DNA of 64,000 bases from an uncultured Chloroflexia bacterium (GTDB lineage: Bacteria; Chloroflexota; Anaerolineae; Anaerolineales; Anaerolineaceae), in assembly GCA_963752685.1 (NCBI GenBank), contig CAVVZR010000008.1, forward strand, positions 1,931,825 to 1,995,824, in the 5' to 3' direction. This document shows, in pieces, positions 1 to 64,000 of the stretch. The number at the start of each line of letters is the position of its first letter. Positions within the stretch are counted from its first letter, which is position 1. The position numbers were made by a program, and so were the translations under genes. The notes beneath the pieces are model-generated. The model saw only the letters and a program-made list of their open reading frames with translations, made no database searches and was not told where the DNA came from.

Positions 1-75
1 CACCTCGTCTGATTCATCCGAGAATGACCCAAGCCAGGATTGGAATATCGCCGGGCGACCGAGCCTGGAAATTAA

Positions 76-2919
76 ATGGGGCAATTGATCCATATGGGAA
101 CCCGCGCACCGACACTCCTCCGACACACAACCGCGCGCCTCCTCCTGGCGGTTTCACTGCTGATCTCCCTGGCCGCGGCTGCTCCTCCGCCCGGCAACTC
201 GCCGGCGGTTGAGCCGTCCGCCGCCGGCCCATCAAAACTTTTCATACCACTGGCCGTCAGCCACACCCCCGGTTCGGGCATCATCGGCCCCGATTGGCCT
301 CAGTTGGCCCATGACGCCCAGCGCAGCGGCTACACCAGCGAGCAGGTGGATCCGCCCTACTGTTATGCCTGGAAATGGAACGCCGTGCCGATCGCCTCGC
401 GGGTTCAGCCCGTAGTTAAAAACGGTTTGCTCTACATTGGCGGGCTGGACGGGCGCTTGTACGCCCGAGATGCCACCACCGGCGAACCTATTTGGGACTA
501 CACCACCGGCGGCCCCATTCGCCATACCGCCGCCGCCAGTGGTCAAATGGTGATCACCGGTTCGTACGACGGTTATACCTATGCGCTCAATGCTGTCACC
601 GGCGCCCTGGCCTGGAAGACCCTCACCGGCTCCAGCGCAACCGCCCCCCTGGTGGATGAGAGCCACCAGCGGGTTTACGTCGCCTCCACCTACGGCCTGC
701 TGCGCGCGCTCAACCTGAGCAATGGCAGCCAGGTCTGGCAATATGATGCCAAAGCCGCTATCCTCACCTCGCCTTCGCTCAGCGAAGACAACAGTCTGGT
801 CTTCTTTGGCAGCGAAAGCATGGACGCCATCGCGGTCAACGCCAATACCGGCGCCCAGGTGTGGAAAACCAAACTACAGGGCCAAAGCCTGGCAGAACGT
901 TTCCCGGTTGTGGCGGGCAGCGCGGTTATTTACCGCTCTCAGCCCTACTACTTCTTCCACAATCTACTGCAAGGCTGGGGTGACGACGTGATGGACCAGG
1001 CCGGGGGGGTCGACGCCAATTGGACCGCGGATTGGGCCAAAGTGAAACCGAAAATTGTGGCATCCCTCAACGCCAACCCCTCCCGTCAGACCTATTTCGT
1101 GCTTAACACCTCCAACGGTTCCAACCGCGGCACCGCCCCGGTGCTGTATACCTACGGTTCCAATGACGTTCCGAATGTGCCCATCGCTGCTCCTAACACC
1201 ACCTACCTCACCTACCGCGCCCGTCACGGCATCCAGACCGATTACCCCAACATCGTGCACGTCACCACCAAATACGACGCCGAGCTGGGCAAAATGGATT
1301 TGAACTCCCTGGATATCACCGGGTTGACCGCCTCATCTTCGCTCACCATCCCTCTTACCGGCGGCACGTCCTTCCGCATGACCTCGGACGAGGCGGCCAT
1401 GCTGACCATGGGCGGCAACATCCTCTGGGTGGATAACTGGGAGCGCCTGGGCGGGCTAAACGTCAGCAGCGGCCAGATTGTGCACGCCGGCAACGTATCC
1501 AACGACTGGCCGGAATGCTTCGCCCAATGTGGCGCCGCCGGGCCTCACCCGTTTTATCCCTTGAGCGGTAAAGCCGGAGATCCGGCCTACCCCTTCCCTG
1601 GCCCGCGCACCTCCGAAGGCCACGCCCGCGCCGGCGCGGTCATCGCCAACAACATGGTCTTCTGGCGCGTGGCAGATGCCGGCCTGGCCGCCTTTAGCCA
1701 CTCGACTGCCTCGAACTGCCCCTCTCCGGCCGTCTGGACCATTTCGGGCGGGGCGCTGTACGTGACCAACGAACTGCCCCCGGAAGATCCCCAGCCGGCG
1801 GCCGCCGATCTCTCGGTTTACGTCACCACCGACCGCACCATCCCCGTGGCGGTGACCAGCCAGAACCAGGACCTGGTCGACCGCCTCAACAAGGAAATCA
1901 GCGCCCTGCTGACCGCGGCCAACAACAACCATCTGCTGCCTTATTATCTGGAGCGCGGTTTCTCCAACACCCAGGTGTGGCCGTACAACTCGACCAAGCC
2001 CGAGATGCCGCAGATCATGTACATCAGTTTCGGCAACACCTATTGGCACGATCCTGGTGAATTTCTCTACAGTATGGCCTTGGCTTATCCTTACCTGAGT
2101 GCCTCCTTGAAAACCCAGCTCAAAACCTACGTCCAGGCTGAAATGGGGCGCTACCCACCCTTACAGGATCTGCCGTATAACTCCACCAGCAAAGATTGGC
2201 TGCACAGCGGCTCACCGCGCGAGCTCAACCCCATCGTCATGCGCGCCGAGCTCAATAACTGGCCGCCGGTGGCCGCCAACTTGTCGGCCATTTACGCGGT
2301 ATGGTTGTGGGCGAAGAACACCGGTGATTGGAGCTACGCTGATGCCAATTACACCCAGGCCACCAGCCTGTTCAACAGCCGTAAAGGCAGTATGAACTAC
2401 TACGCCGACATCGCCGGGGCCATCGGCTACTACCGCCTGGCAAAGCACCGCAATGATTTCACCGCTCAAACCAACGCATTGAATGCCGCCGTGGCCGCGA
2501 TGAACACCGGGCTGAACTTCGCCACCTTCCGCGACCGCGCCAATACCAATTACCCCGACCCGCGCGGCTATACCACCGGCTGGTCGGCGCCTGTTTTCTA
2601 CGGGATGACCCCCGAAGTGGGCCAATATCTCCACGAGCAGTTCAATACCAACGCCGCATCTTATTTACTGGGCCTCGAGAGCCTCGACAGCCAGGGCAAT
2701 GGGCTGGTCTGGTGGTATTTCACCCGCGCCGGTGAGCACGGCGAGAACGGCGAGACCTCTTTCCTGACCCCTCTCACCGCCTGGTCGCATTTCCTGGCGC
2801 ACGCCTACGTGGTGGGCGATCACCAGGCCAACCTGCGCAAATGGCTGGACCGACCCTGGACCCCCGGTGATCTCTACTCCATCCAGAAAATCGTCGCCAC
2901 GATCCAATCTCCGCCTTGA
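76..2919 (+). CDS. Secreted PQQ-like beta-propeller repeat protein with a large C-terminal domain of unknown function (947 aa; alternative start Met at 94)
   Basis: Long uninterrupted ORF. The N-terminus has a hydrophobic signal/anchor (LLLAVSLLISLAAAAPPPG). Repeated BamB/PQQ-type blades are present (GRLYARDATTGEPIWDY, GYTYALNAVTGALAWK, GLLRALNLSNGSQVWQY, DAIAVNANTGAQVWK). The C-terminal ~600 aa are not recognisable. Confidence 0.6.
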   Translation: MGQLIHMGTRAPTLLRHTTARLLLAVSLLISLAAAAPPPGNSPAVEPSAAGPSKLFIPLAVSHTPGSGIIGPDWPQLAHDAQRSGYTSEQVDPPYCYAWKWNAVPIASRVQPVVKNGLLYIGGLDGRLYARDATTGEPIWDYTTGGPIRHTAAASGQMVITGSYDGYTYALNAVTGALAWKTLTGSSATAPLVDESHQRVYVASTYGLLRALNLSNGSQVWQYDAKAAILTSPSLSEDNSLVFFGSESMDAIAVNANTGAQVWKTKLQGQSLAERFPVVAGSAVIYRSQPYYFFHNLLQGWGDDVMDQAGGVDANWTADWAKVKPKIVASLNANPSRQTYFVLNTSNGSNRGTAPVLYTYGSNDVPNVPIAAPNTTYLTYRARHGIQTDYPNIVHVTTKYDAELGKMDLNSLDITGLTASSSLTIPLTGGTSFRMTSDEAAMLTMGGNILWVDNWERLGGLNVSSGQIVHAGNVSNDWPECFAQCGAAGPHPFYPLSGKAGDPAYPFPGPRTSEGHARAGAVIANNMVFWRVADAGLAAFSHSTASNCPSPAVWTISGGALYVTNELPPEDPQPAAADLSVYVTTDRTIPVAVTSQNQDLVDRLNKEISALLTAANNNHLLPYYLERGFSNTQVWPYNSTKPEMPQIMYISFGNTYWHDPGEFLYSMALAYPYLSASLKTQLKTYVQAEMGRYPPLQDLPYNSTSKDWLHSGSPRELNPIVMRAELNNWPPVAANLSAIYAVWLWAKNTGDWSYADANYTQATSLFNSRKGSMNYYADIAGAIGYYRLAKHRNDFTAQTNALNAAVAAMNTGLNFATFRDRANTNYPDPRGYTTGWSAPVFYGMTPEVGQYLHEQFNTNAASYLLGLESLDSQGNGLVWWYFTRAGEHGENGETSFLTPLTAWSHFLAHAYVVGDHQANLRKWLDRPWTPGDLYSIQKIVATIQSPP

Positions 2920-3014
2920 CTGCCCGCGCGGATGGCGCCTGCCAGGCCGCATCGACTACCAGATTTTTGCCGGCGCCAAATGTGCCAGATCGCCCAATAA
3001 CACCAGAATCAAAA

Positions 3015-3040
3015 ACACCCTCATGGAAGTGGGGGTGTTT
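3015..3040. terminator. Weak hairpin between convergent genes (aacaccc...ggggtgtt followed by TTGATTG)
   Basis: 7-8 bp stem with a 10-nt loop, in the 150-bp gap between the + gene ending at 2919 and the - gene ending at 3070. Confidence 0.3.
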
Positions 3041-3069
3041 GATTGATCCCAATGGTTTACGGCAGCGTA

Positions 3070-3945
3070 TTAACCCGCCACGGGTGAAGCGAACAATGCG
3101 TCCAGGTCAGCCTGGCGAATGGCCGCCAAACCGAACACAGTCGGCCCGGCATGGGCACCTAACACGGTTGTCACCGTCACCAGGCGATCCTCCACGCTGT
3201 GCAAAGCCGTGCTGAGTGCCTCGCGCAGCCTGTTCACCGCATCCGGGTTCTGACCGTGCATCAACTGCAGCCGGATGGGGTCGACGCCAAACTTGTCATG
3301 AGTCAGGGACGCCAATTTCCGCGCCACGCGCCCCACCGAGATATCCTGGCCAAGGGAAATAAATGATCCATCCTGGTCGTTGAGCCCGATGATCGGCTTG
3401 ATCTTGAGCACCGCCGCGATGATCCCGCGTAAATGACTGACCCGCCCGCTGTGCACCAGGTATTTCACATCGGTAAACGCCACCGTGGTCAGGGTCCTGG
3501 CACGAACCTGCTCGATCGCTGCCAGGATGCGCTCCTTGCTCCAACCCAGGCGCACGCCGCGCGCGGCCGTTTCCACCAACCATCCCAGCGCTGGGCCGAT
3601 GGTCTTCGAATCCACTACCGTCACCCGGCCATCAGGGATCATCTGGGCGGCCGTCATCGCCGATGAATACGTGCCGCTCAACCCCGAAGAAAGGTGGATC
3701 GAGATGATCTCTTCCTCCGGATACTGGTTATAAACTGTGGTGAAATCACCCGCCGATGGCAGCGTGGTAAGCGGAAATTCATTGGGATATTCGACGTACA
3801 TCTGGTAAATGGCCTCAGGAGAGATATCCAACCCATCCACATACGTTTTGCCATTAAAGGTGACTCGAAATCGCACCAACCCGACCTCCAGGGCTTCGCA
3901 TTGCTCCGTTGATAAGTTGGCCGCCGAATCCGTCACTATTTTCAT
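3070..3945 (-). CDS. DegV family (EDD-fold) fatty-acid-binding protein
   Basis: 291-aa ORF. The MKIVTDSAANL N-terminus, the SSGLSGTYSSA motif and overall length are typical of DegV/YitS-family proteins. Confidence 0.8.
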   Translation of the reverse strand: MKIVTDSAANLSTEQCEALEVGLVRFRVTFNGKTYVDGLDISPEAIYQMYVEYPNEFPLTTLPSAGDFTTVYNQYPEEEIISIHLSSGLSGTYSSAMTAAQMIPDGRVTVVDSKTIGPALGWLVETAARGVRLGWSKERILAAIEQVRARTLTTVAFTDVKYLVHSGRVSHLRGIIAAVLKIKPIIGLNDQDGSFISLGQDISVGRVARKLASLTHDKFGVDPIRLQLMHGQNPDAVNRLREALSTALHSVEDRLVTVTTVLGAHAGPTVFGLAAIRQADLDALFASPVAG

Positions 3946-4098
3946 TCTGACCTTCCTCTTTGATTGAATTTATCTGCTGACCCGAGATCAAATTTTGCTT
4001 TTGCCGCTCATATGTTTGGTAGAAACAAACCTTTCACCTAATTATACCGGGGCTTCGCAATTGCTTGCTTTACATTCACCTTACTTGACAATCCCCCC

Positions 4099-5085
4099 AT
4101 GCGCTATACAATGGGTGGATGCAAACCACCCCGGCGACCGAACAAACCTTCACCTTTTCACCGCCCAACATTGCAGTTTGATAAATCTATGCTGCCTTTC
4201 ATAGCTACGGTCATCCTAAATTTCAATCGCTGGGACAATACCTTGGCCTGCCTGCAATCTCTGGCTGCTGGGGATTACCCGCGCCACCACATCATTGTGG
4301 TCAATGTAGCGGTTGAACAGCATATCCCTCTCGAAATCACTCGCGATTTTTCCCAGGTTGAAGTCCTTGCCCTGGCCGAAAACAAAGGCTACGCCGGGAA
4401 TAATAATGTTGGCATCCAACACGCCCTTTCCTTGGGCGCAGATTGGGTATTGGTGTTAAACGATGACACTTTGCTGGCCCCCGATTGTATTTCCCGCTTG
4501 GTGGAGGTGGCGGAAAGCGACCCGCGTATCGGCATGGTTGGTCCGCTGATTTACCACGCCGACGAACCCAAGGTAATCCAATCGGCAGGCGGTTCTTTCG
4601 ACCGGCAGTGGCGTTCTCACCATTACGGCATCCACGAGCCGGATCACGGGCAGTTCAATACTACCCGCGAGGTCGCCTGGCTAAACGGCTGCAGCATCCT
4701 TTGCCGCGCGGAAGCCCTGGAAGAGATCGGCTTGCTGGACGAACGTTTCTTTTTATATAACGAAGAAGTGGACTGGTGTTACCGCGCCGGTAAACATGGC
4801 TGGAAAATCCTGCTCGCGCCTCAGGCCAAATTGTGGCACAAAGGCGTCAGCCGGTCCTATACTCCCTCGGCAAATGTCACCTATTACATGGTCCGCAACC
4901 AGATGCTCTTTCTGCAAAAACATCACGCGCCGCTTGACGTTAAGATTTTCACCTGGGTTGAGCGCCTGCGGATGATCGCCAGCTATAGCTTGCGGCCTAA
5001 ATGGAAGCATGCCCGCGATCACCGCGACGCCGCGGTTCAGGGCCTGTATGACTCAATTTTCCAGCGGTGGGGAAAACGCGGCTAA
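4099..5085 (+). CDS. Family 2 glycosyltransferase (GT-A fold); probable true start at Met 4189
   Basis: The N-terminal FIATVILNFNRWDNTLACLQSL is a classic GT2 beginning. A DxD-like 'LNDDT' and 'DWCYR' lie in the body. The first 30 codons of the listed ORF are low complexity. Confidence 0.75.
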   Translation: MRYTMGGCKPPRRPNKPSPFHRPTLQFDKSMLPFIATVILNFNRWDNTLACLQSLAAGDYPRHHIIVVNVAVEQHIPLEITRDFSQVEVLALAENKGYAGNNNVGIQHALSLGADWVLVLNDDTLLAPDCISRLVEVAESDPRIGMVGPLIYHADEPKVIQSAGGSFDRQWRSHHYGIHEPDHGQFNTTREVAWLNGCSILCRAEALEEIGLLDERFFLYNEEVDWCYRAGKHGWKILLAPQAKLWHKGVSRSYTPSANVTYYMVRNQMLFLQKHHAPLDVKIFTWVERLRMIASYSLRPKWKHARDHRDAAVQGLYDSIFQRWGKRG

Positions 5086-5120
5086 GAGGAAGCACCCGCA
5101 CGCTATTTTCAAAGGAAAAT

Positions 5121-5597
5121 ATGGAACGACTGGACATTTACGATCAAAACGGACAGCCTACTGGAAGGGTCATCGATCGTGGCGCACGCCTGGCCGCAGG
5201 AGACCACATCCTGGTGGTGCAGCTGTGGATCCGAGATGAGCTCGGGCAGTACCTGATACAACAGCGCGCTCACCATCTGGTTGATGCGCCGGGCATCTGG
5301 GCTACCACCGCGGGGCACGTCCAGGCAGGCGAAGACAGCCGCAGCGCAGCCCTCCGCGAACTCGACGAAGAGATGGGTCTCCAGATATCCCCCGACTTGC
5401 TCTCACATTTCCTGCGCTTCACCAGAAACAATATCATCCAGGATGTCTGGGTGGCCAATGTCCTCACCGCCGATCTTGGCGGCCCGGTCATCGGCGTGGA
5501 AGTTGCGGGTTGGATGTGGGCTTCTCGGGAGAAAATTGAAGCCATGGTAGCCAGCGGCGATTTCTTTCCTTATCGATATTTACAGAGCTTCCTCTAG
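5121..5597 (+). CDS. NUDIX hydrolase
   Basis: Nudix box GHVQAGEDSRSAALRELDEEMGL (GX5EX7REUXEEXGU). AGGA-like RBS ahead of ATG 5121. The longer ORF from 5067 overlaps the preceding gene. Confidence 0.8.
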   Translation: MERLDIYDQNGQPTGRVIDRGARLAAGDHILVVQLWIRDELGQYLIQQRAHHLVDAPGIWATTAGHVQAGEDSRSAALRELDEEMGLQISPDLLSHFLRFTRNNIIQDVWVANVLTADLGGPVIGVEVAGWMWASREKIEAMVASGDFFPYRYLQSFL

Positions 5598-5693
5598 TGC
5601 CTGCGCCGGTCGACAATGCCGGTTCTTCACCCTAAAATAGGACGCAGCCTGCATAGCACACGGAAATATTGGGCCCGATTATTTTTCAAAAAA

Positions 5694-5733
5694 ACGAGTG
5701 TATTGTCCATCTACCGGACAATACACTCGTTTT
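5694..5733. terminator. Bidirectional rho-independent terminator
   Basis: Perfect 15-bp stem ACGAGTGTATTGTCC / GGACAATACACTCGT with a 7-nt loop. It is flanked by an A7 run upstream and T4 downstream, between convergent nudix (+) and amt (-). Confidence 0.65.
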
Positions 5734-5750
5734 GGTCTCCATATATCGAA

Positions 5751-7178
5751 TTAGTCTGCGGGCGCTCCTTGTGGAACGGCAACCGGCTCTTTGATATGAT
5801 CTCCGGCGCCAATCACATCGCCAGGATAGGCCGCAGCGCCGTGTTCGATCGCATCCAGGCCCTGGATCTCTTCTTCGCGTGAGACCCGCAGCCCGAACAC
5901 ACCTTTAAGAATGCCGTTGAACAGCACAGTACCGGTCAACACGCACCAGACACCTACGGCCAGTACGCCAATCAATTGAGTCAGCAGCTGACCGGGGTTT
6001 CCGGCCAGCAGGCCAGTGACGCCGTTCTCTGTGGCGAAGATGCCCACTGCCAGGGTGCCCCAGATGCCGTTCATCAGGTGAACCGGGACGGCCGAGACCG
6101 GGTCGTCAATCTTCAACTTCTCGAGCAGGATCGCGCCGTAGACCACGAATATGCCGGCGATTCCGCCGATGATAATGGAAGCTAACGGGGTCACAAATGC
6201 ACAGGGCGCGGTGATAGCCACCAGACCCGCCAAAACACCATTGAGCGACACACCCAGGTCGGGTTTCTTGGTTACGAACAGCCAGTTGATTACCATGGCA
6301 ATCAAACCACCTGCTGCGGCCGCCAGGTTGGTATTGACCGCTACCAGCGAGACCACATCCGCATTATCACCGTAAATGGCCAGCTGGCTGCCCGGGTTGA
6401 AACCGAACCAACCCAACCAGAGGATGAAGACGCCCAGCACTGCCAGGGTGATCGAATGACCGGGAATGGCAACCGCCTTACCGCTTTTAGTAAAGCGGCC
6501 AATCCGCGGACCAAGCGCCATGGCGCCCACCAGGGCAAGCCAACCGCCAACGCTGTGAACGACGGTGGAACCGGCGAAATCTTTGAACCCGGCGCCAAAC
6601 GGCAGGGTTGAAAGCCAACCACCGCCCCAAATCCAATGACCCGATACAGGATAGATGATGGCCGTGATAAAGAAGCTGTAAATCAGGTAAGACGAAAACT
6701 TCGTGCGTTCCGCCATTGAACCGGAAACAATCGTGGCAGCGGTTCCGGCAAAGACCAGTTGGAAGAACCAGAAGGCAAGAACGGGTAAACCGGCGACATC
6801 TTCCGCAGGTGGGGAGATGAAAAAGCCCGACGTGCCAATCCATCCGCCGGCGCTTGCGCCAAACATGAAGGCATATCCAATCGCCCAAAAAGCCAGGCTG
6901 GCAAAAACGAAATCGACCAGGTTTTTGAACAGGATATTGGTGGTGTTCTTGGCGCGCGTCAACCCGGCTTCAACCAGGGCAAAACCGGCCTGCATCCAAA
7001 ACACAAGGAAAGCGGTGATCAGCACCCAAAGCGTATTGAGCCCACGGGTCAATTCTGCGGTTGGGTCGGGGGTTTGCGCGAACGTTGGCGCGGTAATCGC
7101 CAATAATGCGGTTGCGGCGATCGCTGGGGTCAACACCCACCGGGCCCATTTGATCGAACGAAGCGTAAATATCTTCAT
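5751..7178 (-). CDS. amt: Ammonium transporter (Amt/MEP family) with cleavable signal peptide
   Basis: 475 aa with 11-12 predicted TM segments. Amt signature region LWVLITAFLVFWMQAGFALVEAGLTRAKN is present. N-terminal signal peptide as in AmtB. Confidence 0.9.
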   Translation of the reverse strand: MKIFTLRSIKWARWVLTPAIAATALLAITAPTFAQTPDPTAELTRGLNTLWVLITAFLVFWMQAGFALVEAGLTRAKNTTNILFKNLVDFVFASLAFWAIGYAFMFGASAGGWIGTSGFFISPPAEDVAGLPVLAFWFFQLVFAGTAATIVSGSMAERTKFSSYLIYSFFITAIIYPVSGHWIWGGGWLSTLPFGAGFKDFAGSTVVHSVGGWLALVGAMALGPRIGRFTKSGKAVAIPGHSITLAVLGVFILWLGWFGFNPGSQLAIYGDNADVVSLVAVNTNLAAAAGGLIAMVINWLFVTKKPDLGVSLNGVLAGLVAITAPCAFVTPLASIIIGGIAGIFVVYGAILLEKLKIDDPVSAVPVHLMNGIWGTLAVGIFATENGVTGLLAGNPGQLLTQLIGVLAVGVWCVLTGTVLFNGILKGVFGLRVSREEEIQGLDAIEHGAAAYPGDVIGAGDHIKEPVAVPQGAPAD

Positions 7179-7401
7179 GTCATCCTCCTCTACGAAGCAG
7201 TTCTAGGATTTCAACGATAATAAAGAGTGAGTGATGGGATAAAACCCTGGTTTATTACCGTAAAGGAATAGTACAATGAAGCCAGGCAGTGCGCATTACC
7301 CAAATGGATAATATTGATGCGGATTTTGGTGAAAATAATTCCCCAAATCCTCGATATTTGAAGAATTTGTCCAATTTACTCAAGTGAATCGAATGGCAAA
7401 A

Positions 7402-7437
7402 GTGACCCACCTCGAACATTTTATCGGGGTGGGTCAC
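7402..7437 (-). terminator. Hairpin (10-bp perfect stem GTGACCCACC/GGTGGGTCAC, 16-nt loop) followed on the minus strand by TTTTGCC
   Basis: Seen in sequence. It lies in the 520-bp leader between the alpha-oxoamine synthase gene and amt. It could terminate the upstream gene or be a regulatory structure for amt. Confidence 0.35.
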
Positions 7438-7697
7438 GCATATTCAAAGGTAAATTAATCCAACTTTTCCTTGTCCGATCATTTTCTGTTGGGCAATGAA
7501 ATGATCTATTTGTGATCTTCTTGCTCAGGTCAAATCGTTATCATCCGGCAATTCCCCCCGATTGAGGAGTTAACCTGCTGACATGTCGTATGCGAGCCCG
7601 GAAATGTGACATCCTCAAGCCGAAACCGGCAAGCATCTCGGCAAACTCTACTTACATAGGTGATTTTCTCTGGCCAATGGCAAAATAGACTCCCTTG

Positions 7698-8795
7698 CTA
7701 AACCAACTGGGCAATTTCCCCCACCAAGCGCTCGATCTGCGCCGGCGTGTGCGTGGCAAAGATGGCTATGCGCAGCGCACCGCCCGGCGGGACGCTCGTA
7801 TACTCGCGCACCAGAGTCACTGCGATGTCTTGCGCATACAGGCCCGCCTGAATGCGTTCCAGGCTGATCCCATCTCTGGCCGCCAGGCAGAGGATCGGCA
7901 CCGGGCTGTCTTCCACCTGCCAACCCAACCCGCTTATCCCCTCTCGCGCCGCGGCGACGTTCGCCCGCAGTTGGTCGCGCCACCCTGGGTTTTCACGGGC
8001 CAATGCCAGTGCTTTTGTCGAGGCAGCCGTCACCACCAATGGCGGCGGGCTGGCGCCCACACTGATACGAGCATTACGCTCGATGCGGTCTGCCCAGTTG
8101 CTGCTGCCCCAAAGCACCCCACCGTAGCCCCCCAACGCTTTTGCCAGGGTTCCGGTTGTCCGGCAGGTTTCGTCATGGATGCCAAAAAAATCCGGCGTTC
8201 CTCGCCCATTCGGCCCCAGCACCCCCACCGCATGGGCATCGTCCAGGTAAACCTGCCCGTGGTATTGCTTCGCCAAAGCCAGGTAGTCTGGAAGAGGCGC
8301 AATCTCCCCGGAAACCGGAAAGACTCCATCGCTCATGATCAAAGGGCGTTCACCGGCTTGCAATTCCTCCTGTAATCGTGTCTGCAGTAAATCCGGGCTC
8401 AGATGGGTGAAAGGCGTGATCGGCCGATTGGTGGCATACGCCGCATCCCACAGGCTGTAATGCGCGGAAGCATCCAGGAAAATATGCTCAAATCCTCCCG
8501 GCTCGGCCTGGGTTAACAGGCTCATGCCCATATAACCGGATGGGAAATAGATCACCCGCTCCGCACCAAAAAAGAGCCCGGCTTCTTCTTCCAGGCGCCG
8601 GTATAAGGGATGCTCGCCAAAACCTCCGCGCGATCCGCCAGTGAACAGCCCATACTGCCGGATAGCCGCCTCGGCCGCCGCTAGCACCTGCGGATGGCTC
8701 TGCAGACCCAGGTATCCGGTACCCGAGAAATAATCGAACGCCCGCCCATTGATCTGAGTGATCGCCCCGATGGGCCCCTCAATCGATATTTTCAT
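7698..8795 (-). CDS. PLP-dependent alpha-oxoamine synthase family (8-amino-7-oxononanoate synthase / KBL / SPT-like)
   Basis: 365 aa. The YFSGTGYLGL and LDDAHAVGVLGPNGRG segments are typical of BioF/Kbl class-II aminotransferases. A lysine-containing PLP region is present. Confidence 0.75.
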   Translation of the reverse strand: MKISIEGPIGAITQINGRAFDYFSGTGYLGLQSHPQVLAAAEAAIRQYGLFTGGSRGGFGEHPLYRRLEEEAGLFFGAERVIYFPSGYMGMSLLTQAEPGGFEHIFLDASAHYSLWDAAYATNRPITPFTHLSPDLLQTRLQEELQAGERPLIMSDGVFPVSGEIAPLPDYLALAKQYHGQVYLDDAHAVGVLGPNGRGTPDFFGIHDETCRTTGTLAKALGGYGGVLWGSSNWADRIERNARISVGASPPPLVVTAASTKALALARENPGWRDQLRANVAAAREGISGLGWQVEDSPVPILCLAARDGISLERIQAGLYAQDIAVTLVREYTSVPPGGALRIAIFATHTPAQIERLVGEIAQLV

Positions 8796-8927
8796 ATGAG
8801 GCCTATCATACCGCCATTCGTTTCAATTCAATATCAATCCGACAATTTGGAAGCTTGCGTTTTGATTTTCGCAAATCAATAAGATAAAATTAGTCAAATT
8901 GAAATCACCCGACGCGTAGGAGGGACA

Positions 8928-10157
8928 ATGAGCGGCGCAGCATTCATCCGAAGCATTCAACAGGACCCGCCCCTGGCGCTGGTCATCATTATCCTGCTCA
9001 GCGCGATTGTGTTCATCATCGCGCGCTATGGCATCGCTCGCTGGTTAGTCAGCCTGGCGGCTCGCACCACCAACAAATACGACGATATTTTCATCGAAAA
9101 CCTGCACCCCAACCGCCTGGCATGGCTGGCGCCTCTCGCAGTGATTTACACCACCGCCTTCTTATTTCCGGGGTTTCAGCAGGCCATTGCGAAGGCCTCT
9201 CTCTTCCTGATCATGTGGGTCGCCATTCTGACCCTGAATGGGATCCTGACCGCGATCAATGATATCTATGAAAAGCGCAAAAATTACAATGGGGTCAGCA
9301 TCCAGAGCTATCTGGATATCATCAAGATCCTCACTGTCATTGTCGGAATAATTCTCAGCGTTACCATGATCACCGGTGAATCACCCTGGGTGCTGCTCAC
9401 CGGTCTGGGCGCGCTGACTGCGGTAATCCTGCTCATTTTCCAGGGCACCATCCTCTCCCTGGTCGCCAGCGTGCAGATCGTCGCCAATGACCTGTTAAAG
9501 GAAGGCGATTGGGTGGAGGTGCCCAGTTACGGCGCGGACGGCGATGTGACCAACATCAACCTGCACTCGATCAAAATTCGCAACTTCGATATGACCTACA
9601 CCATCATCCCAACCTATAAAATCGTGGATGTGGCTTACAAAAACTGGCGCGGAATGAAAGAGAGCGGCGGGCGACGTATTCAACGCTCCCTTTCGGTGGA
9701 TATGATCAGCATAAAATTTTGCGACCAGGAATTGTTAAACCAGTTGAGAAAGATTGACTTGATTGAAAAATGGGTCGGCGAGAAAATAACAGGCCTGGAA
9801 GCCTATCAAAAAGAGCACGCCGATCACTATGATTCGCCCCTGGATGGGCCTCAAATCACCAACATCGAAATTTTCCGCGCCTACATCACCGCCTATTTAC
9901 GCAGCCGGCCAGACATCAACCACGAAGGTATGCCCTTTTTAGTGCGGGTGCTTTCGCCCACCCCCACCGGCCTGCCGGTCGAACTTTACATCTTCACCCG
10001 CACCACCGATTGGGCTGCCTACGAATTAATTCAGGCAGAAATCTTCGATCATCTCCTTGCGGCTGCCTCCAACTTTGATCTGCGTGTGTTCCAGGAACCG
10101 ACCGGGCTAGATTTCGCTACATTTACAAACACCCTGCGCAGTGGGTCGTCAAAATAA
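8928..10157 (+). CDS. Mechanosensitive ion channel, MscS family
   Basis: N-terminal multi-TM region followed by a conserved MscS beta-domain (ASVQIVANDLLKEGDWVEVPSYGADGDVTNINLHSIKIRNFD). Confidence 0.8.
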   Translation: MSGAAFIRSIQQDPPLALVIIILLSAIVFIIARYGIARWLVSLAARTTNKYDDIFIENLHPNRLAWLAPLAVIYTTAFLFPGFQQAIAKASLFLIMWVAILTLNGILTAINDIYEKRKNYNGVSIQSYLDIIKILTVIVGIILSVTMITGESPWVLLTGLGALTAVILLIFQGTILSLVASVQIVANDLLKEGDWVEVPSYGADGDVTNINLHSIKIRNFDMTYTIIPTYKIVDVAYKNWRGMKESGGRRIQRSLSVDMISIKFCDQELLNQLRKIDLIEKWVGEKITGLEAYQKEHADHYDSPLDGPQITNIEIFRAYITAYLRSRPDINHEGMPFLVRVLSPTPTGLPVELYIFTRTTDWAAYELIQAEIFDHLLAAASNFDLRVFQEPTGLDFATFTNTLRSGSSK

Positions 10158-10172
10158 TCCCCTCCTTGCAAA

Positions 10173-10208
10173 GCACAGAGGACACGCCGGCCGGCGTGTC
10201 CTCTGTGC
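10173..10208. terminator. 36-bp perfect palindrome (GCACAGAGGACACGCCGG|CCGGCGTGTCCTCTGTGC) between convergent genes; weak T-tract
   Basis: Seen in sequence. It sits between the mscS-like stop (10157) and the epimerase stop (10225). Confidence 0.45.
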
Positions 10209-10224
10209 TTATATTGATATGAAT

Positions 10225-11214
10225 TTACTTGGGCCAGGCGGTTTCATACGCCGCCAGGATGCGCTCGGTGAGTTGGTTGAATCCCTCATCCACTTTCTGC
10301 CGGGAGCTGTCCGCGCGGTACCAGGCGATAATTTCCTCCGCGCCGCGTGAAAACGGGATGGTCGCTACGTATCCTGGCACGAGGGCTTTCAGCTTGCTGT
10401 TATCAAAGATCGCGCTGTGAGTTTTATCCCCCAGCAGCCCGGCGCCCCAATTGGGATCATATGCCGCGATCAAATCGGATGGCACGTGTACCATGTGTGC
10501 TTCACAACCCGCTGCCCTCGCCACAATCTCATAAATTTGGTTCCAGGACAGCCATTCATCCGAGGTAATTTGAACTGCCTCCCCAATCGCCTTGGAATTT
10601 CCCAACAAGCCCACAAAGCCCTTGGCGAAATCGACATGATGGGTCAGCGTCCACAAAGAAGTGCCATCGCCGTGCACGATTACTTTTTTGCCTTTTAGCA
10701 TGCGGTCGACCACCGTGTAACCGCCGTCCATCGGAATGGCAGTGCGGTCGTAGGTATGGGATGGTCGCACGATGGTGATGGGCATCTTGTCCTCGCGGTA
10801 AGCCCTCACCAGGCGTTCTTCACAGGCGATCTTATTGCGCGAATACTGCCAGAAAGGATTATCAAGCACGGTGGATTCGCGCACCGGCAGCGAGCTGGGC
10901 GGGGTCTGATAAGCCGAAGCCGAACTGATGAATACATATTGCCCGGTGCGCCCACTGAATAACCCAAGATCGGTCTCGATATGATCGGTTGTAAAAGCCA
11001 CCCAATTAACCACCACATCAAAATCCATCGCGCCCAGCGCAGCCCGGGCTGAAGAGGCATCCCGAATATCGCCATTTAACACCCGCGCACCTGCCGGGAC
11101 CGGTCGAGCCGATTTACCCCGGTTAAGCAGATACAGCTCCACCCCTTGTTTTAAGGCCAGCTCAGAACAGGCCGAGCTGATGATCCCGGTGCCGCCAATA
11201 AAAAGTACCTTCAT
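10225..11214 (-). CDS. NAD-dependent epimerase/dehydratase (extended SDR)
   Basis: Rossmann motif MKVLFIGGTGIISSA. GAGGAG RBS 7 nt upstream of ATG 11214. The ORF continues in-frame to 11271 without an RBS. Confidence 0.8.
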   Translation of the reverse strand: MKVLFIGGTGIISSACSELALKQGVELYLLNRGKSARPVPAGARVLNGDIRDASSARAALGAMDFDVVVNWVAFTTDHIETDLGLFSGRTGQYVFISSASAYQTPPSSLPVRESTVLDNPFWQYSRNKIACEERLVRAYREDKMPITIVRPSHTYDRTAIPMDGGYTVVDRMLKGKKVIVHGDGTSLWTLTHHVDFAKGFVGLLGNSKAIGEAVQITSDEWLSWNQIYEIVARAAGCEAHMVHVPSDLIAAYDPNWGAGLLGDKTHSAIFDNSKLKALVPGYVATIPFSRGAEEIIAWYRADSSRQKVDEGFNQLTERILAAYETAWPK

Positions 11215-11358
11215 GATTTTCTCCTCGCTGGTTTTGAATACAGACTGCTTCCTCTCCGAATTATAGACCACATCGCGGCGAATAAGAAAGTAGGCCTTGG
11301 ACGAGTTGTACTATAATAGCCTGCAACGTCTCTAATCCTCACCCAAAGGAATAATCGC

Positions 11359-12096
11359 ATGACTCTTCCATCTCTGCCCGTTGAACCTGAAGGTTGGGAA
11401 ACCCCTCAAACCATCTTACTGGTTCTGGCCCACCCCGACGATCCCGAATTTTTTTGCGGCGCTACCATCGCCCGCTGGACAGCCGCCGGTCACAGCGTGG
11501 ATTACTGCTTGCTGACTCGCGGCGATAAAGGCGTGAAAGATCAAACCGCCGATCCGTTGGAACTCGCCCGCATTCGTGAAGGCGAACAGCGCTGCGCCGC
11601 CGATTCGCTGGGGGTCGGCCAGGTAGTTTTCCTGGATTACGAAGACGGTTACCTGGTCCCGGATATGGCTACGCGCAAAACTGTCGCCCGGGTGATCCGC
11701 CAGTTCCGCCCCGATATCCTCGTTTCCTGCGATCCAACCCAGCTTTTTGGGGATAACTCGATCAATCACCCCGACCACCGCGCCGTCGGCCAGGCGGTTG
11801 TCGACGCATTTTTCCCGGCCGCCGGCAACCCCCTCTATTTTTCAGACCTGATGAATAATGAAGGCCTGGCGCCGCACGCTCCTAAGGAACTCTGGTTGAC
11901 CGTCACCGGGCAGCCCAACACCACCATCGATGTCACCTCTACCTGGGAAAGAAAAGTTTCCGCGCTGCACTGCCATGCCACCCAAATCAGCGATATGGCT
12001 CAACTGGATGAACGTATGCGTGGACGCCGGACCCCCGAAAGCAGCCCGGAAGACCCGCGCTACGAAGAAAAATTCCGCCGGTTCAAATTCCGCTAG
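11359..12096 (+). CDS. PIG-L/LmbE family N-acetylglucosaminyl deacetylase
   Basis: Signature AHPDDPEFFCGATIARW and HPDH motif (NHPDHRAVG), as in MshB/BshB/LmbE. Confidence 0.8.
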   Translation: MTLPSLPVEPEGWETPQTILLVLAHPDDPEFFCGATIARWTAAGHSVDYCLLTRGDKGVKDQTADPLELARIREGEQRCAADSLGVGQVVFLDYEDGYLVPDMATRKTVARVIRQFRPDILVSCDPTQLFGDNSINHPDHRAVGQAVVDAFFPAAGNPLYFSDLMNNEGLAPHAPKELWLTVTGQPNTTIDVTSTWERKVSALHCHATQISDMAQLDERMRGRRTPESSPEDPRYEEKFRRFKFR

Positions 12097-12125
12097 ATTT
12101 CCTTAGCCCATTCCCGATCATCTCG

Positions 12126-12152
12126 CAAGCCAGTTTCCCTGGCTTGTTTTCT
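12126..12152 (+). terminator. Rho-independent terminator after the deacetylase gene
   Basis: Stem CAAGCCAG / CTGGCTTG, loop TTTCC, then TTTTCTT. Confidence 0.55.
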
Positions 12153-12422
12153 TACCCGCTTTGCGTTGTAATCCCAATGGGATGGCCAGGCACCTTCCAT
12201 AATTGCAATGGTACCCCGATTGTTATTCGGTTAAAATATCTGCATCCATGATTTTATTTTCCGCTTTCAGTATGCACCTTCTCCACGCGGGCATTCTTGA
12301 GACATATATGAGGCCCCATCGACAAACTGGCAATCCCAGTTATATTTTCACAGAAGAAAAACATCCCGTCTGCATGAAAAAGTAAAGTATCCTTATTCCC
12401 GATTTCTATAGGTATTGGATTT

Positions 12423-15134
12423 ATGAGCATCCATATAAACAGCCAGGAAAACCATTTACTCCCTGCCATCCCAAAAGACCGCCGTTGGTTCCTGATCGGA
12501 ATATCCGCACTGATCATCATCATTCTCGCGGTTGGCGGAATCTGGTTTTACGAATTTCAATCCCAGGTGATAAAAACCCAGAAAAAGGCTGAATTAAACA
12601 CGATCGCGGAACTAAAAATTAATCAGATCGTGCAGTGGCGCCTCGAACGGTTATCGGATGCCCGCATTTTTTCCTCGGGGGCACTGACATCCTCGGCCAT
12701 CAATCAGTGGATAACCCATCCGGATGATCTTGGTACCCGAGATCTGGTTACCGGCGAAATGGCGCAGTTGCTCCAGGTGTATGGTTATAAAAACGTGATC
12801 CTGGCTACCACCGACGGACAAGTGCTCCTGACTCTTGACCCCAAATCAACCACTTTGGACCCCGAAACACAACAGCTAGTCAAACAGGCAAGCGCCGCCA
12901 GCCAGCCGATCATGGGGGATTTTTTCATGAGCCAATCGGCAGGTCGCATCTATATAGAAGTCGCCGCTGCCATAACCGGGGGCGATAACCAATCCCCAAC
13001 GATCATTATCTTGCGGATTGATCCCGAACAATACCTGTTCCCACTCATCCAAACCTGGCCCACCAACAGCCCCAGCGCCGAAACATTGGTAGTACGCAAA
13101 GATGGTGAGAACGCCTTATTTCTCAATTCACTGCGGCACAGCGACAGCCCGCCTTTATCCATCCGTATTCCGTTATCTAGCACCGAGGTGCCTGCGGTAC
13201 AGGCAATCCTGGGTGCAAGCGGTTCTGTGGAGGGCAGCGATTATCGCGGGAATTTGGTATTAGCGGATGTCCATCCCATCCCCGGTTCGGATTGGTTTAT
13301 GGTAACCAAAGTGGATGCCCAGGAAATCCTTTCCGGGGTTCAGCTGCTCGGCTGGATTATTGTGCTGGTCATCGGCCTATCTATCATCATGACGGCTGCA
13401 GTTGCCGCATATCTGTTCTTGAATAGCCAAAGGCGGTTTTATAAGACTCAATACCTGGCTGGCCTGGAACAAAACAAGACCCAGCAGGAAATCCGCACGG
13501 CACTCTACAGCATCGGCGATGGCGTCATCACCACCGATGAAATTGGCATCATTACCCGCATGAATCCTGTCGCTGAAAATCTCACTGGATGGGTTGAAGC
13601 CGAGGCTTTAGATCGCCCATTGGAAGATGTATTTAATATTGTCAGTGAAATTACCTTACACAAGGTTGAAAATCCCGTCAAACGCATCTTATCCGAAGGG
13701 GCGATTGTGGGACTGGCTAACCACACATTGCTCATCAACCGCTCTGGTGAAACTCACCCCATTGCCGATAGTGGTGCGCCCATCCGGGATGCTTCCGGTC
13801 ACATCTTGGGAGTGGTGCTCGTCTTCCGCGATCAGACCGCCGAACGCGCCTATCAATCGGAACGCGCCTTGCTGACCGACACATTAAGCGCCAGTCTCAA
13901 TGAAATCTATATTTTTGATGCCGCCAGTTTCCAGTTCCGTTTTGCCAACAAGGGCGCATTGAAAAACCTGGGGTACACACTTGAACAACTCCAATCCCTC
14001 ACCACGCTGGACGTTAAACCTAAATTCACTCTCGAGACCTATCGACAACTCATTCGACCTCTCTTCACCGGCGAAAAGGACATCCTGGTTTTCGAAACCG
14101 ACCAACAACGCGCGGACGGCAGCCTGTATCCCGTCGAAGTCCATTTACAGTTGTTTGACTATCCCGATTATCAGGTTTTACTCGCTGCCATTCAAGATAT
14201 CACCTTGCGCCGAGAGACCGAATCCGTTTTGCGCAAAAGTTTAGCATTTCTTAAGGAGACCGAACGGCTAACCGGGGTAGGCGGCTGGGAATGGGATGTA
14301 CATTCTCAGGTCAGTACCTGGAGCGATGAGGTGTACCACATTCACGGCCTGGATCCTCACACCACAGACCTCACCTCTCCTGAAATCATCCAACGCAGCT
14401 TGGATTGCTATCACCCAGACGATCGCCCTAACGTGCAAGCCGCATTTGAAACTTGCATCACCGAAGGCAAAGCTTATGATGTCGAAGCGCGCTTTGTCTC
14501 CTTATCTGGGGAAGAAAAATGGGTGCGGACAACCGGAAAAGCAGATTGGGAAAACGGTCAGGTCGTCCGGATCACCGGTTCCTTGATGGATATCACCGAA
14601 CAACACAGGCTGCGCGACAATTACCAGCTGCTTTTCAGTGAAATGCTGGAAGGTTTCGCCTTGCACACCATCCTACTCGATCCGCAAGGAAATCCACAGG
14701 ATTACAGGTTCGAAGCGGTTAACCCTGCTTATGAGCGCCTGACGGGGTTACGAGCCTCCGAAATCATTGGCAAAACCGCCACCCAGGTTCTGCCTGACAT
14801 CGAGGGACATTGGATTAATACCTACGGGAAGGTTGCTCTCAGCGGCAATCCGGTATTCTTTGAGGATTACAACCAGGATCTCGGCCGCTATTACGAGATA
14901 ACCGCGTTTCGGCCGGCGCTAAACCAGTTCGCTTGCATTTTTATTGACACCACCCGGCGTAAGCAGGCCGAGGCAAAGCTGCAAGAACAGCTTACGGAGC
15001 TGCGGCGGTGGCATGAGGTCACCTTGGGCCGCGAGACCCGGGTAATCGAATTAAAGGGAGAGATTAACCAACTACTGGCAGAAACCGGGCGCCCTCCCCG
15101 CTATCCCAGTTTGCAGGAAACAGCGCATGAGTGA
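12423..15134 (+). CDS. Membrane sensor protein with extracytoplasmic Cache-like domain and four cytoplasmic PAS/PAC domains; no recognisable output domain
   Basis: TM1 (aa 22-44) and TM2 (LLGWIIVLVIGLSIIMTAAVAAYLF) flank a ~270-aa segment. Repeated PAS cores follow (GDGVITTDEIGIITRMNP, NEIYIFDAASFQFRFAN, VGGWEWDV, GFALHTILLDPQGNP). The stop overlaps the next start (ATGA). Confidence 0.75.
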   Translation: MSIHINSQENHLLPAIPKDRRWFLIGISALIIIILAVGGIWFYEFQSQVIKTQKKAELNTIAELKINQIVQWRLERLSDARIFSSGALTSSAINQWITHPDDLGTRDLVTGEMAQLLQVYGYKNVILATTDGQVLLTLDPKSTTLDPETQQLVKQASAASQPIMGDFFMSQSAGRIYIEVAAAITGGDNQSPTIIILRIDPEQYLFPLIQTWPTNSPSAETLVVRKDGENALFLNSLRHSDSPPLSIRIPLSSTEVPAVQAILGASGSVEGSDYRGNLVLADVHPIPGSDWFMVTKVDAQEILSGVQLLGWIIVLVIGLSIIMTAAVAAYLFLNSQRRFYKTQYLAGLEQNKTQQEIRTALYSIGDGVITTDEIGIITRMNPVAENLTGWVEAEALDRPLEDVFNIVSEITLHKVENPVKRILSEGAIVGLANHTLLINRSGETHPIADSGAPIRDASGHILGVVLVFRDQTAERAYQSERALLTDTLSASLNEIYIFDAASFQFRFANKGALKNLGYTLEQLQSLTTLDVKPKFTLETYRQLIRPLFTGEKDILVFETDQQRADGSLYPVEVHLQLFDYPDYQVLLAAIQDITLRRETESVLRKSLAFLKETERLTGVGGWEWDVHSQVSTWSDEVYHIHGLDPHTTDLTSPEIIQRSLDCYHPDDRPNVQAAFETCITEGKAYDVEARFVSLSGEEKWVRTTGKADWENGQVVRITGSLMDITEQHRLRDNYQLLFSEMLEGFALHTILLDPQGNPQDYRFEAVNPAYERLTGLRASEIIGKTATQVLPDIEGHWINTYGKVALSGNPVFFEDYNQDLGRYYEITAFRPALNQFACIFIDTTRRKQAEAKLQEQLTELRRWHEVTLGRETRVIELKGEINQLLAETGRPPRYPSLQETAHE

Positions 15135-18100
15135 ACCAATTCTCGTGGTATTAATTCATAACGCCGCCCTCCTGCTTGGAATAGCGATAATTTTTGACCT
15201 TGCCATCACGCAGCGCCGTGCTCATCGCATTACCTGGTGGCAGGTTCCCTTTGGCTTTCTGATCGGCGCCGTTGGCATTGTACTCATGCTGACTCCATGG
15301 ATATATGCGCCTGGGATTGTGTTTGACTCCCGTTCGATCTTACTGGGTATCTCCGGGCTCTTTTTTGGCGCTGTACCCACCCTATTTGCCATGCTCATCA
15401 CGGCTGCCTTCCGCATATCGATAGGTGGCCCGGCCACTCTCACCGGCGTCTGTGTGATCCTGGCCAGCGGTACCCTTGGGATCGCCTGGCGCTATTTTCG
15501 CAAACCGCATTTATCCAACCTTTCCTGGCGAGAATTATATTTGTTTGGCATAGCCGTGCACATCATCATGTTGGCGCTATTTTTCCTGCTTCCATGGGAA
15601 ACTACATTCCAGGTACTCCGCGCCATGGCCCTACCTGTGATCCTGCTTTACCCCATCGCAACCACCGCGCTGGGGGCAATGCTGACCAATCGATTAAAAC
15701 ACGACCAGGCCATCCAGGATTTAAGCGATAGCGAAGAGCGTCTGCGCCTTGCAACCGGCGCTGCGAATATCGGCTTTTTTGATCGAGATCTCACCACTGG
15801 AGCAGTCCATTTTTCACCGGAATGGAAGCATCAGCTTGGTTACGAACCCCACGAGTTGGCTAACGACCCGCTCGAATGGAGTTCGCGCCTCCATCCGGAA
15901 GATCGTGAGCGAATTCTAGAGATCGAAAAGGCGTACCTTTCCGGAGCGCGCAAGGATTATGAAATTCAATACCGGCTGCGTCATAAGGATGGCTCTTACC
16001 GTTGGATTCTGGATCGTGGCGAACATCAAACGGATGAGCATGGAAAATCCATTCGTTTATTAGGTTGCCATATCGACATCACTGAACAGGTACACGCTCA
16101 GGAAGCCGTGTCGGCCAGTGAGCGGCGTTTCCGCAGCCTGGCCGAAAGCAGCCAGGATTCCATCACGTTATATGATCGCAACTGCCGTCTACTATATGAA
16201 AACCCTACCGGACTGCTCATCTCTGGCTTATCCCAGGAAGATGCTCTCGGAAAAACTCCCAGGGAAACCAGCCCATCAGGTGAGATAGGCGAAACGTTGC
16301 AAGCCGATATCCAATCGGTATTTGAAAGCGGGCATTCCACCCATCGAATGCTTGACTGGCAAACAGAAGGCAGCAAAATCATTCTCGATCTGCATCTCTC
16401 GCCAGTCTACGGTGAAGATAACCAGGTCGAACAGGTTTTGGGAATTTCTCGAGACATAACCACATTAAAAGCGGCCCAACAGGCGCTGCAAAAAAGTGAA
16501 GAGCTCTATCGCGTCCTGACCGAAAGCATCCAGGATGTCGTTTGGATTCTCAGACGCCCAGACCTTGTTCTTCCGCTATGTCAGCCCATCGGTCGAAAAC
16601 ATGCGCGGCTTTACCGCCCAGGAAATTATGGCCGAGCCGGTTCAATACGCTCTCACTGAGGAAGCCGCCGGCTCGTTGATCGCGTTGATTCACCAGCGCG
16701 TCCTCGATTTCCAAACCGGCCGGGTACCAGGCAATAAATTTTACACCGATGTCATTGAACAACCCTGCAAGGATGGCTCTACCGTTTGGACCGAAATCGT
16801 CACCAATTATTACACCAATCCCGATAGCGGTCATGTCGAAGTTCGCGGGGTCACTCGCGATATCCGCGAGCGCCGCGAGGTAGAATTCAAGCGCCAGGAA
16901 GCCCTTGAAGCCCAGCGTGCCAGTGAAATTCAATATCATTCTCTCTTCGAGAACATGCTCAATGGGTATTCATACTGCCAGATGCTCTTTGAAGATTCTG
17001 TGCCCGTTGATTTTATTTATCTGGATGTAAATAAATCCTTTAGATCATTAACCGGCTTGGATCAGGTAATTGGTAAGCGGGTCACGGAAGTAATTCCAGG
17101 AATCCGCGAAAGTGATCCACACATCTTCGAGATATATGGGCGAGTGGCCATAAGTGGTCTGCCCGAATCCATCGAGTTGTACATCGCGGCGCTGCATAAT
17201 TGGTACTCAGTTTCAATTTATAGCCCGCAAAAAGAATACTTTGTCGCAATGTTTAATGTGATCACACCCCGAAAAAACGTTGAAAAAGACCTGCTCAACG
17301 CCCAGGCTGAACTCCAGCGCCAACTGGCCACCTCAGATAAATCTCGCCTGGTGCTGCTCAGCATGGTCGAAGACCGGCGGAGGGCCGAGGAACAGGTCCA
17401 CCGTCTCAACCTGGAACTGGAAAAACGCGTCCAACTGCGTACTGCGCAGCTCGAAATGGTCAATAACGAACTGGAAGCCTTTTCTTATTCGGTTTCACAC
17501 GACCTGCGTGCCCCGCTGCGTGCCATGGATGGTTTTAGCGAGGCACTGTTGGCAGACTACCCCGACCAGCTGGATGCCCAGGGCAAGCATTATCTTCGCC
17601 GCATTCGCGAAGCTTCCCAGCGCATGGGACAATTGATCACCGATCTGCTAAAATTATCCCGTATCACCCGCACGCAGTTGAACCGCCAGAAGGTAAACCT
17701 GAGCGATATTGCCGTTCAAATCACGGAGGAATTGCAGACCAATGAGCCCTCCCGCAAGGTGGAATTTGAAATCACCCCGGAGCTGATCGTGGACGGGGAT
17801 GCGCCATTGTTGAGAATTGTGTTGGAAAATCTATTGAGCAATGCATTCAAATTTAGCTCGAAACAGACTTATGCTAAAATAACTTTGGGGGTAGCCGAAA
17901 TCGAAGGTGAAAGGGTTATTTTCGTCCGCGACAACGGCGCCGGGTTCGATATGGCCTACATCACCAAGTTATTTTCTCCTTTCCAGCGACTGCATGCTGC
18001 CGACGAATATCCAGGCACAGGCATTGGTCTGGTAACCGTGCAGCGAATCGTCACCCGTCATGGTGGGCGTATCTGGCCGGAAGCCGAGTTAGGGCATGGC

Positions 18101-18136
18101 GCCACCTTTTATTTCACCTTAGGAGGTGCAGAATGA
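15127..18136 (+). CDS. Sensor histidine kinase: 5TM-receptor-of-LytS N-terminus, three PAS domains, HisKA and HATPase_c; split by a 1-nt frameshift near 16548
   Basis: ORF 15127-16659 carries the 5TMR-LYT membrane domain and PAS domains. ORF 16535-18136 carries a PAS, the H-box (FSYSVSHDLRAPLRAM) and N/G-boxes (RDNGAGFD, GTGIGL). The PAS sequence DVVWIL|SDAQTLFFRYVSPSVENMRGF runs across the two frames. Confidence 0.75.
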
Positions 18137-18576
18137 GCGATGGCATTATCCTCCTGGTCGAAGATAATCCCGATGATGAAGAATTAACCTTAATCGCCTT
18201 CAAGCGTGCCAAAATCCTCAATGAGGTGGTTATTGCCCGCGATGGAGTTGAGGCCCTCGATTTCTTATTCGCCAGAGATAACTACGCCGGACGGGATACT
18301 TCCCGGCTGCCACAAGTTATTTTGCTAGATCTCAAACTACCAAAACTTGGGGGACTAGAAGTTCTCGAGCAGATCCGCGCTGACCCCCGCACACATTTAA
18401 TCCCCGTAATTATCATGACTTCCTCAAGTGAAGAAGAAGATATTGTTTCCAGTTACCGCCTGGGAGCCAACAGTTACGTGCGAAAACCGGTCGATTTCCA
18501 AAGTTTCGCCGATGCTGTGCGCCAGCTGGGTATGTATTGGCTGCTGATCAACCAGAACCCGCCCAACCCTGCATGA
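18133..18576 (+). CDS. Single-domain response regulator (CheY-like receiver)
   Basis: LLVEDNPDDEE, phospho-acceptor LLDLKLP and KPVD motif. The start overlaps the kinase stop (ATGA). Confidence 0.85.
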   Translation: MSDGIILLVEDNPDDEELTLIAFKRAKILNEVVIARDGVEALDFLFARDNYAGRDTSRLPQVILLDLKLPKLGGLEVLEQIRADPRTHLIPVIIMTSSSEEEDIVSSYRLGANSYVRKPVDFQSFADAVRQLGMYWLLINQNPPNPA

Positions 18577-18649
18577 TTTTCCGGCGAACACCATTTTGCC
18601 AATAGCATCTTCCATGGCAAAAAGATGATGGATGGATCCAACAAAAAAA

Positions 18650-18679
18650 GGTTCCCTGCGGTGCAGGGAACCTTTTTTT
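18650..18679. terminator. Bidirectional rho-independent terminator
   Basis: Stem GGTTCCCTGC / GCAGGGAACC with a 3-nt loop. A7 lies upstream and T7 downstream, between the convergent receiver gene (+) and GH3 gene (-). Confidence 0.7.
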
Positions 18680-18694
18680 GTATAGAAAATAGAA

Positions 18695-20974
18695 TTATAG
18701 CCGGTGCGCTTGTACGAGCAGTTCCGCAACCATTTCATCGGAGGATTTCTCTAGCCTGCTCTCCTGGAAATGTAAAATACTAGCCAACGGCATATCCATC
18801 ATAAAGGACATCGAATCCATCCCGATAAAGGAACTGTCGCCTTCACCCTCGCCGCCAAACAGGCCCGCCATTTGCACCCGCATCTGTTTGAATACCGGCT
18901 CGAAAACGATCTTCCCCCGCGGATCCGCCAGCCATTCGCCGACCGTCGATTCCATATCCAGCTTGCAGGGCAATTCCAGGGTGCTGTGCAGGTTGACGGT
19001 TTTGGTGAAGCGAATATCGGCAGATGAAGCCCCAATCAGGATATCAAACTCGCCGTCTTCGGTCACCCACTGCCCGTACAGCGGGTTGTAGAATGCAAAA
19101 GCGCGGAAATCCAGGGCTATGGTGACGGTCTTGGTTTCTCCCGGCTGCAGATCCACCTTGGCAAATCCCTTCAATTCCTTGGGAGGCCGCTGTAAGCTGG
19201 ATTTCTGATCGTGGACGTACACCTGGACGATTTCCTTGCCTGCCATTTTGCCGGTATTGGTCACATTCACCGAGACAGTCAGACCATCCACGTCGTTGAA
19301 GGTATCCGCTGATACTTTCGGTGAACTATAGGCAAAAGTGGTATAGCTTGCGCCGTAGCCAAAGGGGAACAGCACCGGCACCTCTTTGGCGTCATAATAA
19401 CGGTAGCCCACAAAAATGCCTTCCCCGTAACGAACCGCGCCATTTTCACCGGGGAAATTTAAGAAGGCCGATGTGTCGGATAGTTTCAGGGGATAGGTTT
19501 CTGCCAGCTTACCGCTCGGGTTGACCCGTCCAAAAAGCACATCTGCAATCGCGCCACCGCCGGCCTGCCCCATCATCCAGGCTTCCAGCACGGCTGCCGT
19601 GCCATCGATCCAGTCGCTCATCACCACCGGAGCGCCGTTATTCAAGATCACCACCGTGTTGGGCTGGGCGCCCGTCACCGCCTGGATCAAAGCCACCTGC
19701 TGGCGGGTTAAATCCAGGTCTTTGCGATCATATCCTTCCGACTCCTTGAACCCGGGCAAAGCGATGTATAACAATGCCACGTCCGCAGTTTTGGCGGTAT
19801 CTACGGCCTGATCGATCAGACCCTGTTGGAAGGAATCGTCGCCCGGATAACCCATCGCGTAAACCAATTCGGCGTTTCCGGCCAATTTTTGCAGCTCGGC
19901 GAAAGGCACGTCCACCATTGTGGGATTGATATGGGAGCTGCCTCCACCCTGGAAGTGCGCCTGTTCCGCGGCGCGGCCGATCACGGCGATGTGTTGGGGA
20001 GATTGCAGGGGCAAAATGCCGTTGTTCTTTAGCAGAACCATCCCTTCGGAGGCAACCTTACGCGCCAGGGCGTGGTGACCCTCGATATCGAAGGCTCCCC
20101 CCAGCTTGGTCTGTGCGGCTTTCAACACGATCCGCAAGATGCGCCGCACCGCTTCGTCAAGCACCGCTTCATCCAGCGACCCGTCCTTCACCGCCTTTAC
20201 CACCGCTTTCGACCGGCGCGGGTCGGGACCGGGCATTTCCCAATCCAGGCCACCTAACAGCGACCTGACCCGATCATGGACCGCGCCCCAATCGGAGACC
20301 ACCAATCCCTCAAAACCCCACTCCTCTTTGAGAATGTCGACCAAAAGGTAATGGTTTTCGGAAGCGTAGGTGCCGTTGAGTTTGTTGTAGCTGCACATCA
20401 CGGTCCAGGGCTGGGCCTCCTTCACCGCGGCCTCAAAGGCCGGCAGATAAATTTCACGCAGGCTGCGTTCGTCAACCTCCGAGCTCATCGAAAAGCGTTG
20501 GTACTCCTGGTTATTGGCGGCGTAATGTTTGAGCGACGTGCCGACGCCCTGGCTCTGGACACCCCGGATAAAATCAACCGCCATCCGCCCGGCCAGGAAG
20601 GGGTCTTCCGAAAAATATTCGAAATTCCGCCCACCCAGGGGAGAGCGTTTCATGTTGACCCCAGGCCCGAGGAGCACATTCACCCCCAGGGCGATACATT
20701 CCTCACCCAGGGCTTTCCCCACCGCTCGGATCAATTCCGGATCCCAGCTTGAAGCCATAGAGGAAGCGGTTGGAAAACAGGTGGCCGGAAGGCTGGTAGA
20801 AGCAAGTTCTTCCGAGCTGGCCGTGTGCCGTACACCATGCGGTCCATCCGAGACCACCATACCGGGAATCCCCAGGCGTTCGACCGGCGTTGAGGTCCAC
20901 GAGTCAGCGCCTGTCACCAGGGCCGCTTTTTCCTCCAGGGTCATTTGTTTGATCAAGGTTTCTACATCCGACAT
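18695..20974 (-). CDS. Glycoside hydrolase family 3 beta-glucosidase/beta-xylosidase (BglX-like)
   Basis: N-terminal GH3 (LGIPGMVVSDGPHGVRH) with a catalytic Asp region (GLVVSDWGAV), plus the C-terminal GH3 and fibronectin-like domains. The ORF extends to 20998; Met 20974 (MSDVETL) is the likely start. Confidence 0.85.
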   Translation of the reverse strand: MSDVETLIKQMTLEEKAALVTGADSWTSTPVERLGIPGMVVSDGPHGVRHTASSEELASTSLPATCFPTASSMASSWDPELIRAVGKALGEECIALGVNVLLGPGVNMKRSPLGGRNFEYFSEDPFLAGRMAVDFIRGVQSQGVGTSLKHYAANNQEYQRFSMSSEVDERSLREIYLPAFEAAVKEAQPWTVMCSYNKLNGTYASENHYLLVDILKEEWGFEGLVVSDWGAVHDRVRSLLGGLDWEMPGPDPRRSKAVVKAVKDGSLDEAVLDEAVRRILRIVLKAAQTKLGGAFDIEGHHALARKVASEGMVLLKNNGILPLQSPQHIAVIGRAAEQAHFQGGGSSHINPTMVDVPFAELQKLAGNAELVYAMGYPGDDSFQQGLIDQAVDTAKTADVALLYIALPGFKESEGYDRKDLDLTRQQVALIQAVTGAQPNTVVILNNGAPVVMSDWIDGTAAVLEAWMMGQAGGGAIADVLFGRVNPSGKLAETYPLKLSDTSAFLNFPGENGAVRYGEGIFVGYRYYDAKEVPVLFPFGYGASYTTFAYSSPKVSADTFNDVDGLTVSVNVTNTGKMAGKEIVQVYVHDQKSSLQRPPKELKGFAKVDLQPGETKTVTIALDFRAFAFYNPLYGQWVTEDGEFDILIGASSADIRFTKTVNLHSTLELPCKLDMESTVGEWLADPRGKIVFEPVFKQMRVQMAGLFGGEGEGDSSFIGMDSMSFMMDMPLASILHFQESRLEKSSDEMVAELLVQAHRL

Positions 20975-21170
20975 TATATTATTCCTTCTTTTCACCAATC
21001 AGAATGAAAACCAGTGCGATACGATATGCCTTGACAGCGGGTAGGTCTTCGATCCCATTTCTTCTCACTTGAGTTCACCGACGATGCGAAAAGGCATCCG
21101 CTATATCTACCGGCTGGTGGAATACCAGCCGGTAGAAAATTTTCTTCAAAACCACACCCGAATTGCGAGG

Positions 21171-21983
21171 TTATACGGTAGATAAGTCCCATTCCTCGTA
21201 AATTTTAGGGACATCATTGATCAGCCGTTTGGTGTATGTCTCTTTCGGATGCAAGATTACTTCATCCGCAGATCCTCTTTCGACAAATTTGCCATGTTCC
21301 ATGATATACACGCTGTCAGAGACATAATAAGCCAGTCCAATATCGTGGGTGATGAAAATCAAGGTCATCCCGATTTCCTTGCGCAGCTCCATCAAGTAAT
21401 CCAAAATGGTCGCGCGGGAGCAGGCATCGATCATCGAGGTGGGCTCGTCCGCTAACAGGATCTGGGGTTTTAGCAGGAAAATACGCGCAATCATCAGGCG
21501 CTGCATCTGACCACCAGAAAGCTCGAAAGGATATTTGTTGGTCAATTCCTCGAACTTCAAGTTGACGAAGCTGCATGCCTCAGACATCATCTCCACTTTT
21601 TTCGCATACGGAAGTCTTCGTCCGCCGCGCATGTGGATGCAATCCAACAGCACCGCGTCGATCTTATTGAAAATATTGTACGAAGAGAACGGATCCTGGA
21701 AAATCGCTTGAATACTCTTCCAGTATTCCTGCTTTTTCTTTTGAGAGCTGATATCCCGCTTTTTCCCCTGGAAGTAAATATCCCCTTCGGTAGAGTTGAT
21801 CAATCCCAGGAGCATCTTGGCCAGGGTGGTCTTCCCGCTGCCCGATTCTCCCACGATCGAAATCACTTCGCCCTCGTAGAAATTGAAATCCACATGGTCA
21901 ACCGCGACGGTTTTCAGACGGCCGAGACCAAATATCTTGGTAAGACCCGTCCCGCTCAAGCACAGCTTTCTCTGGTCAGGCAT
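21171..21983 (-). CDS. ABC transporter ATP-binding protein (OppF/DppF type)
   Basis: Walker [13 protein letters not shown] signature LSGGQMQR and Walker [10 protein letters not shown]. Confidence 0.85.
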
Positions 21984-22983
21984 TTTTATACGCCTCCCTT
22001 AGTTCTGATTCCGGAATGATGCAGCGATAAGCACGACCGCCCTCAAGATTTTGAAAACCCACGGATATGGCCCGGCAGGCCGGCATAACATATTTACAGC
22101 GCTCGGCGAAACGGCATCCGGATGGCGGGTTCTTCAGATTAGGCGGCACACCGGGGATAGAGGCTAGTTTTACATCCCGCAGGCCTTTTTCGGGCACAAT
22201 AATCGAACCCATCAGACCTTTTGAGTACGGATGCAGGGGATCAAAGACCGCCTCTTTGGCATTACCTTTCTCCACGATCTGGCCCGCGTACATGACCATG
22301 ATGTCGTCAGTCACGTTATACAGCAAGGGCAGCTCATGGGTGATGAAGATCATCGATTTGATGATGCCATCTTCCATCATATCCCGCAGCATCTTGATCA
22401 CCATTTTCTGCGAGGTGACGTCCAGGGCGGAAGAAGGCTCGTCCGCAATCAACACCTTGGGAGAAAGAATTGCGGATATAGCGATCACCGTGCGCTGTTT
22501 CATCCCACCCGATAGCTCTACCGGGTATTTTTGCAGCACTTCCGCCGGCAGACCCAAGGTTTCAAAGCTGACCCTGGCCAGTTCATAGATATATTTCTTG
22601 GTAGCTGCTCGATCGTGGGCTTGGACCACATCCTCGACAAAGCTGATAATCTTCTGGGTGGGATTGAGCGCATTCATTGCCGCCTGGGGAATATATGCGA
22701 TCTCCGTGCCTAAAATCGATTTTCGCACGTCATCCGGTTTCATCCCGGAGATCTTCTCACCATCGATGATGATCTCCCCACTGGTGTAGTGCAGCGGTGC
22801 GAAGTAATACCCCATCAAGCTCAAGGCCAGGGTAGATTTTCCACAGCCAGATTCACCCGCGATCCCCAGCGATTTCCCTTCTTCGACTTTCAGGGAAACA
22901 TGGTCAACAGCGTACACATCCTCACCAAACCGGGTGATGTACTTGGTAGTTAGGTCATTCACCTCTAACATTACTCTTGACAT
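21976..22983 (-). CDS. ABC transporter ATP-binding protein (OppD/DppD type)
   Basis: Walker [10 protein letters not shown], signature LSGGMKQR, and a C-terminal Opp-type extension. Overlaps its downstream partner by 8 nt. Confidence 0.85.
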
Positions 22984-22992
22984 ATCATTCCC

Positions 22993-24243
22993 CTAGTCTC
23001 TCAATGCCGGGTTGAATACCTGGTCGAGACCCGTATTCATTAAATTCATCGAGAATGAAATCAGCGCGATGGTGATGATTACCGGGAAGTAAGCCCACCA
23101 GTCACCCGCCATGGGGGCCTCATAAATCATAGCCCAGTTCATCATCAACCCCAGGGTGGGCACATCCGTTGTCCTTGGCCCCAGCCCGATGATGGACAAC
23201 CCGGCCTCGGCCAGGATGCCAGACGAAATCTGCAAAATAAACGCCATCACCACATAGGAAGCGATGTAGGGCAGAATATCTGCCACGATGATGTGCACGA
23301 TAGAATGTCCGGATAACTTCGACAGGTTCACGTGGTCGCGGTTGCGCAGCGACACCACTTGCGCCCGCACGGCTCTGGCGGTCCACACCCAGGATGTCAG
23401 CCCGATGACAACCGCCACGGTAATTGCCCCGCGCTGCTCCTGGCCAATGCTGTAGGAGATCAAGATCAACAGTACAAAACTTGGGATGACGATAAAGAGG
23501 TTGGTGATGAACATGATCACATCATCCAATACGCCGCCGATATATCCGGCTAGCAATCCCAGGATCAAGCCAATCAAGGTCGCCACCGTGCCGGCCACCA
23601 GGCCGATCTCCAGGGATGTACGCGCGGCGGACACCAATTCGGTCAGCACATCCCGGCCAAAGTTATCCGTCCCAAGGGGGAACAGGCGTACGTTGGGAAT
23701 CTGATTGATGTTTACAAAATCGGTTTGAGCAACCTCACCCAATGGATCCAGGGTATTTGTGTCCGTATTTTTGGCCGCAATCGTCACACCCTCGGTGGAC
23801 AGAAGACCGGTCAATGAGTTGTTCAGCCTGCCATATGCCAGGCGCTTGGCATTCGTCATCCCAGGCAGTCTCTTGGCAGGATCAAAATTATTCTCCCACT
23901 GGTTGAGAAGCTTGGCCGTGTCGTTGATATCAATTTCATCTGCCGCAAACCCATCTGCCACCAGCCAATCTTTCATCGATTGGCGTTCTGTAGGACCCAA
24001 TTTACTGGCAATACGTTTGGCTGCGGCATCCGGGAGCATCAGTGTATAAGCCCTGGAATTGATACTGTCCAGCACGCTCACATAGATCCCGGGTGGGAAG
24101 AAAGTCCCCTGGCCAAGGATTGACAGGGGAGGCGATGTTATCACCAGCGGATAGACGATAACAATCAATAGCAGCGACGCAAAAATTGAAAAACCGAAAA
24201 CAAATTTCGGAGAGCGAAATACTTGAATTAATGTATGTTTCAT
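22993..24243 (-). CDS. ABC transporter permease (OppC/DppC type, extended N-terminal loop)
   Basis: BPD-transporter inner-membrane signature region with multiple TM helices. Confidence 0.8.
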
Positions 24244-24257
24244 AGTAACTGCTCTCC

Positions 24258-25277
24258 TTAATCGGTCTGGGCTGCTTTAATACGCGGGTCAATCACCCCG
24301 TATAAAATTTCGATGAGGAAGTTGGCGATCAGCACCATCAGGGTGATGATTAAGGTGGCGGCCGAGATCAGCGGATAATCTTGCCCGGTCACTGCCTTCA
24401 GGATCGTGGATCCAAGCCCCGGATAACTAAAGATGATTTCCGCAACCAATGCGCCGCCCACCATGGTGCCGATTGACAAGGCCAAACCGGTGATCTGGGG
24501 AAGCATCGCATTGCGAAAGACATAACCGATAATTTTTCTGTCCGGAACACCCAGGAACCGGGCGTATTTGACGTAGTCTGCGTTCAATTCATAAATAGAC
24601 ATCGAGCGCATGCCAATCGCCTGACCGCCAATAGAGATCAAAACAATCGACCAGAACGGCAATTGATAATGGACAATGACAGACCACATAAATGTCCAGC
24701 TCAGGTTTGGAATCTGGTCAAACCCATACCCTCCTGAGGTTGGGAACCATTTTAGATCGATCCCAAAAATAACCAGCAAAATGACAGCCATGCCAAATGC
24801 CGGGAAATTGCTAACTAAGATACTGACGGGCATGATAACTTTATCAAAGCCCTTTTTAAGATAAGCGGCTAGAGCCCCAAGCGAATTTCCAATGAACCAA
24901 CCGACGATGATCGCCGGGAACTGCAGAGCCAGCGTCCACCAGATGGACGCCTGGATGATATCCGATACCGGGCGGGGATATTGGCTGAATGAAACCCCCA
25001 GGTTTCCTTGGAACACATTTCTCATATAAATGAAAAATTGTTCCAGCATGGGTTTATGAGTGCCAAAAAGGTCAGCGTATTGTTGATATACCTTTGCAAT
25101 CCCGGCTTGACTGGTCATGCCCTGGGCAACCTTTTGGGTGATAATCGCCACCGGATCTCCCGGCATCAGGCGGGGCAAAATGAAGTTCAGCAGGAATGCG
25201 GCAAGGAGCGTAACCAAAAACCAGATCAGCTTTCCAGTAAAATATCTTCGGTACCCTTTCAACCCAACACCTCCCAA
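24258..25277 (-). CDS. ABC transporter permease (OppB/DppB type)
   Basis: Typical permease topology with the EAA-like loop [21 protein letters not shown]. Confidence 0.8.
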
Positions 25278-25341
25278 AAAAGATGATAAACAGCCATGTT
25301 CCGGGGTTAGCGGAACATGGCTGTTCTTGTTGGATTAGAGA

Positions 25342-27279
25342 TTACGCCTCAACGAGCGTAATGTTGTAGAGACCGGCAATCGCATAACCATTGCACAGAT
25401 TCATTGGCGGGATATTCTTGCCATCATCCGCAGTCGGGTAATTCGTCCAGACGGATTCGTTCTCAGCGTCGAACAGGTCGGGGCGATACATCAGGGTGAA
25501 GGACGGAATATCGGTCAAATAAATCTTGGTGGCTTCCGTGTAATACTCTTTCAACTTGGCGGCGTCGGTTTCTGAGGGCAGCGCGGCGATGATTTCATCG
25601 ATGCGGGGATTCTTGTAACCACTCCAGTTGCCATTCCAGTTGTTCTGAGTATCGGCGAACTCGCCGCCCATCAGTTGGCGAACACGACCCCAAGGATTGG
25701 TCGGGCCTGCGCCGTTACTCCAAACCATGAAGATGTCATATTCTTTCTGGTCGCCATTGACGAACACGGTCTGATACACACCCCATTCAGGGTAGAAGGT
25801 GGTGATATCGATGCCGATTTTCTTACCAGCAGCAGCCACGATTTCCATGGCGGCCTGCCAGTCGGCCCAACCATTGGGGCAGCAAGCTTTGTAGGAAAGT
25901 TTGGTGCCATTGAGTTCGCGCCAACCGTCGCCGTCAGTGTCAACAATCCCGGCGTCGTCGAGCAATTTCTTGGCGCCTTCGATGTCGTTACCAATCCACT
26001 GCAGATCCTTGACCGCATCGTGGTCGTAAAGGGCCTGTTCGCCGGCGGTCGGGTTCATCACTGACCGGGGAACCTGGGCGAAGGTCGGGGACTGGTTGGT
26101 CATCGCGTTGGCGATGATGGTGTCATAGTCGGTCGCAATGGCGATAGCTTTGCGGATGGCAACATTTTCCAGACCGTAGGAGTTCTTGTTGAAATAGGCG
26201 GTCGGGAGGCTGGCGCAGATACCGTAAGGGGCCTTGTCCATGTACGTCGAGATCGGAAGTTTGTCCTCGAGCCACAAATTCTGCACATTGGCAATGAACT
26301 GCTGGCTGACATCTACCTCACCGGCTTTGAAGGCGATATCGCCGGCGGTGTTATCCTTGAAGATGGTGTGGGCCAGGTACTTGGGCGGCGGCAGTTTGCC
26401 CCACATAGAGGCGTCTTGACCCCAATAATTGTCGTCGCGGATCAGGACAGTCTTCTGATCGTCAACATACAGTTTGGTGTAAGGACCCGAAGAGACGAAA
26501 TCTTCCGCGGTGTCGGCTTTCAGTTTGGTAGCATCGTTGCCAACCCGGGCTTCCAGGGTCTGGGTCCAGGCCTTCTGCAGCACATAGTTGTCGCTGACAT
26601 AAGAAGCAATCAACAGGGGGTTGATCGCCGAGCCGTCTTCCTTCAATTTGCCCTTCACCGTCACGGTCTGAGCATCCACCGCGACTACGTTGTCGATGAA
26701 ATCGGTGACGCCCACGCCGGTGGTGGTTTCGTACTTGATATGGGTGGCGAAGGTATAAGCAACGTCCTCAGCGGTCACAGGCGTGCCATCGCTCCACTTG
26801 GCGGCGGTTTTGAGTTTGAAGGTTACTTCGGTCCGCGCGTCATTCCAGGTGTAATCGCCATCGGCCAGCAGAGGATACTGCTTGCCATCCAGCATGTTGT
26901 AAACGTAGGGGGTCTCGAAAACCACTACACGGGCGTTGGCGTTCGGGGTGTTGATGGTCCAGTTATTGTTGTTGGCGGAGTAAGGATTCCAACCGACCAG
27001 GGCGCCCCATTGATAACCATTGTAGTACAGCGTCTCTTTGCGAGGCAGGGAATTTGCCAGCGAAGCAGCATCCGCGGGAGCCGCAGTGGGCTCGGGCATG
27101 GCGGCTTCAGTCGTAGCGGTAGGCTCGACAGGCATTGCGGCTTCAGTCGTAGCGGTAGGCTCGGCTGGAGCGGTCGTAGGGGCGACGGCAGCAGGGGCGC
27201 ATGCAACCAAAGCGGTTGCGCCTACGGCCAGTCCAGCACCCTTCAAGAACGACCGACGATTAATTCGTTTCTGTTCCAT
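25342..27279 (-). CDS. Tat-secreted lipoprotein solute-binding protein, family 5 (peptide/oligosaccharide)
   Basis: Twin-arginine motif [21 protein letters not shown] with a lipobox Cys. A duplicated Pro/Thr/Ala linker is followed by a ~550-aa SBP_bac_5 body. It heads the ABC operon next to the GH3 gene. Confidence 0.85.
27095..27163 (-). repeat. Near-perfect tandem duplication (~36-39 bp x2) encoding the [10 protein letters not shown](V)E linker of the binding protein
   Basis: GGCTTCAGTCGTAGCGGTAGGCTCG occurs twice, 39 bp apart. Confidence 0.5.
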
Positions 27280-27610
27280 GGTTGACTATTCCTCTATATC
27301 CTTTGAAATACTTGGTATTTTCGACGTAACTTGGATGACTTGGGTCGACTGTGAACTTCATTAAGTATTCTAGCCCGTTTCACCTCCTCCGATTATTTGA
27401 GGTATTCCTATTATATATACGTTTTTATGGCGGATAGTCACATGTTTAGCATGTCGAATTACACGGTGAATGAAAACTCACCCGTAAAAACGCATTTTGA
27501 GGATACGCGATAAGCTCAGCCACATAAATAAGGAGTTTGATGGATTTATTCTTGGTTTTAGATTAGAAAATAATCGGAATCACGATCAGGATTTAGGTCA
27601 ACCTGTAAAA

Positions 27611-27651
27611 CAGTTACCCAACGAGGTATAATGATCATGGTTGGGTAACTG
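27611..27651 (+). promoter_or_regulatory. 12-bp perfect inverted repeat CAGTTACCCAAC-N17-GTTGGGTAACTG enclosing a TATAAT box, 37 bp upstream of the LAL regulator start
   Basis: Seen directly. The TATAAT hexamer sits in the spacer, suggesting an operator overlapping the -10 element or a leader hairpin. Confidence 0.4.
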
Positions 27652-27687
27652 TTTGTGTAATACAACCAGTCCGGAGTTTTATCAAAA

Positions 27688-30600
27688 ATGCGCAGCGAAA
27701 AGCCCCTGATCAACGAAAATTTTACCCTGGTCCAGCCAGATGGCACGACGCTTCAGGTTGGCTCGCTGCATTGGTACGCCTGGCTGTCCGACCACCACAG
27801 ATTTGCCTTTAGAAACTGCGATGGTCATTTTTATGCCCAACGAGAGCTGCGCCGCCAGGAGGCTTACTGGTACGCCTACCGCAGGCGCGGGGGCCGCTTA
27901 TTTAAGATGTATCTTGGCAAATTGGGTGATCTGACTCGTGAACGCCTCGAACAGGCCAGCCAATACCTTTCCGGCCAAACCCCACCGGCAAGCGCGCCGC
28001 CTCTCCTGACCTCCGGCGAGCTGGCGGCTGCCCTAAACAAACCGGCTTTGCTCCCGCCTCCGGGGACGAGTGGGCTGGAACCCTCCCTTTCGATCTTGCC
28101 CCTTACGAAGATTAAACCGCCATCCCTGCCGGATAACCTCATCACCCGCCCGCGATTGATCCGGAATATCAAACAGCCGGTCACCATCATCCATGCCCCC
28201 AGTGGTTTTGGCAAAAGCACCCTGCTGAATGAATGGCGGATCACCTGCGGTTTTCCGGTAGCCTGGGTTTCATTGGACGAGAGTGACGATCAACCGTTAC
28301 GCTTCTGGTCCACCATCGGCCTGGCCATGGAAACCATTATTCTCAATTTCAATTTGTACTTTCTTGGCTATCTGCGCACACATGTCACCAACGATCTCAC
28401 CGATGTTGCCGTTGGCTTTATCAACGAAATTATTCATGCAACCGGTATGGATGACGAGAACACCCAGATCGGCCTGGTGTTGGATGATTACCATCATATA
28501 CGGCGGGCTGAAATCCACGCCTCCCTGCAAGTTTTATTGGAGTATCTACCTATCAATCTCCACCTGGTGGTTTCCAGCCATACCCGCCCGCCTCTTTCCA
28601 TGGGTCACCTGCGCGCAATGGGAAAAATGACCGAATTGACCATTGATGATTTACGCTTCACGGTCGATGAGGGCATCACCTTTTTAGGGCAATCGGTACC
28701 TGGCCGCCAGTTATCTTACGACCAGCTGCGTGCCCTTGTGCGGCATTCTGAGGGTTGGATTGCCGGTCTCAACCTGGCCACCCTGGCCCTGGCTCAACCG
28801 GGAGACCAAAACCAGCTCATCGATGCCTTCAGCGGCGCCCATTCCTATCTGCGTGAATATTTCATGGAAAGTGTGCTGTATCAACAGCCGCCGGAAATTC
28901 AGTCTTTTCTCTTAAGAACCGCGATCTTGAAGCACCTGACCGGTCCTTTATGTGATGCAGTCACCGGTCAACCTGGGGGAACCGCTACCTTGTGGCGCAT
29001 CTTTCAGGACAATCTCTTTTTAGAACGGCTCGAAGGCCAGAATTGGTACCGCTACCACGATCTGTTTGCGGAGATGCTTTGCAGCCAACTCCAGATACAG
29101 TTCCCTGGCGAAATCCCCTTGCTGCATCACCGCGCGTCTCAATGGTACCTTGAACAGAACGCGCCGGCCGATGCGATCTATCACCTGATCGCCGTACAGG
29201 CGTGGGATGAAGCAGCCGCTTTGATCGAATTTATGGCTCTGCACGAGTTGGAACAGTTTGGCGAAGACTCGCGCTTGCTGCGATGGCTGCAACAACTACC
29301 CGAAACCATTGTCCAACAGCACCAGACCTTACTCTCAGTTTATATCCGTCTGGCCGGGGTGGCCCTTCCGGCCGCGGATGTCGAAAGCTTCCTTACCCGG
29401 GTGGAAGCCAATATCACCCAAAAACCTGCCGATCAGTTGAGCCCGGCCGAACAGCAGGTGCTCATCGATTTCCCAACAATTCCGAGGTATGATCGGAGCC
29501 GGCGATCCGGTGGTCTCGCCCTCTTCTACCGGCGAGGAGCACGAAACCTCCTGGCAGTTGCTCAATGGGGTGTTGGCCTACCATCGCAGTCATAGCTTAA
29601 AAATTGAAACCAGCGCCGCGATGGCGCGAGATGTTTATGAAACTGCTCGTGCAAAACGCAACCTGTTCGTTATCTTGATAGCCGGCGGGGGTTATGCCAA
29701 CCGCATTCTCCTGCAGGGGTTCTTGCGCCGCAGCGAGCGCATTGCTCGCCAGGTGCTCCAACAAGCCGTAGACCTGCGAGGGACGCTCCCAGAACCGGCC
29801 AGCATTGCCCTCAGCGTGCTCAGCCAGGTCAGTTATGAGCGGAACGATGTAGCCCGAGCCCACCAACTTTTGATGCGTGCAACCGAGGTAGACCCTAACC
29901 CCACCAGCACCAATGCTTCCATCACGACAGCCATCCTCCGGGCGAAAATACAAACAATTCAAGGCGACACCGAAGCGGCCCTCACCACCCTCCAGGTCGC
30001 GCGCGAACTGCACAGCCGGCGGCCATCGGGTGTGTGGATCGATCAGGATCTTATTGCCTACCAGGCGCTTACCCGCCTGCGCTGCTCAGAGTGCAATGAT
30101 GTCGAATTACTTTTAGGGGAAGCCGAGCTAGCCGAACCGCATCCTTTTTCCAAGTATGTGCATGCCGAGATCTTATTATTCCAGGAACAGTACGCGACCG
30201 CCGAAGACGTGCTGATTGAGCTCATCACTCAATACCCACATGGTTTCTACTCTGAACCGATACTCAGCTCACGGGTGCTGCTGGCAGTAGCCTATTTTGA
30301 ACAAAAAAAATATAACCAGGCCCGCCAGGCGATCCTAGAAGCCCTACGCTCCGCCGCGCCGGAAGGTTTCATCCGCCCATTTCTTGAGCAAGGTTACCGT
30401 CTGATTCCGCTGCTCAATTTGGTGCTGCATAGTGAAACCCTCACCCCGGAAGCGCATGCCTTTGTCAAGGATATCTTACGCCTCTCCGTGCATACAGGGC
30501 AGTCCTCTGCCGTAATTCCCATCGAAAACCTGGAGGCGCTCTCAACTGCCGCCTCGATTACATCGCGCGAACAAGATGTCCTGCGCATGCTCGAGGCTGG

Positions 30601-30742
30601 TTTTTCCAATCGAGAGATCGCAGGAAGATTATCGATCTCAGAAAGCACCGTCAAAACTCATTTAGGCAATATCTTCTACAAATTAGGGGTTAACAACCGC
30701 ACCCAGGCCGTCACCCAGGCGCGGGAGCTCAACCTGGTTTAG
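27688..30742 (+). CDS. LAL/MalT-type large ATP-binding LuxR-family transcriptional regulator; split by a frameshift near 29480-29530
   Basis: N-terminal STAND/AAA region with Walker A PSGFGKSTLLNEW. A long TPR-like helical middle follows. C-terminal LuxR HTH: REQDVLRMLEAGFSNREIAGRLSISESTVKTHLGNIFYKLGVNNRTQAV. The two ORFs (27688-29595, 29489-30742) overlap in different frames. Confidence 0.75.
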
Positions 30743-30810
30743 TCCGACTGTCTCATCGGGTTTCATCTTCAGCGTTGTCCGCGCAGATTGTTCGCCTATT
30801 AATTAAATGA

Positions 30811-30837
30811 AGGGCGCCTGGCAGGCGCCCTTCTTCT
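30811..30837. terminator. Bidirectional rho-independent terminator
   Basis: Stem GGGCGCCTG / CAGGCGCCC with a 1-nt loop. TTCTTCTT lies downstream and an AT-rich run upstream, between the convergent LAL gene and the flotillin operon. Confidence 0.65.
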
Positions 30838-30882
30838 TACATATACCTTCCACGAAGGCAGAAAATCAACGATCTATACCGG

Positions 30883-31086
30883 TTATTTTTTGGGTGCATC
30901 CGAGGGCGGGGTTGCAGCCGCTGGCGGTTGAGTGGTCTGAGGCTTGCTTTCCGAGGGTTTTTCCATCAGGTTCTGTCGGATCTCATTGCGCAATCTGTCA
31001 GCTTCAGGGCTGCGTTCTTTGACCCCATCTGCCTTCACTTCCAAACCCAATTTATCTGAAAGCAGCAAGGTCAGCAGCCCTTCCAT
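30883..31086 (-). CDS. Small hypothetical protein (67 aa, Pro/Ala/Lys-rich tail) downstream of the flotillin gene
   Basis: ORF only. It overlaps the flotillin stop by 16 nt. No recognisable domain. Confidence 0.25.
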   Translation of the reverse strand: MEGLLTLLLSDKLGLEVKADGVKERSPEADRLRNEIRQNLMEKPSESKPQTTQPPAAATPPSDAPKK

Positions 31087-32930
31087 GATGCTGCTGCCGG
31101 CAGCGCCGTTATCGCCCCGCCGCCGCTCACCACCACCCGCGGAACCACATCCACGCGAGATTGCTGCACGGCTTCGGCAAAGCGGTTCATCACCTGCTGC
31201 GTCACCTGGAACTGGGGTCCACCATAGGCCGCCACCTGTTCCTCGGTCGCGATGGCCTGAGCGATACCGGTACGCGCGATCCGCTCCGATTCCGCTTCGG
31301 CCAGATGTGCGATCTGGGCAGCCTGCTGAACCGCGCGCTGATATTCGGCCTTACCCTGGTTGGATTGAACGGTGATGCTCAATTCCGATTCCGTGATGTT
31401 GCGCTGTTGTTCGGCCCGCGCCTGGGCTTCACGCAGTTCGCGTTCCTTGCTAGCCGCCGTTTGCTGGCGATCATAGGTTTCAATTTGCTCCACCGCGATT
31501 TGGCGCGAACGCAGCTGGTTGAGGATGATCTCGATCTGCTTGTCCTCGCCGGTGGTGGTTGGGGTGCCGATCAGCACTTCCTCCAACTCCAGGTTGTAAT
31601 GGTTAAATTTATCCTTCATCTCCTGGCTGGAAATGCGCTGGATGTCGTTGCGCTCCTGGATCAACTGGATCAGGGTGCGCATCTGGCCTACATTTTTGAA
31701 ATAGGCCGAGACCATCGGGTCGAGGGTTTGTTCGACCAGCTTTTTTACATCCCCAAAACGTTGGATCACCAGCGGGGCCTTCTGATAATCGATATGGATT
31801 ACCACCGAAAGCGGCAGAGACGGCTCGAAAGCGTCCTTGGTAATCAGCGAGACTTCCGACAGGTTCTCGTCCAATTTGTGCGACCCCACCTGGTTGTGGA
31901 TCCACTTGAGGATGATATTGGTGGTCGGCACAATAATCACTTTACCGGCATAGGTATTGAACGCATATTTGCCCGGTAATAGTGGATCGCTCCACACACC
32001 CCGGTTCCCACTGCTGACCAATGTTCCATGCCGATAATCACTCCCTGACAGGTCTTCGCCTTCATTCCCGGTGTACGAAACCACCACCCCCACAAAACCC
32101 ACATCCACGATGGTCTTCGAGATCATTTCGACCGTGGCAAACAGGCGGTTGAGGTAATAGGTGCCTTCCACCAACACCTGAAGCTGCCGCCCACGCAAGC
32201 CACCGGCCCGCAAGAAGCGGTCTGGCATCTGAAAGTTGTTGTGGTAGGTGTCGTTGTTTTTCGCATCACCCCCCACCACCGGCGCGATGATCTCACCGGA
32301 TGGCAGAGATGGGCCATCGTGCACCGTGACGACCCCAATTTGGTCGTCCGAGTCTTTAATCACAACCGGCGTAAACCCACCACGCTCAGCGATGACCTGC
32401 GACATGCTTTGAATCACACTTTGATCATCCCGGCTGAGCGGCAAGTAATATACCCGCTCTTCCGTGATCACCACAAATTGCGCCAGGTTAATCGCATACG
32501 TGCCTTCACGCAGGATTTGACGCTGAGGACCACGCTGGCCGCCGTTGCTCAAGAAGGCCGCCACATCCTGGAAATTATTCGCCGAGGTATTGGTAGCCAG
32601 CACCTGCATGGCAGATAACGGCTCGCCGTCACGGGCAAATAGATAACCGATCTTTCCTTGCGAGATGGTCACCAGCGGGGCAATATGCACCAGGTACTGG
32701 ATCGGGATCAGGTAATGCAGACCACCGCGCAGTAAGTCGGGTTGATAGCCCGCCTCGCCATTGAGCGCGATGAAACCGCCCTTGACTGAGCGCTGGCCAA
32801 AGCGTTTTTCCACAATGCCGATGCGGTTGTTCGGGATGAAACGGATCCCTGACAGGATAAAAATGAGAAGGATGAACACAACCAGCGCCATCACCATGAC
32901 GGCAATGTTACCAACCGAGAGCTCCAACAT
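31071..32930 (-). CDS. Flotillin-family protein (SPFH/band-7 domain plus flotillin coiled-coil; YqiK/FloT-like)
   Basis: N-terminal TM anchor followed by an SPFH domain. The C-terminal Ala/Glu/Gln-rich coiled coil (ASKERELREAQARAEQQR...AEAESERIARTGIAQAIATEEQ) is characteristic of flotillins. Confidence 0.8.
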   Translation of the reverse strand: MLELSVGNIAVMVMALVVFILLIFILSGIRFIPNNRIGIVEKRFGQRSVKGGFIALNGEAGYQPDLLRGGLHYLIPIQYLVHIAPLVTISQGKIGYLFARDGEPLSAMQVLATNTSANNFQDVAAFLSNGGQRGPQRQILREGTYAINLAQFVVITEERVYYLPLSRDDQSVIQSMSQVIAERGGFTPVVIKDSDDQIGVVTVHDGPSLPSGEIIAPVVGGDAKNNDTYHNNFQMPDRFLRAGGLRGRQLQVLVEGTYYLNRLFATVEMISKTIVDVGFVGVVVSYTGNEGEDLSGSDYRHGTLVSSGNRGVWSDPLLPGKYAFNTYAGKVIIVPTTNIILKWIHNQVGSHKLDENLSEVSLITKDAFEPSLPLSVVIHIDYQKAPLVIQRFGDVKKLVEQTLDPMVSAYFKNVGQMRTLIQLIQERNDIQRISSQEMKDKFNHYNLELEEVLIGTPTTTGEDKQIEIILNQLRSRQIAVEQIETYDRQQTAASKERELREAQARAEQQRNITESELSITVQSNQGKAEYQRAVQQAAQIAHLAEAESERIARTGIAQAIATEEQVAAYGGPQFQVTQQVMNRFAEAVQQSRVDVVPRVVVSGGGAITALPAAASWKGC

Positions 32931-33176
32931 AGCTACCTCTTTTCCAAATCAACCCGCGGTATACCCGGCCTATCTTCTAACGCTCCTGCGGTAAAGCCAC
33001 TGACACAGCCTGGGTTGCGCGGTTCAACGAACCATTTTAGAGTATACATATTCCTTTCGCTTGTGATGTCTAGGCTTTGTAAAGGTCTGGGGTAAAATTA
33101 AAAAATATAGCAGCCAGAAATTATAGGACATCCAAACCCAAATGCATCCTGATCGAACAGAAAAGCTGGGAACACC

Positions 33177-33686
33177 ATGAGCCGGGTCATCCTCATTCGC
33201 GGACCCTTGGGGGTGGGCAAGACCACCATTGCCCGCCAGCTCTGCAACCGCATGACCGCCTGCTACATATCCATCGACGAGGTTCTCGCCGAACACGGCC
33301 TGGATCAGGGATCCAACGGCATTCCGGCCAAAAATTTTCTGCGAGCAAATGAGCTGGTCTTGCCACTCGCCATTGCGGCAATCTCGAAGGATCAATCGGT
33401 GATTTTTGATGGGAATTTTTACTATAAATCCCAGGTGAAGCATTTGCTCAAACGTCTGCCCAAACCTGCTCATTTCTTCACCCTGAACGCCACCGTAGAA
33501 GAATGTATCCTCAGGGATCGAGGCCGTGAACGGGTTTACGGAGAAGGCGCCGCCACCTGGGTGCATTTTCTTGTTTCGCGGTTCACGGTTGGCACGCCCA
33601 TCGACACCGGCGGCAAGACCATTGACCAGGTAGTGTCCGAAATCGAGGCACACCTGGAGCAACCAAAACTGTCTGGCGCTATCTGA
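33177..33686 (+). CDS. Small P-loop NTPase / putative kinase (AAA_33/CPT/zeta-toxin-like fold)
   Basis: Walker A ILIRGPLGVGKTT and a DGNF motif. Size and layout resemble chloramphenicol-phosphotransferase-like kinases. The antisense ORF 33024-33716 was rejected. Confidence 0.6.
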   Translation: MSRVILIRGPLGVGKTTIARQLCNRMTACYISIDEVLAEHGLDQGSNGIPAKNFLRANELVLPLAIAAISKDQSVIFDGNFYYKSQVKHLLKRLPKPAHFFTLNATVEECILRDRGRERVYGEGAATWVHFLVSRFTVGTPIDTGGKTIDQVVSEIEAHLEQPKLSGAI

Positions 33687-33956
33687 ACTTTGTGAAAGAT
33701 GGTTAAGTACTTTCAAACCATCAGTACTGTTGCTATAATTTGTCTATGATCATATGAGGTGGATTTCACTCGAATATTTTTATCTGCAGATCGGATCCAG
33801 GGGGTATTTATCGTTTGGGAAGGATACAAAATCATAGCATTTCAATCTACGGCGACGAGCAAATGAGTGAACTTCATCTCAGTTGAATTTGCTTTCCTGT
33901 TCCAATGGCTGTAGAGTTTTAGGAACGAGTAATTGAGAAGGCGCCAGGGGAATTTT

Positions 33957-35276
33957 ATGAAGATTTTTATTGCAGTTCATCATTATCCGCCGAGTTTCAA
34001 CGGTGGCGCTGAACTGCGCGCCCATCGAACCGCACGCTCATTACAGCAGCGCGGTCATACCGTTCAGGCGTTTGCCATCGAGCGGGTTGACGATGGTCCG
34101 GAAAATGGGATCCTCTGGGAGGATTCTGTATATGAAGGCGTGCCGGTACGCAAAATCCGGTTCAACCGCGCGGCGACGCCGGATTGGTTTACTTATTCTT
34201 ACAATAATCCCTGGATCGGCGAACATCTTAAATCGTTTCTCAGCGAATTTCAGCCGCAGATTTTTCATTTGTTCGGTGGATATCTTCAATCGGCCAGCAC
34301 CCTGTTAGCTGCATCCGCTCTCAACATCCCAACCGTACTTTCGTTGACCGATTATTGGTTTTTATGCCAGCAGATACAGATGATCGGCCTAAACAACCAG
34401 GCTTGTAATAAATATGGAGACCCAGCCTGCTGCCTTCAGCGTTACTCCGAACATAAAAGGCGATATCGTTGGTTGGGGAGATTTATTCCGGCTCTGATGC
34501 AATCCTATTGGAAATTGCACAAGAATGATATTCATCGTTTTGTCCATCGCAAACAGTTCTTGATGAATACCCTCAATCAGGTGGACGCAGTCATCGCTCC
34601 CTCTCATTTTATTGGCGATATTCATATCGAAAGTGGTTTACAAGCTGAAAAAATGATATTTTCCCGTCAGGGCAGGACGATCCCCAACCTGACGACAGAA
34701 ACACTCACCAAACAACCATCCAGCCAATTGCGCCTCGCCTACATCGGTCAGATTGTGGAAAGCAAGGGCGTGCATGTTATTTTAGAAGCGATCAAGCTGC
34801 TCCCAAAAACACACCTTACCCTTGATATCTATGGAGACATAAATAAGCGCCCAGCGTATGTAAAAAAGCTACAACAGTTAGCAGGGGAAGATGTACGCAT
34901 ACGATTTTTGGGATTATTCCAACAGGGGCAGATATCGCAAATCTTCCGCGAGGTGGATGCGTTAGTGGTCCCCTCGTTATGGTATGAGAACAGTCCGAAT
35001 GTGATCTTAGAAGCGTTTGCTCATCACACCCCGGTTCTTGCATCCAACCTGGGCGCTCTCCCCGAATTGGTCCTGGATGAAAAATGCGGACTGTTGTTCA
35101 CCCCGGGCAATCCGATCAGCCTGGCGAGGCAAATATTGCGGTTAGCAAACGACCGGAGTTTGTTGGCACGGTTGGCAGCCGGCATCCAACCGGTAAAAAC
35201 CGAACAACAAGAACTAGATGAACTGGAAAATATATATCACCAGTTATCGAACTCCAAACCAGCCATAACAGGTTAA
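33957..35276 (+). CDS. Family 4 glycosyltransferase (GT-B fold)
   Basis: MKIFIAVHHYPPSFNGGAELRA N-terminus. The C-terminal donor-binding half has the E-x7-E-like region (PSLWYENSPNVILEAFAHHTPVLAS). GGGGAA RBS before ATG 33957. Confidence 0.8.
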   Translation: MKIFIAVHHYPPSFNGGAELRAHRTARSLQQRGHTVQAFAIERVDDGPENGILWEDSVYEGVPVRKIRFNRAATPDWFTYSYNNPWIGEHLKSFLSEFQPQIFHLFGGYLQSASTLLAASALNIPTVLSLTDYWFLCQQIQMIGLNNQACNKYGDPACCLQRYSEHKRRYRWLGRFIPALMQSYWKLHKNDIHRFVHRKQFLMNTLNQVDAVIAPSHFIGDIHIESGLQAEKMIFSRQGRTIPNLTTETLTKQPSSQLRLAYIGQIVESKGVHVILEAIKLLPKTHLTLDIYGDINKRPAYVKKLQQLAGEDVRIRFLGLFQQGQISQIFREVDALVVPSLWYENSPNVILEAFAHHTPVLASNLGALPELVLDEKCGLLFTPGNPISLARQILRLANDRSLLARLAAGIQPVKTEQQELDELENIYHQLSNSKPAITG

Positions 35277-35328
35277 TTGGCAATTCCCCCGTATAAAGCT
35301 AAGTATTCCGCCAGGCTTTACCAAATTC

Positions 35329-36785
35329 TCAACCAGCCTGACCCGGATTTACGCGCCGCAGCACCATCGCCTTGATTCGTTTGAACATATTAAACAATAA
35401 TTCCAACTCCACCGGAGTGAGCACTCGTAAAACCCAGGAAATCACGAGATATACCACCAAACCAATCAAAACCAGGACGAAAATATTAATCCCCCGCAAT
35501 AAGAATATGGCGGCTCCCATGATCACAGATGAAATTATCATTCTCAGCAGTGAGGCGCTGCCTAAACCTGCACCAAATTCCTTACGGAAAATCCGGTAAA
35601 ACATTACCGTCCCAACAAATTCGGTAGCCACGGTAACCACCGAGGCGGCCAACAACCCATAGCGGGGAATGAGCAGCAAGTTCAATAAAATATTGAAAAT
35701 TGCCTCGCAGCCATACACCCAGGCAGCCTTTTTCTCGATCTTCATCGCCGTGGTGAAATTACCGCAGATCGAGGTATACATTAATAGTGGTGTATCCCAA
35801 ATCAGGATAGCGAATGCCAGGATGGCCAGATCGAAATCATTGCCGAACAAATAACAAATCAGCTTATCGGACAGAACCATCCCCCCGACCGCAAGGGGCA
35901 GGCCAATTAAGGCGATAAATCTACCGAGCGGAAATACCAGGGTTCAATGGACTTGGGGTCATTGACATGCTCTCGGGCCATGGTGGGCACTAATGCGGTG
36001 ATAAAAGCAGAGGTAAAAATCAATAAACTACGGGTCAACGTATAAGCGGCGTTATACCACCCCACTACGTCTTTTGAAAAATAATTGCCCATGATGAGGG
36101 TATCGAAGCGGAAAGCGAAGGTCAACGATACCTGAATGAAGGCAAACGGCAGCCCAAAGCGCAGCAGGTCAAACCACCGAGCCGGATCCAGATGAAAAGG
36201 CGGCGGTTTCATGTTCTGGCGAATCACCACCATAACACTGATAAAGGTCAGCAGGGGTAAGCTGACCCAGGATGCCACCACCAGCCACAAGAAGCTGGGG
36301 TTGATCAGCAAAAAGATTGTGGCCGCGGCAAAAAAGATCACCTGGCCAAGGACCACAAATATCGATAAGATATCCAGCCGTTCGTAGCCGCCGATTATCC
36401 CTTGCAGCGGGGTTAGAAAGGCCTGGATAAAATAGGTTGAGCTTAAGATTGCGATGGCAATGATCACATCCTGGCTGTAGCCAATATACATCGCGCCCAG
36501 GATGGTGATGACAATGGTGATAATCGCCAATAAAAGGCGTAAAGCAGCCACGTCCCAAAACAAAGACAGAGCCTTCTCCCGGTCACGGGCAATTTCTCGG
36601 CTCATATATTGGGTGATGCCCATATCGCCAATAAAGGAGAAAATCCCCGTCCAGGCCAGGATGATGGAATACTGTCCAAACCCAGTATCGCCTAACTGGC
36701 GGACGATGAAAACGTTGAACAAGAGGCTCAACCCTCGCAACGCGAATTGAGCACCCATGCCAAATAAAGTATTGCGAGCGATCAC
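35329..36785 (-). CDS. Wzx-like polysaccharide flippase (MOP superfamily); split by a frameshift near 35920-35950
   Basis: ORFs 35907-36785 and 35329-35880 are both all-TM. They read as contiguous N- and C-halves of a 12-14-TM Wzx/RfbX protein when a 1-nt shift is allowed. Confidence 0.65.
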
Positions 36786-36851
36786 CTTTGAAGGGTTCGT
36801 TACTTTTCTATCGCCCCCATTGGATGAACCGGTTAAATGAATTCGTTCTGA

Positions 36852-38709
36852 TTAATCAAAAAATTCCCTCATCACCATCTCATAAGTCATCAATGGCGCA
36901 ATTTTTCCAAGGACCCAGGCTTCATTATTCGCCATGTGGCGGTTCATTAAAGAGCGCACAAAACCCTTATCAAAAATCCCTCGCTGCGTCGTTCTAGGCG
37001 AAAACAATAAGTCCTCAGCCCAATCACGCAGCTCATTGCGTAGATAATTCTCATAATCGGCATATAGTAAAGGCCGCTCAGGGATTATTTTCAAGCTTTT
37101 CAAGGTTTTCATCCCCAGCTTTTGAATGCCATGTGTGAATGGCTGAACAGACGGTAAATATTCATGCTTGTCATATGGAATAAGGGATAACTTAGGCATG
37201 CGCTGGGTGATGATCGACCGTAAAATCATTTGATTGCGGCGCAGTTCAGGCCGGATCGAATAAATAAAATCGATTAGATCATAATCCCAAAACGGAAAGC
37301 GAGCCTCCATACTGGATCGTTGGGTGGTGATCATGTGATGGGTAAACCGCCAGCAATGGTTGACCATATAAAAGAATTCCCCCGCGTAATCCTTACGCAT
37401 GTTCCAAAAGCGGGAGAACTGCTCGTTTAATGATTCAAACGCCCTCCATTGGGCTTCCTTGCCAAATTCCGCCGAAAACAACTGGCGCTCTTCTGCATCC
37501 GTCAATCCGGGCCAGGTAAACTCACTGCAAAACTGCTGGTAGGCATGCAACGCCACTGTCTCCCGATCCACCGGATGGTTATAAAACGCGTTGATATGGT
37601 CAGGGTGTCCCATCACCGTGCCACCATCCCATCCAGACAGGTTGACATCCATCATGGGTCGTAAATCTTTGAGCATGGAAATTCCATGCATATGCACCCA
37701 GCTATGAAACCCTTCGGTCAATTGGAAATGCAAATCCACATAATCTCGCACCCAATTGCCGTCAGAAAAATCGAACCAAAAATGGCGGCTGCCGGATGCT
37801 CTGGCAATTTTTTCAGCATAGATCACATCCCGGCAGTCTCGCGCCCCAAAGGTCGCCGTGACCGGTGTGGGCGTGCCTGCCGGAACCAACCCCAAGATCG
37901 TGCGTGAATCCAGGCCACCGCTCAAGAATATTCCCGGCCGGTGGCCACTGACCAGCCGTCCAACCGCCTGGCTTAGTAAATTGCCCACCTCCTCAACAGC
38001 CTCATTGAAATTGACCTCGGGGCGATCACCGATCTGATCCCAATCCCAATACCGCCGCAAGCGCCACTCGCCGGTCATCAGATCAAATTGGCCAACGCTG
38101 CCGTAAGGGAAAAGAGAGATCTCCTCATGGAAAGTCCGTTCCCCCAACAACTGTTGAAACCGTATATACTCGCAAGCCGCGGTCAGGTCTGGTTTTCTAT
38201 CAATTCCCTCCGCGCACAGCACACCTTTAACTTCAGGGGCAAAGACCAATTGCCGGGTTGTGCGATGATAGTAATGAGGGTATAAACCAAAGCGGTCATT
38301 TGCCAGGACGATTTTCTTTTGAGAAATATCGTATATGGCAATAAAAAATGCGCCGTTCAAGTGCCGGGCAAAGTCTGGACCGTATTTTTGATAAACTGCC
38401 GCGATAATTTCTAATTCTGAATAGTTCTTCGCCGTTGGAGCAAACCGTATTTGCCCGGACCAATGCGTCGGTTTTATACAATTCCCCACACAGCCACACC
38501 AAGCAATTCCCATCCTGCGAGATACCCGGCTGGTGTTCGCGGTTAAAGATTCCCAGGCTGATCCTGCCAATCCCCACTAGTTGATCAGCGTCAACGTGGG
38601 TTTCAACCTCATTCCAGGGCATGTGACTCAGCGTCTTTCCTGCCGCTTCCAGGAATTTTATCGGGTTGACTGGGGTTTGAGCGTTGATGAGACCAAATAT
38701 TCCAGCCAT
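36852..38709 (-). CDS. Asparagine synthetase B-like amidotransferase lacking the N-terminal Cys nucleophile; split by a frameshift near 38440-38500
   Basis: The N-terminal ORF (38296-38709) starts MAGIFG (canonical MCGI) and contains WLCGELY. The C-terminal ORF has the PP-loop SGGLDS and typical AsnB synthetase-domain motifs. Confidence 0.75.
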
Positions 38710-40001
38710 ATGTTGTTATAATTTTAACGGATCAGGGCTAATTGACGAATAGGGTGTCTTGTAGCTGACAAAATGATTCATTTTAATAATACAGAAAAAG
38801 CGCTCGACGCAGAAGACATGGCAAACTGCGCGCGGGTATGAGGGCAGTTTGGGCCCGGGATCAAGGCGTTGACGTTGGCCTTCTATTTCGGGATGGGAGC
38901 CAGCGAGCCGAAGATCTTGGAACTTTTTGAGAATGTGGGTGCTGCAAATTTCGGATGGTGAATTGTCGAACTTGCTGATCAAAGACCAGGCGGGCTTTCA
39001 CGCCGAGAAAGATGCGGTCTACGCGGCCGGATTGCGCAGCAGTCCCTGGCAGCAAACTGACGATACCTCACCCGGGTGGATGGCCAAAACCAACATTGTC
39101 ATGTAGTCTGCAACCGGTTTACACGGCTTACCATACCCGCCGACCAAAGAACGTCTGAGTGTTTTGGACGTGTTGCGCAATGGGCGAGTGCGGATCTTCC
39201 GGCTGAATGCGGAAGCTTGGGGTATCTGGAAAATCTGGCGTGGTCGAAAAAAGCTGGCGCACGTTGCAAAGCTGGGCGGCCGAAGGCGGTGAACAAGACC
39301 TTGAAGAGAAAGCTTTCCTGGCACCGTCTGGAAGACAGCTGCGAAATTGAGCCAGCAACAGCGCAAAGCCTGATCGATGCGGCGGCCGTGGCGGCTTACC
39401 ATGCCGAAACCGATTTTCCAGTGGTGCAAGCCTGGTGTGTGATGATGCACCCCAATTCAATTGGCTGAGCGGGAAATGATGTTGTGTTGGACACGCTGGT
39501 CGACCTTCAAGAAGCTTATCCCGGTTGTGGCATTGCACCGCGAACAATTGGCAGATTTTCTGAAACGGTTTTGGGATTACTACGATCAGTTGTTGAGCCT
39601 ATTGCAGAAGCCACCGCAGAAGAAATCTCGCGCCTGGAAACCGAGTTTGACCGCTTGTTCTCGACCACACCAGGTATGACGAACTGGATCAACGCATCGC
39701 AAAAACTCGAGCCAAGAAATCCAGCTTGCTGCTGGTGCTTGAAATATCGAGATTATAACCATTAATAATTTCTTTTCAGAATTTACTTCGCCGGCTGGTT
39801 CTATAACCAAACAAGTCCCGGCTCAAACCACTTTTTCTATCGCCCCGCTAAACAAATAAGAATGTCCGTGATAGGTAAATGCGATAGCCACTCCTATCGA
39901 TCAGGGATTTTTTTTGAGGTTCAGGCAAAAATCCTTGCGCCATCAGTCAATTGGGCCTATATTTCTATGGGTTGCTAAGATATTCCTAGAGAGGTGGTGA
40001 A

Positions 40002-41177
40002 ATGACCAGGATCATTAGAAAGTATCTTTGGTTATTCCTCATATTCGGTCTGGTGAGTTGTAGAGTTCTGCCCCTGGCGCCGAACCCAACGAAGCAACCA
40101 CTTGTCCCCACCAATCAGCCGCCCGCTACCACCAAATCATCAATATCTTCTGCCAGCCCCACCCCTGTATCGACCGTTTCGCAGGTCGCAATTCCAACGC
40201 GGGATATTTCTGCCTTACCCGCATTCGAAAATTTAGCTGATGGCTGGAATGAATTGTATCCAGGCGGAGAAACCGCTTGCGCGCGTGGTGGTACCTACAG
40301 CTTTTCGGTGCGCAAAACAAACAGTTCTAAACTATTGGTTTATTTTGAGGGCGGAGGCAGTTGTTATGACGCAAACACCTGCCGTGTTGGGGGCAATTAT
40401 TTTGACAATTCCATCAATTCGTCATTTGAGGCCGACAATCCCGCCTTAAAATCCCACGGTTTATTTGCTTTAGACAACCCACGCAACCCATTTAGCGATT
40501 ACAACATCGTCTTCATCAACTATTGCACCGGCGATGCCTACCTGGGGGATAAAAGTGTCACCTACCAGAATGGTTTGCGATCATTCGAGGTACAACATAA
40601 GGGATTTATCAATACTCAGACTGCATTCTCCTGGATTTATCAGAATATCCCATCCCCAAATTCGGTATATATGGTCGGCTGCAGCGCCGGGGTAGTGGGT
40701 TCTTTCTTCAACCTGCCATATTTCAAGCAGCATTATCTTCAAACACCCCTTACTATTGTTGGAGATTCGGGCGGCGGCTATCTAGACGGACCAGCTTCGT
40801 ATGCAACGAACATAGGTGCTACCGGTGTACTCCCCTCCTGGCTACCTCAGTACCAAAATTTAATTTCTGGTGATATTCTCCGCTCAAGGTTCATTTTTAC
40901 TATCCCTGCCCAGGCTTATCCCGATATACGTGTCGGATTGGTTAACTCCGAGAATGACGGCGTTCAAGCCGAGATCATCTCGAGGTTTAACTCTAAAATC
41001 ACCCTCAAACAAGTGCTGGAATCAAATTTGACCGACTTGCGTTCGGATGTTCCTGCAATAAATTCTTTTATCGGACCCGGAGACTACCACTGCATCACCA
41101 TGTCAGACCAATTTTATGATTATCAAGCAAACGGCGTCCAGCTTAGTGATTGGATGACCAACCTTGCCAGTCCATAA
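40002..41177 (+). CDS. Secreted lipoprotein esterase of the pectin-acetylesterase/Notum family (PF03283-like)
   Basis: Lipoprotein signal (LIFGLVSC). Family motifs YFEGGGSCYDANTCR (cf. LEGGGWC..C.R) and INYCTGDAYLGD (cf. YCDGxSFxGD), with a downstream GCSAG (GxSxG) nucleophile. Confidence 0.6.
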   Translation: MTRIIRKYLWLFLIFGLVSCRVLPLAPNPTKQPLVPTNQPPATTKSSISSASPTPVSTVSQVAIPTRDISALPAFENLADGWNELYPGGETACARGGTYSFSVRKTNSSKLLVYFEGGGSCYDANTCRVGGNYFDNSINSSFEADNPALKSHGLFALDNPRNPFSDYNIVFINYCTGDAYLGDKSVTYQNGLRSFEVQHKGFINTQTAFSWIYQNIPSPNSVYMVGCSAGVVGSFFNLPYFKQHYLQTPLTIVGDSGGGYLDGPASYATNIGATGVLPSWLPQYQNLISGDILRSRFIFTIPAQAYPDIRVGLVNSENDGVQAEIISRFNSKITLKQVLESNLTDLRSDVPAINSFIGPGDYHCITMSDQFYDYQANGVQLSDWMTNLASP

Positions 41178-41464
41178 CCCGGTCGTTCGCTTTAAGCTTC
41201 TTGTTGTTTAGACAATCGACAATAGACCGCAACGAAACTGATATATATTTTATAAACAGCGACACCCTGGAAAGGTGTATAAATGTAATGCAGGTAAATA
41301 CAGTCTCTTTTGATCCGAATAATCTTCTTTTTCAGTCAGGGAGATATTCACCAGCACGTTACCAGTCGAATGGAGAGCAATGCTTCAGTAAACAGATATC
41401 AACCATCAAGGGTATTCCCTTTCAATTGGTACCGTGTACACAAGCTGCTCATGAGGGCTCATCC

Positions 41465-41555
41465 ATGCCCTGCAGGTTGTTGAATGTCCTCCTCTAGCCA
41501 AGCTAGTGCCCGACAAACCTGTCGACTTCTGTGCAGTAATCCCTGCAGGGCATGA
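41465..41555. promoter_or_regulatory. 13-bp perfect inverted repeat pair CATGCCCTGCAGG ... CCTGCAGGGCATG separated by 65 bp, in the 600-bp spacer upstream of the thioesterase gene
   Basis: Seen in sequence. Function unknown. Confidence 0.3.
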
Positions 41556-41772
41556 TAACTGGAGCAACGATCTGAAAACGGTTCGCCGTCGCCGTTCACC
41601 GCGGTGGAAATAGACGCTGCTCTTTGTGTTAGCATTCAATCAGAATTGTATAATTCCCATTGGAAAGGCCAGGTGGGATTGTCCTTTAGTCCAACCAGAT
41701 ACTACAGTTCAACGCAGCTATGGGCTGTTGGTGTCGTGAATTTCTCAGGTAAACCTATCAGAATACATCGAC

Positions 41773-42564
41773 ATGATCATTACGAAACCAACTAGCAACG
41801 AAAAACCAACCTCCGACTGGTTGGTTTTTCCAAAACCGAACCAACACGCCACCTTCCGGTTGTTCTGTTTCCCTTATGCCGGCGCGGGATCGATGGTATA
41901 TCGCACATGGCCAGATGGTTTACCCCCTCAAGTCGAAGTCGTTTCAATATTGTATCCGGGTAGAGAAAGCCGCCTTCGGGTTACACCTTGTGTAACCATG
42001 CAAACCATGATCCTTGCCCTGGTAGAGGAAATCCTCCCGAAGCTAGATATGCCCTTCGCTTTTTATGGTCACAGCTTAGGCGGTTTGATAGCCTTTGAAC
42101 TCACCCGCGAGCTCCGCCGGCGGCAGTGGTCTCAGCCAACCCGTCTCTTCATTTCCAGCCGGAGAGCTCCCCAACTCCCGGACCCCAATCCACCAATATC
42201 CCACTTGAGTGGAGATGCATTTGCTCAGGCGATCCAAAAGCGCTACAATGGAATTCCCAAGATCATCCAGCAAGACCCCGATTTGATGGATATCTTTCTC
42301 CCTATTCTCCGAGCCGATTTCTCAATCTTTGAGACTTACCAGTATCTCCAAGAGCCGGTTTTAGATATCCCGATCTCTGCTTATTATGGCTTACAAGACC
42401 ATACAATCACTGCACAGGACGTCTCCGCCTGGCAGGATCAAACCCATCACCCGTTATCGTTGCAAGCATTTCCAGGCGATCATTTTTTCATCCAGGCTCA
42501 GCGCCTGGCGCTGCTCGAAACCTTATCGCAAGCATTGGAAAAACAGTTTGCAGGTGGAGGATAA
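41773..42564 (+). CDS. Type II thioesterase (alpha/beta hydrolase, editing TE of PKS/NRPS clusters)
   Basis: FRLFCFPYAGAGSMVYRTW N-terminus, GHSLGG nucleophile elbow (YGHSLGGLIAFELT), ~260 aa. Confidence 0.85.
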   Translation: MIITKPTSNEKPTSDWLVFPKPNQHATFRLFCFPYAGAGSMVYRTWPDGLPPQVEVVSILYPGRESRLRVTPCVTMQTMILALVEEILPKLDMPFAFYGHSLGGLIAFELTRELRRRQWSQPTRLFISSRRAPQLPDPNPPISHLSGDAFAQAIQKRYNGIPKIIQQDPDLMDIFLPILRADFSIFETYQYLQEPVLDIPISAYYGLQDHTITAQDVSAWQDQTHHPLSLQAFPGDHFFIQAQRLALLETLSQALEKQFAGGG

Positions 42565-42571
42565 AGATACG

Positions 42572-43387
42572 ATGGCAGCCATCGTGAGGATACCAGGTGA
42601 AGCCTTGATACCCGGTGCAACTGAAATTCCGTTTGCCTCGAATGTAAGTGAGGTATTCTGGCACGCCTGGATACCCGCAAACCACCTGAGCATTGAACCT
42701 CACCAACTGCATATCTGGCGGGTCGATCTTCATCCATCACCCCAGGCTGCGGGTATCGAACGAGAAATGCTCTCGCCGGCGGAAACCGACCGGATGGAGA
42801 AATTTCAATTTGAACCGGACAGATACCGTTTCATAGTATCTCATTGCGCCCTGCGGATCATTTTGAGCCGTTATCTCGACATAGCGCCACAGCAGGTCCA
42901 ATACCAATACACGGATAAAGGTAAACCGTCACTGGTTCCTGCCACAGGATTATTTTTTAACCTGGCCCACTCTGGGGAACTCGCGCTGGTAGCCGTTGGT
43001 CTGCATTCTCAAATCGGTGTGGATGTGGAGTTCATTCGCATGGTCGATGACCTTGACCAACTCGCCAAATCCTGTTTTTCCCAATCGGAATTTCAGGCAT
43101 TTCAGCAAACGCCAGCCGCACTCAAGCAGCGAGTCTTTTTCAACGGTTGGACCCGTAAAGAAGCGTATATCAAAGCAGTCGGCGATGGGCTCTCAATTCC
43201 GCTGGATCAATTCGATGTTTCCATGCTGCCCGAAGAATCCCCAATGCTTCTATCCATTGCCAGCCATCCCGACGAGGTAAATCAATGGAGCATGCAGGAC
43301 ATTCCTGTGGGTGATGATTACGCCGCGTGCATTGCAATAAAAACACGCCCGGTCAATGTTTTTTATCTGTCCTTTTTCGAATATTGA
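42572..43387 (+). CDS. Sfp-type 4'-phosphopantetheinyl transferase
   Basis: GGAGGA RBS before ATG 42572. PPTase motifs GVDVEFI and WTRKEAYIKAVG (W/F-x-x-KEA). Confidence 0.8.
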   Translation: MAAIVRIPGEALIPGATEIPFASNVSEVFWHAWIPANHLSIEPHQLHIWRVDLHPSPQAAGIEREMLSPAETDRMEKFQFEPDRYRFIVSHCALRIILSRYLDIAPQQVQYQYTDKGKPSLVPATGLFFNLAHSGELALVAVGLHSQIGVDVEFIRMVDDLDQLAKSCFSQSEFQAFQQTPAALKQRVFFNGWTRKEAYIKAVGDGLSIPLDQFDVSMLPEESPMLLSIASHPDEVNQWSMQDIPVGDDYAACIAIKTRPVNVFYLSFFEY

Positions 43388-46300
43388 AACAACCATGTCA
43401 GATATAAATCCCCCCATCCCAAGTTTATCTCAACCGCCCGATCCTACGGAACCGATCGCCATCGTAGGCATTGGATGTAGGTTCCCGGGCGGTGTGAATT
43501 CACCAGAATCCTTCTGGGATCTATTGAAGAACGAAGTGGATGCGATAACCGAGATCCCGGCCAGCCGCATGAACATCAAAGCCTTGTATGATCCAAGGCC
43601 TGCAACCCCCGGGCGGATTATGACCCATTGGGGTGGATTTCTGGATGAAATCGACCAGTTTGATGCCTCCTTCTTTGGTATGTCGCCGCGCGAGGCAGAT
43701 CGCTTAGATCCACAGCAGCGCCTGATCCTTGAAGTTGCCTGGGAAGCCATGGAAGATGCCGGGGAGCCGATCGGGACGCCAACATGTCTCAATGGTGGGG
43801 TTTTCATTGGTTGCTGGTTAAATGATTTCGAGGGAAGGTTATTTAACGATCCGGACCTAATTGATTTCTACATGACCACCGGCAGCGGTCGTTATTCCAT
43901 CGTTGGCAGGCTTTCCTATTTCCTGGGTATGCAAGGGCCAAGCATCAACGTAGATACGGCTTGTTCCTCCTCCCTGGTAGCCATCCATCTGGCATGCCAG
44001 AGCCTCCACAATCGAGAATGCTCATTAGCCTTAGCCGGCGGCACCAACGTAATTTTGCAGCCCAGTATTTCCATCGCCTATTCGCAATCCCGCATGATGG
44101 CGCCTGACGGACGATGTAAATTCGGCGATGCACATGGCGATGGTTATGTAAGGAGCGAGGGCGCAGCGTTGGTTGTGCTCAAACGTCTCTCAGATGCAAT
44201 CGCCGATAAAAACCCAATTTATGCAGTGATTCGTGGTAGTGCGGTCAATAATGATGGGCGCAGCAGCGGGTTTTTAACCACGCCTGGAGGCGCAGGGCAG
44301 GAGGATATGCTTCGTAAAGCTTATCAGAATGCAAATGTATCCCCAGGCATGGTCCAGTATATCGAAGCTCACGGTACTGGCACACGGGCAGGCGACCCGG
44401 TAGAAATCCAGGCATTGGGTGCGGTATTAAAACAGGACCGCCCCATGGGCCAATTTTGTAAAGTTGGCTCGGTGAAGACAAATATTGGGCATACAGAAGG
44501 CGCTGCGGGTGTAGCTGGCTTGATAAAAGTGGTATTGAGCATGAAAAACCACTATATCCCAGCCAGTTTACATTTCCAGGAACCCAATCCCGCAATCCCT
44601 TGGGATGATCTTCCGGTTCGAATCCAATCCAAAGGTGAAGCCTGGCCCGACCATGACGGACCTGCCCTTGCAGGGGTCAGCGCCTTCGGCATCGCGGGGA
44701 CCAACGCGCATATCGTCCTCCAGGAAGCTCCGATCCTCAACTCAACTTCCGACCAGAATTTTACTAGACCGATATCCGACACTCAATCCAGCGATGATCG
44801 CATGTATGTTCTGCCGATTTCTGCTCGCAGCCCGTCTGCGCTCCACGATGTTGTCCAAAGGATGAAAAACTTTATCGAAAATGGTGACGACCATTCTCTT
44901 AACGACCTCGCCTATACCACTGGCACAAGGCGCACCCATAACGATTATCGAACTTCGTTTATTGCCCAAACCATTCAAAATCTTGATGAGCAGCTCTCTC
45001 TCTTTTTAGAAGACTGGCAAGCAGAAGGTTTTCCCCTGGCAGAACCAACGAACCGCAAGATATTGTTTGTTTTCCCTGGACAGGGTTCGCAGTGGGCCGG
45101 GATGGGGCTTCAATTGATGGAAAGAGAGCCGGTCTTCCGAGCGGTTCTCGAACGCTGCAGTCAGGCTATCGAACCATTAACCGGCTGGTCGCTCATCGAA
45201 ATTTTACGCTCTTCGCAAGTCAAAGAGCGGTTGGAACACATCGACATTATTCAACCCGCGTTATTTGCCATGCAAGTAGCTCTTGCCGAACAATGGCGCG
45301 CCTGGGGGATTGAACCTGCTGCAGTTGCTGGACATAGCATGGGCGAGATTGCCGCCGCCTACATTGCAGGCGCCATTTCCCTGGAGGATGCCGCCAGGGT
45401 TATCTGCAAGCGCAGCCAATTAATGAGAACGGTCAGCGGCAAGGGAGCCATGATTTCGGTCGACCTTTCGTTTGACGATTCGCGAGCTGCGATCCAAGGA
45501 TACGAAGATAAAATCTCAATCGCAGTGAGTAACAGCCCCCGGTCCACTGTTTTATCAGGGGATCCTGATGCTATTGATGAAGTCTCTGCCAACCTAAAAA
45601 ATAAAAACATACTATTCCGCCAGGTGAAGGTAGATGTGGCCGCACACAGTCCACAGATGGAAGCGCTGCGGCCTTTGCTCGAAAAGTCCCTGGATGGTCT
45701 GCAAACCCAACCCACCGCTATACCGATTTTTTCAACCGTATCAGCTAAGCTAGAAGATGGCGCGAGTTTTGATATTGCATATTGGGGGCGCAACCTCCGC
45801 CAACCGGTTTTGTTCTCTTCAGTGCTGAAACTGGCTTTAGATCAAGGCTTTGATACGGTTATCGAAATTAGCCCACACCCGGTTCTTCTTTCCGCTATTG
45901 AGCAAGGATTTGGTATTTTTAAGCCCGACAGCGAAGTGCGATTTGCTGCACTCCCATCCGCCCGGCGTAATGAAAACGAACAGGTTGTGCTGCTACAGTC
46001 CCTCGGTAAGCTTTTTGAGCTTGGGCACCCCATCCAGTGGTCCCGCATTTATCCACAGGAAGGGAATTTCGTAAAACTGCCATCCTATCCATGGCAGCGT
46101 GAACATTTCTGGCTCAAGGAAGCTGAAATCGACGCCGGCGCCGTTTCCCACACCTCCTCCGGATTACTTGGCACACATTTCGAAACATCCAGCCAACCAG
46201 ACACCCACTTTTGGCAGACCATTCTATCCCTTGAGACAGTTCCGTATCTGAAAGATCACCGGGTAGGTGAGACCATTCTGATGCCGGCAGCAGCCTTTGT

Positions 46301-47024
46301 GGAACTGGCGTTGGAAGCGGCTGCAGCCCTCGAAAAGCCCCTGGTGGTTAAGGACTTTGAGCTTCGCGAAGCACGCTCACTTCAGGAAGGCATGTCGTAC
46401 ATCCTACAATTTGTGATGTATTCAGATCACAACTTTGAAATTATCAGTCGTCAGGATGGAATGAGCGAATGGACTCGCCATGCTACCGGTAACTTGAGTG
46501 CCGAAGAAGATCTGACGAAGCCTGCCGACCGGATTGGGTCTGACAACCTGCTTTTCACGGCGGAAAACCACACTGGCGCTGACCACGTCAATGCTATGCG
46601 TCGCCGCGATTTGGACTACGGGCCTTCCTTCCAGGCAGTTGATTCCTACCGCCACATCGACAATCAGGTTGTTGGGCTAATACATTTGCCCGACAACCTG
46701 ACAATGGGAGAGCATATCATCCACCCAACAGTTTTGGATGCTTGCTATCAACTGCTGGTTGGGTCCCTAGACGCTTCCTCCGCGGCCGGCGACGCATTCT
46801 TGCCAATCAAAATAAACAGCTTGAAGGTATTTGCTCGCCCACGCAGCGACTCTGCCCTGACTGCTCACGTGACTCGACGATCGTTCGCCTCGGATGATCT
46901 GTTGATTGGAGACATCCGTCTGGAAAACGAGAATGGTGACCTGATCCTTTTCACCAATGGGCTGGAATTACAGCGTTTCCACAACAACAATAAACACGCT
47001 GACGATTTGTTCTACGCGATTTAA
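43356..47024 (+). CDS. Type I PKS module 1, first part: KS-AT-DH (probable start Met 43395). Terminated by a single in-frame TAA at 47022
   Basis: KS motifs [59 protein letters not shown] motifs GHSMGEIAAAYIAG and VDVAAHSPQM. DH motif LKDHRVGETILMPAAAF (HxxxGxxxxP). Confidence 0.85.
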   Translation: MFFICPFSNIETTMSDINPPIPSLSQPPDPTEPIAIVGIGCRFPGGVNSPESFWDLLKNEVDAITEIPASRMNIKALYDPRPATPGRIMTHWGGFLDEIDQFDASFFGMSPREADRLDPQQRLILEVAWEAMEDAGEPIGTPTCLNGGVFIGCWLNDFEGRLFNDPDLIDFYMTTGSGRYSIVGRLSYFLGMQGPSINVDTACSSSLVAIHLACQSLHNRECSLALAGGTNVILQPSISIAYSQSRMMAPDGRCKFGDAHGDGYVRSEGAALVVLKRLSDAIADKNPIYAVIRGSAVNNDGRSSGFLTTPGGAGQEDMLRKAYQNANVSPGMVQYIEAHGTGTRAGDPVEIQALGAVLKQDRPMGQFCKVGSVKTNIGHTEGAAGVAGLIKVVLSMKNHYIPASLHFQEPNPAIPWDDLPVRIQSKGEAWPDHDGPALAGVSAFGIAGTNAHIVLQEAPILNSTSDQNFTRPISDTQSSDDRMYVLPISARSPSALHDVVQRMKNFIENGDDHSLNDLAYTTGTRRTHNDYRTSFIAQTIQNLDEQLSLFLEDWQAEGFPLAEPTNRKILFVFPGQGSQWAGMGLQLMEREPVFRAVLERCSQAIEPLTGWSLIEILRSSQVKERLEHIDIIQPALFAMQVALAEQWRAWGIEPAAVAGHSMGEIAAAYIAGAISLEDAARVICKRSQLMRTVSGKGAMISVDLSFDDSRAAIQGYEDKISIAVSNSPRSTVLSGDPDAIDEVSANLKNKNILFRQVKVDVAAHSPQMEALRPLLEKSLDGLQTQPTAIPIFSTVSAKLEDGASFDIAYWGRNLRQPVLFSSVLKLALDQGFDTVIEISPHPVLLSAIEQGFGIFKPDSEVRFAALPSARRNENEQVVLLQSLGKLFELGHPIQWSRIYPQEGNFVKLPSYPWQREHFWLKEAEIDAGAVSHTSSGLLGTHFETSSQPDTHFWQTILSLETVPYLKDHRVGETILMPAAAFVELALEAAAALEKPLVVKDFELREARSLQEGMSYILQFVMYSDHNFEIISRQDGMSEWTRHATGNLSAEEDLTKPADRIGSDNLLFTAENHTGADHVNAMRRRDLDYGPSFQAVDSYRHIDNQVVGLIHLPDNLTMGEHIIHPTVLDACYQLLVGSLDASSAAGDAFLPIKINSLKVFARPRSDSALTAHVTRRSFASDDLLIGDIRLENENGDLILFTNGLELQRFHNNNKHADDLFYAI

Positions 47025-48437
47025 TGGGAAGCTGCTCCCGAATTAATTCCTTCTTCTTCAATGGAAGGTCATTGGCTGATCGCAAGTGATCAGGAACATG
47101 CCGCAGGTCAGCTTCGCGCAAGCCTGGAGACCCAGCAAGCGGTTTGCCGTATCCCGGCAAACGCATTTGATGGCAGTAAGATTGATCAGATCAACGCAAA
47201 AACCCAACATTTGGATTTGAGCGAACCATTAAGAGGCGTCATCTTCCTTGCCGTAGAATCCGCCGATCCACCGCCTATGGCTGCGGATCAACAATCGCTG
47301 AGACTTCTGGAACTGGTTCAAAAATTAGCCCAAGTAGATTGGAAAGAACCACCCCGGCTGTGGATTGTCACCCTGGGTGCTCAAGCTGTACTCCCAGGAG
47401 AGGCTTGTTCACCAGCATTGACCTCATTGTGGGGGCAAGCTGCCACAATTGCTCATGAATTCCCGGAATGGCAAACCTCACGAATCGATCTCGATTCGCT
47501 TGAGGCAATCCCACTCCTTTGGCAAGAACTGGCAGCCAGGCAAACCGATTCCGTCGCATTGCGAGGTGGGAAGCGTTTTATCCCTCGCCTTGTTCACCCA
47601 AATCTGCTCCAGGATGGTCTATCAAGCACAACACTGGCTGCTCCGGCCGGGGATCGCCCTTTCCAGGTAGAGGTCCCCCACCCCGGTTTATTAGACTCGC
47701 TTGAGCTCCGCGCTTGTTCGGCGCCTCAACCGGCGCCCGGCCAGGTTATCATTGATGTACATTCATCCGGGATGAACTTTATCGACGTGATGAAAGCCAT
47801 GGGCATTTATCCGGGCGCCAATCCCCTCGAGCCGGTCGCGCTGGGTCTGGAATGCTCCGGGACCATCCTGGCGATAGGCGACAATCCCAATCCATCAACG
47901 CATCAATTTGCTGTTGGGCAGGAAGTGCTCGCCTTTGCACCCCACACTTTTAGTAAATTGGTTACCGCTGACATTGATCTTGTAGCTCCTATACCGCCAT
48001 CTCTGAGTTTCGATCAGGCTGCCACAGTTCCGGTGGTATACCTGACTGCTTACTACGCCTTAATCCACCTGGGACGCATGCACCGCGGCGAACGAGTGCT
48101 CATCCATTCTGCAGCCGGTGGGGTGGGGTTGGCTGCTGTACAACTGGCACAGCATGTTGGCGCCGAAATTTTTGCGACTGCCGGCAGTGACGAAAAACGC
48201 GCCTATCTGCGCTCCTTGGGTATCCAACATATCATGGACTCGCGTTCGCTCGATTTCGCCGATCAAATCATGGCCAGCACAAATGGCCGAGGCGTAGATC
48301 TGGTATTGAATTCATTAACCGGCGAAGCCCTTACCAAAGGTCTCGAAATTTTAGCGCCATACGGACGCTTCCTCGAAATAGGCAAACGGGACATTTACCA
48401 GAATACCCGCATCGGGTTGCTCCCATTCCAGAATTAA
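47025..48437 (+). CDS. PKS module 1, enoyl reductase (MDR-type ER) domain; same reading frame as the KS-AT-DH part
   Basis: The WEAAPE linker follows the TAA directly in frame. NADPH motif [20 protein letters not shown]. The domain's C-terminus continues in another frame after ~48430. Confidence 0.8.
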   Translation, partial: WEAAPELIPSSSMEGHWLIASDQEHAAGQLRASLETQQAVCRIPANAFDGSKIDQINAKTQHLDLSEPLRGVIFLAVESADPPPMAADQQSLRLLELVQKLAQVDWKEPPRLWIVTLGAQAVLPGEACSPALTSLWGQAATIAHEFPEWQTSRIDLDSLEAIPLLWQELAARQTDSVALRGGKRFIPRLVHPNLLQDGLSSTTLAAPAGDRPFQVEVPHPGLLDSLELRACSAPQPAPGQVIIDVHSSGMNFIDVMKAMGIYPGANPLEPVALGLECSGTILAIGDNPNPSTHQFAVGQEVLAFAPHTFSKLVTADIDLVAPIPPSLSFDQAATVPVVYLTAYYALIHLGRMHRGERVLIHSAAGGVGLAAVQLAQHVGAEIFATAGSDEKRAYLRSLGIQHIMDSRSLDFADQIMASTNGRGVDLVLNSLTGEALTKGLEILAPYGRFLEIGKRDIYQNTRIGLLPFQN

Positions 48438-49644
48438 CCTGTCCTATTTTGCCATCGATCTCGACCGAATTGCCCGCGAACGCCCCGAATTTCTAGGCGA
48501 GATGTTGGCAGAAGTCATGGCCCTGCTTGAAAAAGGTGAAATTTCGCCATTACCCATTACCGCATATCCGGTCATCCAGACTAATGATGCCATGCACCAT
48601 ATGTCAGAGCCGGACCATATTGGTAAGGTTGTGCTCAACATGACTGATCCGAATGTGCCGGTGCTGCCTTCATCCCAGGAGACAGCCATGATCAAATCTG
48701 ATGCCACATACCTGATCACAGGCGGGCTCGGTGGGTTGGGACTGGCGGTTGCCAGCCAGCTGGCAGATCTGGGTGCGCGCCATTTGGCTCTGGTAAGCCG
48801 CAGCGGCGAAGAACGATTATCCCCGGAAGCCAAAACCTCCCTGGAAGGCTTGCGGGGTAAAGGCGTAAATCTCGCTATTTTGGCTGCAGATATCGCCGAT
48901 ACGGATCAAACCAGGGAGGTGCTTGCTCACATCCGCGAACACCTGCCCGCTCTGCGGGGGATCATCCATGCGGCTGGGGTGCTCGATGATGGCACCCTAT
49001 CCCAATTAACCCCCGAACGCATGCGAAATGTTTTTGCGCCCAAAATAGCCGGCGCATGGAACCTTCACTCGCTCACCGAGGACTTGACGCTCGACTTTTT
49101 TGTACTCTTCTCCTCAGTCACCTCACCTTTCGGCTCGCCGGGCCAGGGCAATTATGCTGCCGCTAACGCATTCATGGATGGCCTTGCTCATTATCGCCAA
49201 TTCTTGGGTCTTCCGGCACTCAGCATCGATTGGGGGCCGTGGAGCCAAATCGGACTGGCTGCCCAGCGACTCTCAAGGCGGTTTACTAGGTTTGGGCGGA
49301 TTTATACCGATACCCCCGAGGAAGGTCTGGACATATTCATCCGCTTGTTGGAGATTTCAGCGTCGCAAATCATTGCTACAGGCTTCAACGCGGGAGAATG
49401 GATCCAATCTCACCCGGCCGCATCCCGCTCGACCCTGTTTTACAATTTTGAAGACAGTGCTCCCGGCGCCGAAAGCACATCGACCGAGTCTGTCCGTGCC
49501 AACCTGCTGGCGGCCCTTCCGGGACGGCCAAGACACACCATATTGGAAACTTACGTTAAAGAACAGGTCGCACAAGTCCTTCGCCTGCCTCCGCTCGCGT
49601 CGATTTGCACAAACCGCTGCGCACCCTGGGATTGGACTCGCTGA
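48430..49644 (+). CDS. PKS module 1, ER C-terminus plus ketoreductase (KR); offset from the ER by one frameshift
   Basis: NLSYFAIDLDRIARERPEFLGEMLAEV completes the ER. KR Rossmann motif TYLITGGLGGLGLAVA, LDD motif HAAGVLDDG and catalytic SSVTSPFGSPGQGNYAAAN. Confidence 0.8.
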   Translation, partial: RINLSYFAIDLDRIARERPEFLGEMLAEVMALLEKGEISPLPITAYPVIQTNDAMHHMSEPDHIGKVVLNMTDPNVPVLPSSQETAMIKSDATYLITGGLGGLGLAVASQLADLGARHLALVSRSGEERLSPEAKTSLEGLRGKGVNLAILAADIADTDQTREVLAHIREHLPALRGIIHAAGVLDDGTLSQLTPERMRNVFAPKIAGAWNLHSLTEDLTLDFFVLFSSVTSPFGSPGQGNYAAANAFMDGLAHYRQFLGLPALSIDWGPWSQIGLAAQRLSRRFTRFGRIYTDTPEEGLDIFIRLLEISASQIIATGFNAGEWIQSHPAASRSTLFYNFEDSAPGAESTSTESVRANLLAALPGRPRHTILETYVKEQVAQVLRLPPLASICTNRCAPWDWTR

Positions 49645-49922
49645 TGTCTATCGAATTCCGCAACCGCCTGGAAAGCGGTCTGGAGATAGCGCTTTCCGCG
49701 ACCCTGGTATGGAACTATCCATCGATCAACGATCTGGTCCCCCACCTCGCTGAAAAAATGGGTATTACATTGGATGGTGGCGCTGTTCCCGAGGCGGAGG
49801 TCGTGAAACCTGCCACGGGCTCCCAGGAACCGGCCAACTCAGAGGACCTCAATAACCTCAGCGACGCGGAGCTGGCGGCGATGTTGGATAGTGAATTGGA
49901 CAAAATTGATGATTTGCTCTAA
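49590..49922 (+). CDS. PKS module 1, ACP domain and C-terminal docking helix; offset by one frameshift
   Basis: The LGLDSLMSIEFRNRL phosphopantetheine-attachment motif is present. C-terminal LSDAELAAMLDSELDKIDDLL matches the C-termini of modules 2 and 3. Confidence 0.8.
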   Translation, partial: SARVDLHKPLRTLGLDSLMSIEFRNRLESGLEIALSATLVWNYPSINDLVPHLAEKMGITLDGGAVPEAEVVKPATGSQEPANSEDLNNLSDAELAAMLDSELDKIDDLL

Positions 49923-50065
49923 AGGCCAATTCTTGTTGGAATCCCCTCTGGCTTTGCAGCCTATAATGAAACTAGGCATGCCTCCAACAGGTAAATCTCT
50001 CAACATCGAGCAATTGTTTGGTTGGTTTCATCCCTGCTGTTCGATGACCCAGGAATAAGGTAACT

Positions 50066-53000
50066 ATGACCACCGAAAACGACAACACCACCCAGTTAAA
50101 ACGGGCCTTGCAATCCCTCAAAGAACTTCGACTTCGCCTGGAAAGTGTGGAACGCGCGCGCCGAGAACCTATCGCCGTGATCGGCATGGCTTGCCGCTTC
50201 CCGGGTGGGGCCGATTCTCCAGAGGCCTATTGGGACGTGCTGAAAAATCGGGTCGATGGCATTGTGCCCATCGCCAATTGACCGTTGGGATGCGGCTGCG
50301 CTTTTCGATGCGGACCCCGGGTATCTGGCAAAGTAGCCACTCGCTGGGGTGGATTCTTACCGCAGGTAGACCGATTTGATGCCGCTTTCTTTGGCATCTC
50401 TCCTCGCGAGGCCATCCATATGGATCCGCAGCAGCGTCTGCTCCTGGAAGTGGCCTGGGAAGCATCGAAGATGCCGGTTTGACCTGTTGAAAAGTTGGCC
50501 GGCAGCCGCACTGGTGTTTTTGTCGGTGTTCACAGCCACAGCAGCGATTACTACTTGATGCAGGCCCTAGACCCCGAGGACATCGGACATCTACTCCGGC
50601 ACTGGCACCTCCCATAGCGTAGTCAGCGGGCGAATGTCTTACTGGTTTGATCTGCATGGCCCCAACATGGCGCTGGACACAGCTTGTTTCTTCGTTGGCT
50701 GCAGTCCATCTGGCTGTCCAAAGCCTCCGCAATGGCGAAAGCAATCTGGCGCTGGCAGGGGGCGTGAATGTCATCCTCACCCCGCATTTCACTATGATGA
50801 CCTCAAAAATGCGCATGTTGTCGTCCGATGGACGCTGCAAAGCATTCGATTCGCGTGCGGATGGAATTGGGCGCGGCGAAGGCAGCGGTGTTGTAGTGCT
50901 CAAAGAGATTATCGGATGCCTTGAGAGACGGCGATCACATCCTTGCATTGATCCGCGGTTCAGCTATCAACCAGGATGGCCACTCAAATGGCCTGACCGC
51001 CCCCAACGGCCTCTCCCAACAAACCGTCATCCGCGATGCATTGAAAATGCGGGGGTAAAACCTGAGCAGGTCAGCTATGTGGAGACCCATGGCACAGGCA
51101 CCCCTTTAGGTGACCCGATCGAAGTCGAAGCGCTCAGCGAAGTTTACGGCTCCCCCCATCCTCACGCGTTCCCTGCGTCTTGGGATCCTCCAAAACCAAT
51201 CTGGGCCATCTCGAAGGCGCTGCCGGGATAGCCGGTTTTATGAAAGCCGTGCTTTGCCTTACAAAACGGCACCATCCCAGCCAATTTGCATTTCAACAGA
51301 CTCAATCCCCATATTTCTCTGGCTGGCACTCGCCTGCAAATCGCAACCGAAGAGCGCCTCTGGGAAACGGGCAACGAGCCGCGTCTGGCGGGGATCAGCG
51401 CATTTGGTTGGTCAGGCACCAATGTCCATGTCGTCCTCGAGGAATTTAAACAAGGGGATCGGGAACCCATAGTTCAGCCATCTCATTCCCGGTCGCTCGT
51501 ACCAACTATTTTGCCCATCTCCGCTCGCTCCGCTGGAGCGCTCAAAGAGTTAGCAACGGCATATCAATTGCGATTGTCTCTACCCAGAAATCTCATTGGC
51601 AGATCTTTGCCACACCGCAGCGCTCCATCGCAGCCATCACGAACACCGTATGGCGATTGTCGGTTATACGACAAGTGATATGCTCGAAGCCCTGACGGCC
51701 TTCGAGCACGGTGAGAGCCACCCACGTCTGCAAATGGGTCTGGCGGCCGAAAACCGGAAGCCTGGGATCGTCTTTGTATATTCCGGGGTGGGCGGCCATT
51801 GGCCTGGGATGGGAAGCCAACTGCTGGCCCAGGACCCAATCTTCAGCCACGTGATCGAACAATGTGATGCAGCCTTCCGCCCTTATGTCAATTGGAGTCT
51901 GATCGAACAGCTAAAGGCTGGAAAAGAAAATTCACGTTTCGACGAAATTGATGTGGTGCAGCCCTGTTCGTTTGCGATCCAAGCTGCACTCACTGCAAGT
52001 TTGCAAGCACGGGGGATCATTCCCGACGTTGTCATTGGCCATAGTATGGGCGAAGTGGTCGCGGCATATGTTTCCGGGGCCCTTTCTCTGGAAGATGCCT
52101 CTGCAGTCATTTGCAACCGCAGCCGGCTGATGCGCCGCGTCAGCGGTAAAGGCGCGATGGCCGCTATCGGCCTGACCCGCGAAAAAGCTGACGCGTTGCT
52201 TTCGAATTATCGAACCCGTTTATCCATAGCTGTGAGCAACAGTCCCTCATCCACCGTTCTGTCTGGAGATCCTGAAGCTTTAGAAGAAGTGCTAATAGGC
52301 TTGCGCGCCCAAAACATATTTACGCGCGCTGTCAACGTGGATGTGGCTGCTCACAGCCCCCAAATGGACCCTTTGCGCCCCGAATTAGTAAGTACTCTTT
52401 CCAATATCCACCCCAAAGCCACCACGATCCCGCTCTATTCGACAGTGCTTGCCGGCCCAGTCGACGGATCATCTCTGAACGCAGATTACTGGGGGAAGAA
52501 TTTACGCCAACCTGTGCTATTTTCTTCTACGATCGAGCAAGTAATTGCTGAAGGTTACGATATTTTCATCGAATGTGGACCCCACCCGCTGCTTTTGCCG
52601 GCCATTTCCCAGGCCGTGCGCCCTGAAAACTCTCAAAACAATCCATTGACCCTCCTTCCTACGATGCGCCGGGCCGAGAACGAGCAGACCATCCTGCAAT
52701 CTGTTGCTGCGGGGCTGTACACAGCCGGGGTCTCCGTAGATTGGAAAAAGATTCTCCCCGAACCGGGCGATTTCGTCCACTTGCCGGCCTATCCCTGGCA
52801 GCGTAAGCGCTATTGGATCCAGGTGAAACAAAATGCCTTCGATCCTCTGGCCAATTGGGTCTACCAGATAGAGTGGAAACCGCAAGATAACAATTCCGTG
52901 CCCATCCCCCAATCCCTGGGTACATGGCTGGTCTTCTGTGAAACCAGCGATCCATCTACCCGGGTTTGCTCTTGGCAAACCGGATCAGCGCTTTCGGCGG

Positions 53001-54750
53001 GAATTCTGTTTGTGTCTACAAGGGAAACGGATACGACCAAGAATCATCTGATCGTTTTCGCGTGGACCCACACAAGCCTGAGCATTTCAAAAAGTTGCTG
53101 GGGCAGTGTGTGGCAATTCTCCGGCCTTGCAGGGAGTTGCTTATTCGTGGGGCCTGCAGGCACCCAAAGCCGACCAAATCGATCTGCAACATTAAGAAGC
53201 CCAATCTGTTTTACTGAGGGGGGCGCTCCATCTGGTTCAGTCCCTGGCGGAAACCAATGGCAGCCAGGCGGTAACCCGCGCCTATGGTTAATCACCAGGC
53301 AGGCCCAGCCCGTTGCAGGCGACCGCCCCCTGGCTTGGCGCAGTCCACCTTGTGGGGCCTGGGGCGAGTGGTCGCCTTTGAACATCCCGATTTATGGGGC
53401 GGCCTGATTGATGTCGACGACATGCCCCCGATAAACTCCTCGCCGATCTCAGTGGGGAACCCGATCAGCAAATCGGGTTCCGCCGGGGAAGGCGCTATGG
53501 GCTCATCTGTTGCGCCAGACCATCTCCTCCCTCGACCTCCACCTGACCTTACTGCCCGATGCCAGCTATCTGGTAACCGGGGGGCTGGGCGGCCTGGGGT
53601 TAAAAGTGGCCAATTGGTTGGCAAGCCACGGCGCCAAACACATCGCCCTGATGGGGCGCAGCAGCGGCTCAGAGGCCGCACGCCAGGCGGTTCAGGCGCT
53701 GAGATCCGCGGCGTCCAGGTGCCATGGTCCAGGGAGATGCCAGTCAACCGGAGGATCTCCACCGAATTCTGGCTGAAATTTCGCAGGCAATGCCTCCGCT
53801 GCATGGCGTGATCCATGCCGCCGGCGTTGTGGAAGACGCACTTTTGGTGCGCCAAAATTGGGCCGGCTATGAACAGGTATTCGCCTCAAAAGTAGCCGGT
53901 GCCTGGAACCTGCACGAACTCACCCAGGAGTTGCCGCTTGATTTCTTCGTGCTGTTTTCTTCGGCGGCATCGCTCCTAGGCACACCCGGTCAGGCAAACT
54001 ATGCCGCCGCCAACGCTTTTATGGATGCGCTGTCCTTTGAACGCCATGCTGCCGGCCTGCCAGCCCTGTTGATCAATTGGGGCGCATGGGATGAAGTGGG
54101 GATGGCCGCCGGCAGGACAGCAAGCCGCCTGGCCCGTTTGGGCATTGAAAGTTTCTCACCGGAAAAGGGGCTGGCTGGCTTGGGACGGCTGATCCACCAG
54201 CGGCGCCGCAGCCCTTGTGCCTCGATGAAATGGGAGAAATTCACGTCCAAGGCCCGGGCGGCTACACCTGCTTCTTTCTTCTCCGGCTTGACGCGGAACG
54301 ATGCACCGGCAAAACCTCCGCCTGATCAACGAGGAGAACTCAAAGCATCCTCCAGCTGCTCGAATCTGCCCATCCCGCGCGCGCGCAGATTTGCTGGGCA
54401 GCCATATCCATAAAATCGTGGTCAAGGTACTTTCCTATGACAGCAGCCAGACATTGGCTCACGACCAGGGTTTCTTCCAACTCGGGATGGATTTCGTTAA
54501 TGGCATGGACCTTAAAGAAAGCCTTGCAAAAGAGCCTGGCCGGCTCTTTACGCACTACCTTGGCGTTTGATTTCCCCAGTATCAACCTGCTCACCCAGAT
54601 ATTTCTAACCGAATTGTTCCCCCAGCAGACACGTCGCCGAAGAATCGCCGCCCCCCCCTTCGATCACGACGAAGCATTGGACGAACTACCCACGAGGAAT
54701 TGAAATCGATGCTCGATATTGAAATGCGAAGTTTGGAAAACGACCTATAA
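50066..54750 (+). pseudogene. Type I PKS module 2 (N-docking-KS-AT-psiKR/KR-ACP-C-docking), fragmented by at least 10 frameshifts. This is either a genuine pseudogene or a low-quality sequence region
   Basis: Domains are readable only by hopping frames. [23 protein letters not shown]...[45 protein letters not shown] and GHSMGEVVAAYVSG are present. There is no DH between the AT and psiKR (LAQSTLWGLGRVVAFEHPDLWGGLIDVDD). KR motifs YLVTGGLGGLGLKVA and FFVLFSSAASLLGTPGQANYAAAN. ACP remnant, and the docking tail [18 protein letters not shown]. Confidence 0.7.
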
Positions 54751-54755
54751 AACTT

Positions 54756-57700
54756 ATGCCTGATAAAACCACACCCACAAACGACCTAGACCAATTGAAA
54801 CGTGCTTTGAGCGCGTTGAAAAAAGCGCACGCTCGCATCACCGCCCTTGAGCAAGCGCGTTCAGAACCGATTGCCATTGTTGGAATGGGCTGCCGCCTGC
54901 CAGGTAAAGCCAACTCGCCGCAGCATTCTGGCAGCTGCTGCGCGAGGGCCGCAGCGGAATGACCCAGGCGCCTGCAGAGCGTTGGGATACAACTGCTTTT
55001 CAGGCATCCTCCCCAGATGAGCCGGGCAAAATGCAGTCATCTTTGGGTGGTTTTATCAACAACGTCGACCAGTTCGACCCCCATTTTTTTGGCATTTCGC
55101 CCCGCGAAGCCAATGCAATGGATCCCCAGCAGCGCCTGACGCTCGAAGTGGTCTGGGAAGCGCTCGAAGATGCCGGTATTGTCCCTGCCGGCCTGGCCGG
55201 CAGCTCCACCGGTGTTTTTATTGGGATCGGGATCAATGATTATGGTCGCTTGCAGATCCCCGCGCAGGCTGGCTGACCCCAGCATGATCGACAATTACTT
55301 CCTCCAGGGAAATGCCTTTTGCATTACCCCCAATCGCGTCTCCTACGCGCTCGACCTTCAAGGCCCCAGCATGGCGATCGACACCGCCTGTTCAGCATCC
55401 CTGGTCGCCATTCATACTGCCTGTGCAAGCCTTCACAACGGGGATAGCTCTCTGGCCCTTGTCGGCGGCTCGAACGTGATGCTCGCTCCCGATAAATCGA
55501 TCGGTCTGGGAAAATTTTTCGCACCAGATGGCCATTGCAAAGCCTTCGATTCTCGAGCCAATGGTTATACCCGTGGCGAAGGCTGCATTATCTTGGTACT
55601 GAAAAGGCTGTCCGATGCCGATCACGTCCCATGACCGCATTTATGCGCTGATCCGGGGCAGCGCCATAAACCAAGATGGCTTCAGCAGCGGTTTGACCGT
55701 ACCCAACGGGGTAGCCCAGGAAGCCATGCTGGGCACAGCCCTAAAAAATGCCGGTCTCGCAGCCAGGCGATATGGATTATATCGAAGCTCATGGTACCGG
55801 CACTTCTCTGGGCGACCCAATTGAAGCCAATGCCCTGGGGCAGTTTTTGCCAGCGGGCATAAAGCCGGCGCAGGAACTGCTCATTGGTTCGGTAAAAACC
55901 AATATTGGTCATCTGGAAGCCGGGCAGGCATCGCGGGCTTGTTCAAGATTGTCCTGGCCCTGTACCACCGGGAAATTCCACCCAGTTTAAATTATATTGA
56001 ACCCAATCCCATGATTGACTTTGCTACCCTGCGCCTAAGGTGGTCACCCAATTAACGCCCTGGCCGCAGAGCGACCACCGCCCCGCGCAGGGGTCAGTTC
56101 CTTTGGATTTGGCGGGGCCAATGCACATGTGATTGTTGAAGCCTTTCCCGATGAACTGTACCTCCGCGTCAACCATGCCCTGCAACGGACCGCAAGCCAT
56201 CTACTCACCCTATCGGCCAAGACCCCCAAGCTCTCACCCAATCCGCCCAAAATTTGGCAACCTTCTTGCGCGCCAACCCTGGGCTTGCCCCGGAGGATGT
56301 TTGTTACACCGCCAACCGGCGCCGTTCGCATTTCACTCACCGTCTGGCGTCGTCTCCCTGACCGGCCCGGATTTGCCAAATCTGGACGCATTCGCGGATG
56401 GCAAACCCGCTCCAATGGATCAGCGCTCAGGTTCAGCGCGCCAAGCAAAGTCGCTTTTTTATTCACCGGTCAGGGCTCGCAATATGTAGGCATGGGTACC
56501 CCGCTTTTCAGACACAGCCCGTTTTCCGTGCCATTATGGATCGCTGCGCCGCCATCTTTCAGCAGGAGACGGGCGAATCGCTGTTCGCGATTCTCTATCC
56601 GGCTGAAACCACTCTGCACCCTCCAGGGTACGAGGAACATTAAAAATCAACCATACTACTTACACCCAACCAGCGCTTTTTGCCATCGAATATGCCCTGG
56701 CTGAGCTATGGCGCTCCTGGGGGGTTGAACCCGCGTGGTGATGGGGCATAGCATTGGTGAATATGTGGCAGCATGTGTTGCCGGGGTCATGAGCCTGGAA
56801 GATGGCATGAATCTGGTTACGGCCCGCGGCCGGCTGATGGGCGCGCTGCCCGAGGGGGGGTGATGGCAGCTGTCTTCGCCCCTCTAGAACGCGTCCAGCA
56901 AGAACTAGCGGCCCTTGGTTTCGATCGCGGCCATCAATGGCCCTGATAGTATCGTCATCTCCGGTGCTCCGCTGCCGTGCAAGAAATATTGGACCGGTTC
57001 AACGAGCAGGGCGTCCAAACCCGTAAATTGGTCGTCTCTCACGCCTTCCATTCCCCGCTCATGGATCCAATACTGGATGAATTTGAGCAGGTGGCGGCCA
57101 CCTGCCCGTTTCACCCCCCAGAATTCCTCTGATCTCCAATATCACCGGTCGTCCATTTGCATCGGGCGAAATTCCCGATGCGGCTTACTGGCGCACACGT
57201 CCGCTCAGCAGTCAATTTTGCCGCCGGAATGGGCTGCACTGCATGACTTCGGGATTTCTACATCCTGGAGACAGCCTCACCCGGCCCTGATAGCCTCGGG
57301 AAGCGCTGTATTCCGGATGAGCGTGATGATCCTACCGGAGGGTGTAAAAACCTGTGGCTGCCTTCTCTGCGTCAAGCGCAAATCGATGACCTGCAAATGC
57401 AAAAAAGCCTGGCAGCTTTCTACTGCCTTGGTCAGGAAATAGATTGGGCCGCGGTAGAGAGTCAGCGCCCGGGCAAACTCACCACCTTGCCCACCTATCC
57501 CTTCCAGCACGAGCGGTTCTGGTTCCAGACCTCTACTGAGGGGCGTTCACCAAAATCTTCCCGCAGCCACTCCGCTCCCTCCGAACGGCCGCTTCTCGGC
57601 AGCCGCCTGCGCTCTCCCCTGATCAAAGACATTGTCTTTGAGACGCACATCGATGCCCAATCGCTCGGTTATTTGTGGGACCACCGCGCTTTTGGCACGG

Positions 57701-60700
57701 GCATTTTCCCGGCCAGCGCTTTCGCCGAAATGGGCCTGTCTGCCGCAAGTATTTTGGATCCAGACCTGCGCTATGTGTTGGAGGATCTGACCATCCAGGA
57801 TTCATTGATCCTGCCGGATGAAGGTGATGTCACCTTACAAATCGTCATCGCCCCGGAAGCAGACGGCCAGAAGACCCTGAAGTTTTTCAGCGCCTCCACC
57901 ACATCCTTGAAAGAGGAGAATAACGGTTGGACGCTTCATGCCTATGCGAAGCTCAGGCCGTCCACCGGTCAACCACCAGATGCCTTCAGCCTCTTCCAGG
58001 CCCAAAGCGCCTGCCCGAACCCAATCAACCCACAGGAATATTATCAATTCCTCAATCAAATGGGAATGGAATATGGTCCGGCTTTCCAAAATATACATAT
58101 GCTCTGGCGAGGCGATTTACAAGCACTTGCTCATGTGCAGCTCCCAGGTGAAACCCCTACAGCCGGATACGTCATCCATCCTGCGCTGCTGGACGCGTGC
58201 ATTCAGACGATCGGCGCGACCCTACCCGACACGCTCGAGGTTTTCCTCCCCCTGGCATTCGAGCAAATCGAGTTGATTGCCGATCCCGGCTCCGATGTGT
58301 GGAGTCATGTGCGCATCTATCCTGGTGAGAATCCCAAATCATTTAATTGTGACATGACCCTTTTTGGCGTCGACGGGCAAGAAGTGGGTCGCATCACCGG
58401 TCTGCGTATGAAGCGCGCCACACGATTGTCTATCCAGCGCCTGGTCCGACGCAGCCCCGGCCACTCATTGTTCGCCGATTGGCTGTACCGGATGGAATGG
58501 CACAAGCAAGCGATCCAACCTGACCCGACACCCGGTGCTCTCCCGACCCGCTGGTTGATCCTGGCGGAAGATGATTACTACGCAGGTCTGGCTTCATTGA
58601 TTCCTGGCGCGCTGATCGCATCTCCCGCAGACGCCATTCGCCAGACCACTGCAGACCGGTGGGACTACAATCCCGCACGACCTGAAGATTTTTCATCCCT
58701 GATCCAGGCCACCCAACCCGAGGGAGTTGTTTGCCTTACGGGCGATCTTCAAACGGCTTTGCATCTGCTTCAGGCAGTTCTGTTCCTTGGGCTCGACCTC
58801 GCCCCAGGTCTGGCTCGCCACCTCCGGCCCGCCTCGTGCCCAGCCCGTTCTGGGCGGGGAATCCGGCGCGGACAACCTCAGTCGTTTCCCAGGCAGGATG
58901 TCCACGGGCCTGGCGCGTTCTGACTCGCCAGGAGTACCCTGACCTCCACTTGCATCCTGGTCGATCTTGATCCGGCTTCTTTACCCTGCCGTTGCACAAT
59001 GTACAGCAACCTTCTGCACTTAAATCCAGAGTTCAGGACAGCGAAACAACGAGGTAGCCTACCGCAACGATATGCGTTACGTGTCGCTGCTGGAGGTGGT
59101 ACTTGCTTTTTGCATGCCACTAAATTTAGGAGCTTCTCCGGTTAGAGATCACCGAGCGCGGCACCATCGATGGTTTTATTCCTGAAGCCCCATGCAGCGC
59201 GATCCGCTGTCTGCCGGCGAGGTTGAGATTGATGTTCGTGCAACCGGCTCAACTTCCCCTATGTGCTCAATACCCTCGATATGTATCCGGGCGATGCCTG
59301 CTTGTTGGGGCAGAGTCCAGCGGAATTGTCACTGCGGTTGCTGGTGCTGACACCCATTTTTACCCGGGTGACCCTGTGTTGGGACTGGCAACGCGAGTTT
59401 TGCCTCCTTTGCAGTGGCCCGGCCGAATTTGTCGTCCGTAAACCTGTAAATGAGCTTCGAACAGGCGGCCACCATCCCAATCGCATTTCTAACCGCCGAA
59501 TATGCCTTCAACACCCTAGGAAAGATCGAGCCTGGCGAAAGAGTGTTAATTCATGCCGCGGCCGGCGAGTCGGCCTGGCGGCGGTCCAACTAGCAAAATT
59601 AGCAGGGGCGAAAATTTATGTTACCGCCTGCTCGCCCGAAAAACGCGCCCTGTTACAAACTATGGGCGTGAAGATGTATGGATTCCCGTTCGTTAGCATC
59701 TGCGATGAAATCCTGCTCGAAACTGGCGGCGGGGAGTGCACATAGTGCCCGATTCCCTGGCGGATGACTTCATCCCCGCCAGTTTCGACGTTCTCCGCCC
59801 GTGCGGGCGATTCCTGGAAATCGGCAAACGCGGGATCTGGACTTATGCGCAGGTGGCAGCGCTCGGGAAAAATATCGCTTATCACATCATTTATTTGGGC
59901 GAGGTGACCGAGCAGGATTTACAGCTTATAGGCGGCCTGTTCGGGGGCTTCATCGCTCAATTTAAAAATGCGGCCCTTCATCCGCTCCCTATCGCGTTTT
60001 TCCATTCTACCCAGGCAGCAGATGCCTTCCGGTATATGGCCCAGGCGCGTCACGTCGGCAAGCTTGTTCTCACTCAGCCGCCATCTCCACCCCGCCTCCC
60101 CCGCAGATCCTACCTGATGCCATCTGATCTCTGGTGGCCTTGGTGGCATTGGCCTGACTGTCGCCGGGCAGTTGGTTGAAATCCGGAGCCCGCCCTGATT
60201 CTTGTGGAGCCGCCGTCCCCCTTCCGCCGGGGCCCAAGCCGTTATCGCATAGATCCAGGCGAATACATCAGAACCGGTCGACGATCACCCCGCATCAAGC
60301 GGACATGAAGGATAATGCCCAGGTTCAAAGCCTGTTGATCTGATTGAAAAAGACATTACCCCCCCGCCGGGATCATCCATTGCCGCCGGTGTGCTACATT
60401 GATGGGGTATTCCCCCACCAAAATTGGTCACGCTTCCCAGGTGCTCGCCCCCCAACCTTAACGCGGCCCTCCACCTGCACTGCCTGACGGCACATTTTTC
60501 CCTGGATTTCTTTGTGATGTTTTCCGCGGGGCTGGCTGGTCTGGCACTGCAGGACAAAGTGGCTATGCCGCAGCCAATACCGCGGTAGATGCCCTGGTCT
60601 GATTACCACGGGGCGCGGTTTACCGGCGGTCAGCATCGCCTGGGGGGACTGCCAGGTAGGCATGGCGGCCCGCATGAACAAAGCAAACCAGGGAACGCTT

Positions 60701-61342
60701 GAGCCGGCAGGGTTTCTGGCATGATCGCCCCGGAAGAAGGCGGGCAGATATTCGATAAGACCCTCAGAAAAGCACGGCGCGTTGGTGTACTCCCGATAGA
60801 CTGGCTGAATTTTGCGACGCGCACCCAATAGCCCCCGCGCTTCAGCGAACTCGGCGGGACCTCCGCGCAACCGCCAGCCTTCCTCCTTCCGCCAACCCTC
60901 CGGCACAAGATAATAATCGGGGGCTAACCAAAGCCCCCCTGAATAAACGTAAACCACTGCTGCAAGCCCATGTGAGCGAACAAGCCATGCGTGTTGGGGT
61001 AAGCGCCACCTATAAACTAGATTTCGCCCAGCCGCTGCGCGAAATTGGCATGGATTCCTAATGGCTGTCGAGTTGCGCAACGTCATCTCCGCCAGCTTTC
61101 AGCTCAAATTACCTTCCACCCTGCTATTCGATTACCCCACTATCGATGCGCTCACGTCTATCTGACAAGCGAGATTTGGCCAAGCCCTTCGCCACAGCCG
61201 TTGCGCAAAACCAAGAGAAATCAGCTCAAAATAAAACCGCTCGAACGCAGCCGAAATCCAAGACCTTTCCGACGATGAAGCCGAAGCAGCGCTCCTGGCC
61301 GAGTTGGAGAAACCAAAGCGCAAAGAAAAGGTGCCTGCATGA
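54756..61342 (+). pseudogene. Type I PKS module 3 (N-docking-KS-AT-DH-psiKR-ER-KR-ACP-C-docking), heavily frameshifted
   Basis: [52 protein letters not shown] motifs [34 protein letters not shown] motifs [30 protein letters not shown]: the 57397-58923 ORF with WDHRAFGTGIFPASAF. ER remnants GEVEIDVRATGLNFPYV and [27 protein letters not shown] remnant DFFVMFSAGLAG. ACP remnant LGMDS|LMAVELRN. Tail LSDDEAEAALLAELEKP. Confidence 0.7.
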
Positions 61343-64000
61343 CCTCCGATTCCTCCACCCCCGAACTATCCCCAATCAAACGCGCGTTGATTGAAATTCG
61401 CAATCTGCGTGCGCGGCTTGACCAATTGGAAGAGCCCAGAACGAACCAATCGCGATCATCGGCATGGGCCTGCGCTTTCCAGGCGATGCCAACGATGCCG
61501 ACAGCTTTTGGCAGATTGCTGCATGACGGTGTGGATGCGATCACCGAGGTTCCACCTGAAAGGTGGAGCCTGGAAGATTCTACGATGAGGATGTTTCCAT
61601 CCCGGGAAAAATGACCACGCGCTACGGCTCGTTTATTAAAGAATATCGACCAGTTCGATGCGGCATTTTTCGGTATTTCCCCCCGCGAAGCCATCAGCAT
61701 GGATCCGCAGCAGCGTCTGCTGCTCGAAACCAGCTGGGAAGCGCTAGAAAATGCCGGCCAATCCACCGAAAAACTGCTGGGAACCCAGACCGGTGTCTTT
61801 ATTGGCATTTCCAACAGCGACTACTTTCGCATGCTGATCAGCGACCCGCGAGAAGATCGACACCTATGCTGGCACCGGCGGCACATTGAGCGTCGCGGCC
61901 GGCAGGATATCCTATTTGCTCGGGCTGCAAGGCCCGGCAATGGCGGTGGACACAGCCTGTTCATCCTCGCTGGTCGCCCTTCATCTGGCCTGCCAGAGCC
62001 TGCGCCACAAGGAATGCAACCTGGCGCTGGTGGGCGGGGTGAACCTGATTTTGTCGCCCGAAATCAATATCAACTTCTCCAAAGCCGGGATGATGGCGCT
62101 TGACGGCCGCTGCAAGACCTTCGATGCCCAGGCCGATGGCTATGTGCGCGGCGAAGGCTGCGCCGTGGTGGTGATCAAGCGCCTGTCGGATGCCGTCGCC
62201 GACAGGGACAACATCCTGGCGGTGATCCGCGGATCGGCGATCAACCAGGACGGCCGCAGCAGTGGGTTGACCGCGCCCAACGGCCCATCTCAGGAAGCTG
62301 TCATTCGCGCCGCGCTGCGGTCTGCCCAGGTGTGAGCCGCAGCCAGGTGGGCTATGTCGAGGCGCACGGCACCGGCACCTCCCTCGGCGATCCGATCGAA
62401 GTGCGCGCGCTCGGCGCGGTATACGGATCGGGCCGCGATCCCGCCATCCTTTACAGGTCGGCTCGGTGAAAACCAACATCGGTCATCTGGAAGCCGCCGC
62501 CGGGATAGCGGGTGTGCTCAAGGTGGTATTGGCGTTGCAGCACGGAGAGATACCGCCTCATCTGCACTTTTCCACGCCCAACCCGCACATCGCCTGGAAC
62601 GAATATCCCGATCGAGGTGCCCATAAACTGCATGCCCTGGCAGCCTCTGGAAGGCCGCCGCCTGGCCGGGGTTAGTTCCTTTGGATTTAGCGGCACCAAT
62701 GCCCATATCATCCTCGAAGAGGCACCCGCGCCTGAAGCGCTAACTGAAATGCCGGATGCATCTGGGTCAAAGCCAACGGCCGATCTCAACGATACTGGTC
62801 GCGCTTTGTTGTTCTCCTTTTCAGCCCGGTCTGAAAGCGCCTTGCGAGATCTGGTCAAAAATTATCAAAACTATCTCTCCACCAGGTCGCTTTCTGCGCC
62901 GGAAATGCAAACTCTTGCCCACACCCTATCCGCCGGCAGGACGCATTACACCCAACGCCTGGCAGTCGTCGCATCCGGCTCTGCGCAACTGAACGAACAG
63001 TTGGCCGCCTACACCGCCAATCAAAAAACAGCCGCCTGGTGGAAAGGTAAACAGCCGGGCAACACCGCGCTTCCCGTCGTCTTTTTATTCACAGGTCATG
63101 GTTCGCATTACGTCAACATGGGGCGCGAGCTGTATGAAAGTGTGCCTATCTTCCGCCAGGTTATGGACCAATGCGATCAACTGCTGCGCGCCTACCTGCC
63201 TGTTCCCCTCTTATCCGTGCTCTATCCAACACTCACCGAAGCTGGCAGCGACCTCACCACGCAGGCCAACTTAAACGATATGACCTATGGCCAGCCGGCC
63301 ATGTTTGCCCTGGAATACGCCCTCGCCACCATGTGGCGCTCTTGGGGCATCGAGCCGGCCGCGTTGGCGGGTCACAGCCTGGGCGAATATGCGGCAGCCG
63401 CCTTTGCGGGTGTGCTCAGCCTGGAAGATGCCCTGCTGTTGATCGCGGAACGTGGGCGCTTGATGCAGCAGCTCCCCGAAGACGGTCTGATGGTCACGGT
63501 CTTCGCCGACGAAGAACGTGTGGTAGCCCAGGTGGAGCCCTACGCAGCCGAGGTTTCTATCGCGGCGATTAACAGCCCCGAAACCATTGTGATTTCCGGC
63601 CGGCGCGAATCCGTGCAAAAGGTGGTAGATCAGTTGACCGCCCAGGGAATTCGTACTCGCCCATTGAATATCTCCCGCGCGGCGCACTCCCCAATGGTCG
63701 AAGCCATGCTCCCCGGCATCGCCGAGACAACTGCCCACCTGCGTTTCGCTCCACCCCAAATCGAGTTCTTCTCAACCGTCACCGGTGAGGTGATCAGTGA
63801 GGGTCTCACCCAACCTACCTACTGGCAGCGCCATTTACGCCAGACGGTGCGCTTCGCCGATGCCGTGCAGGCCCTTTACTCTGCCGGATACCGTTGTTTC
63901 CTGGAGATAGGCCCTCATCCAACCCTGATCAACCTGGGGCAGCGCACCATCAGCGGGGTCGATCCGGTCCTTTGGCTGCCTTCCCTGCGCGAAAATCAGC
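61339..64000 (+). CDS. Type I PKS module 4, partial at window end. The KS carries several frameshifts; the KS-AT linker and AT read as one open frame from ~62668 to 64000
   Basis: [33 protein letters not shown]...[20 protein letters not shown] (frameshifted), [65 protein letters not shown]: [38 protein letters not shown]. Confidence 0.75.

Follow-up and report, generated by a model that had tools for sequence, protein, structure and literature searches.

PKS modules and frame changes in the window

The window, by which we mean the whole 64,000-nt stretch of DNA that was analysed, lies on a contig of 2,139,131 bp, and its plus strand from 43,356 to the end carries a cis-AT modular PKS identified by Pfam matches, with genes for a type II thioesterase and a 4'-phosphopantetheinyl transferase on its 5' side (Table 1). 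According to the ORF list, stop-free stretches are long until 48.4 kb and broken up between 48.4 and 62.5 kb. After frame correction, each module has KS, AT and ACP domains with their catalytic motifs (Pfam, corrected translation), and the module 2 gene comes to ~1,546 codons, close to the 1,568 aa of its orthologue in a related Anaerolineae contig (L082). Scans of the window with Rfam and for tRNAs gave no matches.

Table 1. Features of the window, with positions counted from its first nucleotide
Feature	Position	Strand	Basis
5TMR-LYT/PAS histidine kinase, one extra base near 16,549	15,127–18,136	+	
LAL/MalT-type regulator, two overlapping ORFs (overlap 29,489–29,595)	27,688–30,742	+	
Wzx-type flippase, one base missing at ~35,923	35,329–36,785	−	orthologue comparison
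AsnB-like asparagine synthase, one extra base at ~38,451–38,460	36,852–38,709	−	orthologue comparison
Type II thioesterase, open, 5' of PKS	41,773–42,564	+	Pfam
4'-phosphopantetheinyl transferase, open, 5' of PKS	42,386–43,387	+	Pfam
Module 1, first part: KS-AT-DH, frameshift-free, closed by in-frame TAA	43,356–47,024	+	Pfam; 75% aa identity to L082 orthologue
In-frame TAA in conserved FYxIxW motif, between DH1 and KR structural subdomain/ER1	47,022–47,024	+	
Module 1, second part: ER-KR-ACP	47,061–49,922	+	Pfam, alignments
Hot zone, ~75 frame changes of one base each, 5.4 per kb	48,436–62,602	+	frameshift-aware alignments, ORF fragmentation
Module 2 gene: KS-AT-KR-ACP, N-terminal docking helix, 21 frameshifts	50,066–54,703	+	
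Clean island, AT2, 1.4 kb, 0 frameshifts	51,582–52,959	+	Pfam, event distribution
Module 3 gene: KS-AT-DH-ER-KR-ACP, ~41 frameshifts	54,756–61,338	+	
Clean island, DH3, 1.6 kb, 0 frameshifts	57,197–58,798	+	Pfam, event distribution
Module 4 gene: KS-AT..., continues past window end, 8 frameshifts until 62,602, clean after	61,339–64,000	+	

Frame changes were called by frameshift-aware protein-to-DNA alignment, with 685 homologous PKS proteins from 80 related loci as references. The hot zone lacks a base at ~47 sites and has an extra base at ~28, and 49 of these ~75 frame changes are backed by at least three concordant reference alignments; event size is one base throughout, with a single exception which resembles a two-base deletion. 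A first-pass annotation, made from the sequence alone, had reported a concentration of frameshifts in modules 2 and 3, and this is borne out more strongly than claimed, as 21 fall in module 2 and ~41 in module 3, compared to 4 in module 1 and 8 in the module 4 KS. Individual sites were also recovered: the module 1 events at ~48,436 (+1), 49,271 (+1), 49,312 (−1) and 49,593 (−1) include the two which it had placed at ~48,433 and ~49,595, the events called at 50,274 and 50,689 match its sites at 50,278/50,279 and 50,687–50,689, and its compensating pair at 50,279–50,345 corresponds to 50,274/50,321. The densest patch of module 3 (KR3, 60.1–60.7 kb) has 11–16 indels, a larger number than was counted at first.

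The frameshift-aware alignments contain no frame change at 43,356–48,435, and none at 62,603–64,000, in agreement with the earlier description of the module 4 AT as clean. The KS-AT-DH part of module 1 had been called clean as well, which is true with regard to frameshifts, but it terminates at the in-frame TAA at 47,022, where homologues have Gln, Glu, Asp or Lys. An ATG at 47,061 lies in the same frame, 12 codons 3' of this TAA, and the natural stop of module 1 is the TAA at 49,920. It is improbable that this TAA alone is real; it would then divide module 1, naturally or as a recent event, into one KS-AT-DH and one ER-KR-ACP protein, and an independent in-frame TAA in L082 would echo it.

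Only four frame changes were found in the remaining 43 kb outside the hot zone and the PKS flanks, and the contig background away from the hot zone is ~0.1 per kb. Were the clean 5.1 kb of module 1 hit as often as the hot zone, they should contain 27 events, yet none was observed (P = 1.5e-12), and the 1.4 kb of AT4 is likewise free of events (P = 5.6e-4). The clustering is thus genuine and uniform error is excluded, as the first-pass annotation had argued. Within the hot zone the events are patchy, with a chance of 2.5e-4 for so large a second-largest gap, and both its edges are intragenic, the 5' edge in the ER/KR region of module 1 and the 3' edge in the KS-AT linker of module 4. The clustering counts equally against the neutral decay of an assembly line whose modules depend on each other, because a dead module 2 would free the module 4 AT and module 1 to decay at an equal rate, and because neither edge of the hot zone coincides with a gene boundary.

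Single frameshifts elsewhere in the window had been proposed for four genes. For the Wzx and AsnB-like genes the proposal is confirmed, with −1 at 35,923 and +1 near 38,455, by comparison with two intact orthologues each (for Wzx 89% aa identity in the sibling assembly L081 and 76% in L082; for AsnB both of 618 aa). Removal of one base near 16,549 from the histidine kinase gene, close to the suggested position 16,548, yields a PAS fold that is complete, covering profile positions 2–113 of 113. The two LAL ORFs fuse without stops by one +1 shift, whereas no Pfam match bridging their junction was obtained, and this split is consistent with a frameshift, not proof of one.

Lesion spectrum and sequence context

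Real pseudogenes have conserved-site substitutions, nonsense codons, multi-base or large deletions, and decay across the whole released unit. We compared this with KS2, KS3, KS4 and AT3, which together contain 32 frameshifts (10, 7, 7 and 8, respectively). Not one of their 197 nearly invariant columns (58+58+58+23, each at least 95% conserved among 113–121 homologues) is changed, and the KS Cys/His/His, AT GHSxG, KR YAAAN and ACP DSL motifs are all present. A substitution:indel ratio of 3:1 predicts 8.7 violated columns (probability of zero 1.6e-4), and a ratio of 10:1 predicts 28 (P = 6e-13), which argues against genuine pseudogenisation at any ratio of three or more (P ≤ 1.6e-4). Apparent conserved-site violations in KR3 resolve into additional indel pairs, and after frame correction no shortened or truncated domain was found, all domains being full length. 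In-frame stops (at 47,022, 53,193, 57,244 and 60,196) are few: 3–6 in the hot zone have alignment support, versus ~75 frameshifts, which is compatible with a substitution:indel ratio near 1:1 and not with 5–10:1. Because of these few stops, and of a pN slightly higher in KS2 than in KS1, a few substitutions, either real or erroneous, may be present in the cluster.

Homopolymer-type error, one of the explanations listed in the first-pass annotation, is only weakly supported as a label for the indels. Deletions are modestly enriched near runs of at least 5 bases (11 observed, 5.3 expected, p = 0.01), whereas insertions show no enrichment near homopolymer runs and the majority of indels lie outside homopolymers, unlike in classic homopolymer error. 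None of the 4-mers or 5-mers was enriched at the indel sites after multiple testing, and methylation- or motif-linked systematic error was rejected for this lack of k-mer enrichment. Programmed ribosomal frameshifting and transcriptional slippage were also rejected, with ~75 sites, no common k-mer, few homopolymers and an orthologue in a single frame, as were, within the window, intra-window repeats left unpolished, since self-BLAST gave a module-to-module DNA identity of only 64–81%.

Comparison with related genomes

The orthologous cluster in L082 was located via the neighbouring AsnB gene; it is syntenic, with ~70% nucleotide identity. While the best other relatives in a scan of genome contigs are only ~50% identical, with no orthologue among them, the L082 locus reaches 75% over KS-AT-DH. 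Comparison with an orthologous cluster had been suggested as a check, and it favours a technical explanation: module 2 of L082 is intact in a single frame. In the comparison of module 2, which is limited to the initial 1 kb of the L082 gene, the window KS2 (first 346 aa of the module) is 82.6% identical to L082 despite 8 frameshifts in 770 nt. The 998-aa L082 protein was not among the matches of a protein search meant to extend the comparison into modules 2–4, matches in such searches being at most ~1.75 times as long as the query. Against L082, pN is 0.096 and pS 0.68 for KS2, and pN is 0.062 for KS1; as dS is saturated (pS ~0.7), only pN/pS is usable and the test is a coarse one. With 83% amino acid identity in KS2 and pN far below pS, relaxed selection is not indicated. 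The L082 orthologue has an in-frame TAA of independent position, 45 codons upstream of the equivalent of 47,022.

In L081, a glycosyltransferase gene has 9 frameshifts and 3 stops in 500 nt, within ~1.1 kb of the contig end, and the PAE gene has 2 frameshifts. Both of these genes are intact in the window.

Origin of the frameshifts and likeness to known systems

The frameshifts are real in the deposited sequence, yet they are very probably errors of base calling or consensus that affect one part of a long-read assembly, and not the result of decay. We favour consensus error over mutation because almost all lesions are indels, the orthologue is intact and L081 shows a similar patch. One-base indels that leave constrained sites untouched, and a distribution which follows technical units in its intragenic edges and patchiness, also point to an artefact. 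The 2.14-Mb contig and the Flye-style names (contig_32728) of the relatives' contigs in ENA make it likely that the source, an Anaerolineae genome or MAG, was assembled from long reads, probably Nanopore ones. Over ~14 kb (48.4–62.6 kb) the reads available for building or polishing the consensus would have been too few or in conflict, with a local drop in coverage, a draft-quality stretch left by the polisher, or piled reads of diverged co-occurring strains as candidate causes, and the outcome would be patches with 0.5–2% single-base indels. Gene-fragmenting consensus indels are documented for MAGs of low coverage and for assemblies of Nanopore or PacBio CLR long reads (PMC9262707; PMC12007338; PMC12313526), among them coverage-dependent indels that break genes in Nanopore assemblies and bins below 40x coverage (PMC9262707) and similar ones in Nanopore-only Flye+Medaka soil MAGs (PMC12313526). 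Of the three explanations between which the first-pass annotation did not choose, the technical ones are backed by the indel-only spectrum, the intact orthologue and the sibling patch, and genuine decay is not.

Collapsed strain heterogeneity, a sub-case of the technical explanation in which reads of two or more co-occurring strains that differ in this accessory cluster are merged into a chimeric, mosaic consensus with spurious indels, is possible but rather unlikely. BGCs often differ between strains, and the patchy events, clean islands and sharp edges agree with this reading; the ENA contig names of the relatives suggest a metagenomic origin, and microdiversity has been reported as a limit on such assemblies (PMC12313526). 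Merged strains should however also leave a mosaic of substitutions, while the conserved residues are untouched (synonymous mosaicism being invisible here), and among 5.8 billion proteins there was neither a second allele nor a near-identical contig, the next AT2 match being 61% identical.

Mis-polishing through ambiguous mapping of long or short reads from paralogous PKS modules, near-identical and located in another part of the genome, is unlikely. The cluster extends past the window end, and KS domains, the most conserved ones of a PKS, are among the dense patches (KS2, KS3 and KS4); KS1 is nevertheless clean, the affected parts include KR3 and non-conserved linkers, and the modules within the window share only 64–81% DNA identity. 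As an indirect test, AT2 being a clean island, the sole database protein to exceed 61% identity with it is the source's own 100% fragment.

It is very unlikely that the assembly line was recently inactivated and that modules 2 and 3, with parts of 1 and 4, are gathering real mutations in a silent cluster. The frameshifts as deposited would abolish each module from module 2 onwards, a TAA interrupts the otherwise clean module 1, a few more in-frame stops lie inside the hot zone, and four other genes of the window carry single frameshifts. Set against this are the unchanged conserved residues, full-length domains without large deletions, the module 4 AT and a 5.1-kb part of module 1 that are event-free up to intragenic edges, islands of 1.4–1.6 kb that stay clean, a retained signature of purifying selection, the intact L082 orthologue, and the similar patch in an unrelated gene at a contig end in L081. 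Equally improbable is that the indels are real and mark a very recently silenced PKS, in which a local slippage-prone or repair-deficient state might have acted as an indel-specific mutational process before substitutions gather.

Since the indels look like consensus errors, we most likely have an intact cluster here and for that reason an ordinary finding, with no new biology. In practice it serves as a warning: the output of gene callers and BGC miners will show the locus as a pseudogenised cluster or as dozens of PKS fragments, and the public protein collection already contains such fragments (e.g. a 585-aa AT2 piece and a 458-aa ER piece), whereas the frame-corrected locus is a normal cis-AT PKS of at least four modules, conserved in a related Anaerolineae genome. 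Conserved-residue integrity relative to frameshift count, the stop:frameshift ratio, the position of edges relative to gene boundaries and orthologue comparison are reusable tests of artefact versus decay which do not require reads.

The locus resembles long-read assemblies with consensus indels in its one-base events, deletion excess, overlapping ORFs and otherwise perfect protein similarity, in a megabase-scale contig over which single frameshifts are scattered as a background, and in a probable dependence on the local depth of evidence, L081 having a patch at its contig end. It differs from published cases in that errors are ~50-fold concentrated in one 14-kb stretch, and from the emphasis of the literature on homopolymer indels in that they are mostly outside homopolymers. 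With decaying BGCs and pseudogenes of reductive genomes it shares large multidomain genes that contain numerous frameshifts and a few premature stops, whereas the conserved-site substitutions, multi-base or large deletions and whole-unit decay of those systems are absent here. Judged from the corrected translation, the underlying cluster is an ordinary and probably functional cis-AT modular PKS of single-module proteins: it matches type I systems of this kind with docking domains in its module order, in the coiled-coil or docking-like N-terminus with which every gene opens, in the upstream type II thioesterase and 4'-phosphopantetheinyl transferase, and in its intact catalytic motifs, the TAA at 47,022 being the only unusual feature found.

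Frame changes in the PKS genes

For alignment, the PKS region (43.2-64 kb) was cut into overlapping segments. The references were the best of 685 proteins obtained by translating 80 related PKS loci, and the program was our own local protein-to-DNA aligner, which permits frame changes (penalties: frameshift -14, stop -8, affine gaps) and was checked on a toy case. A vote-based path through the alignments contained 76 frame changes, all between 48,436 and 62,602 (the hot zone). The change called at 49,919 is in fact the natural stop of module 1, and this reduces the total to about 75, with a base missing at about 47 sites and an extra base at 28; at least three concordant references stand behind 49 of them. 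The concentration of frameshifts in the PKS is thus confirmed, and is stronger than the first-pass annotation had noted. No frame change was called in 43,356-48,435 or in 62,603-64,000, which shows that the aligner does not over-call and agrees with the earlier description of the module 4 AT as clean, while for the KS-AT-DH of module 1, also described as clean, this holds for the reading frame but not for an in-frame TAA at 47,022.

Within the hot zone the rate is 5.4 per kb, reaching 10-12 per kb in some stretches, and at 5.4 per kb the clean 5.1 kb of module 1 would escape every event with a probability of 1.5e-12. The hot zone is itself patchy, with clean islands at AT2 (51,582-52,959) and DH3 (57,197-58,798) (probability of a second-largest gap of such size 2.5e-4), and KR3 (60.1-60.7 kb) showed 11-16 indels once the frameshift penalty was lowered. 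After frame correction the region encodes four single-module proteins (M1-M4, see table), with a docking-type helix at the start of M2, M3 and M4. The catalytic motifs are all present (KS DTACS/HGTGT/NxGH, AT GHSxGE, KR YAAAN, ACP GxDS), and none of the domains in corrected M1-M4 is shortened.

Gene content of the window and PKS modules after frame correction
Feature	Content	Position	Strand
Ordinary genes	DegV protein, GT2 glycosyltransferase, ammonium transporter, Opp-type ABC importer, GH3 enzyme, PAS histidine kinases	up to 27 kb	
Regulator and exopolysaccharide (EPS) block	LAL/MalT-type regulator, then GT4, Wzx, AsnB-like; pectin-acetylesterase-like gene (PAE)	after 27 kb	
Accessory genes	type II thioesterase (TE), PPTase	downstream of PAE-like gene, upstream of PKS	
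PKS	cis-AT modular PKS	from 43,356	+
M1	KS-AT-DH-ER-KR-ACP	43,356-49,922	+
M2	KS-AT-KR-ACP	50,066-54,703	+
M3	KS-AT-DH-ER-KR-ACP	54,756 to about 61,338	+
M4	KS-AT...	from 61,339	+

Spectrum and distribution of the lesions

In bacterial mutation spectra, base substitutions are several-fold commoner than indels. We aligned 91-121 homologous KS, AT and KR domains and took columns conserved to at least 95% as test sites. Despite carrying 10, 7, 7 and 8 frameshifts, respectively, KS2, KS3, KS4 and AT3 had no conserved column changed (0/58, 0/58, 0/58 and 0/23), whereas real mutation at three substitutions per indel would be expected to change 8.7 columns (P(0) = 1.6e-4), and at ten substitutions per indel 28. 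Only 3-6 alignment-supported in-frame stops occur in the hot zone, against an expectation of 7 at 3:1 and 23 at 10:1. Five apparent violations of conserved columns in KR3 all adjoin called frameshifts, and mostly vanish when extra compensating indel pairs are permitted, by which for example the GIIHAAGV motif is regained.

The homopolymer-type error proposed for these sites has weak support: deletions near runs of at least five bases are modestly enriched (11 vs 5.3 expected, p = 0.01), but most indel sites are non-homopolymeric. Deletions outnumber insertions, and there was no k-mer enrichment at the indel sites, nor were there repeats above 81% identity within the window. Both edges of the hot zone lie within genes, as it starts in the ER/KR of module 1 and ends in the KS-AT linker of module 4. 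Since a single broken module releases the whole assembly line from selection, neutral decay should be uniform, and the in-gene edges and clean islands therefore speak against it.

Related loci and the remainder of the window

Exact AT2, AsnB and ER fragments each had one match in a 5.8-billion-protein collection, their common source being an NCBI and ENA contig of 2,139,131 bp. The G+C content of the window is 50-62%, and the AsnB-like homologues, where named, are from Anaerolineae or Anaerolineaceae. Via this neighbour gene we reached two syntenic loci, L082 (ENA ERZ25039495, contig_32728, 921,909 bp) and L081 (a 22-kb ENA contig of the closest relative). L082 has the gene order of the window (GT4-Wzx-AsnB-PAE-TE-PKS) at ~70% nucleotide identity, and provides the comparison with an orthologous cluster that had been suggested: in L082 an unbroken ORF of 1,568 aa encodes module 2. 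Between window and L082, KS-AT-DH has 75% identity and zero frameshifts, ER-KR-ACP 62% and four frameshifts, and the first 346 residues of KS2 82.6% with eight frameshifts in 770 nt (KS2 pN 0.096, pS 0.68). In the DNA alignment the frameshift sites appear as isolated one-base gaps, with a net change of -2 in one place, the KS2 active-site motif. A 500-nt part of the L081 GT4 gene (13731-14205), ~0.6-1.1 kb from the contig end, contains 9 frameshifts and 3 in-frame stops, and the PAE gene of L081 has 2 frameshifts (8920/9275); neither gene is broken in the window or in L082. The dense GT4 patch is probably an artefact of the same kind as the hot zone.

Module 1 is free of frameshifts around the in-frame TAA (47022-47024), which takes the variable position of a FYxI[QEDK]W motif, conserved and located between DH and the KR structural subdomain/ER; an in-frame ATG follows 12 codons later. 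L082 has Gln at this position; a separate in-frame TAA occurs in L082 45 codons farther upstream, in the DH C-terminus (about 4101-4103, minus strand), so that gene calling splits the L082 module 1 in two as well (1,145 + 998 aa). The two stops could be independent substitution errors, real nonsense mutations or tolerated splits.

Outside the PKS the frameshifts are single (4 in 43 kb). Those reported earlier in AsnB (+1 near 38,455) and Wzx (-1 at 35,923) were confirmed against the same two intact orthologues, and the histidine kinase regains a full PAS fold if one base is dropped near 16,549. The two ORFs of the LAL regulator can be joined with no intervening stop, but no domain spans their junction. 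The N-terminal 635-aa part of this regulator (27688-29595) has no significant Pfam domain (AAA_22 at E = 0.039 only) and a MalT-like LCDAVTG...WYRYHDLF motif at its C-terminal end; this part either is a divergent NTPase domain or holds more unrecognised errors.

The gap between the AsnB-like and PAE genes (38710-40001, ~1.3 kb) contains no ORFs other than short, overlapping ones, which occur on both strands, and no Pfam, Rfam or tRNA match. As the spacing in L082 and L081 is only 260-330 nt, the extra DNA represents either inserted sequence or a gene specific to the lineage. In the window, a PPTase gene (42386-43387) separates the thioesterase from the first PKS gene; L082 has no PPTase in its 166-nt TE-PKS gap (7540-7706), and a comparison with the window PPTase showed no similarity. 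L081 has a Transposase_mut gene (6283-7758) between PAE and thioesterase, followed downstream by a PKS with only ~40% identity to module 1 of the window; at this position the closest relative by EPS genes (77-82% nt) therefore carries another PKS.

Origin of the frameshift cluster

In all likelihood the frameshift cluster is no real biological feature. Judged from these alignments, the hot zone is most likely a poor-consensus stretch of a long-read assembly, which may stem from shallow local coverage, draft sequence that was never polished, or a mixture of strains. Low-coverage error and collapsed strain heterogeneity, both proposed in the first-pass annotation, are supported as artefact in general by the indel spectrum, the distribution, the orthologue and L081, but this evidence does not separate one such cause from another. 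Genuine decay of modules 2-3 is disfavoured by the unchanged conserved columns, few stops, in-gene edges, clean islands and intact L082 module 2, and we regard decay of the PKS cluster as very improbable. Biologically, the locus is predicted to be an ordinary cis-AT PKS with a conserved counterpart in a related Anaerolineae genome.

Consensus errors of this kind are known from published work: indels in Nanopore consensus sequence lead to gene calls broken by frameshifts, and extra polishing is needed for bins with less than about 40x (PMC9262707). In large sets of soil MAGs from Nanopore data alone, made by metaFlye assembly with one Medaka round, there is a coverage-related drop in coding density (PMC12313526). 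From the 2,139,131-bp contig and the naming of the relatives' contigs we infer that the window comes from a long-read project of this kind. The poor-consensus stretch resembles the well-known gene-fragmenting indel artefact, but differs in being ~50-fold concentrated in one stretch and mostly non-homopolymeric.

Follow-up and report, generated by a model that had tools for sequence, protein, structure and literature searches.

A conventional cis-AT modular polyketide synthase from an uncultured bacterium, probably of the Chloroflexota, broken by about 95 frameshifts that are very probably consensus errors

In the curacin assembly line (CurG-CurM) and in myxobacterial cis-AT lines, each polypeptide carries one module, with a coiled-coil head before the KS and an acidic tail after the ACP. 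The same arrangement is found in the polyketide synthase (PKS) described here, which occupies the end of a 64,000-nucleotide stretch of DNA (the window). The likeness to curacin extends to a CurL-like KS-AT linker (PF22621), the CurL KS-AT structure (4mz0) being the second-best PDB match (E = 1.7e-222), and with regard to the myxalamid (Mxa) system, JGI homologues carry the label “myxalamid-type PKS MxaE and MxaD”. Unlike curacin, the window has no GNAT loading module, HCS cassette, sulfotransferase or TE, and its docking helices match the class-2 docking pair 4myz at a nonsignificant E = 0.58; unlike either comparator, the host is probably a member of the Chloroflexota. 6-Deoxyerythronolide B synthase (DEBS) follows the same cis-AT modular logic, with modules of the form KS-AT-(DH-ER)-KR-ACP, but it has two modules per protein and methylmalonyl-specific ATs (YASH), whereas here there is one module per protein and the AT motifs are HAFH (in the third module), VAAH and RAAH. 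No match to the Pfam erythronolide docking family was found in the window PKS. The first and third modules (M1 and M3) have the domain order KS-AT-DH-ER-KR-ACP of mycocerosic acid synthase (MAS), a fully reducing PKS, and the MAS structures 9d2z and 9d2y match residues 19-1193 of M1 (E ~1e-217). M1 resembles MAS in lacking a docking head and in the direct acyl priming that it would require; MAS, however, is stand-alone and iterative, whereas M1 ends in a docking tail and collinear modules come after it.

The region encodes a real modular PKS of the cis-AT type I class in which each gene holds one module, and its conventional architecture does not depart from the well-known curacin-type or myxobacterial-type assembly lines. 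A Pfam search recovered KS, AT, DH, ER, KR and PP-binding domains on the + strand (E = 1e-94 to 1e-7) in the order claimed by an earlier sequence-only reading of this DNA, and tblastn placed four KS and four AT domains in the window. The modules run KS-AT-DH-ER-KR-ACP (M1), KS-AT-KR-ACP (M2), KS-AT-DH-ER-KR-ACP (M3) and KS-AT and onward (M4), each in a gene with its own ATG and stop (M1 43356/43395-49922, M2 50066-54750, M3 54756-61342, M4 from 61339). The four consecutive modules with separate starts that had been proposed are thus borne out, as is, by tblastn and Pfam, their reductive pattern of full, KR-only, full and unknown.

On the frame-corrected translation all four KS keep the Cys-His-His triad attributed to them (DTAC, HGTGT, N[IL]GH), with the codon right after the catalytic Cys of M2 struck by a frameshift. 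The AT motif GHS[MIL]GE is present in every module; the integrated ATs of M1 to M3 match PF00698 (E = 1e-58 to 1e-94) and that of M4 was located by tblastn. AT-less modules, the hallmark of trans-AT systems, were not seen by Pfam or tblastn, in agreement with the earlier assignment. PP-binding matches were obtained for M1 (E = 2.7e-11), M2 and M3, the ACP of M4 lying beyond the window, and the motif G[LM]DSL was read in M1 and M2. The ACP Ser codon of M3 is destroyed by a frameshift in the window; its counterpart in an independent related contig (L042) reads GMDSL. The ORFs scanned across 1-64 kb yielded no loading module, TE/R release domain or NRPS domain (a few short ORFs gave no Pfam match), also as the earlier reading had it, and an Rfam scan of the window gave no match. 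The best named homologues of the PKS are from Anaerolineae and other Chloroflexota MAGs, and relatives of the M4 fragment in a GTDB genome scan are all ≤52% identical. A relative with a syntenic cluster (L001) has intact M2 (1568 aa) and M3 (2070 aa) genes.

Inspection by eye of the corrected translation revealed N-terminal coiled-coil heads on M2, M3 and M4 and acidic helical C-terminal tails on M1 (LSDAELAAMLDSELDKIDDLL), M2 and M3. These helices are predicted to link M1 to M2, M2 to M3 and M3 to M4, and they are conserved, together with the catalytic motifs, in L001 and L042. A coiled-coil docking helix at the N-terminus of M1 was found neither in the window nor in L001, so the claim that every module has docking helices at both ends stands for the heads of M2-M4 and the tails of M1-M3 and falls for the head of M1. 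The M1 tail and M2 head have the DEBS2/3 docking structure 1pzr as their best PDB match, which is weak (E = 0.036), and the CurL N-terminus, another class-2 structure in the same search, scored a nonsignificant E = 0.1.

Three genes directly upstream, all on the + strand, had been presented as neighbors of the PKS: a PAE/Notum-like esterase whose N-terminus reads as a lipoprotein signal peptide (..LIFGLVSC..) at 40002-41177 (PF03283, E = 5.6e-17), a type II (editing) thioesterase at 41773-42564 (PF00975, E = 3e-39) and an Sfp-type 4'-phosphopantetheinyl transferase (PPTase) at 42572-43387 (PF01648 and PF22624, ACPS/AASDHPPT_N, E = 2e-18). Their positions are confirmed by Pfam (40002-43387); the esterase, however, is probably no pathway enzyme. 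Its signal peptide and its place in a conserved block with polysaccharide genes suggest an exported protein probably linked to those neighbors, and among the 42 loci examined it adjoins a PKS only in L001, to whose syntenic gene the esterase of the window is 53% identical with an intact frame. The polysaccharide-type genes, also syntenic with L001 by Pfam and alignment, lie at 33933-38709 and comprise a GT4 gene (+), a Wzx-like flippase (-) and an AsnB-like amidotransferase (-). The thioesterase, whose frame is intact against L001, stands beside PKSs in L006, L010, L022, L023, L031, L035 and L040 as well. The PPTase likely starts at the ATG at 42572, behind GGAGG (the mechanical ORF begins at 42386), and is missing from the corresponding position in L001; the thioesterase-PPTase pair lies next to PKSs in five other loci (L006, L010, L022, L023 and L031).

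The lack of a docking head and its first place in the operon make M1 probably the first extending module, which would be primed directly by an acyl starter. The predicted contributions are a fully reduced C2 unit from M1, a beta-hydroxy unit from M2 and another saturated unit from M3 with its malonyl-type HAFH AT, and the type II thioesterase and Sfp-type PPTase would serve the assembly line. The resulting chain would be largely saturated and hydroxylated, with the product and release step lying outside the window.

Where the earlier reading failed is in treating the genes as readable, intact modules, silently passing through some 95 frameshifts and one or more in-frame stops. M1 (43356-49922, +; Pfam and motifs) contains an in-frame TAA (47022-47024) and, further on, frameshifts near 48435, 49270, 49313 and 49591; frameshift-aware alignment to M1 of L001 gives 69% identity with four frameshifts and one stop (dN/dS 0.07). 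M2 (50066-54750, +; alignment to L001 and Pfam on the corrected sequence), with a docking head and tail around its four domains, aligns end to end with its intact 1568-aa L001 orthologue at 72% identity with 27 frameshifts and no in-frame stop, no codon insertion and three unmatched residues over 1568 aligned residues (dN/dS 0.16). M3 (54756-61342, +; alignments and Pfam on the corrected sequence), likewise with head and tail, has 18 frameshifts and no stop over KS-AT against L001 (81% identity) and about 56 frameshifts over its whole length against frame-corrected L042 (80% identity), with four doubtful in-frame stops at 60196-60829 (3-5 in the KR region, where both references are garbled). 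The 5' part of M4 (docking head-KS-AT; 61339-64000, +; tblastn and alignment), whose ATG overlaps the M3 stop (ATGA) and which runs past the window end, has eight frameshifts, the last at about 62607.

Together, these frameshift-aware alignments delimit an indel-dense zone of about 95 frameshifts at 48435-62607 (48 of -1, 29 of +1, 13 of -2 and 5 of +2), and the longest uninterrupted open stretch in the PKS is 1222 aa. The density is about 7 per kb over 14 kb compared with about 0.1 per kb upstream, roughly 60-fold above the preceding 43 kb, a contrast that requires a local cause such as low coverage or mixed strains. Inside the zone are two clean patches (51583-52961 and 57263-58789); at about 7 frameshifts per kb, the Poisson probability of such clean stretches of 1.4-1.5 kb is about 1e-5 to 4e-5 each. 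Insertions and deletions are both present, and a test for homopolymer enrichment at the indel sites found none. No significant relation was seen between frameshift density and likeness to L042 (Spearman -0.23, p = 0.2). Only one in-frame stop, the TAA at 47022, is secure, with at most six overall. Constraint appears undiminished: dN/dS against L001 is 0.07-0.17, pN/pS against L042 ranges over 0.20-0.31 where indels are dense and 0.19-0.25 where the sequence is clean, with no rise of pN in the former, and mismatches to L042 are concentrated at third codon positions.

Breaks are also found outside the PKS and the window. As non-PKS controls, the flippase, AsnB-like and GT4 genes were aligned in a frameshift-aware manner to their L001 orthologues, and the flippase has a -1 frameshift at 35924 and the AsnB-like gene a +1 frameshift at 38460. 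Single-base frameshifts are also probable in two other upstream genes, for a MalT/LuxR regulator and a sensor kinase. L042 has about 46 frameshifts and one stop at positions differing from those of the window, and P0269, another PKS ORF of the source contig, ends mid-DH.

We therefore consider it very probable that the roughly 95 breaks are uncorrected 1-2-base consensus errors of a long-read metagenome assembly in a genuine PKS rather than signs of pseudogenization. This conclusion draws on the nearly indel-only damage, the unrelaxed constraint, the mix of 1-2-base insertions and deletions with no homopolymer enrichment, the patchiness, the hits in unrelated upstream genes, the like breaks at other positions in L042 and the origin of related MAGs in a Nanopore-only catalogue. 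The errors would stem from a Nanopore/Flye-style assembly over a stretch poorly covered or of mixed strains, and the underlying genes would be whole and subject to purifying selection. A bias to homopolymers is what is usually described for modern Nanopore consensus errors. Its absence here, the strong local density and the failure to track similarity to L042 count against consensus error. The frameshift-fragmented genes known from Nanopore MAGs are similar in that 1-2-base indels split conserved ORFs and strike unrelated genes too; they differ in that the errors here are very local and have no tie to homopolymers. The catalogue of the related MAGs was assembled with metaFlye and one Medaka round, and its authors report having checked MAGs of lower coverage for errors of Nanopore origin (PMC12313526).

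One particular form of the sequencing-error explanation, tentatively entertained and somewhat below even chances, is that two co-occurring lineages with PKS regions of about 79% identity were piled onto one consensus path, with the indels as polishing artefacts and a DH cassette as a real, recent exchange between the lineages. The cassette is a 1277-bp exact nucleotide match (57415-58691, +) to L042 6720-7996 that takes in the post-AT linker of M3, the complete DH and some 85 further residues; its edges are abrupt, its flanks 72-76% identical and L042 otherwise 79% identical. It lies within a clean patch, the divergence of the flanks is genuine, with synonymous sites favored, and L042 spans window positions 50743-63993, nearly the interval of the dense zone, all of which fits such a mixture. 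Against it, the frameshift count shows no overall correlation with identity to L042, and L042-like segments do not form a coarse mosaic along the window; after the cassette, the longest exact run is 34 bp. In a JGI metagenome scan, the DH stretch had only a 28% relative.

Real pseudogenization, in which the assembly line was inactivated in the lineage and is decaying through true mutations, is improbable. It would accommodate the clustering of breaks in dispensable secondary-metabolite genes while most flanking genes are intact, the in-frame TAA at 47022, the similarly broken L042 and P0269, and the frameshift-free DH patch identical to L042, which could be a gene-conversion repair. However, substitutions outnumber indels roughly 10:1 in bacterial mutation accumulation and about 4-5% of coding substitutions create a stop, so that neutral decay implies tens of in-frame stops and a raised pN. 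The 45 orthologue-verified frameshifts of M2 and the M3 KS-AT come with no in-frame stop at all, and neither pN nor pN/pS is raised in the dense parts. Natural 1-bp indels favor homopolymers, a preference not seen in the window; nor does uniform decay predict the clean patches. The catalytic motifs are all kept, and the lineages of the window and L042, with a pS of about 0.5, would have had to undergo separate bursts of indels alone, both very recent. Just such a history, with recent independent inactivation of the window and L042 lineages and the DH cassette freshly exchanged or repaired, or more narrowly a deliberate split of M1 at G-ATT-TAA in the window and L001, is in our estimation likewise improbable. 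M1 could nevertheless be genuinely interrupted, given the substitution-type TAA stop at 47022 and the in-frame TAA that M1 of L001 has as well; the two share the context G-ATT-TAA at non-homologous positions. Short introns of a eukaryotic gene, programmed frameshifting or stop read-through, to which the short gaps between consecutive ORFs (such as 47024 to 47061 and 48437 to 48502) and the shared stop context might point, have a negligible chance in DNA where bacterial genes are densely packed and have RBSs and stop/start overlaps, as recoding at about 95 sites without a common motif is implausible, and introns or a eukaryotic origin are rejected by open stretches that overlap in different frames and by an orthologue that aligns through every junction with shifts of only 1-2 bases, leaving no sequence spliced out.

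The locus adds one uncharacterized modular PKS to those of uncultured bacteria, here a soil organism that probably belongs to the Chloroflexota, and its interest for genome mining is routine. In practice it also warns that the cluster will appear as dozens of fragments in gene finders, antiSMASH-style tools and protein databases, P0001, P0121 and P0269 being examples, and that a cluster fragmented in this way could be mistaken for an intact one or for a pseudogene. Frameshift-aware comparison with relatives restores the likely true proteins. The DH cassette common to lineages otherwise 21% diverged would, if borne out by reads, be a tidy natural case of domain-level recombination in PKS evolution.

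The sequence-only reading had named a modular PKS, and that class is correct: Pfam searches detected KS, AT, DH, ER (ADH_zinc_N) and KR domains on the + strand from 43.4 kb on (E 1e-94 to 1e-15), and tblastn with the domains of the first module as queries located four copies each of KS and AT, ordered as in that reading. The placements in the first module (M1) are KS 43449-44576, AT 45066-46013, DH 46146-47021, ER 47025-48434, KR within 48382-49641 and ACP 49593-49919. Those in the following modules, likewise on the + strand, are KS 50165-51294, AT 51773-52696 and KR 53504-54194 in M2; KS 54864-55995, AT from about 56456, DH 57592-58416, ER about 59450-59864 and KR about 59871-60673 in M3; and KS 61443-62570 and AT 63082-63999 in M4. 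Pfam on the frame-corrected modules gives KS-AT-DH-ER-KR-ACP for M1, KS-AT-KR-ACP for M2, KS-AT-DH-ER-KR-ACP for M3 and KS-AT and onward for M4, which is the reductive pattern of full, KR-only, full that had been proposed for M1-M3. No loading, release or NRPS domain was found anywhere in the window, in agreement with the earlier reading, and an Rfam scan of the window gave no match. Gene boundaries indicate one gene per module: the M1 gene has a TAA stop at 49920, M2 opens with an RBS-preceded ATG at 50066 and ends with a TAA stop at 54748, M3 starts at 54756 with only 5 bases between it and M2, and the M3 stop and M4 start overlap as ATGA (61339-61342), suggesting translational coupling.

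The longest open stretch in the PKS is 1222 aa (43356-47024), beyond which the coding signal changes frame dozens of times. Long bacterial ORFs are densely packed over the other 43 kb of the window. A lone in-frame TAA (47022-47024) forms the first break, and open stretches of different frames overlap, so introns are ruled out as the cause. The breaks were mapped with a frameshift-tolerant protein-to-DNA aligner written for this analysis, using as references the orthologues of a related 922-kb contig, L001 (ENA ERZ25039495 contig_32728), which shares the gene order GT4, flippase, AsnB, PAE-like esterase, thioesterase, PKS and has intact M2 (1568 aa) and M3 (2070 aa) genes. Against L001, M1 (69% identity) has four frameshifts and one stop; residues 1-1568 of M2 align end to end with 50066-54747 at 72% identity through 27 frameshifts, with three unmatched residues and neither in-frame stops nor codon insertions; and the M3 KS-AT (81% identity) has 18 frameshifts and no stops. 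A third lineage, L042 (ERZ25039539 contig_59624, 13.9 kb long and 79% identical to the window in nucleotide sequence), was frame-corrected before use as a reference and gives 56 frameshifts in M3 and 8 in M4, ending at about 62607. The frameshifts between 48435 and 62607 add up to about 95 (48 of -1, 29 of +1, 13 of -2 and 5 of +2). Beside them the PKS has a single secure in-frame stop and no more than five doubtful stops; four of the doubtful stops fall within the M3 KR, a part that is garbled in both references too, and the fifth (53193) appears with the L042 reference only. The sequence-only reading had passed over these frame breaks.

Six independent lines of evidence favour consensus error over natural pseudogenisation, in which the frame breaks would be true decay of the cluster. 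Under neutral decay substitutions exceed indels about ten-fold and 4-5% of coding substitutions produce a stop, as bacterial mutation-accumulation data indicate, so that about 20 nonsense codons would be expected beside 45 frameshifts; there are none beside the 45 orthologue-verified frameshifts, and the lesions are almost purely indels. Nor is constraint relaxed: comparison with L001 gives dN/dS values of 0.07 (M1), 0.16 (M2) and 0.15 (M3 KS-AT), pN within M2 is lower in the frameshift-dense parts (0.161) than in the clean AT patch (0.213), and mismatches against L042 fall mostly on third codon positions (1648, versus 671 and 440 on the others), with a pN/pS of 0.20-0.31 in dense and 0.19-0.25 in clean parts. 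Every catalytic motif survives frame correction. The indels, of 1-2 bases in both directions and with no homopolymer enrichment (mean longest run within 6 bases 3.0 versus 2.8 at random), differ from the natural spectrum of 1-bp indels. They are also patchy, sparing two stretches of 1.4-1.5 kb inside the dense zone (51583-52961 and 57263-58789), each with a Poisson probability of about 1e-5 to 4e-5 at about 7 indels per kb.

Single-base frameshifts also occur in unrelated genes, which again argues against decay of the PKS. Compared with intact L001 orthologues, the Wzx-like flippase (- strand, 35329-36800) has a -1 frameshift at 35924 and the AsnB-like amidotransferase (- strand, 36852-38709) a +1 frameshift at 38460. 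Two overlapping + strand ORF pairs each resemble one split gene, a 5TMR-LYT/PAS/HisKA/HATPase sensor kinase (15127-18136) and a large MalT-TPR/LuxR regulator (27688-30742), and these genes are probably frameshifted as well (at about 16.6 and 29.5 kb, respectively). Similar symptoms are seen in L042, which has about 46 frameshifts and one stop at positions unlike those of the window (its M3 KS is intact, against seven breaks in the window), and outside the window on the 2,139,131-bp source contig, where a 1071-aa PKS ORF (P0269), comprising a docking head, a KS, an AT with HAFH and half of a DH, ends mid-DH. Either this assembly line or another cluster goes on elsewhere on the contig, likewise broken.

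We thus consider it very likely that the frame breaks are consensus errors, an assembly artefact rather than biology. On this explanation the four ORFs would span about 2175, 1561, 2195 and more than 880 codons. Many of the related loci come from MAGs named 'MFD...contig_N'. Their catalogue was built from Nanopore reads only, with metaFlye for assembly and a single Medaka round for polishing, and its authors checked it for Nanopore-associated errors in lower-coverage MAGs (PMC12313526). We infer that the source contig is of the same long-read Nanopore type. A poorly covered, strain-variable island or a two-haplotype pile-up is a plausible cause of their local concentration, because L042 spans nearly the same interval as the dense zone.

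In-frame stops interrupt M1 in both genomes, about 40 codons apart (window 47016-47024, L001 13430-13438). Both read G-ATT-TAA where the other genome has two ordinary codons, TTT-CAG and CTG-ACT, and the window has only two copies of GATTTAA on its + strand. The common context may be due to chance or to a systematic artefact of base calling, or it may be real.

Window 57415-58691 is identical to L042 6720-7996 over exactly 1277 bp with abrupt edges, whereas the flanks are 72-76% identical and the second-longest exact match measures 34 bp. The segment, inside a frameshift-free patch, takes in the post-AT linker of M3, its complete DH and about 85 residues more. As the divergence of the flanks is genuine (pS of about 0.5), the identity reflects either a chimeric consensus or a DH cassette that the two lineages exchanged very recently.

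Directly upstream on the + strand, Pfam bears out a PAE/Notum-like esterase (40002-41177), a type II thioesterase (TEII; 41773-42564) and an Sfp-type PPTase (42386/42572-43387), as had been read. The esterase opens with a lipoprotein signal peptide (40002-40070; lipobox LVSC, LVGC in L001 at 7800-7870) followed by a Pro/Thr-rich linker, and is probably exported. Among 42 fetched loci the TEII-PPTase pair adjoins PKSs in five others, the esterase in L001 only; on these grounds we group the esterase with the neighbouring polysaccharide genes, which are syntenic with L001, and its assignment to the PKS cluster was probably an over-attribution. The PPTase (42572-43387) between thioesterase and M1 is missing there in L001 (9835-10001), and an IS1595-family transposase lies about 6 kb upstream of the L001 cluster, with none in the window. 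Farther upstream, a 903-aa PAS-only ORF (12423-15134) is without an output domain.

On the corrected translation all catalytic motifs are kept and agree with relatives, among them the KS active-site motifs, as originally claimed. The M3 AT has the malonyl-type motif HAFHS; M1 and M2 have VAAHS and M4 RAAHS, and no substrate follows from either. At the GQGSQ site, the AT oxyanion-hole motif, M2 reads YSGVGGHW (about 51780-51815; GVGGH for GQGSQ) and M4 FTGHGSHY (about 63090-63125; GHGSH for GQGSQ), variants that are kept in L042 and hence real rather than sequencing errors. The LDD-like KR motifs (LDD, VED and LID) would be consistent with B-type KRs.

The docking ends that had been ascribed to all modules are present as coiled-coil heads opening M2, M3 and M4 and acidic helical tails closing M1, M2 and M3 (LSDAELAAMLDSELDKIDDLL; 19 residues, letters not shown; and LSDDEAEAALLAELEK), but not as a head of M1, whose pre-KS stretch, as in the L001 orthologue, is about 25-37 proline-rich residues without a coil. 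Matches of the docking ends in the PDB (1pzr, E = 0.036; 4myz, E = 0.58) are too weak for a docking class. The closest solved structures of the PKS include the KS-AT of CurL (curacin) and mycocerosic acid synthase. The cluster is an uncharacterised example of a very well-known kind of PKS, in which M1, lacking a docking head, is probably the first extending module and would be primed directly.

Follow-up and report, generated by a model that had tools for sequence, protein, structure and literature searches.

Module 1 (M1) of the system described here is probably the true initiating module of a cis-AT type I PKS of at least four modules in an Anaerolineae-like (Chloroflexota) genome, and receives its starter from outside the polypeptide. 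Our analysis confirms that a Cys ketosynthase (KS1) stands at the N-terminus without a loading domain or docking helix, and this bare N-terminus is conserved among orthologs. The best explanation places KS1 in a widespread clade of KSs that start chains and have N-termini either bare or fused to FAAL-ACP or ACP. A bare KS-first start is the usual form of this known group, and thus an ordinary feature.

Organization of the gene cluster

The window, meaning the whole stretch of DNA that was analyzed, spans 64 kb and contains the following features.

41773..42564, + strand: type II thioesterase (TEII) gene, directly upstream of the PKS genes (Pfam Thioesterase, 3.1e-39)
42572..43387, + strand: Sfp-type 4'-phosphopantetheinyl transferase (PPTase) gene, reaching the M1 start (Pfam ACPS, AASDHPPT_N)
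43395..49922, + strand: module 1 (M1) gene, KS-AT-DH-ER-KR-ACP plus acidic C-terminal docking tail (Pfam; alignments to L011 and L081)
43395..43448, + strand: M1 N-terminal tail (MSDINPPIPSLSQPPDPT), proline-rich and without a docking helix (sequence)
43449..44774, + strand: KS1, condensing ketosynthase with the initiating-clade motif IAIVGIGCRFPG (Pfam, motifs, NJ tree)
45015..46034, + strand: AT1 (Pfam Acyl_transf_1, 7.4e-94)
49887..49922, + strand: M1 C-terminal docking tail (DSELDKIDDLL followed by the stop), kept in orthologs
50066..54750, + strand: module 2 (M2) gene, KS-AT-KR-ACP with an N-terminal docking helix; about 25 frameshifts
54756..61342, + strand: module 3 (M3) gene, KS-AT-DH-ER-KR-ACP with an N-terminal docking helix; many frameshifts
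61339..64000, + strand: module 4 (M4) gene, KS-AT and onward, with an N-terminal docking helix; leaves the window

The M1 N-terminus reads MSDINPPIPSLSQPPDPT-EPIAIVGIGCRFPGG, beginning with MSDINPP from 43395 rather than 43396 and reaching EPIAIVGIGCRFPGG at 43449-43493. As originally predicted, the module opens directly with a Cys KS and has no docking helix: the KS starts at residue 19 and is preceded by a tail of only 18 residues, seven of which are proline. Specifically, Pfam assigns ketoacyl-synt to residues 19-268 of the 1209-aa product of the ORF at 43356-47024, with no domain before it. The Cys/His/His triad of KS1 is evident in the motifs DTACSSS (43953-43973), EAHGTGT (44364-44384) and NIGHTEGAAG (44481-44510), and KS1 is therefore a Cys KS rather than a KS-Q. 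With the Cys in place and nothing before the KS, the further claim that the first PKS carries neither a KS-Q nor an AT-ACP or CoA-ligase loading didomain is also borne out.

Starting instead from the in-frame ATG at 43356 would lengthen the product by 13 residues (MFFICPFSNIETT) and make the gene overlap that of the PPTase, whose stop is at 43387. The start at 43395 is favored because the tails of orthologs are 11-19 residues long. These tails read MTNPTISREAA in L081 and MSPANSNKPDVPENPAQH in L011, and P0026 has none; across orthologs and relatives, they range from 0 to 30 residues and are conserved in neither length nor sequence. Residues 1-21 of M1 lack secondary structure in a single-sequence AlphaFold model of residues 1-200, although this is a poor model with a mean pLDDT of 36. 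The best explanation is that the proline-rich tail is a disordered leader only.

Pfam and a tblastn domain map reveal the full reducing loop KS-AT-DH-ER-KR-ACP in M1, and with one TAA and about four frameshifts bridged, the gene aligns colinearly to the intact L011 ortholog of 2123 aa. The original prediction had allowed that frame correction might uncover a loading domain within this ORF, but the corrected M1 ORF reveals none before the KS.

The later modules begin differently. Docking helices open modules 2-4, as had been claimed, and are seen at 50066, 54756 and 61339. Each of these N-termini carries an LKRAL-type helix (residues 3-33 in M2, with an AlphaFold pLDDT of 76-96), and each follows an acidic C-terminal tail of the preceding module. 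M1 ends in LSDAELAAMLDSELDKIDDLL at its stop, M3 carries LSDDEAEAALLAELEK ahead of its stop, and the end of M2 is likewise acidic. Counterparts of the M1 tail are DDELDALDDLL in L011 and KDELDAIDDLL in L081, both running to the stop. All three docking pairs (M1C-M2N, M2C-M3N and M3C-M4N) are in place; M1 alone has a bare N-terminus. M4 is 94% identical in DNA to L086, where the gene stays open for 1027 aa; this locus, reached via P0274, runs only about 180 aa past the window end.

The TEII-(PPTase)-KS-first layout recurs in the syntenic orthologs L081 (75% identity), L011 (51-56%) and L005, whose genes are intact. The related clusters L083 and L084/L085 likewise have a TEII and then a KS-first PKS.

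Absence of a loader upstream of module 1

Nothing resembling a loading enzyme had been noticed in 30-43 kb, and this observation holds and extends to 1-43 kb on the basis of Pfam, tblastn and motif scans. Among ORFs of at least 150 aa in 1-43 kb, Pfam detects no AMP-binding, FAAL, GNAT, AT-ACP or free ACP domain, and two FAAL-ACP queries yield no FAAL match by tblastn in the whole 64 kb. Motif scans fail to find PS00455, and the sole ACP motif located within an open frame of at least 70 aa belongs to M1 itself, at 49626. Pfam identifies no PP-binding domain before KS1, and upstream of KS1 in the window there is no loading didomain or tridomain of the AT-ACP, KSQ-AT-ACP, CoA-ligase-ACP or GNAT-ACP type. 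Every detectable PKS domain lies at or after 43395. Across the full 64 kb, no sequence looks like a FAAL, AT-ACP, GNAT, KSQ or free ACP. The proposal that the true first protein is encoded on the opposite strand, upstream of 40 kb, is ruled out for this window, in that 1-43 kb carries no PKS, FAAL or ACP signal on either strand.

There is also no room for a hidden loading domain, because an intact PPTase gene abuts the M1 start. This PPTase is 44% identical to the PPTase in the same position in L011. L081 has no PPTase there, and what precedes its M1 gene is an AT-rich spacer of 165 nt in which every frame contains stops. We considered a loading domain masked by a frameshift upstream of 43395, and this is ruled out by the intact PPTase gene and by the 40-47 kb region, in which no frameshift is detected relative to either L081 or L011. 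A promoter and terminator scan of 39.4-43.6 kb returned sites no more numerous than in shuffled sequence, and the phrase 'lacks a loading module' had no match in a literature search.

KS1 groups with chain-starting ketosynthases

In an NJ tree of 92 KS domains, which has no bootstrap support and draws on a biased sample of loci picked by similarity to M1, the clade of KS1 has 33 members, comprising 29 with a bare N-terminus and four that are fused to FAAL-ACP. None of the 32 KSs that carry a docking helix and none of the 13 internal KSs falls within this clade. Association with the GIGCR motif gives a Fisher p of about 1e-4 with a crude classification. Thus, the oddity that the bare N-terminus had been taken to imply is overstated: 29 of 33 clade members share it, as does mycocerosic acid synthase (MAS). 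In addition, about 14 of the 33 clade loci lack any adenylating enzyme in the 10 kb that flank them on each side.

How module 1 is primed

In the mechanism that we favor, the starter acyl group would reach the KS1 Cys from outside the polypeptide. AT1 would then load the extender, the chain would be fully reduced, and the product would move to M2 via the acidic-tail/basic-helix docking pair. M1 would need no docking helix because no upstream PKS subunit hands over a chain. By analogy with MAS and Pks12 module 1, the acyl donor would most likely be an acyl-CoA or a FAS acyl-ACP of primary metabolism; next in likelihood is a route through a FAAL, either alone or together with an ACP, from another part of the genome. 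We infer both the identity of the donor and a single, non-iterative use of M1 for each chain.

The original prediction that the starter is probably delivered in trans is supported: M1 has no cis loader, no KS-Q and no dock, and its starter has to be supplied by something other than the polypeptide itself. The part that fares poorly is the suggested partner with a compatible C-terminal docking helix, which is unlikely given that M1 offers no binding site and its tail is unconserved.

The most serious competitor, which we regard as possible but clearly behind, is a dedicated FAAL (or a FAAL with a stand-alone ACP) encoded outside the window that activates a fatty acid and loads it onto M1, either on the ACP of the module or by way of a free ACP. 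This route differs from the favored mechanism in the acyl donor only. FadD28 is thought to serve MAS, and CylA/CylB to serve CylD, and these provide a model for such an arrangement. Several relatives point in the same direction: FAAL-ACP is present in cis in the KS1 sister lineages L015-L017 and L028, a strong FAAL gene lies near the bare-N KS in about four clade members (L035, L037, L058 and L078), and P0056-type relatives start with an N-terminal ACP. However, a pathway-specific loader would normally cluster with its PKS, whereas no FAAL or ACP of this kind is found in the 64 kb and none occurs within 10 kb upstream in L081, L011, L005, L083, L084 or L002.

It is unlikely that M1 instead primes itself. 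In one form of this idea, AT1 would place malonyl or another extender on ACP1, KS1 would decarboxylate it without condensing it, and the acetyl-type unit so formed would return to the KS. In another, AT1, whose VAAH motif is unusual, would accept a monocarboxylic acyl-CoA in addition to the extender, in the manner of a FAS MAT. The module might also iterate in FAS fashion before passing the chain on. Such a scheme would suit the FAS/MAS-like fully reducing domain set of M1. It would also suit the TEII, whose editing role is to clear ACPs that have been mis-primed and which is invariably adjacent; it directly precedes the KS-first PKS in L081, L011, L005, L083, L084 and L085. AT1 has its GHSMGE motif at 45330, and its specificity motif, at 45636, is VAAHS; xAAH motifs have been linked to enlarged pockets. 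The eurocidin loading AT has a GAAH motif and accepts acyl-CoA starters (PMC12843615), and the splenocin AT has an AAAH motif (PMC11907408). Yet VAAHS also occurs in the AT of M2, an elongating module with a docking helix, so the motif probably tracks extender choice and not starter loading. Moreover, AT1 retains the carboxylate-binding Arg and is for this reason an extender-type AT. Self-priming is hypothetical.

A more elaborate version of this idea seems improbable. It holds that TEII-led, KS-first clusters of Chloroflexota are a distinct hybrid type in which a FAS/MAS-like M1 dispenses with a loader by making its own fatty-acyl primer: it self-primes from malonyl or acetyl units via its unusual VAAH AT, iterates several times, and only afterwards docks to strictly modular subunits, and the TEII that is always adjacent controls priming fidelity.

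Interrupted reading frames

The broken reading frames of the PKS genes had gone unmentioned in the original prediction. In M1, the frame is broken by a TAA at 47022-47024, which is in frame, and by about four single-base frameshifts (near 48435, 49270, 49304 and 49588), which were located by frameshift-aware alignment to the intact M1 of L011 (2123 aa) and to L081. Between 47 and 50 kb there are about four frameshifts; M2 has about 25, and the first 2.2 kb of M3 has 16 or more. We also considered a conserved split of the module into KS-AT-DH and ER-KR-ACP proteins, as might be read from the TAA at 47022, an ATG at 47061 and the two gene calls in L081. This was rejected as a conserved feature because the stop in L081 falls within the DH fold, some 40 residues before the position seen here, and the L011 gene has no interruption.

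Should the frameshifts and the 47022 TAA be genuine, the cluster would be non-functional in its host. The locus would be a decaying pseudogene array and the priming question would be moot, but we doubt that this is so. The reading draws on the TAA, on more than 45 frameshifts over M1b, M2 and M3, on 31 indels in M4, and on public gene calls that are fragmentary (P0001, 1222 aa; P0241, 508 aa; P0121, 586 aa). Against it, frame-corrected identity to L081 is undiminished where frameshifts are densest (75.6% in M1a, 72.1% in M2 and 81.5% in M3), and only one further stop appears. The 31 gaps between M4 and L086 mix insertions and deletions; 26 are single-base and only eight fall in homopolymers. 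The indel-to-mismatch ratio is about 0.2, far above that of natural coding divergence. Isolated frameshifts also affect the adjoining non-PKS genes (AsnB-like and flippase). Finally, sister assemblies use contig_NNNNN names, a style typical of long-read metagenome assemblers. The indels and the TAA at 47022 are most likely consensus errors of low-coverage long reads. Such a density of errors in the public assembly would make product prediction from its gene calls unreliable here.

Position of module 1 in the assembly line

It is very improbable that M1 is not first and that, in a non-colinear arrangement, KS1 is fed without canonical docking by a preceding PKS or loading subunit whose gene lies past the 64 kb or elsewhere: the window does stop inside M4, leaving the remaining cluster outside, and colinearity of PKS clusters is not invariant (PMC11907408), but in the NJ tree (which lacks bootstrap support) KS1 groups solely with KSs that initiate and not with any that elongate, all other junctions of the cluster have explicit docking pairs, the M1 tail cannot be a recognition element because it is unconserved, and two of the nearest relatives are visibly first, with unrelated genes upstream in L002 and an NRPS module with a TubC_N dock following in L003. 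The sole case of an M1-like PKS placed after another PKS, L058, looks like two independent MAS-like synthases parted by a PapA5-like condensation enzyme.

Implications for annotation

With M1 read as the initiating module, the missing loading module signifies neither an assembly gap nor an exotic mechanism, which matters for annotation and genome mining, and the bare M1 start raises no new mechanistic question. The initiating-KS clade is recognizable by IAI[IV]GIGCRFPG together with a bare, ACP-fused or FAAL-ACP-fused N-terminus. Recognizing this clade helps to fix module order and to predict a fatty-acyl-type starter for uncharacterized polyketides of Chloroflexota.

Comparison with known systems

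MAS (PDB 9d2z, 9d2y and 5bp1) has the same domain order as M1, KS-AT-DH-ER-KR-ACP, and a similar size (2124 aa versus about 2170 aa). A phmmer comparison with 9d2z gives E = 1e-217 and aligns query residues 19-1193 with chain residues 6-1173. Like M1, MAS has its KS within a few residues of the N-terminus and carries no loading domain or docking helix. The primer that MAS uses is a fatty acyl group made beforehand. By the wording of the title of Rainwater and Kolattukudy (1985; cited in PMC12370991), MAS 'elongates n-fatty acyl-CoA'. The two systems differ in other respects. MAS is a stand-alone iterative enzyme whose product is off-loaded by PapA5, whereas M1 terminates in a docking tail and passes its chain to a series of at least three more modules. 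In addition, M1 has the AT motif VAAHS, unlike MAS, and fadD28 adjoins mas whereas M1 has no nearby FAAL.

Among solved structures, CurL (PDB 4mz0) is the second-best match for the KS-AT region (E = 1.7e-222). CurL-type cis-AT modules of cyanobacteria and myxobacteria resemble M2-M4 in having one module per polypeptide and short helical docks. However, CurL sits internally in its pathway and opens with a docking helix that M1 lacks, and the curacin pathway begins with a GNAT loading tridomain, none of which was found here by Pfam in M1 or in the 1-43 kb ORFs of at least 150 aa.

Module 1 of Pks12 from M. tuberculosis is fully reducing, as is M1, and it extends C10-C18 acyl-CoAs or acyl-SNACs directly in vitro (PMC11574752, PMC2443190). 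Pks12 is a bimodular single polypeptide with docking elements at both termini that support head-to-tail, 'modularly iterative' assembly (PMC2443190), whereas M1 has no N-terminal docking element.

Other PKSs begin with FAAL-ACP-KS (for example L015-L017, L022, L028 and L066) or with a PpsA-type ACP-KS. These architectures carry their loader in cis, whereas M1 lacks both a FAAL and an N-terminal ACP. The KSs of both arrangements are the nearest non-bare kin of KS1, and they share with it the motif IAI[IV]GIGCRFPG.

Module 1 opens with a condensing ketosynthase

From 41.7 kb to the end of the window, the plus strand holds two accessory genes followed by four polyketide synthase (PKS) genes with one module per gene (M1 through M4).

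Gene layout at the start of the PKS cluster
41773-42564, +, type II thioesterase (TEII) gene (Pfam Thioesterase, 3e-39)
42572-43387, +, Sfp-type phosphopantetheinyl transferase (PPTase) gene (Pfam ACPS and AASDHPPT_N)
43395-49922, +, M1, KS-AT-DH-ER-KR-ACP
50066-54750, +, M2, KS-AT-KR-ACP
54756-61342, +, M3, KS-AT-DH-ER-KR-ACP
61339 to beyond the window end, +, M4, KS-AT...

The M1 product begins with MSDINPP at 43395, and EPIAIVGIGCRFPGG follows at 43449. The public gene call P0001 (1222 aa) instead starts at an in-frame ATG at 43356, which would lengthen the tail by 13 residues; we favor the start at 43395 because the N-terminal tails of orthologs are 11-19 residues long. Pfam places the ketosynthase of M1 (KS1) at residues 19-268, with no domain ahead of it. 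Its catalytic Cys (DTACSSS) and both His residues (EAHGTGT and NIGHTEGAAG) are present, which indicates a normal condensing KS and not a KS-Q. The 18-residue tail includes 7 Pro, a composition that should render it incapable of forming a docking helix. An LKRAL-type amphipathic helix opens M2, M3 and M4 alike (residues 3-33 of M2 in an AlphaFold prediction, pLDDT 76-96), and a short acidic helix directly precedes the stop codon of M1, M2 and M3. The original prediction, that M1 opens directly with a Cys-containing KS and has no docking helix, loading domain or KS-Q while the later modules carry docking helices, is thus confirmed in every particular.

No loading domain is concealed upstream

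The PPTase gene fills the DNA to within 8 nt of 43395 and aligns in a single frame with the same-position PPTase of a related genome. Frameshift-aware alignment against two orthologous clusters reveals no frameshifts in 40-47 kb, and all PKS-domain tblastn matches in the window fall at or past 43395. Therefore, no loading domain is hidden ahead of M1, even after frame correction, and a first subunit farther upstream on the opposite strand, as had been suggested, finds no support.

A loading enzyme had also been reported missing from 30-43 kb, and this absence extends across 1-43 kb. Pfam analysis of all ORFs of at least 150 aa in that region identifies transporters, sensor kinases, a LuxR/MalT regulator, glycosyltransferases, a flippase, an AsnB-like amidotransferase and a PAE-like esterase, and no AMP-binding, AT, ACP, GNAT or KSIII proteins. 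Two FAAL-ACP (fatty acid-adenylating loader) didomain queries from related loci have no tblastn match in the 64 kb, a motif scan of the window finds no PROSITE AMP-binding signature, and a single ACP motif lies in an open frame of at least 70 aa, that of M1 itself.

Broken reading frames most likely reflect assembly errors

Alignment with two related clusters, L081 and L011, reveals disrupted PKS reading frames that had been overlooked, with single-base indels rising steeply in density past 47 kb.

Disruptions of the PKS reading frames
40-47 kb, +, 0 frameshifts
47022-47024, +, one in-frame TAA between DH and ER of M1
47-50 kb, +, 4 frameshifts
M2, +, about 25 frameshifts
M3, first 2.2 kb, +, at least 16 frameshifts

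Because 40-47 kb is clean, the N-terminal observation is unaffected. Frame-corrected identity to L081 is 75.6% for M1a, 72.1% for M2 and 81.5% for M3, with just one extra stop, and the regions richest in frameshifts equal or exceed the others in identity. Another cluster, L086, shares 94% identity with the window across 60.9-64 kb and has an M4 that stays open for 1027 aa. The comparison with L086 yields 31 gap openings over 3.1 kb, all at 60.9-62.8 kb and followed by a clean stretch of 1.2 kb (62.8-64 kb); 26 are single-base, with insertions and deletions mixed, and only 8 of the 31 fall in homopolymers. The AsnB-like and flippase genes carry one or two isolated frameshifts each (35924, 36841, 38460). 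As judged from these alignments, low-coverage long-read consensus error would fit the pattern far better than evolutionary decay. The same indels leave the public gene calls P0001, P0241 and P0121 fragmentary.

The M1 TAA corresponds to CAA/Gln in L081 and Asp in L011. L081, a 75%-identical ortholog, is itself interrupted by an in-frame TAA, which lies about 40 codons nearer the start, within the DH fold (L081 13436-13438), so its M1 is called as two genes. Both stops lie within the 7-mer GATTTAA, which could reflect systematic long-read error, independent nonsense mutations or coincidence. Elsewhere, a PAS-rich sensor histidine kinase spans three overlapping ORFs (12423-15134, 15127-16659, 16535-18136) and a MalT/LuxR-type regulator spans two (27688-29595, 29489-30742); in both cases frameshift artefacts may again be responsible, with no separate genes involved.

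The bare N-terminus is conserved and its tail is not

A locus scan with one genome per species returned 80 loci, and protein searches added closer relatives; the window's own proteins (P0001, P0121, P0241) belong to one 2.14-Mb contig. Three loci are syntenic with the window: L081 (ENA contig_32728, 922 kb; M1a 75.6% identical), L011 (Anaerolineaceae MAG; 51-56% identical) and L005 (Anaerolineales MAG). All share the order AsnB-like (minus strand), PAE-like, TEII, (PPTase), M1, M2 and onward. L081 lacks the PPTase gene, and its M1 is preceded by 165 nt of AT-rich spacer that has stop codons in every frame.

The L011 M1 is an unbroken 2123-aa KS-AT-DH-ER-KR-ACP protein. M1 begins MTNPTISREAA-EPIA in L081 and MSPANSNKPDVPENPAQH-EPIA in L011, and the L005 tail comprises 25-30 Ser/Pro-rich residues. 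TEII directly followed by a KS-first PKS recurs in the distant relatives L083 (via P0004) and L084/L085 (via P0010), and P0003, judged by its protein sequence, has an N-terminus of this bare kind too. Among 20 fetched homologs, tails range from zero (P0026: MEPIAIVG...) to about 30 residues and share no conserved motif. A bare N-terminus is therefore conserved while its tail is not, the opposite of what is expected for a recognition element.

The block directly upstream of the PKS comprises a GT4 glycosyltransferase, a Polysacc_synt flippase (minus strand), the AsnB-like amidotransferase (minus strand), the PAE-like secreted esterase (pectin-acetylesterase family) and TEII. It is kept partly or wholly in four Anaerolineae-type genomes (window 33933-43387; L081 2848-9835; L011 778-7312; L005 685-5705), which hints that the polyketide may belong to a glycolipid or cell-envelope pathway. 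The L086 match is confined to M4 (60942-64000), with no megablast match between its upstream M2/M3 region (L086 1-9590) and window 50000-60900, and this suggests module-level mosaicism or recombination among closely related clusters.

KS1 groups with other bare ketosynthases

We sorted 92 KS domains, taken from both the window and the loci, by what precedes them (FAAL-ACP in cis or adjacent, internal ACP, docking helix or bare N-terminus) and built a neighbour-joining tree, which carries no bootstrap support and samples loci chosen by likeness to M1. KS1 groups with the KSs of L001, L002, L005, L011, L003 and L058b, all bare, and the KSs of L015-L017 and L028, which are fused to FAAL-ACP, form the sister group. 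The clade around both holds 33 KSs (29 bare, 4 FAAL-fused) and includes none of the 32 docking-helix KSs or 13 internal KSs. The motif IAI[IV]GIGCRFPG follows the clade split (odds ratio 12, Fisher p 1e-4, on a crude automatic classification). Locus context agrees with this placement: unrelated UDP-glucose dehydrogenase genes lie upstream of the bare KS in L002, and in L003 an NRPS module that carries a TubC_N dock comes after the bare KS.

Starter supply

M1 is most likely the initiating module; with no PKS subunit handing it a chain, it would have no need of a docking helix. KS1 would be acylated from outside the M1 polypeptide, and the chain would then pass from M1 through M2 and M3 to M4 via three acidic-tail/basic-helix pairs. 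The core proposal of starter delivery in trans holds.

We tentatively favor an acyl-CoA or FAS acyl-ACP as the donor. About 14 clade loci, the window included, have no adenylating enzyme within 10 kb on either side, and in about 10 the sole AMP-binding matches are weak ones located past the KS, which we take to be NRPS adenylation domains (Pfam-confirmed for L003 only). An unlinked FAAL, acting alone or together with an ACP, is a less likely donor. In its favor, FAAL-ACP is fused in four loci of the clade, and about four more have a strong FAAL gene nearby.

Self-priming of M1, by decarboxylation or via its acyltransferase (AT1), seems improbable. AT1 keeps the carboxylate-binding Arg, and its specificity motif is VAAHS.

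AT motifs of the four modules
45636-45650, +, M1, VAAHS
52343-52357, +, M2, VAAHS
57040-57054, +, M3, HAFHS (malonyl-type)
63676-63690, +, M4, RAAHS

The classical AT specificity motifs are HAFH and YASH, and VAAHS and RAAHS match neither; V[DN]VA[AS]HS recurs throughout the M1 homolog family. Motifs of the xAAH kind have been associated with enlarged pockets, as for splenocin AAAH (PMC11907408), and one of them, eurocidin GAAH, with the loading of acyl-CoA starters (PMC12843615). Because M2 also has VAAHS, the motif more likely reflects extender choice. Least probable of all is an unseen upstream PKS subunit that feeds KS1. The suggested docking-compatible partner is not supported, as the M1 tail is unconserved among homologs.

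Comparison with characterised systems

The best PDB match of M1 is 7zma, an unnamed putative polyketide synthase (E = 2e-229, strongest over the KS region), and the CurL KS-AT also matches (4mz0, E = 2e-222). Full-length mycocerosic acid synthase (MAS; 9d2z, E = 1e-217 against all PDB sequences) aligns over residues 6-1173 with M1 residues 19-1193, and thus shares its KS-first, fully reducing architecture. The title of a paper cited in PMC12370991 credits MAS with elongation of n-fatty acyl-CoA. A Bipolaricaulia MAG (L058 1-16690) encodes a FAAL, a MAS-like PKS (2223 aa), a lone Condensation-domain protein (484 aa) and a second MAS-like PKS (2249 aa), an arrangement that resembles mycobacterial FadD28-Mas-PapA5 logic but lies outside Actinomycetota.

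Module 1 of Pks12, another fully reducing mycobacterial module, directly extends C10-C18 acyl-CoAs (PMC11574752) and acyl-SNACs (PMC2443190). By analogy only, the mycobacterial cases are precedents for loader-free priming of a KS1-type KS. A bare KS start is usual in a large clade of initiating KSs that spans phyla and has well-studied mycobacterial members, and M1 is an uncharacterised newcomer within this known clade.

Follow-up and report, generated by a model that had tools for sequence, protein, structure and literature searches.

Does an in-frame TAA in the first module of an Anaerolineae type I PKS mark the native end of a gene, a split or inactivated module, or an error in the assembled sequence? 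The codon lies at 47022-47024 on the + strand of the window, i.e. the whole 64-kb stretch of DNA that was analysed, and is in frame with the KS-AT-DH ORF of module 1. The codons around it read GAC GAT TTG TTC TAC GCG ATT TAA TGG GAA GCT (DDLFYAI*WEAAPELIPSSSMEGHW), and the reading frame past the TAA stays open until 48437, with the earliest in-frame ATG at 47061. The stop is read straight from the letters and is no statistical pattern; its meaning rests on homology. An earlier note on this DNA had described a TAA between the DH and the ER with the frame continuing into the ER, and the sequence together with the Pfam domains bears this out. We conclude that the TAA is not a designed gene boundary but a point lesion of an ordinary type, either a nonsense mutation of recent date or, possibly, an error in base calling. 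The reading that we favor, with about even confidence, is that module 1 of a cis-AT type I PKS of an uncultured Anaerolineae (Chloroflexota) bacterium has recently undergone a genuine nonsense substitution. Premature stops in PKS genes are a familiar type of lesion.

The gene cluster and the position of the stop codon

Two orthologous clusters of uncultured bacteria, L007 (JGI 3300076801, Ga0645780_03086) and L001 (ENA ERZ25039495 contig_32728), have in common with the window the gene order AsnB-like, pectinacetylesterase (PAE), thioesterase (TE), (phosphopantetheinyl transferase, PPTase) and the PKS order KS-AT-DH-ER-KR-ACP, KS-AT-KR-ACP, KS-AT-DH-ER-KR...; no PPTase gene is called in L001. 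The features of the window are as follows.

40002..41177, + strand: PAE-family gene, the first of the cluster (Pfam PF03283; syntenic in L001 and L007; 52-54% identity)
41773..42564, + strand: type II TE gene (Pfam PF00975; 59% identity to the L007 TE)
42671..43387, + strand: 4'-phosphopantetheinyl transferase gene (Pfam PF01648, PF22624; 42% identity to the L007 PPTase)
43356..47024, + strand: module 1 upstream ORF, 1222 aa, ending at the TAA (Pfam KS, AT, DH)
47022..47024, + strand: in-frame TAA stop; the aligned codon is Gln CAG in L001 and L007, and mycocerosic acid synthase has Gly
47025..47060, + strand: part of the DH-to-pseudoKR linker that separates the stop from the next ATG, 12 sense codons, WEAAPELIPSSS
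47061..48437, + strand: downstream ORF, 458 aa, pseudoKR subdomain and N-terminal two thirds of the ER (Pfam ADH_N, ADH_zinc_N)
48436..49922, + strand: rest of module 1, i.e. ER C-terminus, KR and ACP (Pfam KR; tblastn and frameshift-aware alignment)
50066..54747, + strand: module 2, KS-AT-KR-ACP, with ~25 frameshifts of one base each and a single in-frame TAA at 53193
54747..60053, + strand: module 3, KS-AT-DH-ER..., free of in-frame stops but with ~33 frameshifts of one base each

The PPTase ORF is listed from 42386, and its homology begins at ~42671. In the upstream ORF of module 1, Pfam places the KS at nucleotides 43449-44576 (aa 32-407 of 1222), the AT at 45066-46013 (aa 571-886) and the DH at 46164-46991 (aa 937-1212). 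The Pfam domain order and the catalytic motifs of module 1 fit a fully reducing cis-AT KS-AT-DH-pseudoKR-ER-KR-ACP module, and TACSSS, HGTGT, NIGHT, GHSMGE, DHRV...P, LDACYQ and AAGGVG are all legible in its translation. Upstream of the stop, the catalytic motifs are intact (KS Cys/His/His, AT GHSMG, DH His/Asp), and this ORF aligns to the L001 KS-AT-DH at 75% identity without a frameshift or stop. The downstream ORF closes at a +1 frameshift at ~48435; further frameshifts are present at ~49270, 49304 and 49594, and the native stop of the module is at 49920-49922.

The TAA is located in the DH-to-pseudoKR linker, one codon 5' of an invariant Trp and, by placement on known structures, ~18-20 residues past the end of crystallised DH constructs; the DH fold is complete before it. 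ATG 47061 is placed 5' of the first pseudoKR strand (GHWLIASD), and the codons at 47025-47060 are collinear with the orthologues, with no insertion there. Across the ~5 kb from 43404 to 48434, the TAA is the sole in-frame stop and the sole frame-breaking lesion, with zero indels. As the earlier note had suggested, it is a substitution-type lesion, in contrast to the neighbouring indels.

Orthologues and the ancestral form of module 1

In L007, module 1 is a single 2164-aa ORF within the same PAE-TE-PPTase-PKS synteny, and it differs from that of the window in being uninterrupted, with Gln at the stop site. A single tblastn HSP of this intact orthologue spans the stop, covering 1677 aa at 52% identity from 43446 to 48434 of the window, and ~22 further PKS homologues are uninterrupted across the site. 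Module 1 of the window is 52-55% identical to that of L007 and 75%/60% identical to that of L001. Gln is found at the site in L001 too, yet the same module of L001 has a TAA of its own 50 codons upstream and inside the DH (L001 13436-13438), on a contig that is otherwise frameshift-free. Mycocerosic acid synthase and MAS-like fully reducing PKSs (PDB 9d2z, 9d2y, 5bp4) have the same DH-pseudoKR-ER-KR organisation; the MAS alignment is unbroken from the DH via the linker to the pseudoKR (E = 2e-31), and where the window has TAA, the conserved Trp of MAS is preceded by a codon for Gly. Alignment of the linker to homologous PKSs, as the earlier note had proposed, finds the homologues continuous across the site and Gln in the orthologues. 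Judged by this sequence comparison, the ancestral form is shown to have been one continuous KS-AT-DH-pseudoKR-ER-KR-ACP polypeptide, and the TAA is not a native gene end.

Searches for a closer relative gave weak matches in the plasmid collection (66-76% identity over short stretches) and a best-segment identity of at most 46% in scans of GTDB genomes and JGI metagenomes; one locus, L004, when realigned is 31% identical over the stop region. Exact-protein look-ups in the protein collection for a near-identical genome or for another assembly of this species gave singletons only.

The orthologues also bear on which codon was replaced. The earlier note had proposed Glu (GAA) and a G-to-T change by comparison with module 3, and the module 3 string that it quoted, LFADWLYRMEWHKQ, is indeed present at ~58.6 kb, where the DH/pseudoKR junction reads ...LYRMEWHKQ. 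However, module 3 is a paralogue, while both true orthologues carry CAG, and we therefore rejected Glu in favor of Gln. TAA is one step from CAA and two steps from the CAG of the orthologues, and the Gln codons of the module 1 gene are divided evenly between CAA and CAG (41:42). By this codon comparison, the replaced residue was most likely Gln, changed via CAA>TAA (C>T). C>T is the commonest spontaneous change.

A native gene boundary, or programmed recoding by read-through or reassignment of TAA, is extremely unlikely. In-frame TAA codons in each of two related clusters and a frame preserved past the stop speak for such an arrangement, but the boundary is lacking in L007 and the stop in L001 is at a non-homologous position. 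Against recoding, TAA terminates 12 of the 19 confident genes of the window and is the commonest terminator there. In E. coli, the TAA-T and TAA-G contexts are strong terminators. No stimulatory RNA structure was found at the stop (z = -0.45), no promoter or terminator at the junction, and no tRNA, suppressors included, in the window (64 kb of a 2.1-Mb contig). Similarly, the 36 nt before ATG 47061 have no Shine-Dalgarno sequence (the upstream sequence ccttcttcttca lacks GGAG, GAGG and AGGA), while ~11 of 17 other genes of the window have one. Thus, the ribosome-binding site for reinitiation at Met 47061 that the earlier note had suggested looking for is absent upstream of this codon, and we discarded signals for reinitiation or read-through because Shine-Dalgarno, promoter, terminator, RNA structure and tRNA are all lacking.

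It is unlikely, if less so, that the stop is real but tolerated, with KS-AT-DH and pseudoKR-ER-KR-ACP working as two non-covalently associating polypeptides of a module split de novo, the second half being made by reinitiation at ATG 47061. In myxalamid synthesis, MxaB1/MxaB2 are a split module of a cis-AT system. In favor of a split, the stop is exactly at a domain boundary, ATG 47061 is just before the first pseudoKR strand, and an intact ORF of ~950 aa follows if the downstream indels are artefacts; moreover, L001 is likewise annotated as two ORFs (1145 and 998 aa) with a break within 50 codons of that in the window, and neither lineage shows relaxed constraint. On the other hand, the boundary is not conserved, the invariant linker Trp would be missing from both products, and alignment of the junction to the continuous orthologues reveals no docking-size extension at either new terminus in addition to the missing Shine-Dalgarno sequence. 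The stop in L001, moreover, would cost its DH three beta-strands. A native split module, first suggested by the two ORFs of L001, was dropped because the L001 stop is intra-DH, L001 has Gln where the window has its stop, and L007 is continuous. Split modules are known from trans-AT PKSs, DH/KR junctions included (PMC9113145), and as would be the case in the window, such a module is distributed over two polypeptides at the DH/reductive-domain junction; however, the known cases have conserved gene boundaries, docking elements of ~25 aa and proper translation starts, none of which is present here.

Nonsense mutation or base-calling error

In the model of a recent nonsense mutation, the stop would most simply have arisen from the Gln codon CAA by a C>T transition to TAA. 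The linker that it interrupts connects the DH fold to the pseudoKR/ER/KR part. Translation would end at the TAA to give a 1222-aa KS-AT-DH protein without a carrier protein, and module 1, and hence the assembly line, would be blocked or badly impaired. The stop is probably young because neither side of it shows relaxed constraint. The bases around it, unlike those at 48.4-60 kb, look well supported because 43404-48434 has neither indels nor another stop, and because L001 has its own TAA on an otherwise frameshift-free contig, the cluster appears to acquire stops in nature. The earlier note had expected truncation to leave a KS-AT-DH protein together with an ER-KR-ACP fragment; the former, lacking an ACP, stands, whereas the latter is broken by four frameshifts in the assembly.

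We consider it possible, but doubtful, that the true base at 47022 is C (CAA, Gln) and that module 1 is intact. The error would then be either a residual long-read error or a C/T miscall caused by a methylated adenine in GANTC (GATTC read as GATTT). The contig is noisy, with ~62 one-base indels at 48.4-60 kb and frameshifts in the flippase and AsnB genes, and sister assemblies (L008, L009) are heavily fragmented. Methylation-linked nanopore miscalls of purine for purine and pyrimidine for pyrimidine are known, including C/T next to a methylated A with RA/TY as the minimal motif (PMC11610573), and a T/C ambiguity in the TY context at the stop would fit this class of errors. Restoring C at 47022 gives GATTC, a GANTC site, and none of the 16 NNnNN palindromes is more strongly depleted in the window than GANTC (O/E 0.67). 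Moreover, the stops of the window and of L001 share the heptamer GATTTAA, which is an awkward match if both are real mutations that arose independently. By contrast, the indel-free 5 kb around the stop argue against an error, and the chance that random error would produce a stop at this place is ~1-3% by an estimate that assumes a baseline of ~0.1-0.3 indels/kb and 3.4% stop-making substitutions. No systematic conversion of GANTC to GANTT or AANTC was detected: at GANT_T sites, C is present in both orthologues in 1 of 56 cases (the stop itself), and the corresponding count at A_ANTC sites is 2 of 50, with 3-6% at control sites, i.e. without an excess of lineage-specific changes. Intact GATTCAA occurs at three places in the window and at three in L001, and GATTTAA is not over-represented (5 observed, 8.7 expected). 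Systematic GANTC-linked C>T miscalls were rejected on the missing enrichment and the GATTCAA sites intact elsewhere, and a methylation-linked error at the single site 47022 may have occurred.

Downstream frameshifts and the state of the cluster

Frameshift-aware alignment of modules 1-3 identified ~62 one-base frameshifts at 48.4-60 kb versus 1-2 nonsense codons. These indels are patchy (39 deletion-type, 23 insertion-type), leave clean blocks of 1.4 kb and ignore gene boundaries; isolated frameshifts are also present in the flippase and AsnB genes. The frameshift sites show no homopolymer enrichment over background, and homopolymer-driven indels were dropped on this ground. Similarly, collapse of near-identical module repeats was rejected as the source of the noise because inter-module DNA identity is merely 63-81%.

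For relative-rate counts, amino-acid changes unique to the window were compared with those unique to L001, using L007 as the outgroup. The counts for window versus L001 are 49 vs 67 upstream of the stop, 36 vs 40 just downstream, 122 vs 103 in module 2 and 43 vs 37 in module 3, i.e. the window lineage has no excess of amino-acid change over L001. After frame correction, the modules are 72-80% identical to those of L001 (71.9% for module 2), as compared with 75% for the intact part.

It is very unlikely that the TAA is one among many lesions of an old, decaying PKS pseudogene cluster, even though modules 1-3 hold ~62 frameshifts and 2 internal stops in the present sequence. At ~58 indels/10 kb, decay would be expected to bring several hundred substitutions and ~8-25 nonsense codons (an estimate from usual indel:substitution ratios, with 3.4% of random substitutions making a stop), but one is seen. 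Equally, balanced relative-rate counts, frame-corrected similarity equal to that of the intact part, and patchy indels with clean 1.4-kb blocks argue against decay, and we rejected old pseudogene decay on the indel:nonsense ratio together with the relative-rate tests. Because there is no excess of amino-acid change and nonsense codons are few, we read the dense frameshifts at 48.4-60 kb as most likely long-read consensus noise, separate from the stop. The "other lesions" of the earlier note are for the same reasons (~62 indels versus 1-2 nonsense codons, no acceleration) probably not biological. Long-read errors are known to produce frameshifts and premature stops (PMC12007338; proovframe preprint 10.1101/2021.08.23.457338), and the many one-base indels that break genes in the contig resemble these errors; the TAA, by contrast, is a substitution in a clean 5-kb stretch. 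In the neighbouring ENA assemblies L008 and L009, PKS and non-PKS genes alike are fragmented, and their contigs have Flye-style names as here, the sequencing platform being deduced from contig naming alone.

The present assembly is no ground for classing the cluster as an array of old pseudogenes, since its dozens of frameshifts look technical; of all the lesions, the substitution-type stop alone is a candidate for real inactivation. Should the T be genuine, the assembly line as encoded would probably not work in this strain; should it be an error, an intact cluster similar to the complete one of L007 is likely. For the mining of clusters in long-read MAGs, in-frame stops and frameshifts need to be checked against orthologues and reads first. 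The scientific weight of the finding itself is small.

The window and L001 represent two related Anaerolineae lineages. In each, the same module has an in-frame TAA no more than 50 codons from the C-terminus of its DH, in the heptamer GATTTAA, and apart from this, selection appears to maintain both clusters. We speculate, as a quite unlikely reading of this coincidence, that docking-free splitting of a fully reducing cis-AT module into KS-AT-DH and pseudoKR-ER-KR-ACP halves is tolerated or even favored, or that a GANTC-linked mutational or restriction-avoidance hotspot generates stops at this place.

Setting of the stop codon in module 1

The in-frame TAA in module 1 (KS-AT-DH-pseudoKR-ER-KR-ACP) lies at 47022-47024, where the window DNA, read directly, is ...GCG ATT TAA TGG GAA... 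(47016-47030) and the protein across the stop is ...DDLFYAI-stop-WEAAPELIPSSSMEGHW. Ten residues separate it from the end of the Pfam DH match. Past the stop, the same reading frame encodes the ER and then the KR (Pfam), and the first in-frame ATG is at 47061. An earlier note had described DDLFYAI-TAA with the ER in the continuing frame, as is confirmed here; the module 3 string that it used for comparison is present at about 58.6 kb.

Features of the PKS region
43356-47024, + strand: KS-AT-DH ORF, 1222 aa, complete DH (Pfam)
upstream of module 1: pectinacetylesterase-family gene, thioesterase (TE), PPTase (Pfam)
farther upstream, beyond these three: AsnB-like, flippase and GT4 genes
61339-64000: fourth PKS module (KS-AT...), beginning at ~61.3 kb and continuing past the window end, with at least two frame changes (frames 1/2/1, tblastn)

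Two orthologous clusters were recovered for comparison: L007 (JGI 3300076801, Ga0645780_03086) and the closest relative, L001 (ENA ERZ25039495 contig_32728; 75% identity in KS-AT-DH). In the window (42671-43387) and in L007, a PPTase gene separates the TE from the first PKS gene; none is called in L001 (compare 9835-10001), although the clusters are otherwise syntenic. The best named relatives of the window's ammonium transporter are from Anaerolineae/Anaerolineales (77-83% identity), so the source is probably a Chloroflexota MAG; the proteins belong to a contig of 2.14 Mb.

Interruption of an ancestral polypeptide

L007 has the same gene order as the window and its module 1 is one 2164-aa ORF, which matches the window in a single HSP spanning the stop. 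In L001, module 1 is annotated as two ORFs and has an in-frame TAA of its own (13436-13438), which precedes the window's site by 50 codons and falls within the DH fold (..RSDAVI-stop-AFITRR..); at the window's stop site L001 reads ..LYVFQWENTPEL, and its contig is otherwise frameshift-free. Homologues are continuous across the site (13 in the alignment, about 22 by BLAST); the residue there varies, and the Trp after it is invariant. Because L007 is uninterrupted, the L001 stop lies elsewhere and the homologues are continuous, sequence comparison indicates that module 1 was ancestrally one polypeptide, which the stop breaks in the DH-to-pseudoKR linker, and that the stop is not a conserved split-module junction. 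By the same token, a native gene boundary is an unlikely origin of the stop. The alignment with mycocerosic acid synthase structures is unbroken at the site, which lies ~18-20 residues past the point where crystallised stand-alone DH constructs end. No docking element is inserted at the junction relative to the aligned homologues; split-module junctions with docking elements are typical of trans-AT, not cis-AT, systems (PMC9113145).

The earlier note derived a Glu (GAA) ancestor from the paralogous module 3; in both orthologues, however, the codon is CAG (Gln). Since the module 1 gene uses the two Gln codons CAA and CAG in equal measure (41:42), the simplest path to the stop would be CAA>TAA, a C>T transition.

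Reinitiation at Met 47061, for which the earlier note proposed looking for a ribosome-binding site, finds no Shine-Dalgarno upstream of that ATG, while GAGG/AGGA-type motifs precede most window genes. Scans for promoters and terminators, like RNA folding, gave nothing exceeding chance, TAA is the normal terminator in 12 of 19 confident genes, and no tRNA genes were found within the 64-kb window. Stop-codon reassignment and programmed read-through are therefore unsupported, and recoding is an unlikely explanation of the stop.

Mutation or miscall

The best single reading, which we hold with middling confidence, is a recent genuine nonsense mutation, in which C>T in a Gln codon CAA would have cut module 1 short just past the DH. 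That the module was split de novo and the split is tolerated is improbable. A consensus error at the TAA is a serious rival, though a less likely one than mutation. Random residual error is unlikely because the stop lies within a 5-kb stretch holding zero indels (chance roughly 1-3%, an estimate). Systematic error is less easily set aside. In nanopore data, C/T and A/G are confused next to methylated adenines in an RA/TY pattern (PMC11610573). Putting back the C at the stop gives GATTC, a GANTC site, and the heptamer GATTTAA is common to the window and L001 stops. GANTC is also the most depleted of 16 NNnNN palindromes compared in the window (O/E 0.67, Markov estimate; 118 sites against 259 expected from shuffles), a possible sign that the lineage has a restriction-modification or methylation system specific to GANTC. 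Against such an error, 13 kb of aligned PKS sequence contained no lineage-specific GANTC>GANTT/AANTC changes beyond the stop itself (1/56 and 2/50, versus 3-6% at control sites), and GATTCAA is intact at other places. No second assembly of the same species was found for comparison. Mutation or miscall alike, an in-frame stop in a PKS gene belongs to a known class of features, and this case serves mainly as a warning against drawing biological conclusions from a noisy long-read contig.

Frameshifts in the PKS modules and elsewhere

Lesions by frameshift-aware protein-to-DNA alignment
Module 1: 4 frameshifts (48435, 49270, 49304, 49594); 1 internal stop (TAA at 47022)
Module 2: 25 frameshifts; 1 internal stop
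Module 3: 33 frameshifts; 0 internal stops

Amino-acid changes unique to the window / unique to L001 (outgroup L007)
KS-AT-DH: 49 / 67
Segment just past the stop: 36 / 40
Rest of module 1: 55 / 48
Module 2: 122 / 103
Module 3: 43 / 37

The roughly 62 frameshifts (48435-59728) are all single-base, 39 deletion-type and 23 insertion-type, and are patchily distributed: the blocks 51583-52961 and 57293-58780 are clean, and there is no concentration in homopolymers. Real decay with so many indels would be expected to come with substitutions in the hundreds and some 8-25 nonsense codons (an estimate using a 3.4% stop-creating fraction of substitutions). However, the unique changes are balanced, with a slight window excess in noisy patches only (177 vs 138; clean patches, 128 vs 157), and the frame-corrected modules retain 72-80% identity to L001. 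Old decay of the cluster is therefore unlikely. Because nonsense codons are nearly absent and amino-acid divergence is not raised, the indels, which the earlier note called lesions, are most likely long-read consensus noise. Inter-module repeats are ruled out as its source by an inter-module DNA identity of only 63-81%. The module 2 TAA (53193-53195; ..DLQH-stop-EAQS.. vs ..DLATLQSSQS.. in L001) is of doubtful reality because it lies inside a frameshift-dense patch.

Frameshift-type errors in long-read assemblies are well documented (PMC12007338; 10.1101/2021.08.23.457338). Contigs of neighbouring ENA assemblies with the same naming style have likewise fragmented PKS and non-PKS genes: their more distant PKS loci, L008 (ERZ25039552 contig_40778) and L009 (ERZ25039496 contig_51), consist of many short ORFs and the flanking non-PKS genes (FtsX, epimerase, Bac_transf) are also fragmented, a sign that indel noise affects lower-coverage contigs across the project.

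Fragmented and possibly fragmented genes elsewhere in the window
35329-35880 and 35907-36785, - strand: flippase (Polysacc_synt), isolated one-base frameshifts at 35924 and 36841 vs the intact L001 orthologue
38460, - strand: isolated one-base frameshift breaking the N-terminus of the AsnB-like (asparagine-synthase-like) gene vs the intact L001 orthologue
27688-30742: MalT/LuxR-family regulator, apparently split into two overlapping ORFs (27688-29595, 29489-30742)
12423-18136: PAS domains and histidine-kinase core on three abutting or overlapping ORFs (12423-15134, 15127-16659, 16535-18136)

The two regulator ORFs correspond to the N- and C-terminal portions of the MalT model, which makes a further frameshift near 29.5 kb probable. 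The ORFs at 12423-18136 may represent either one or two large frameshifted sensor kinases or separate genes.
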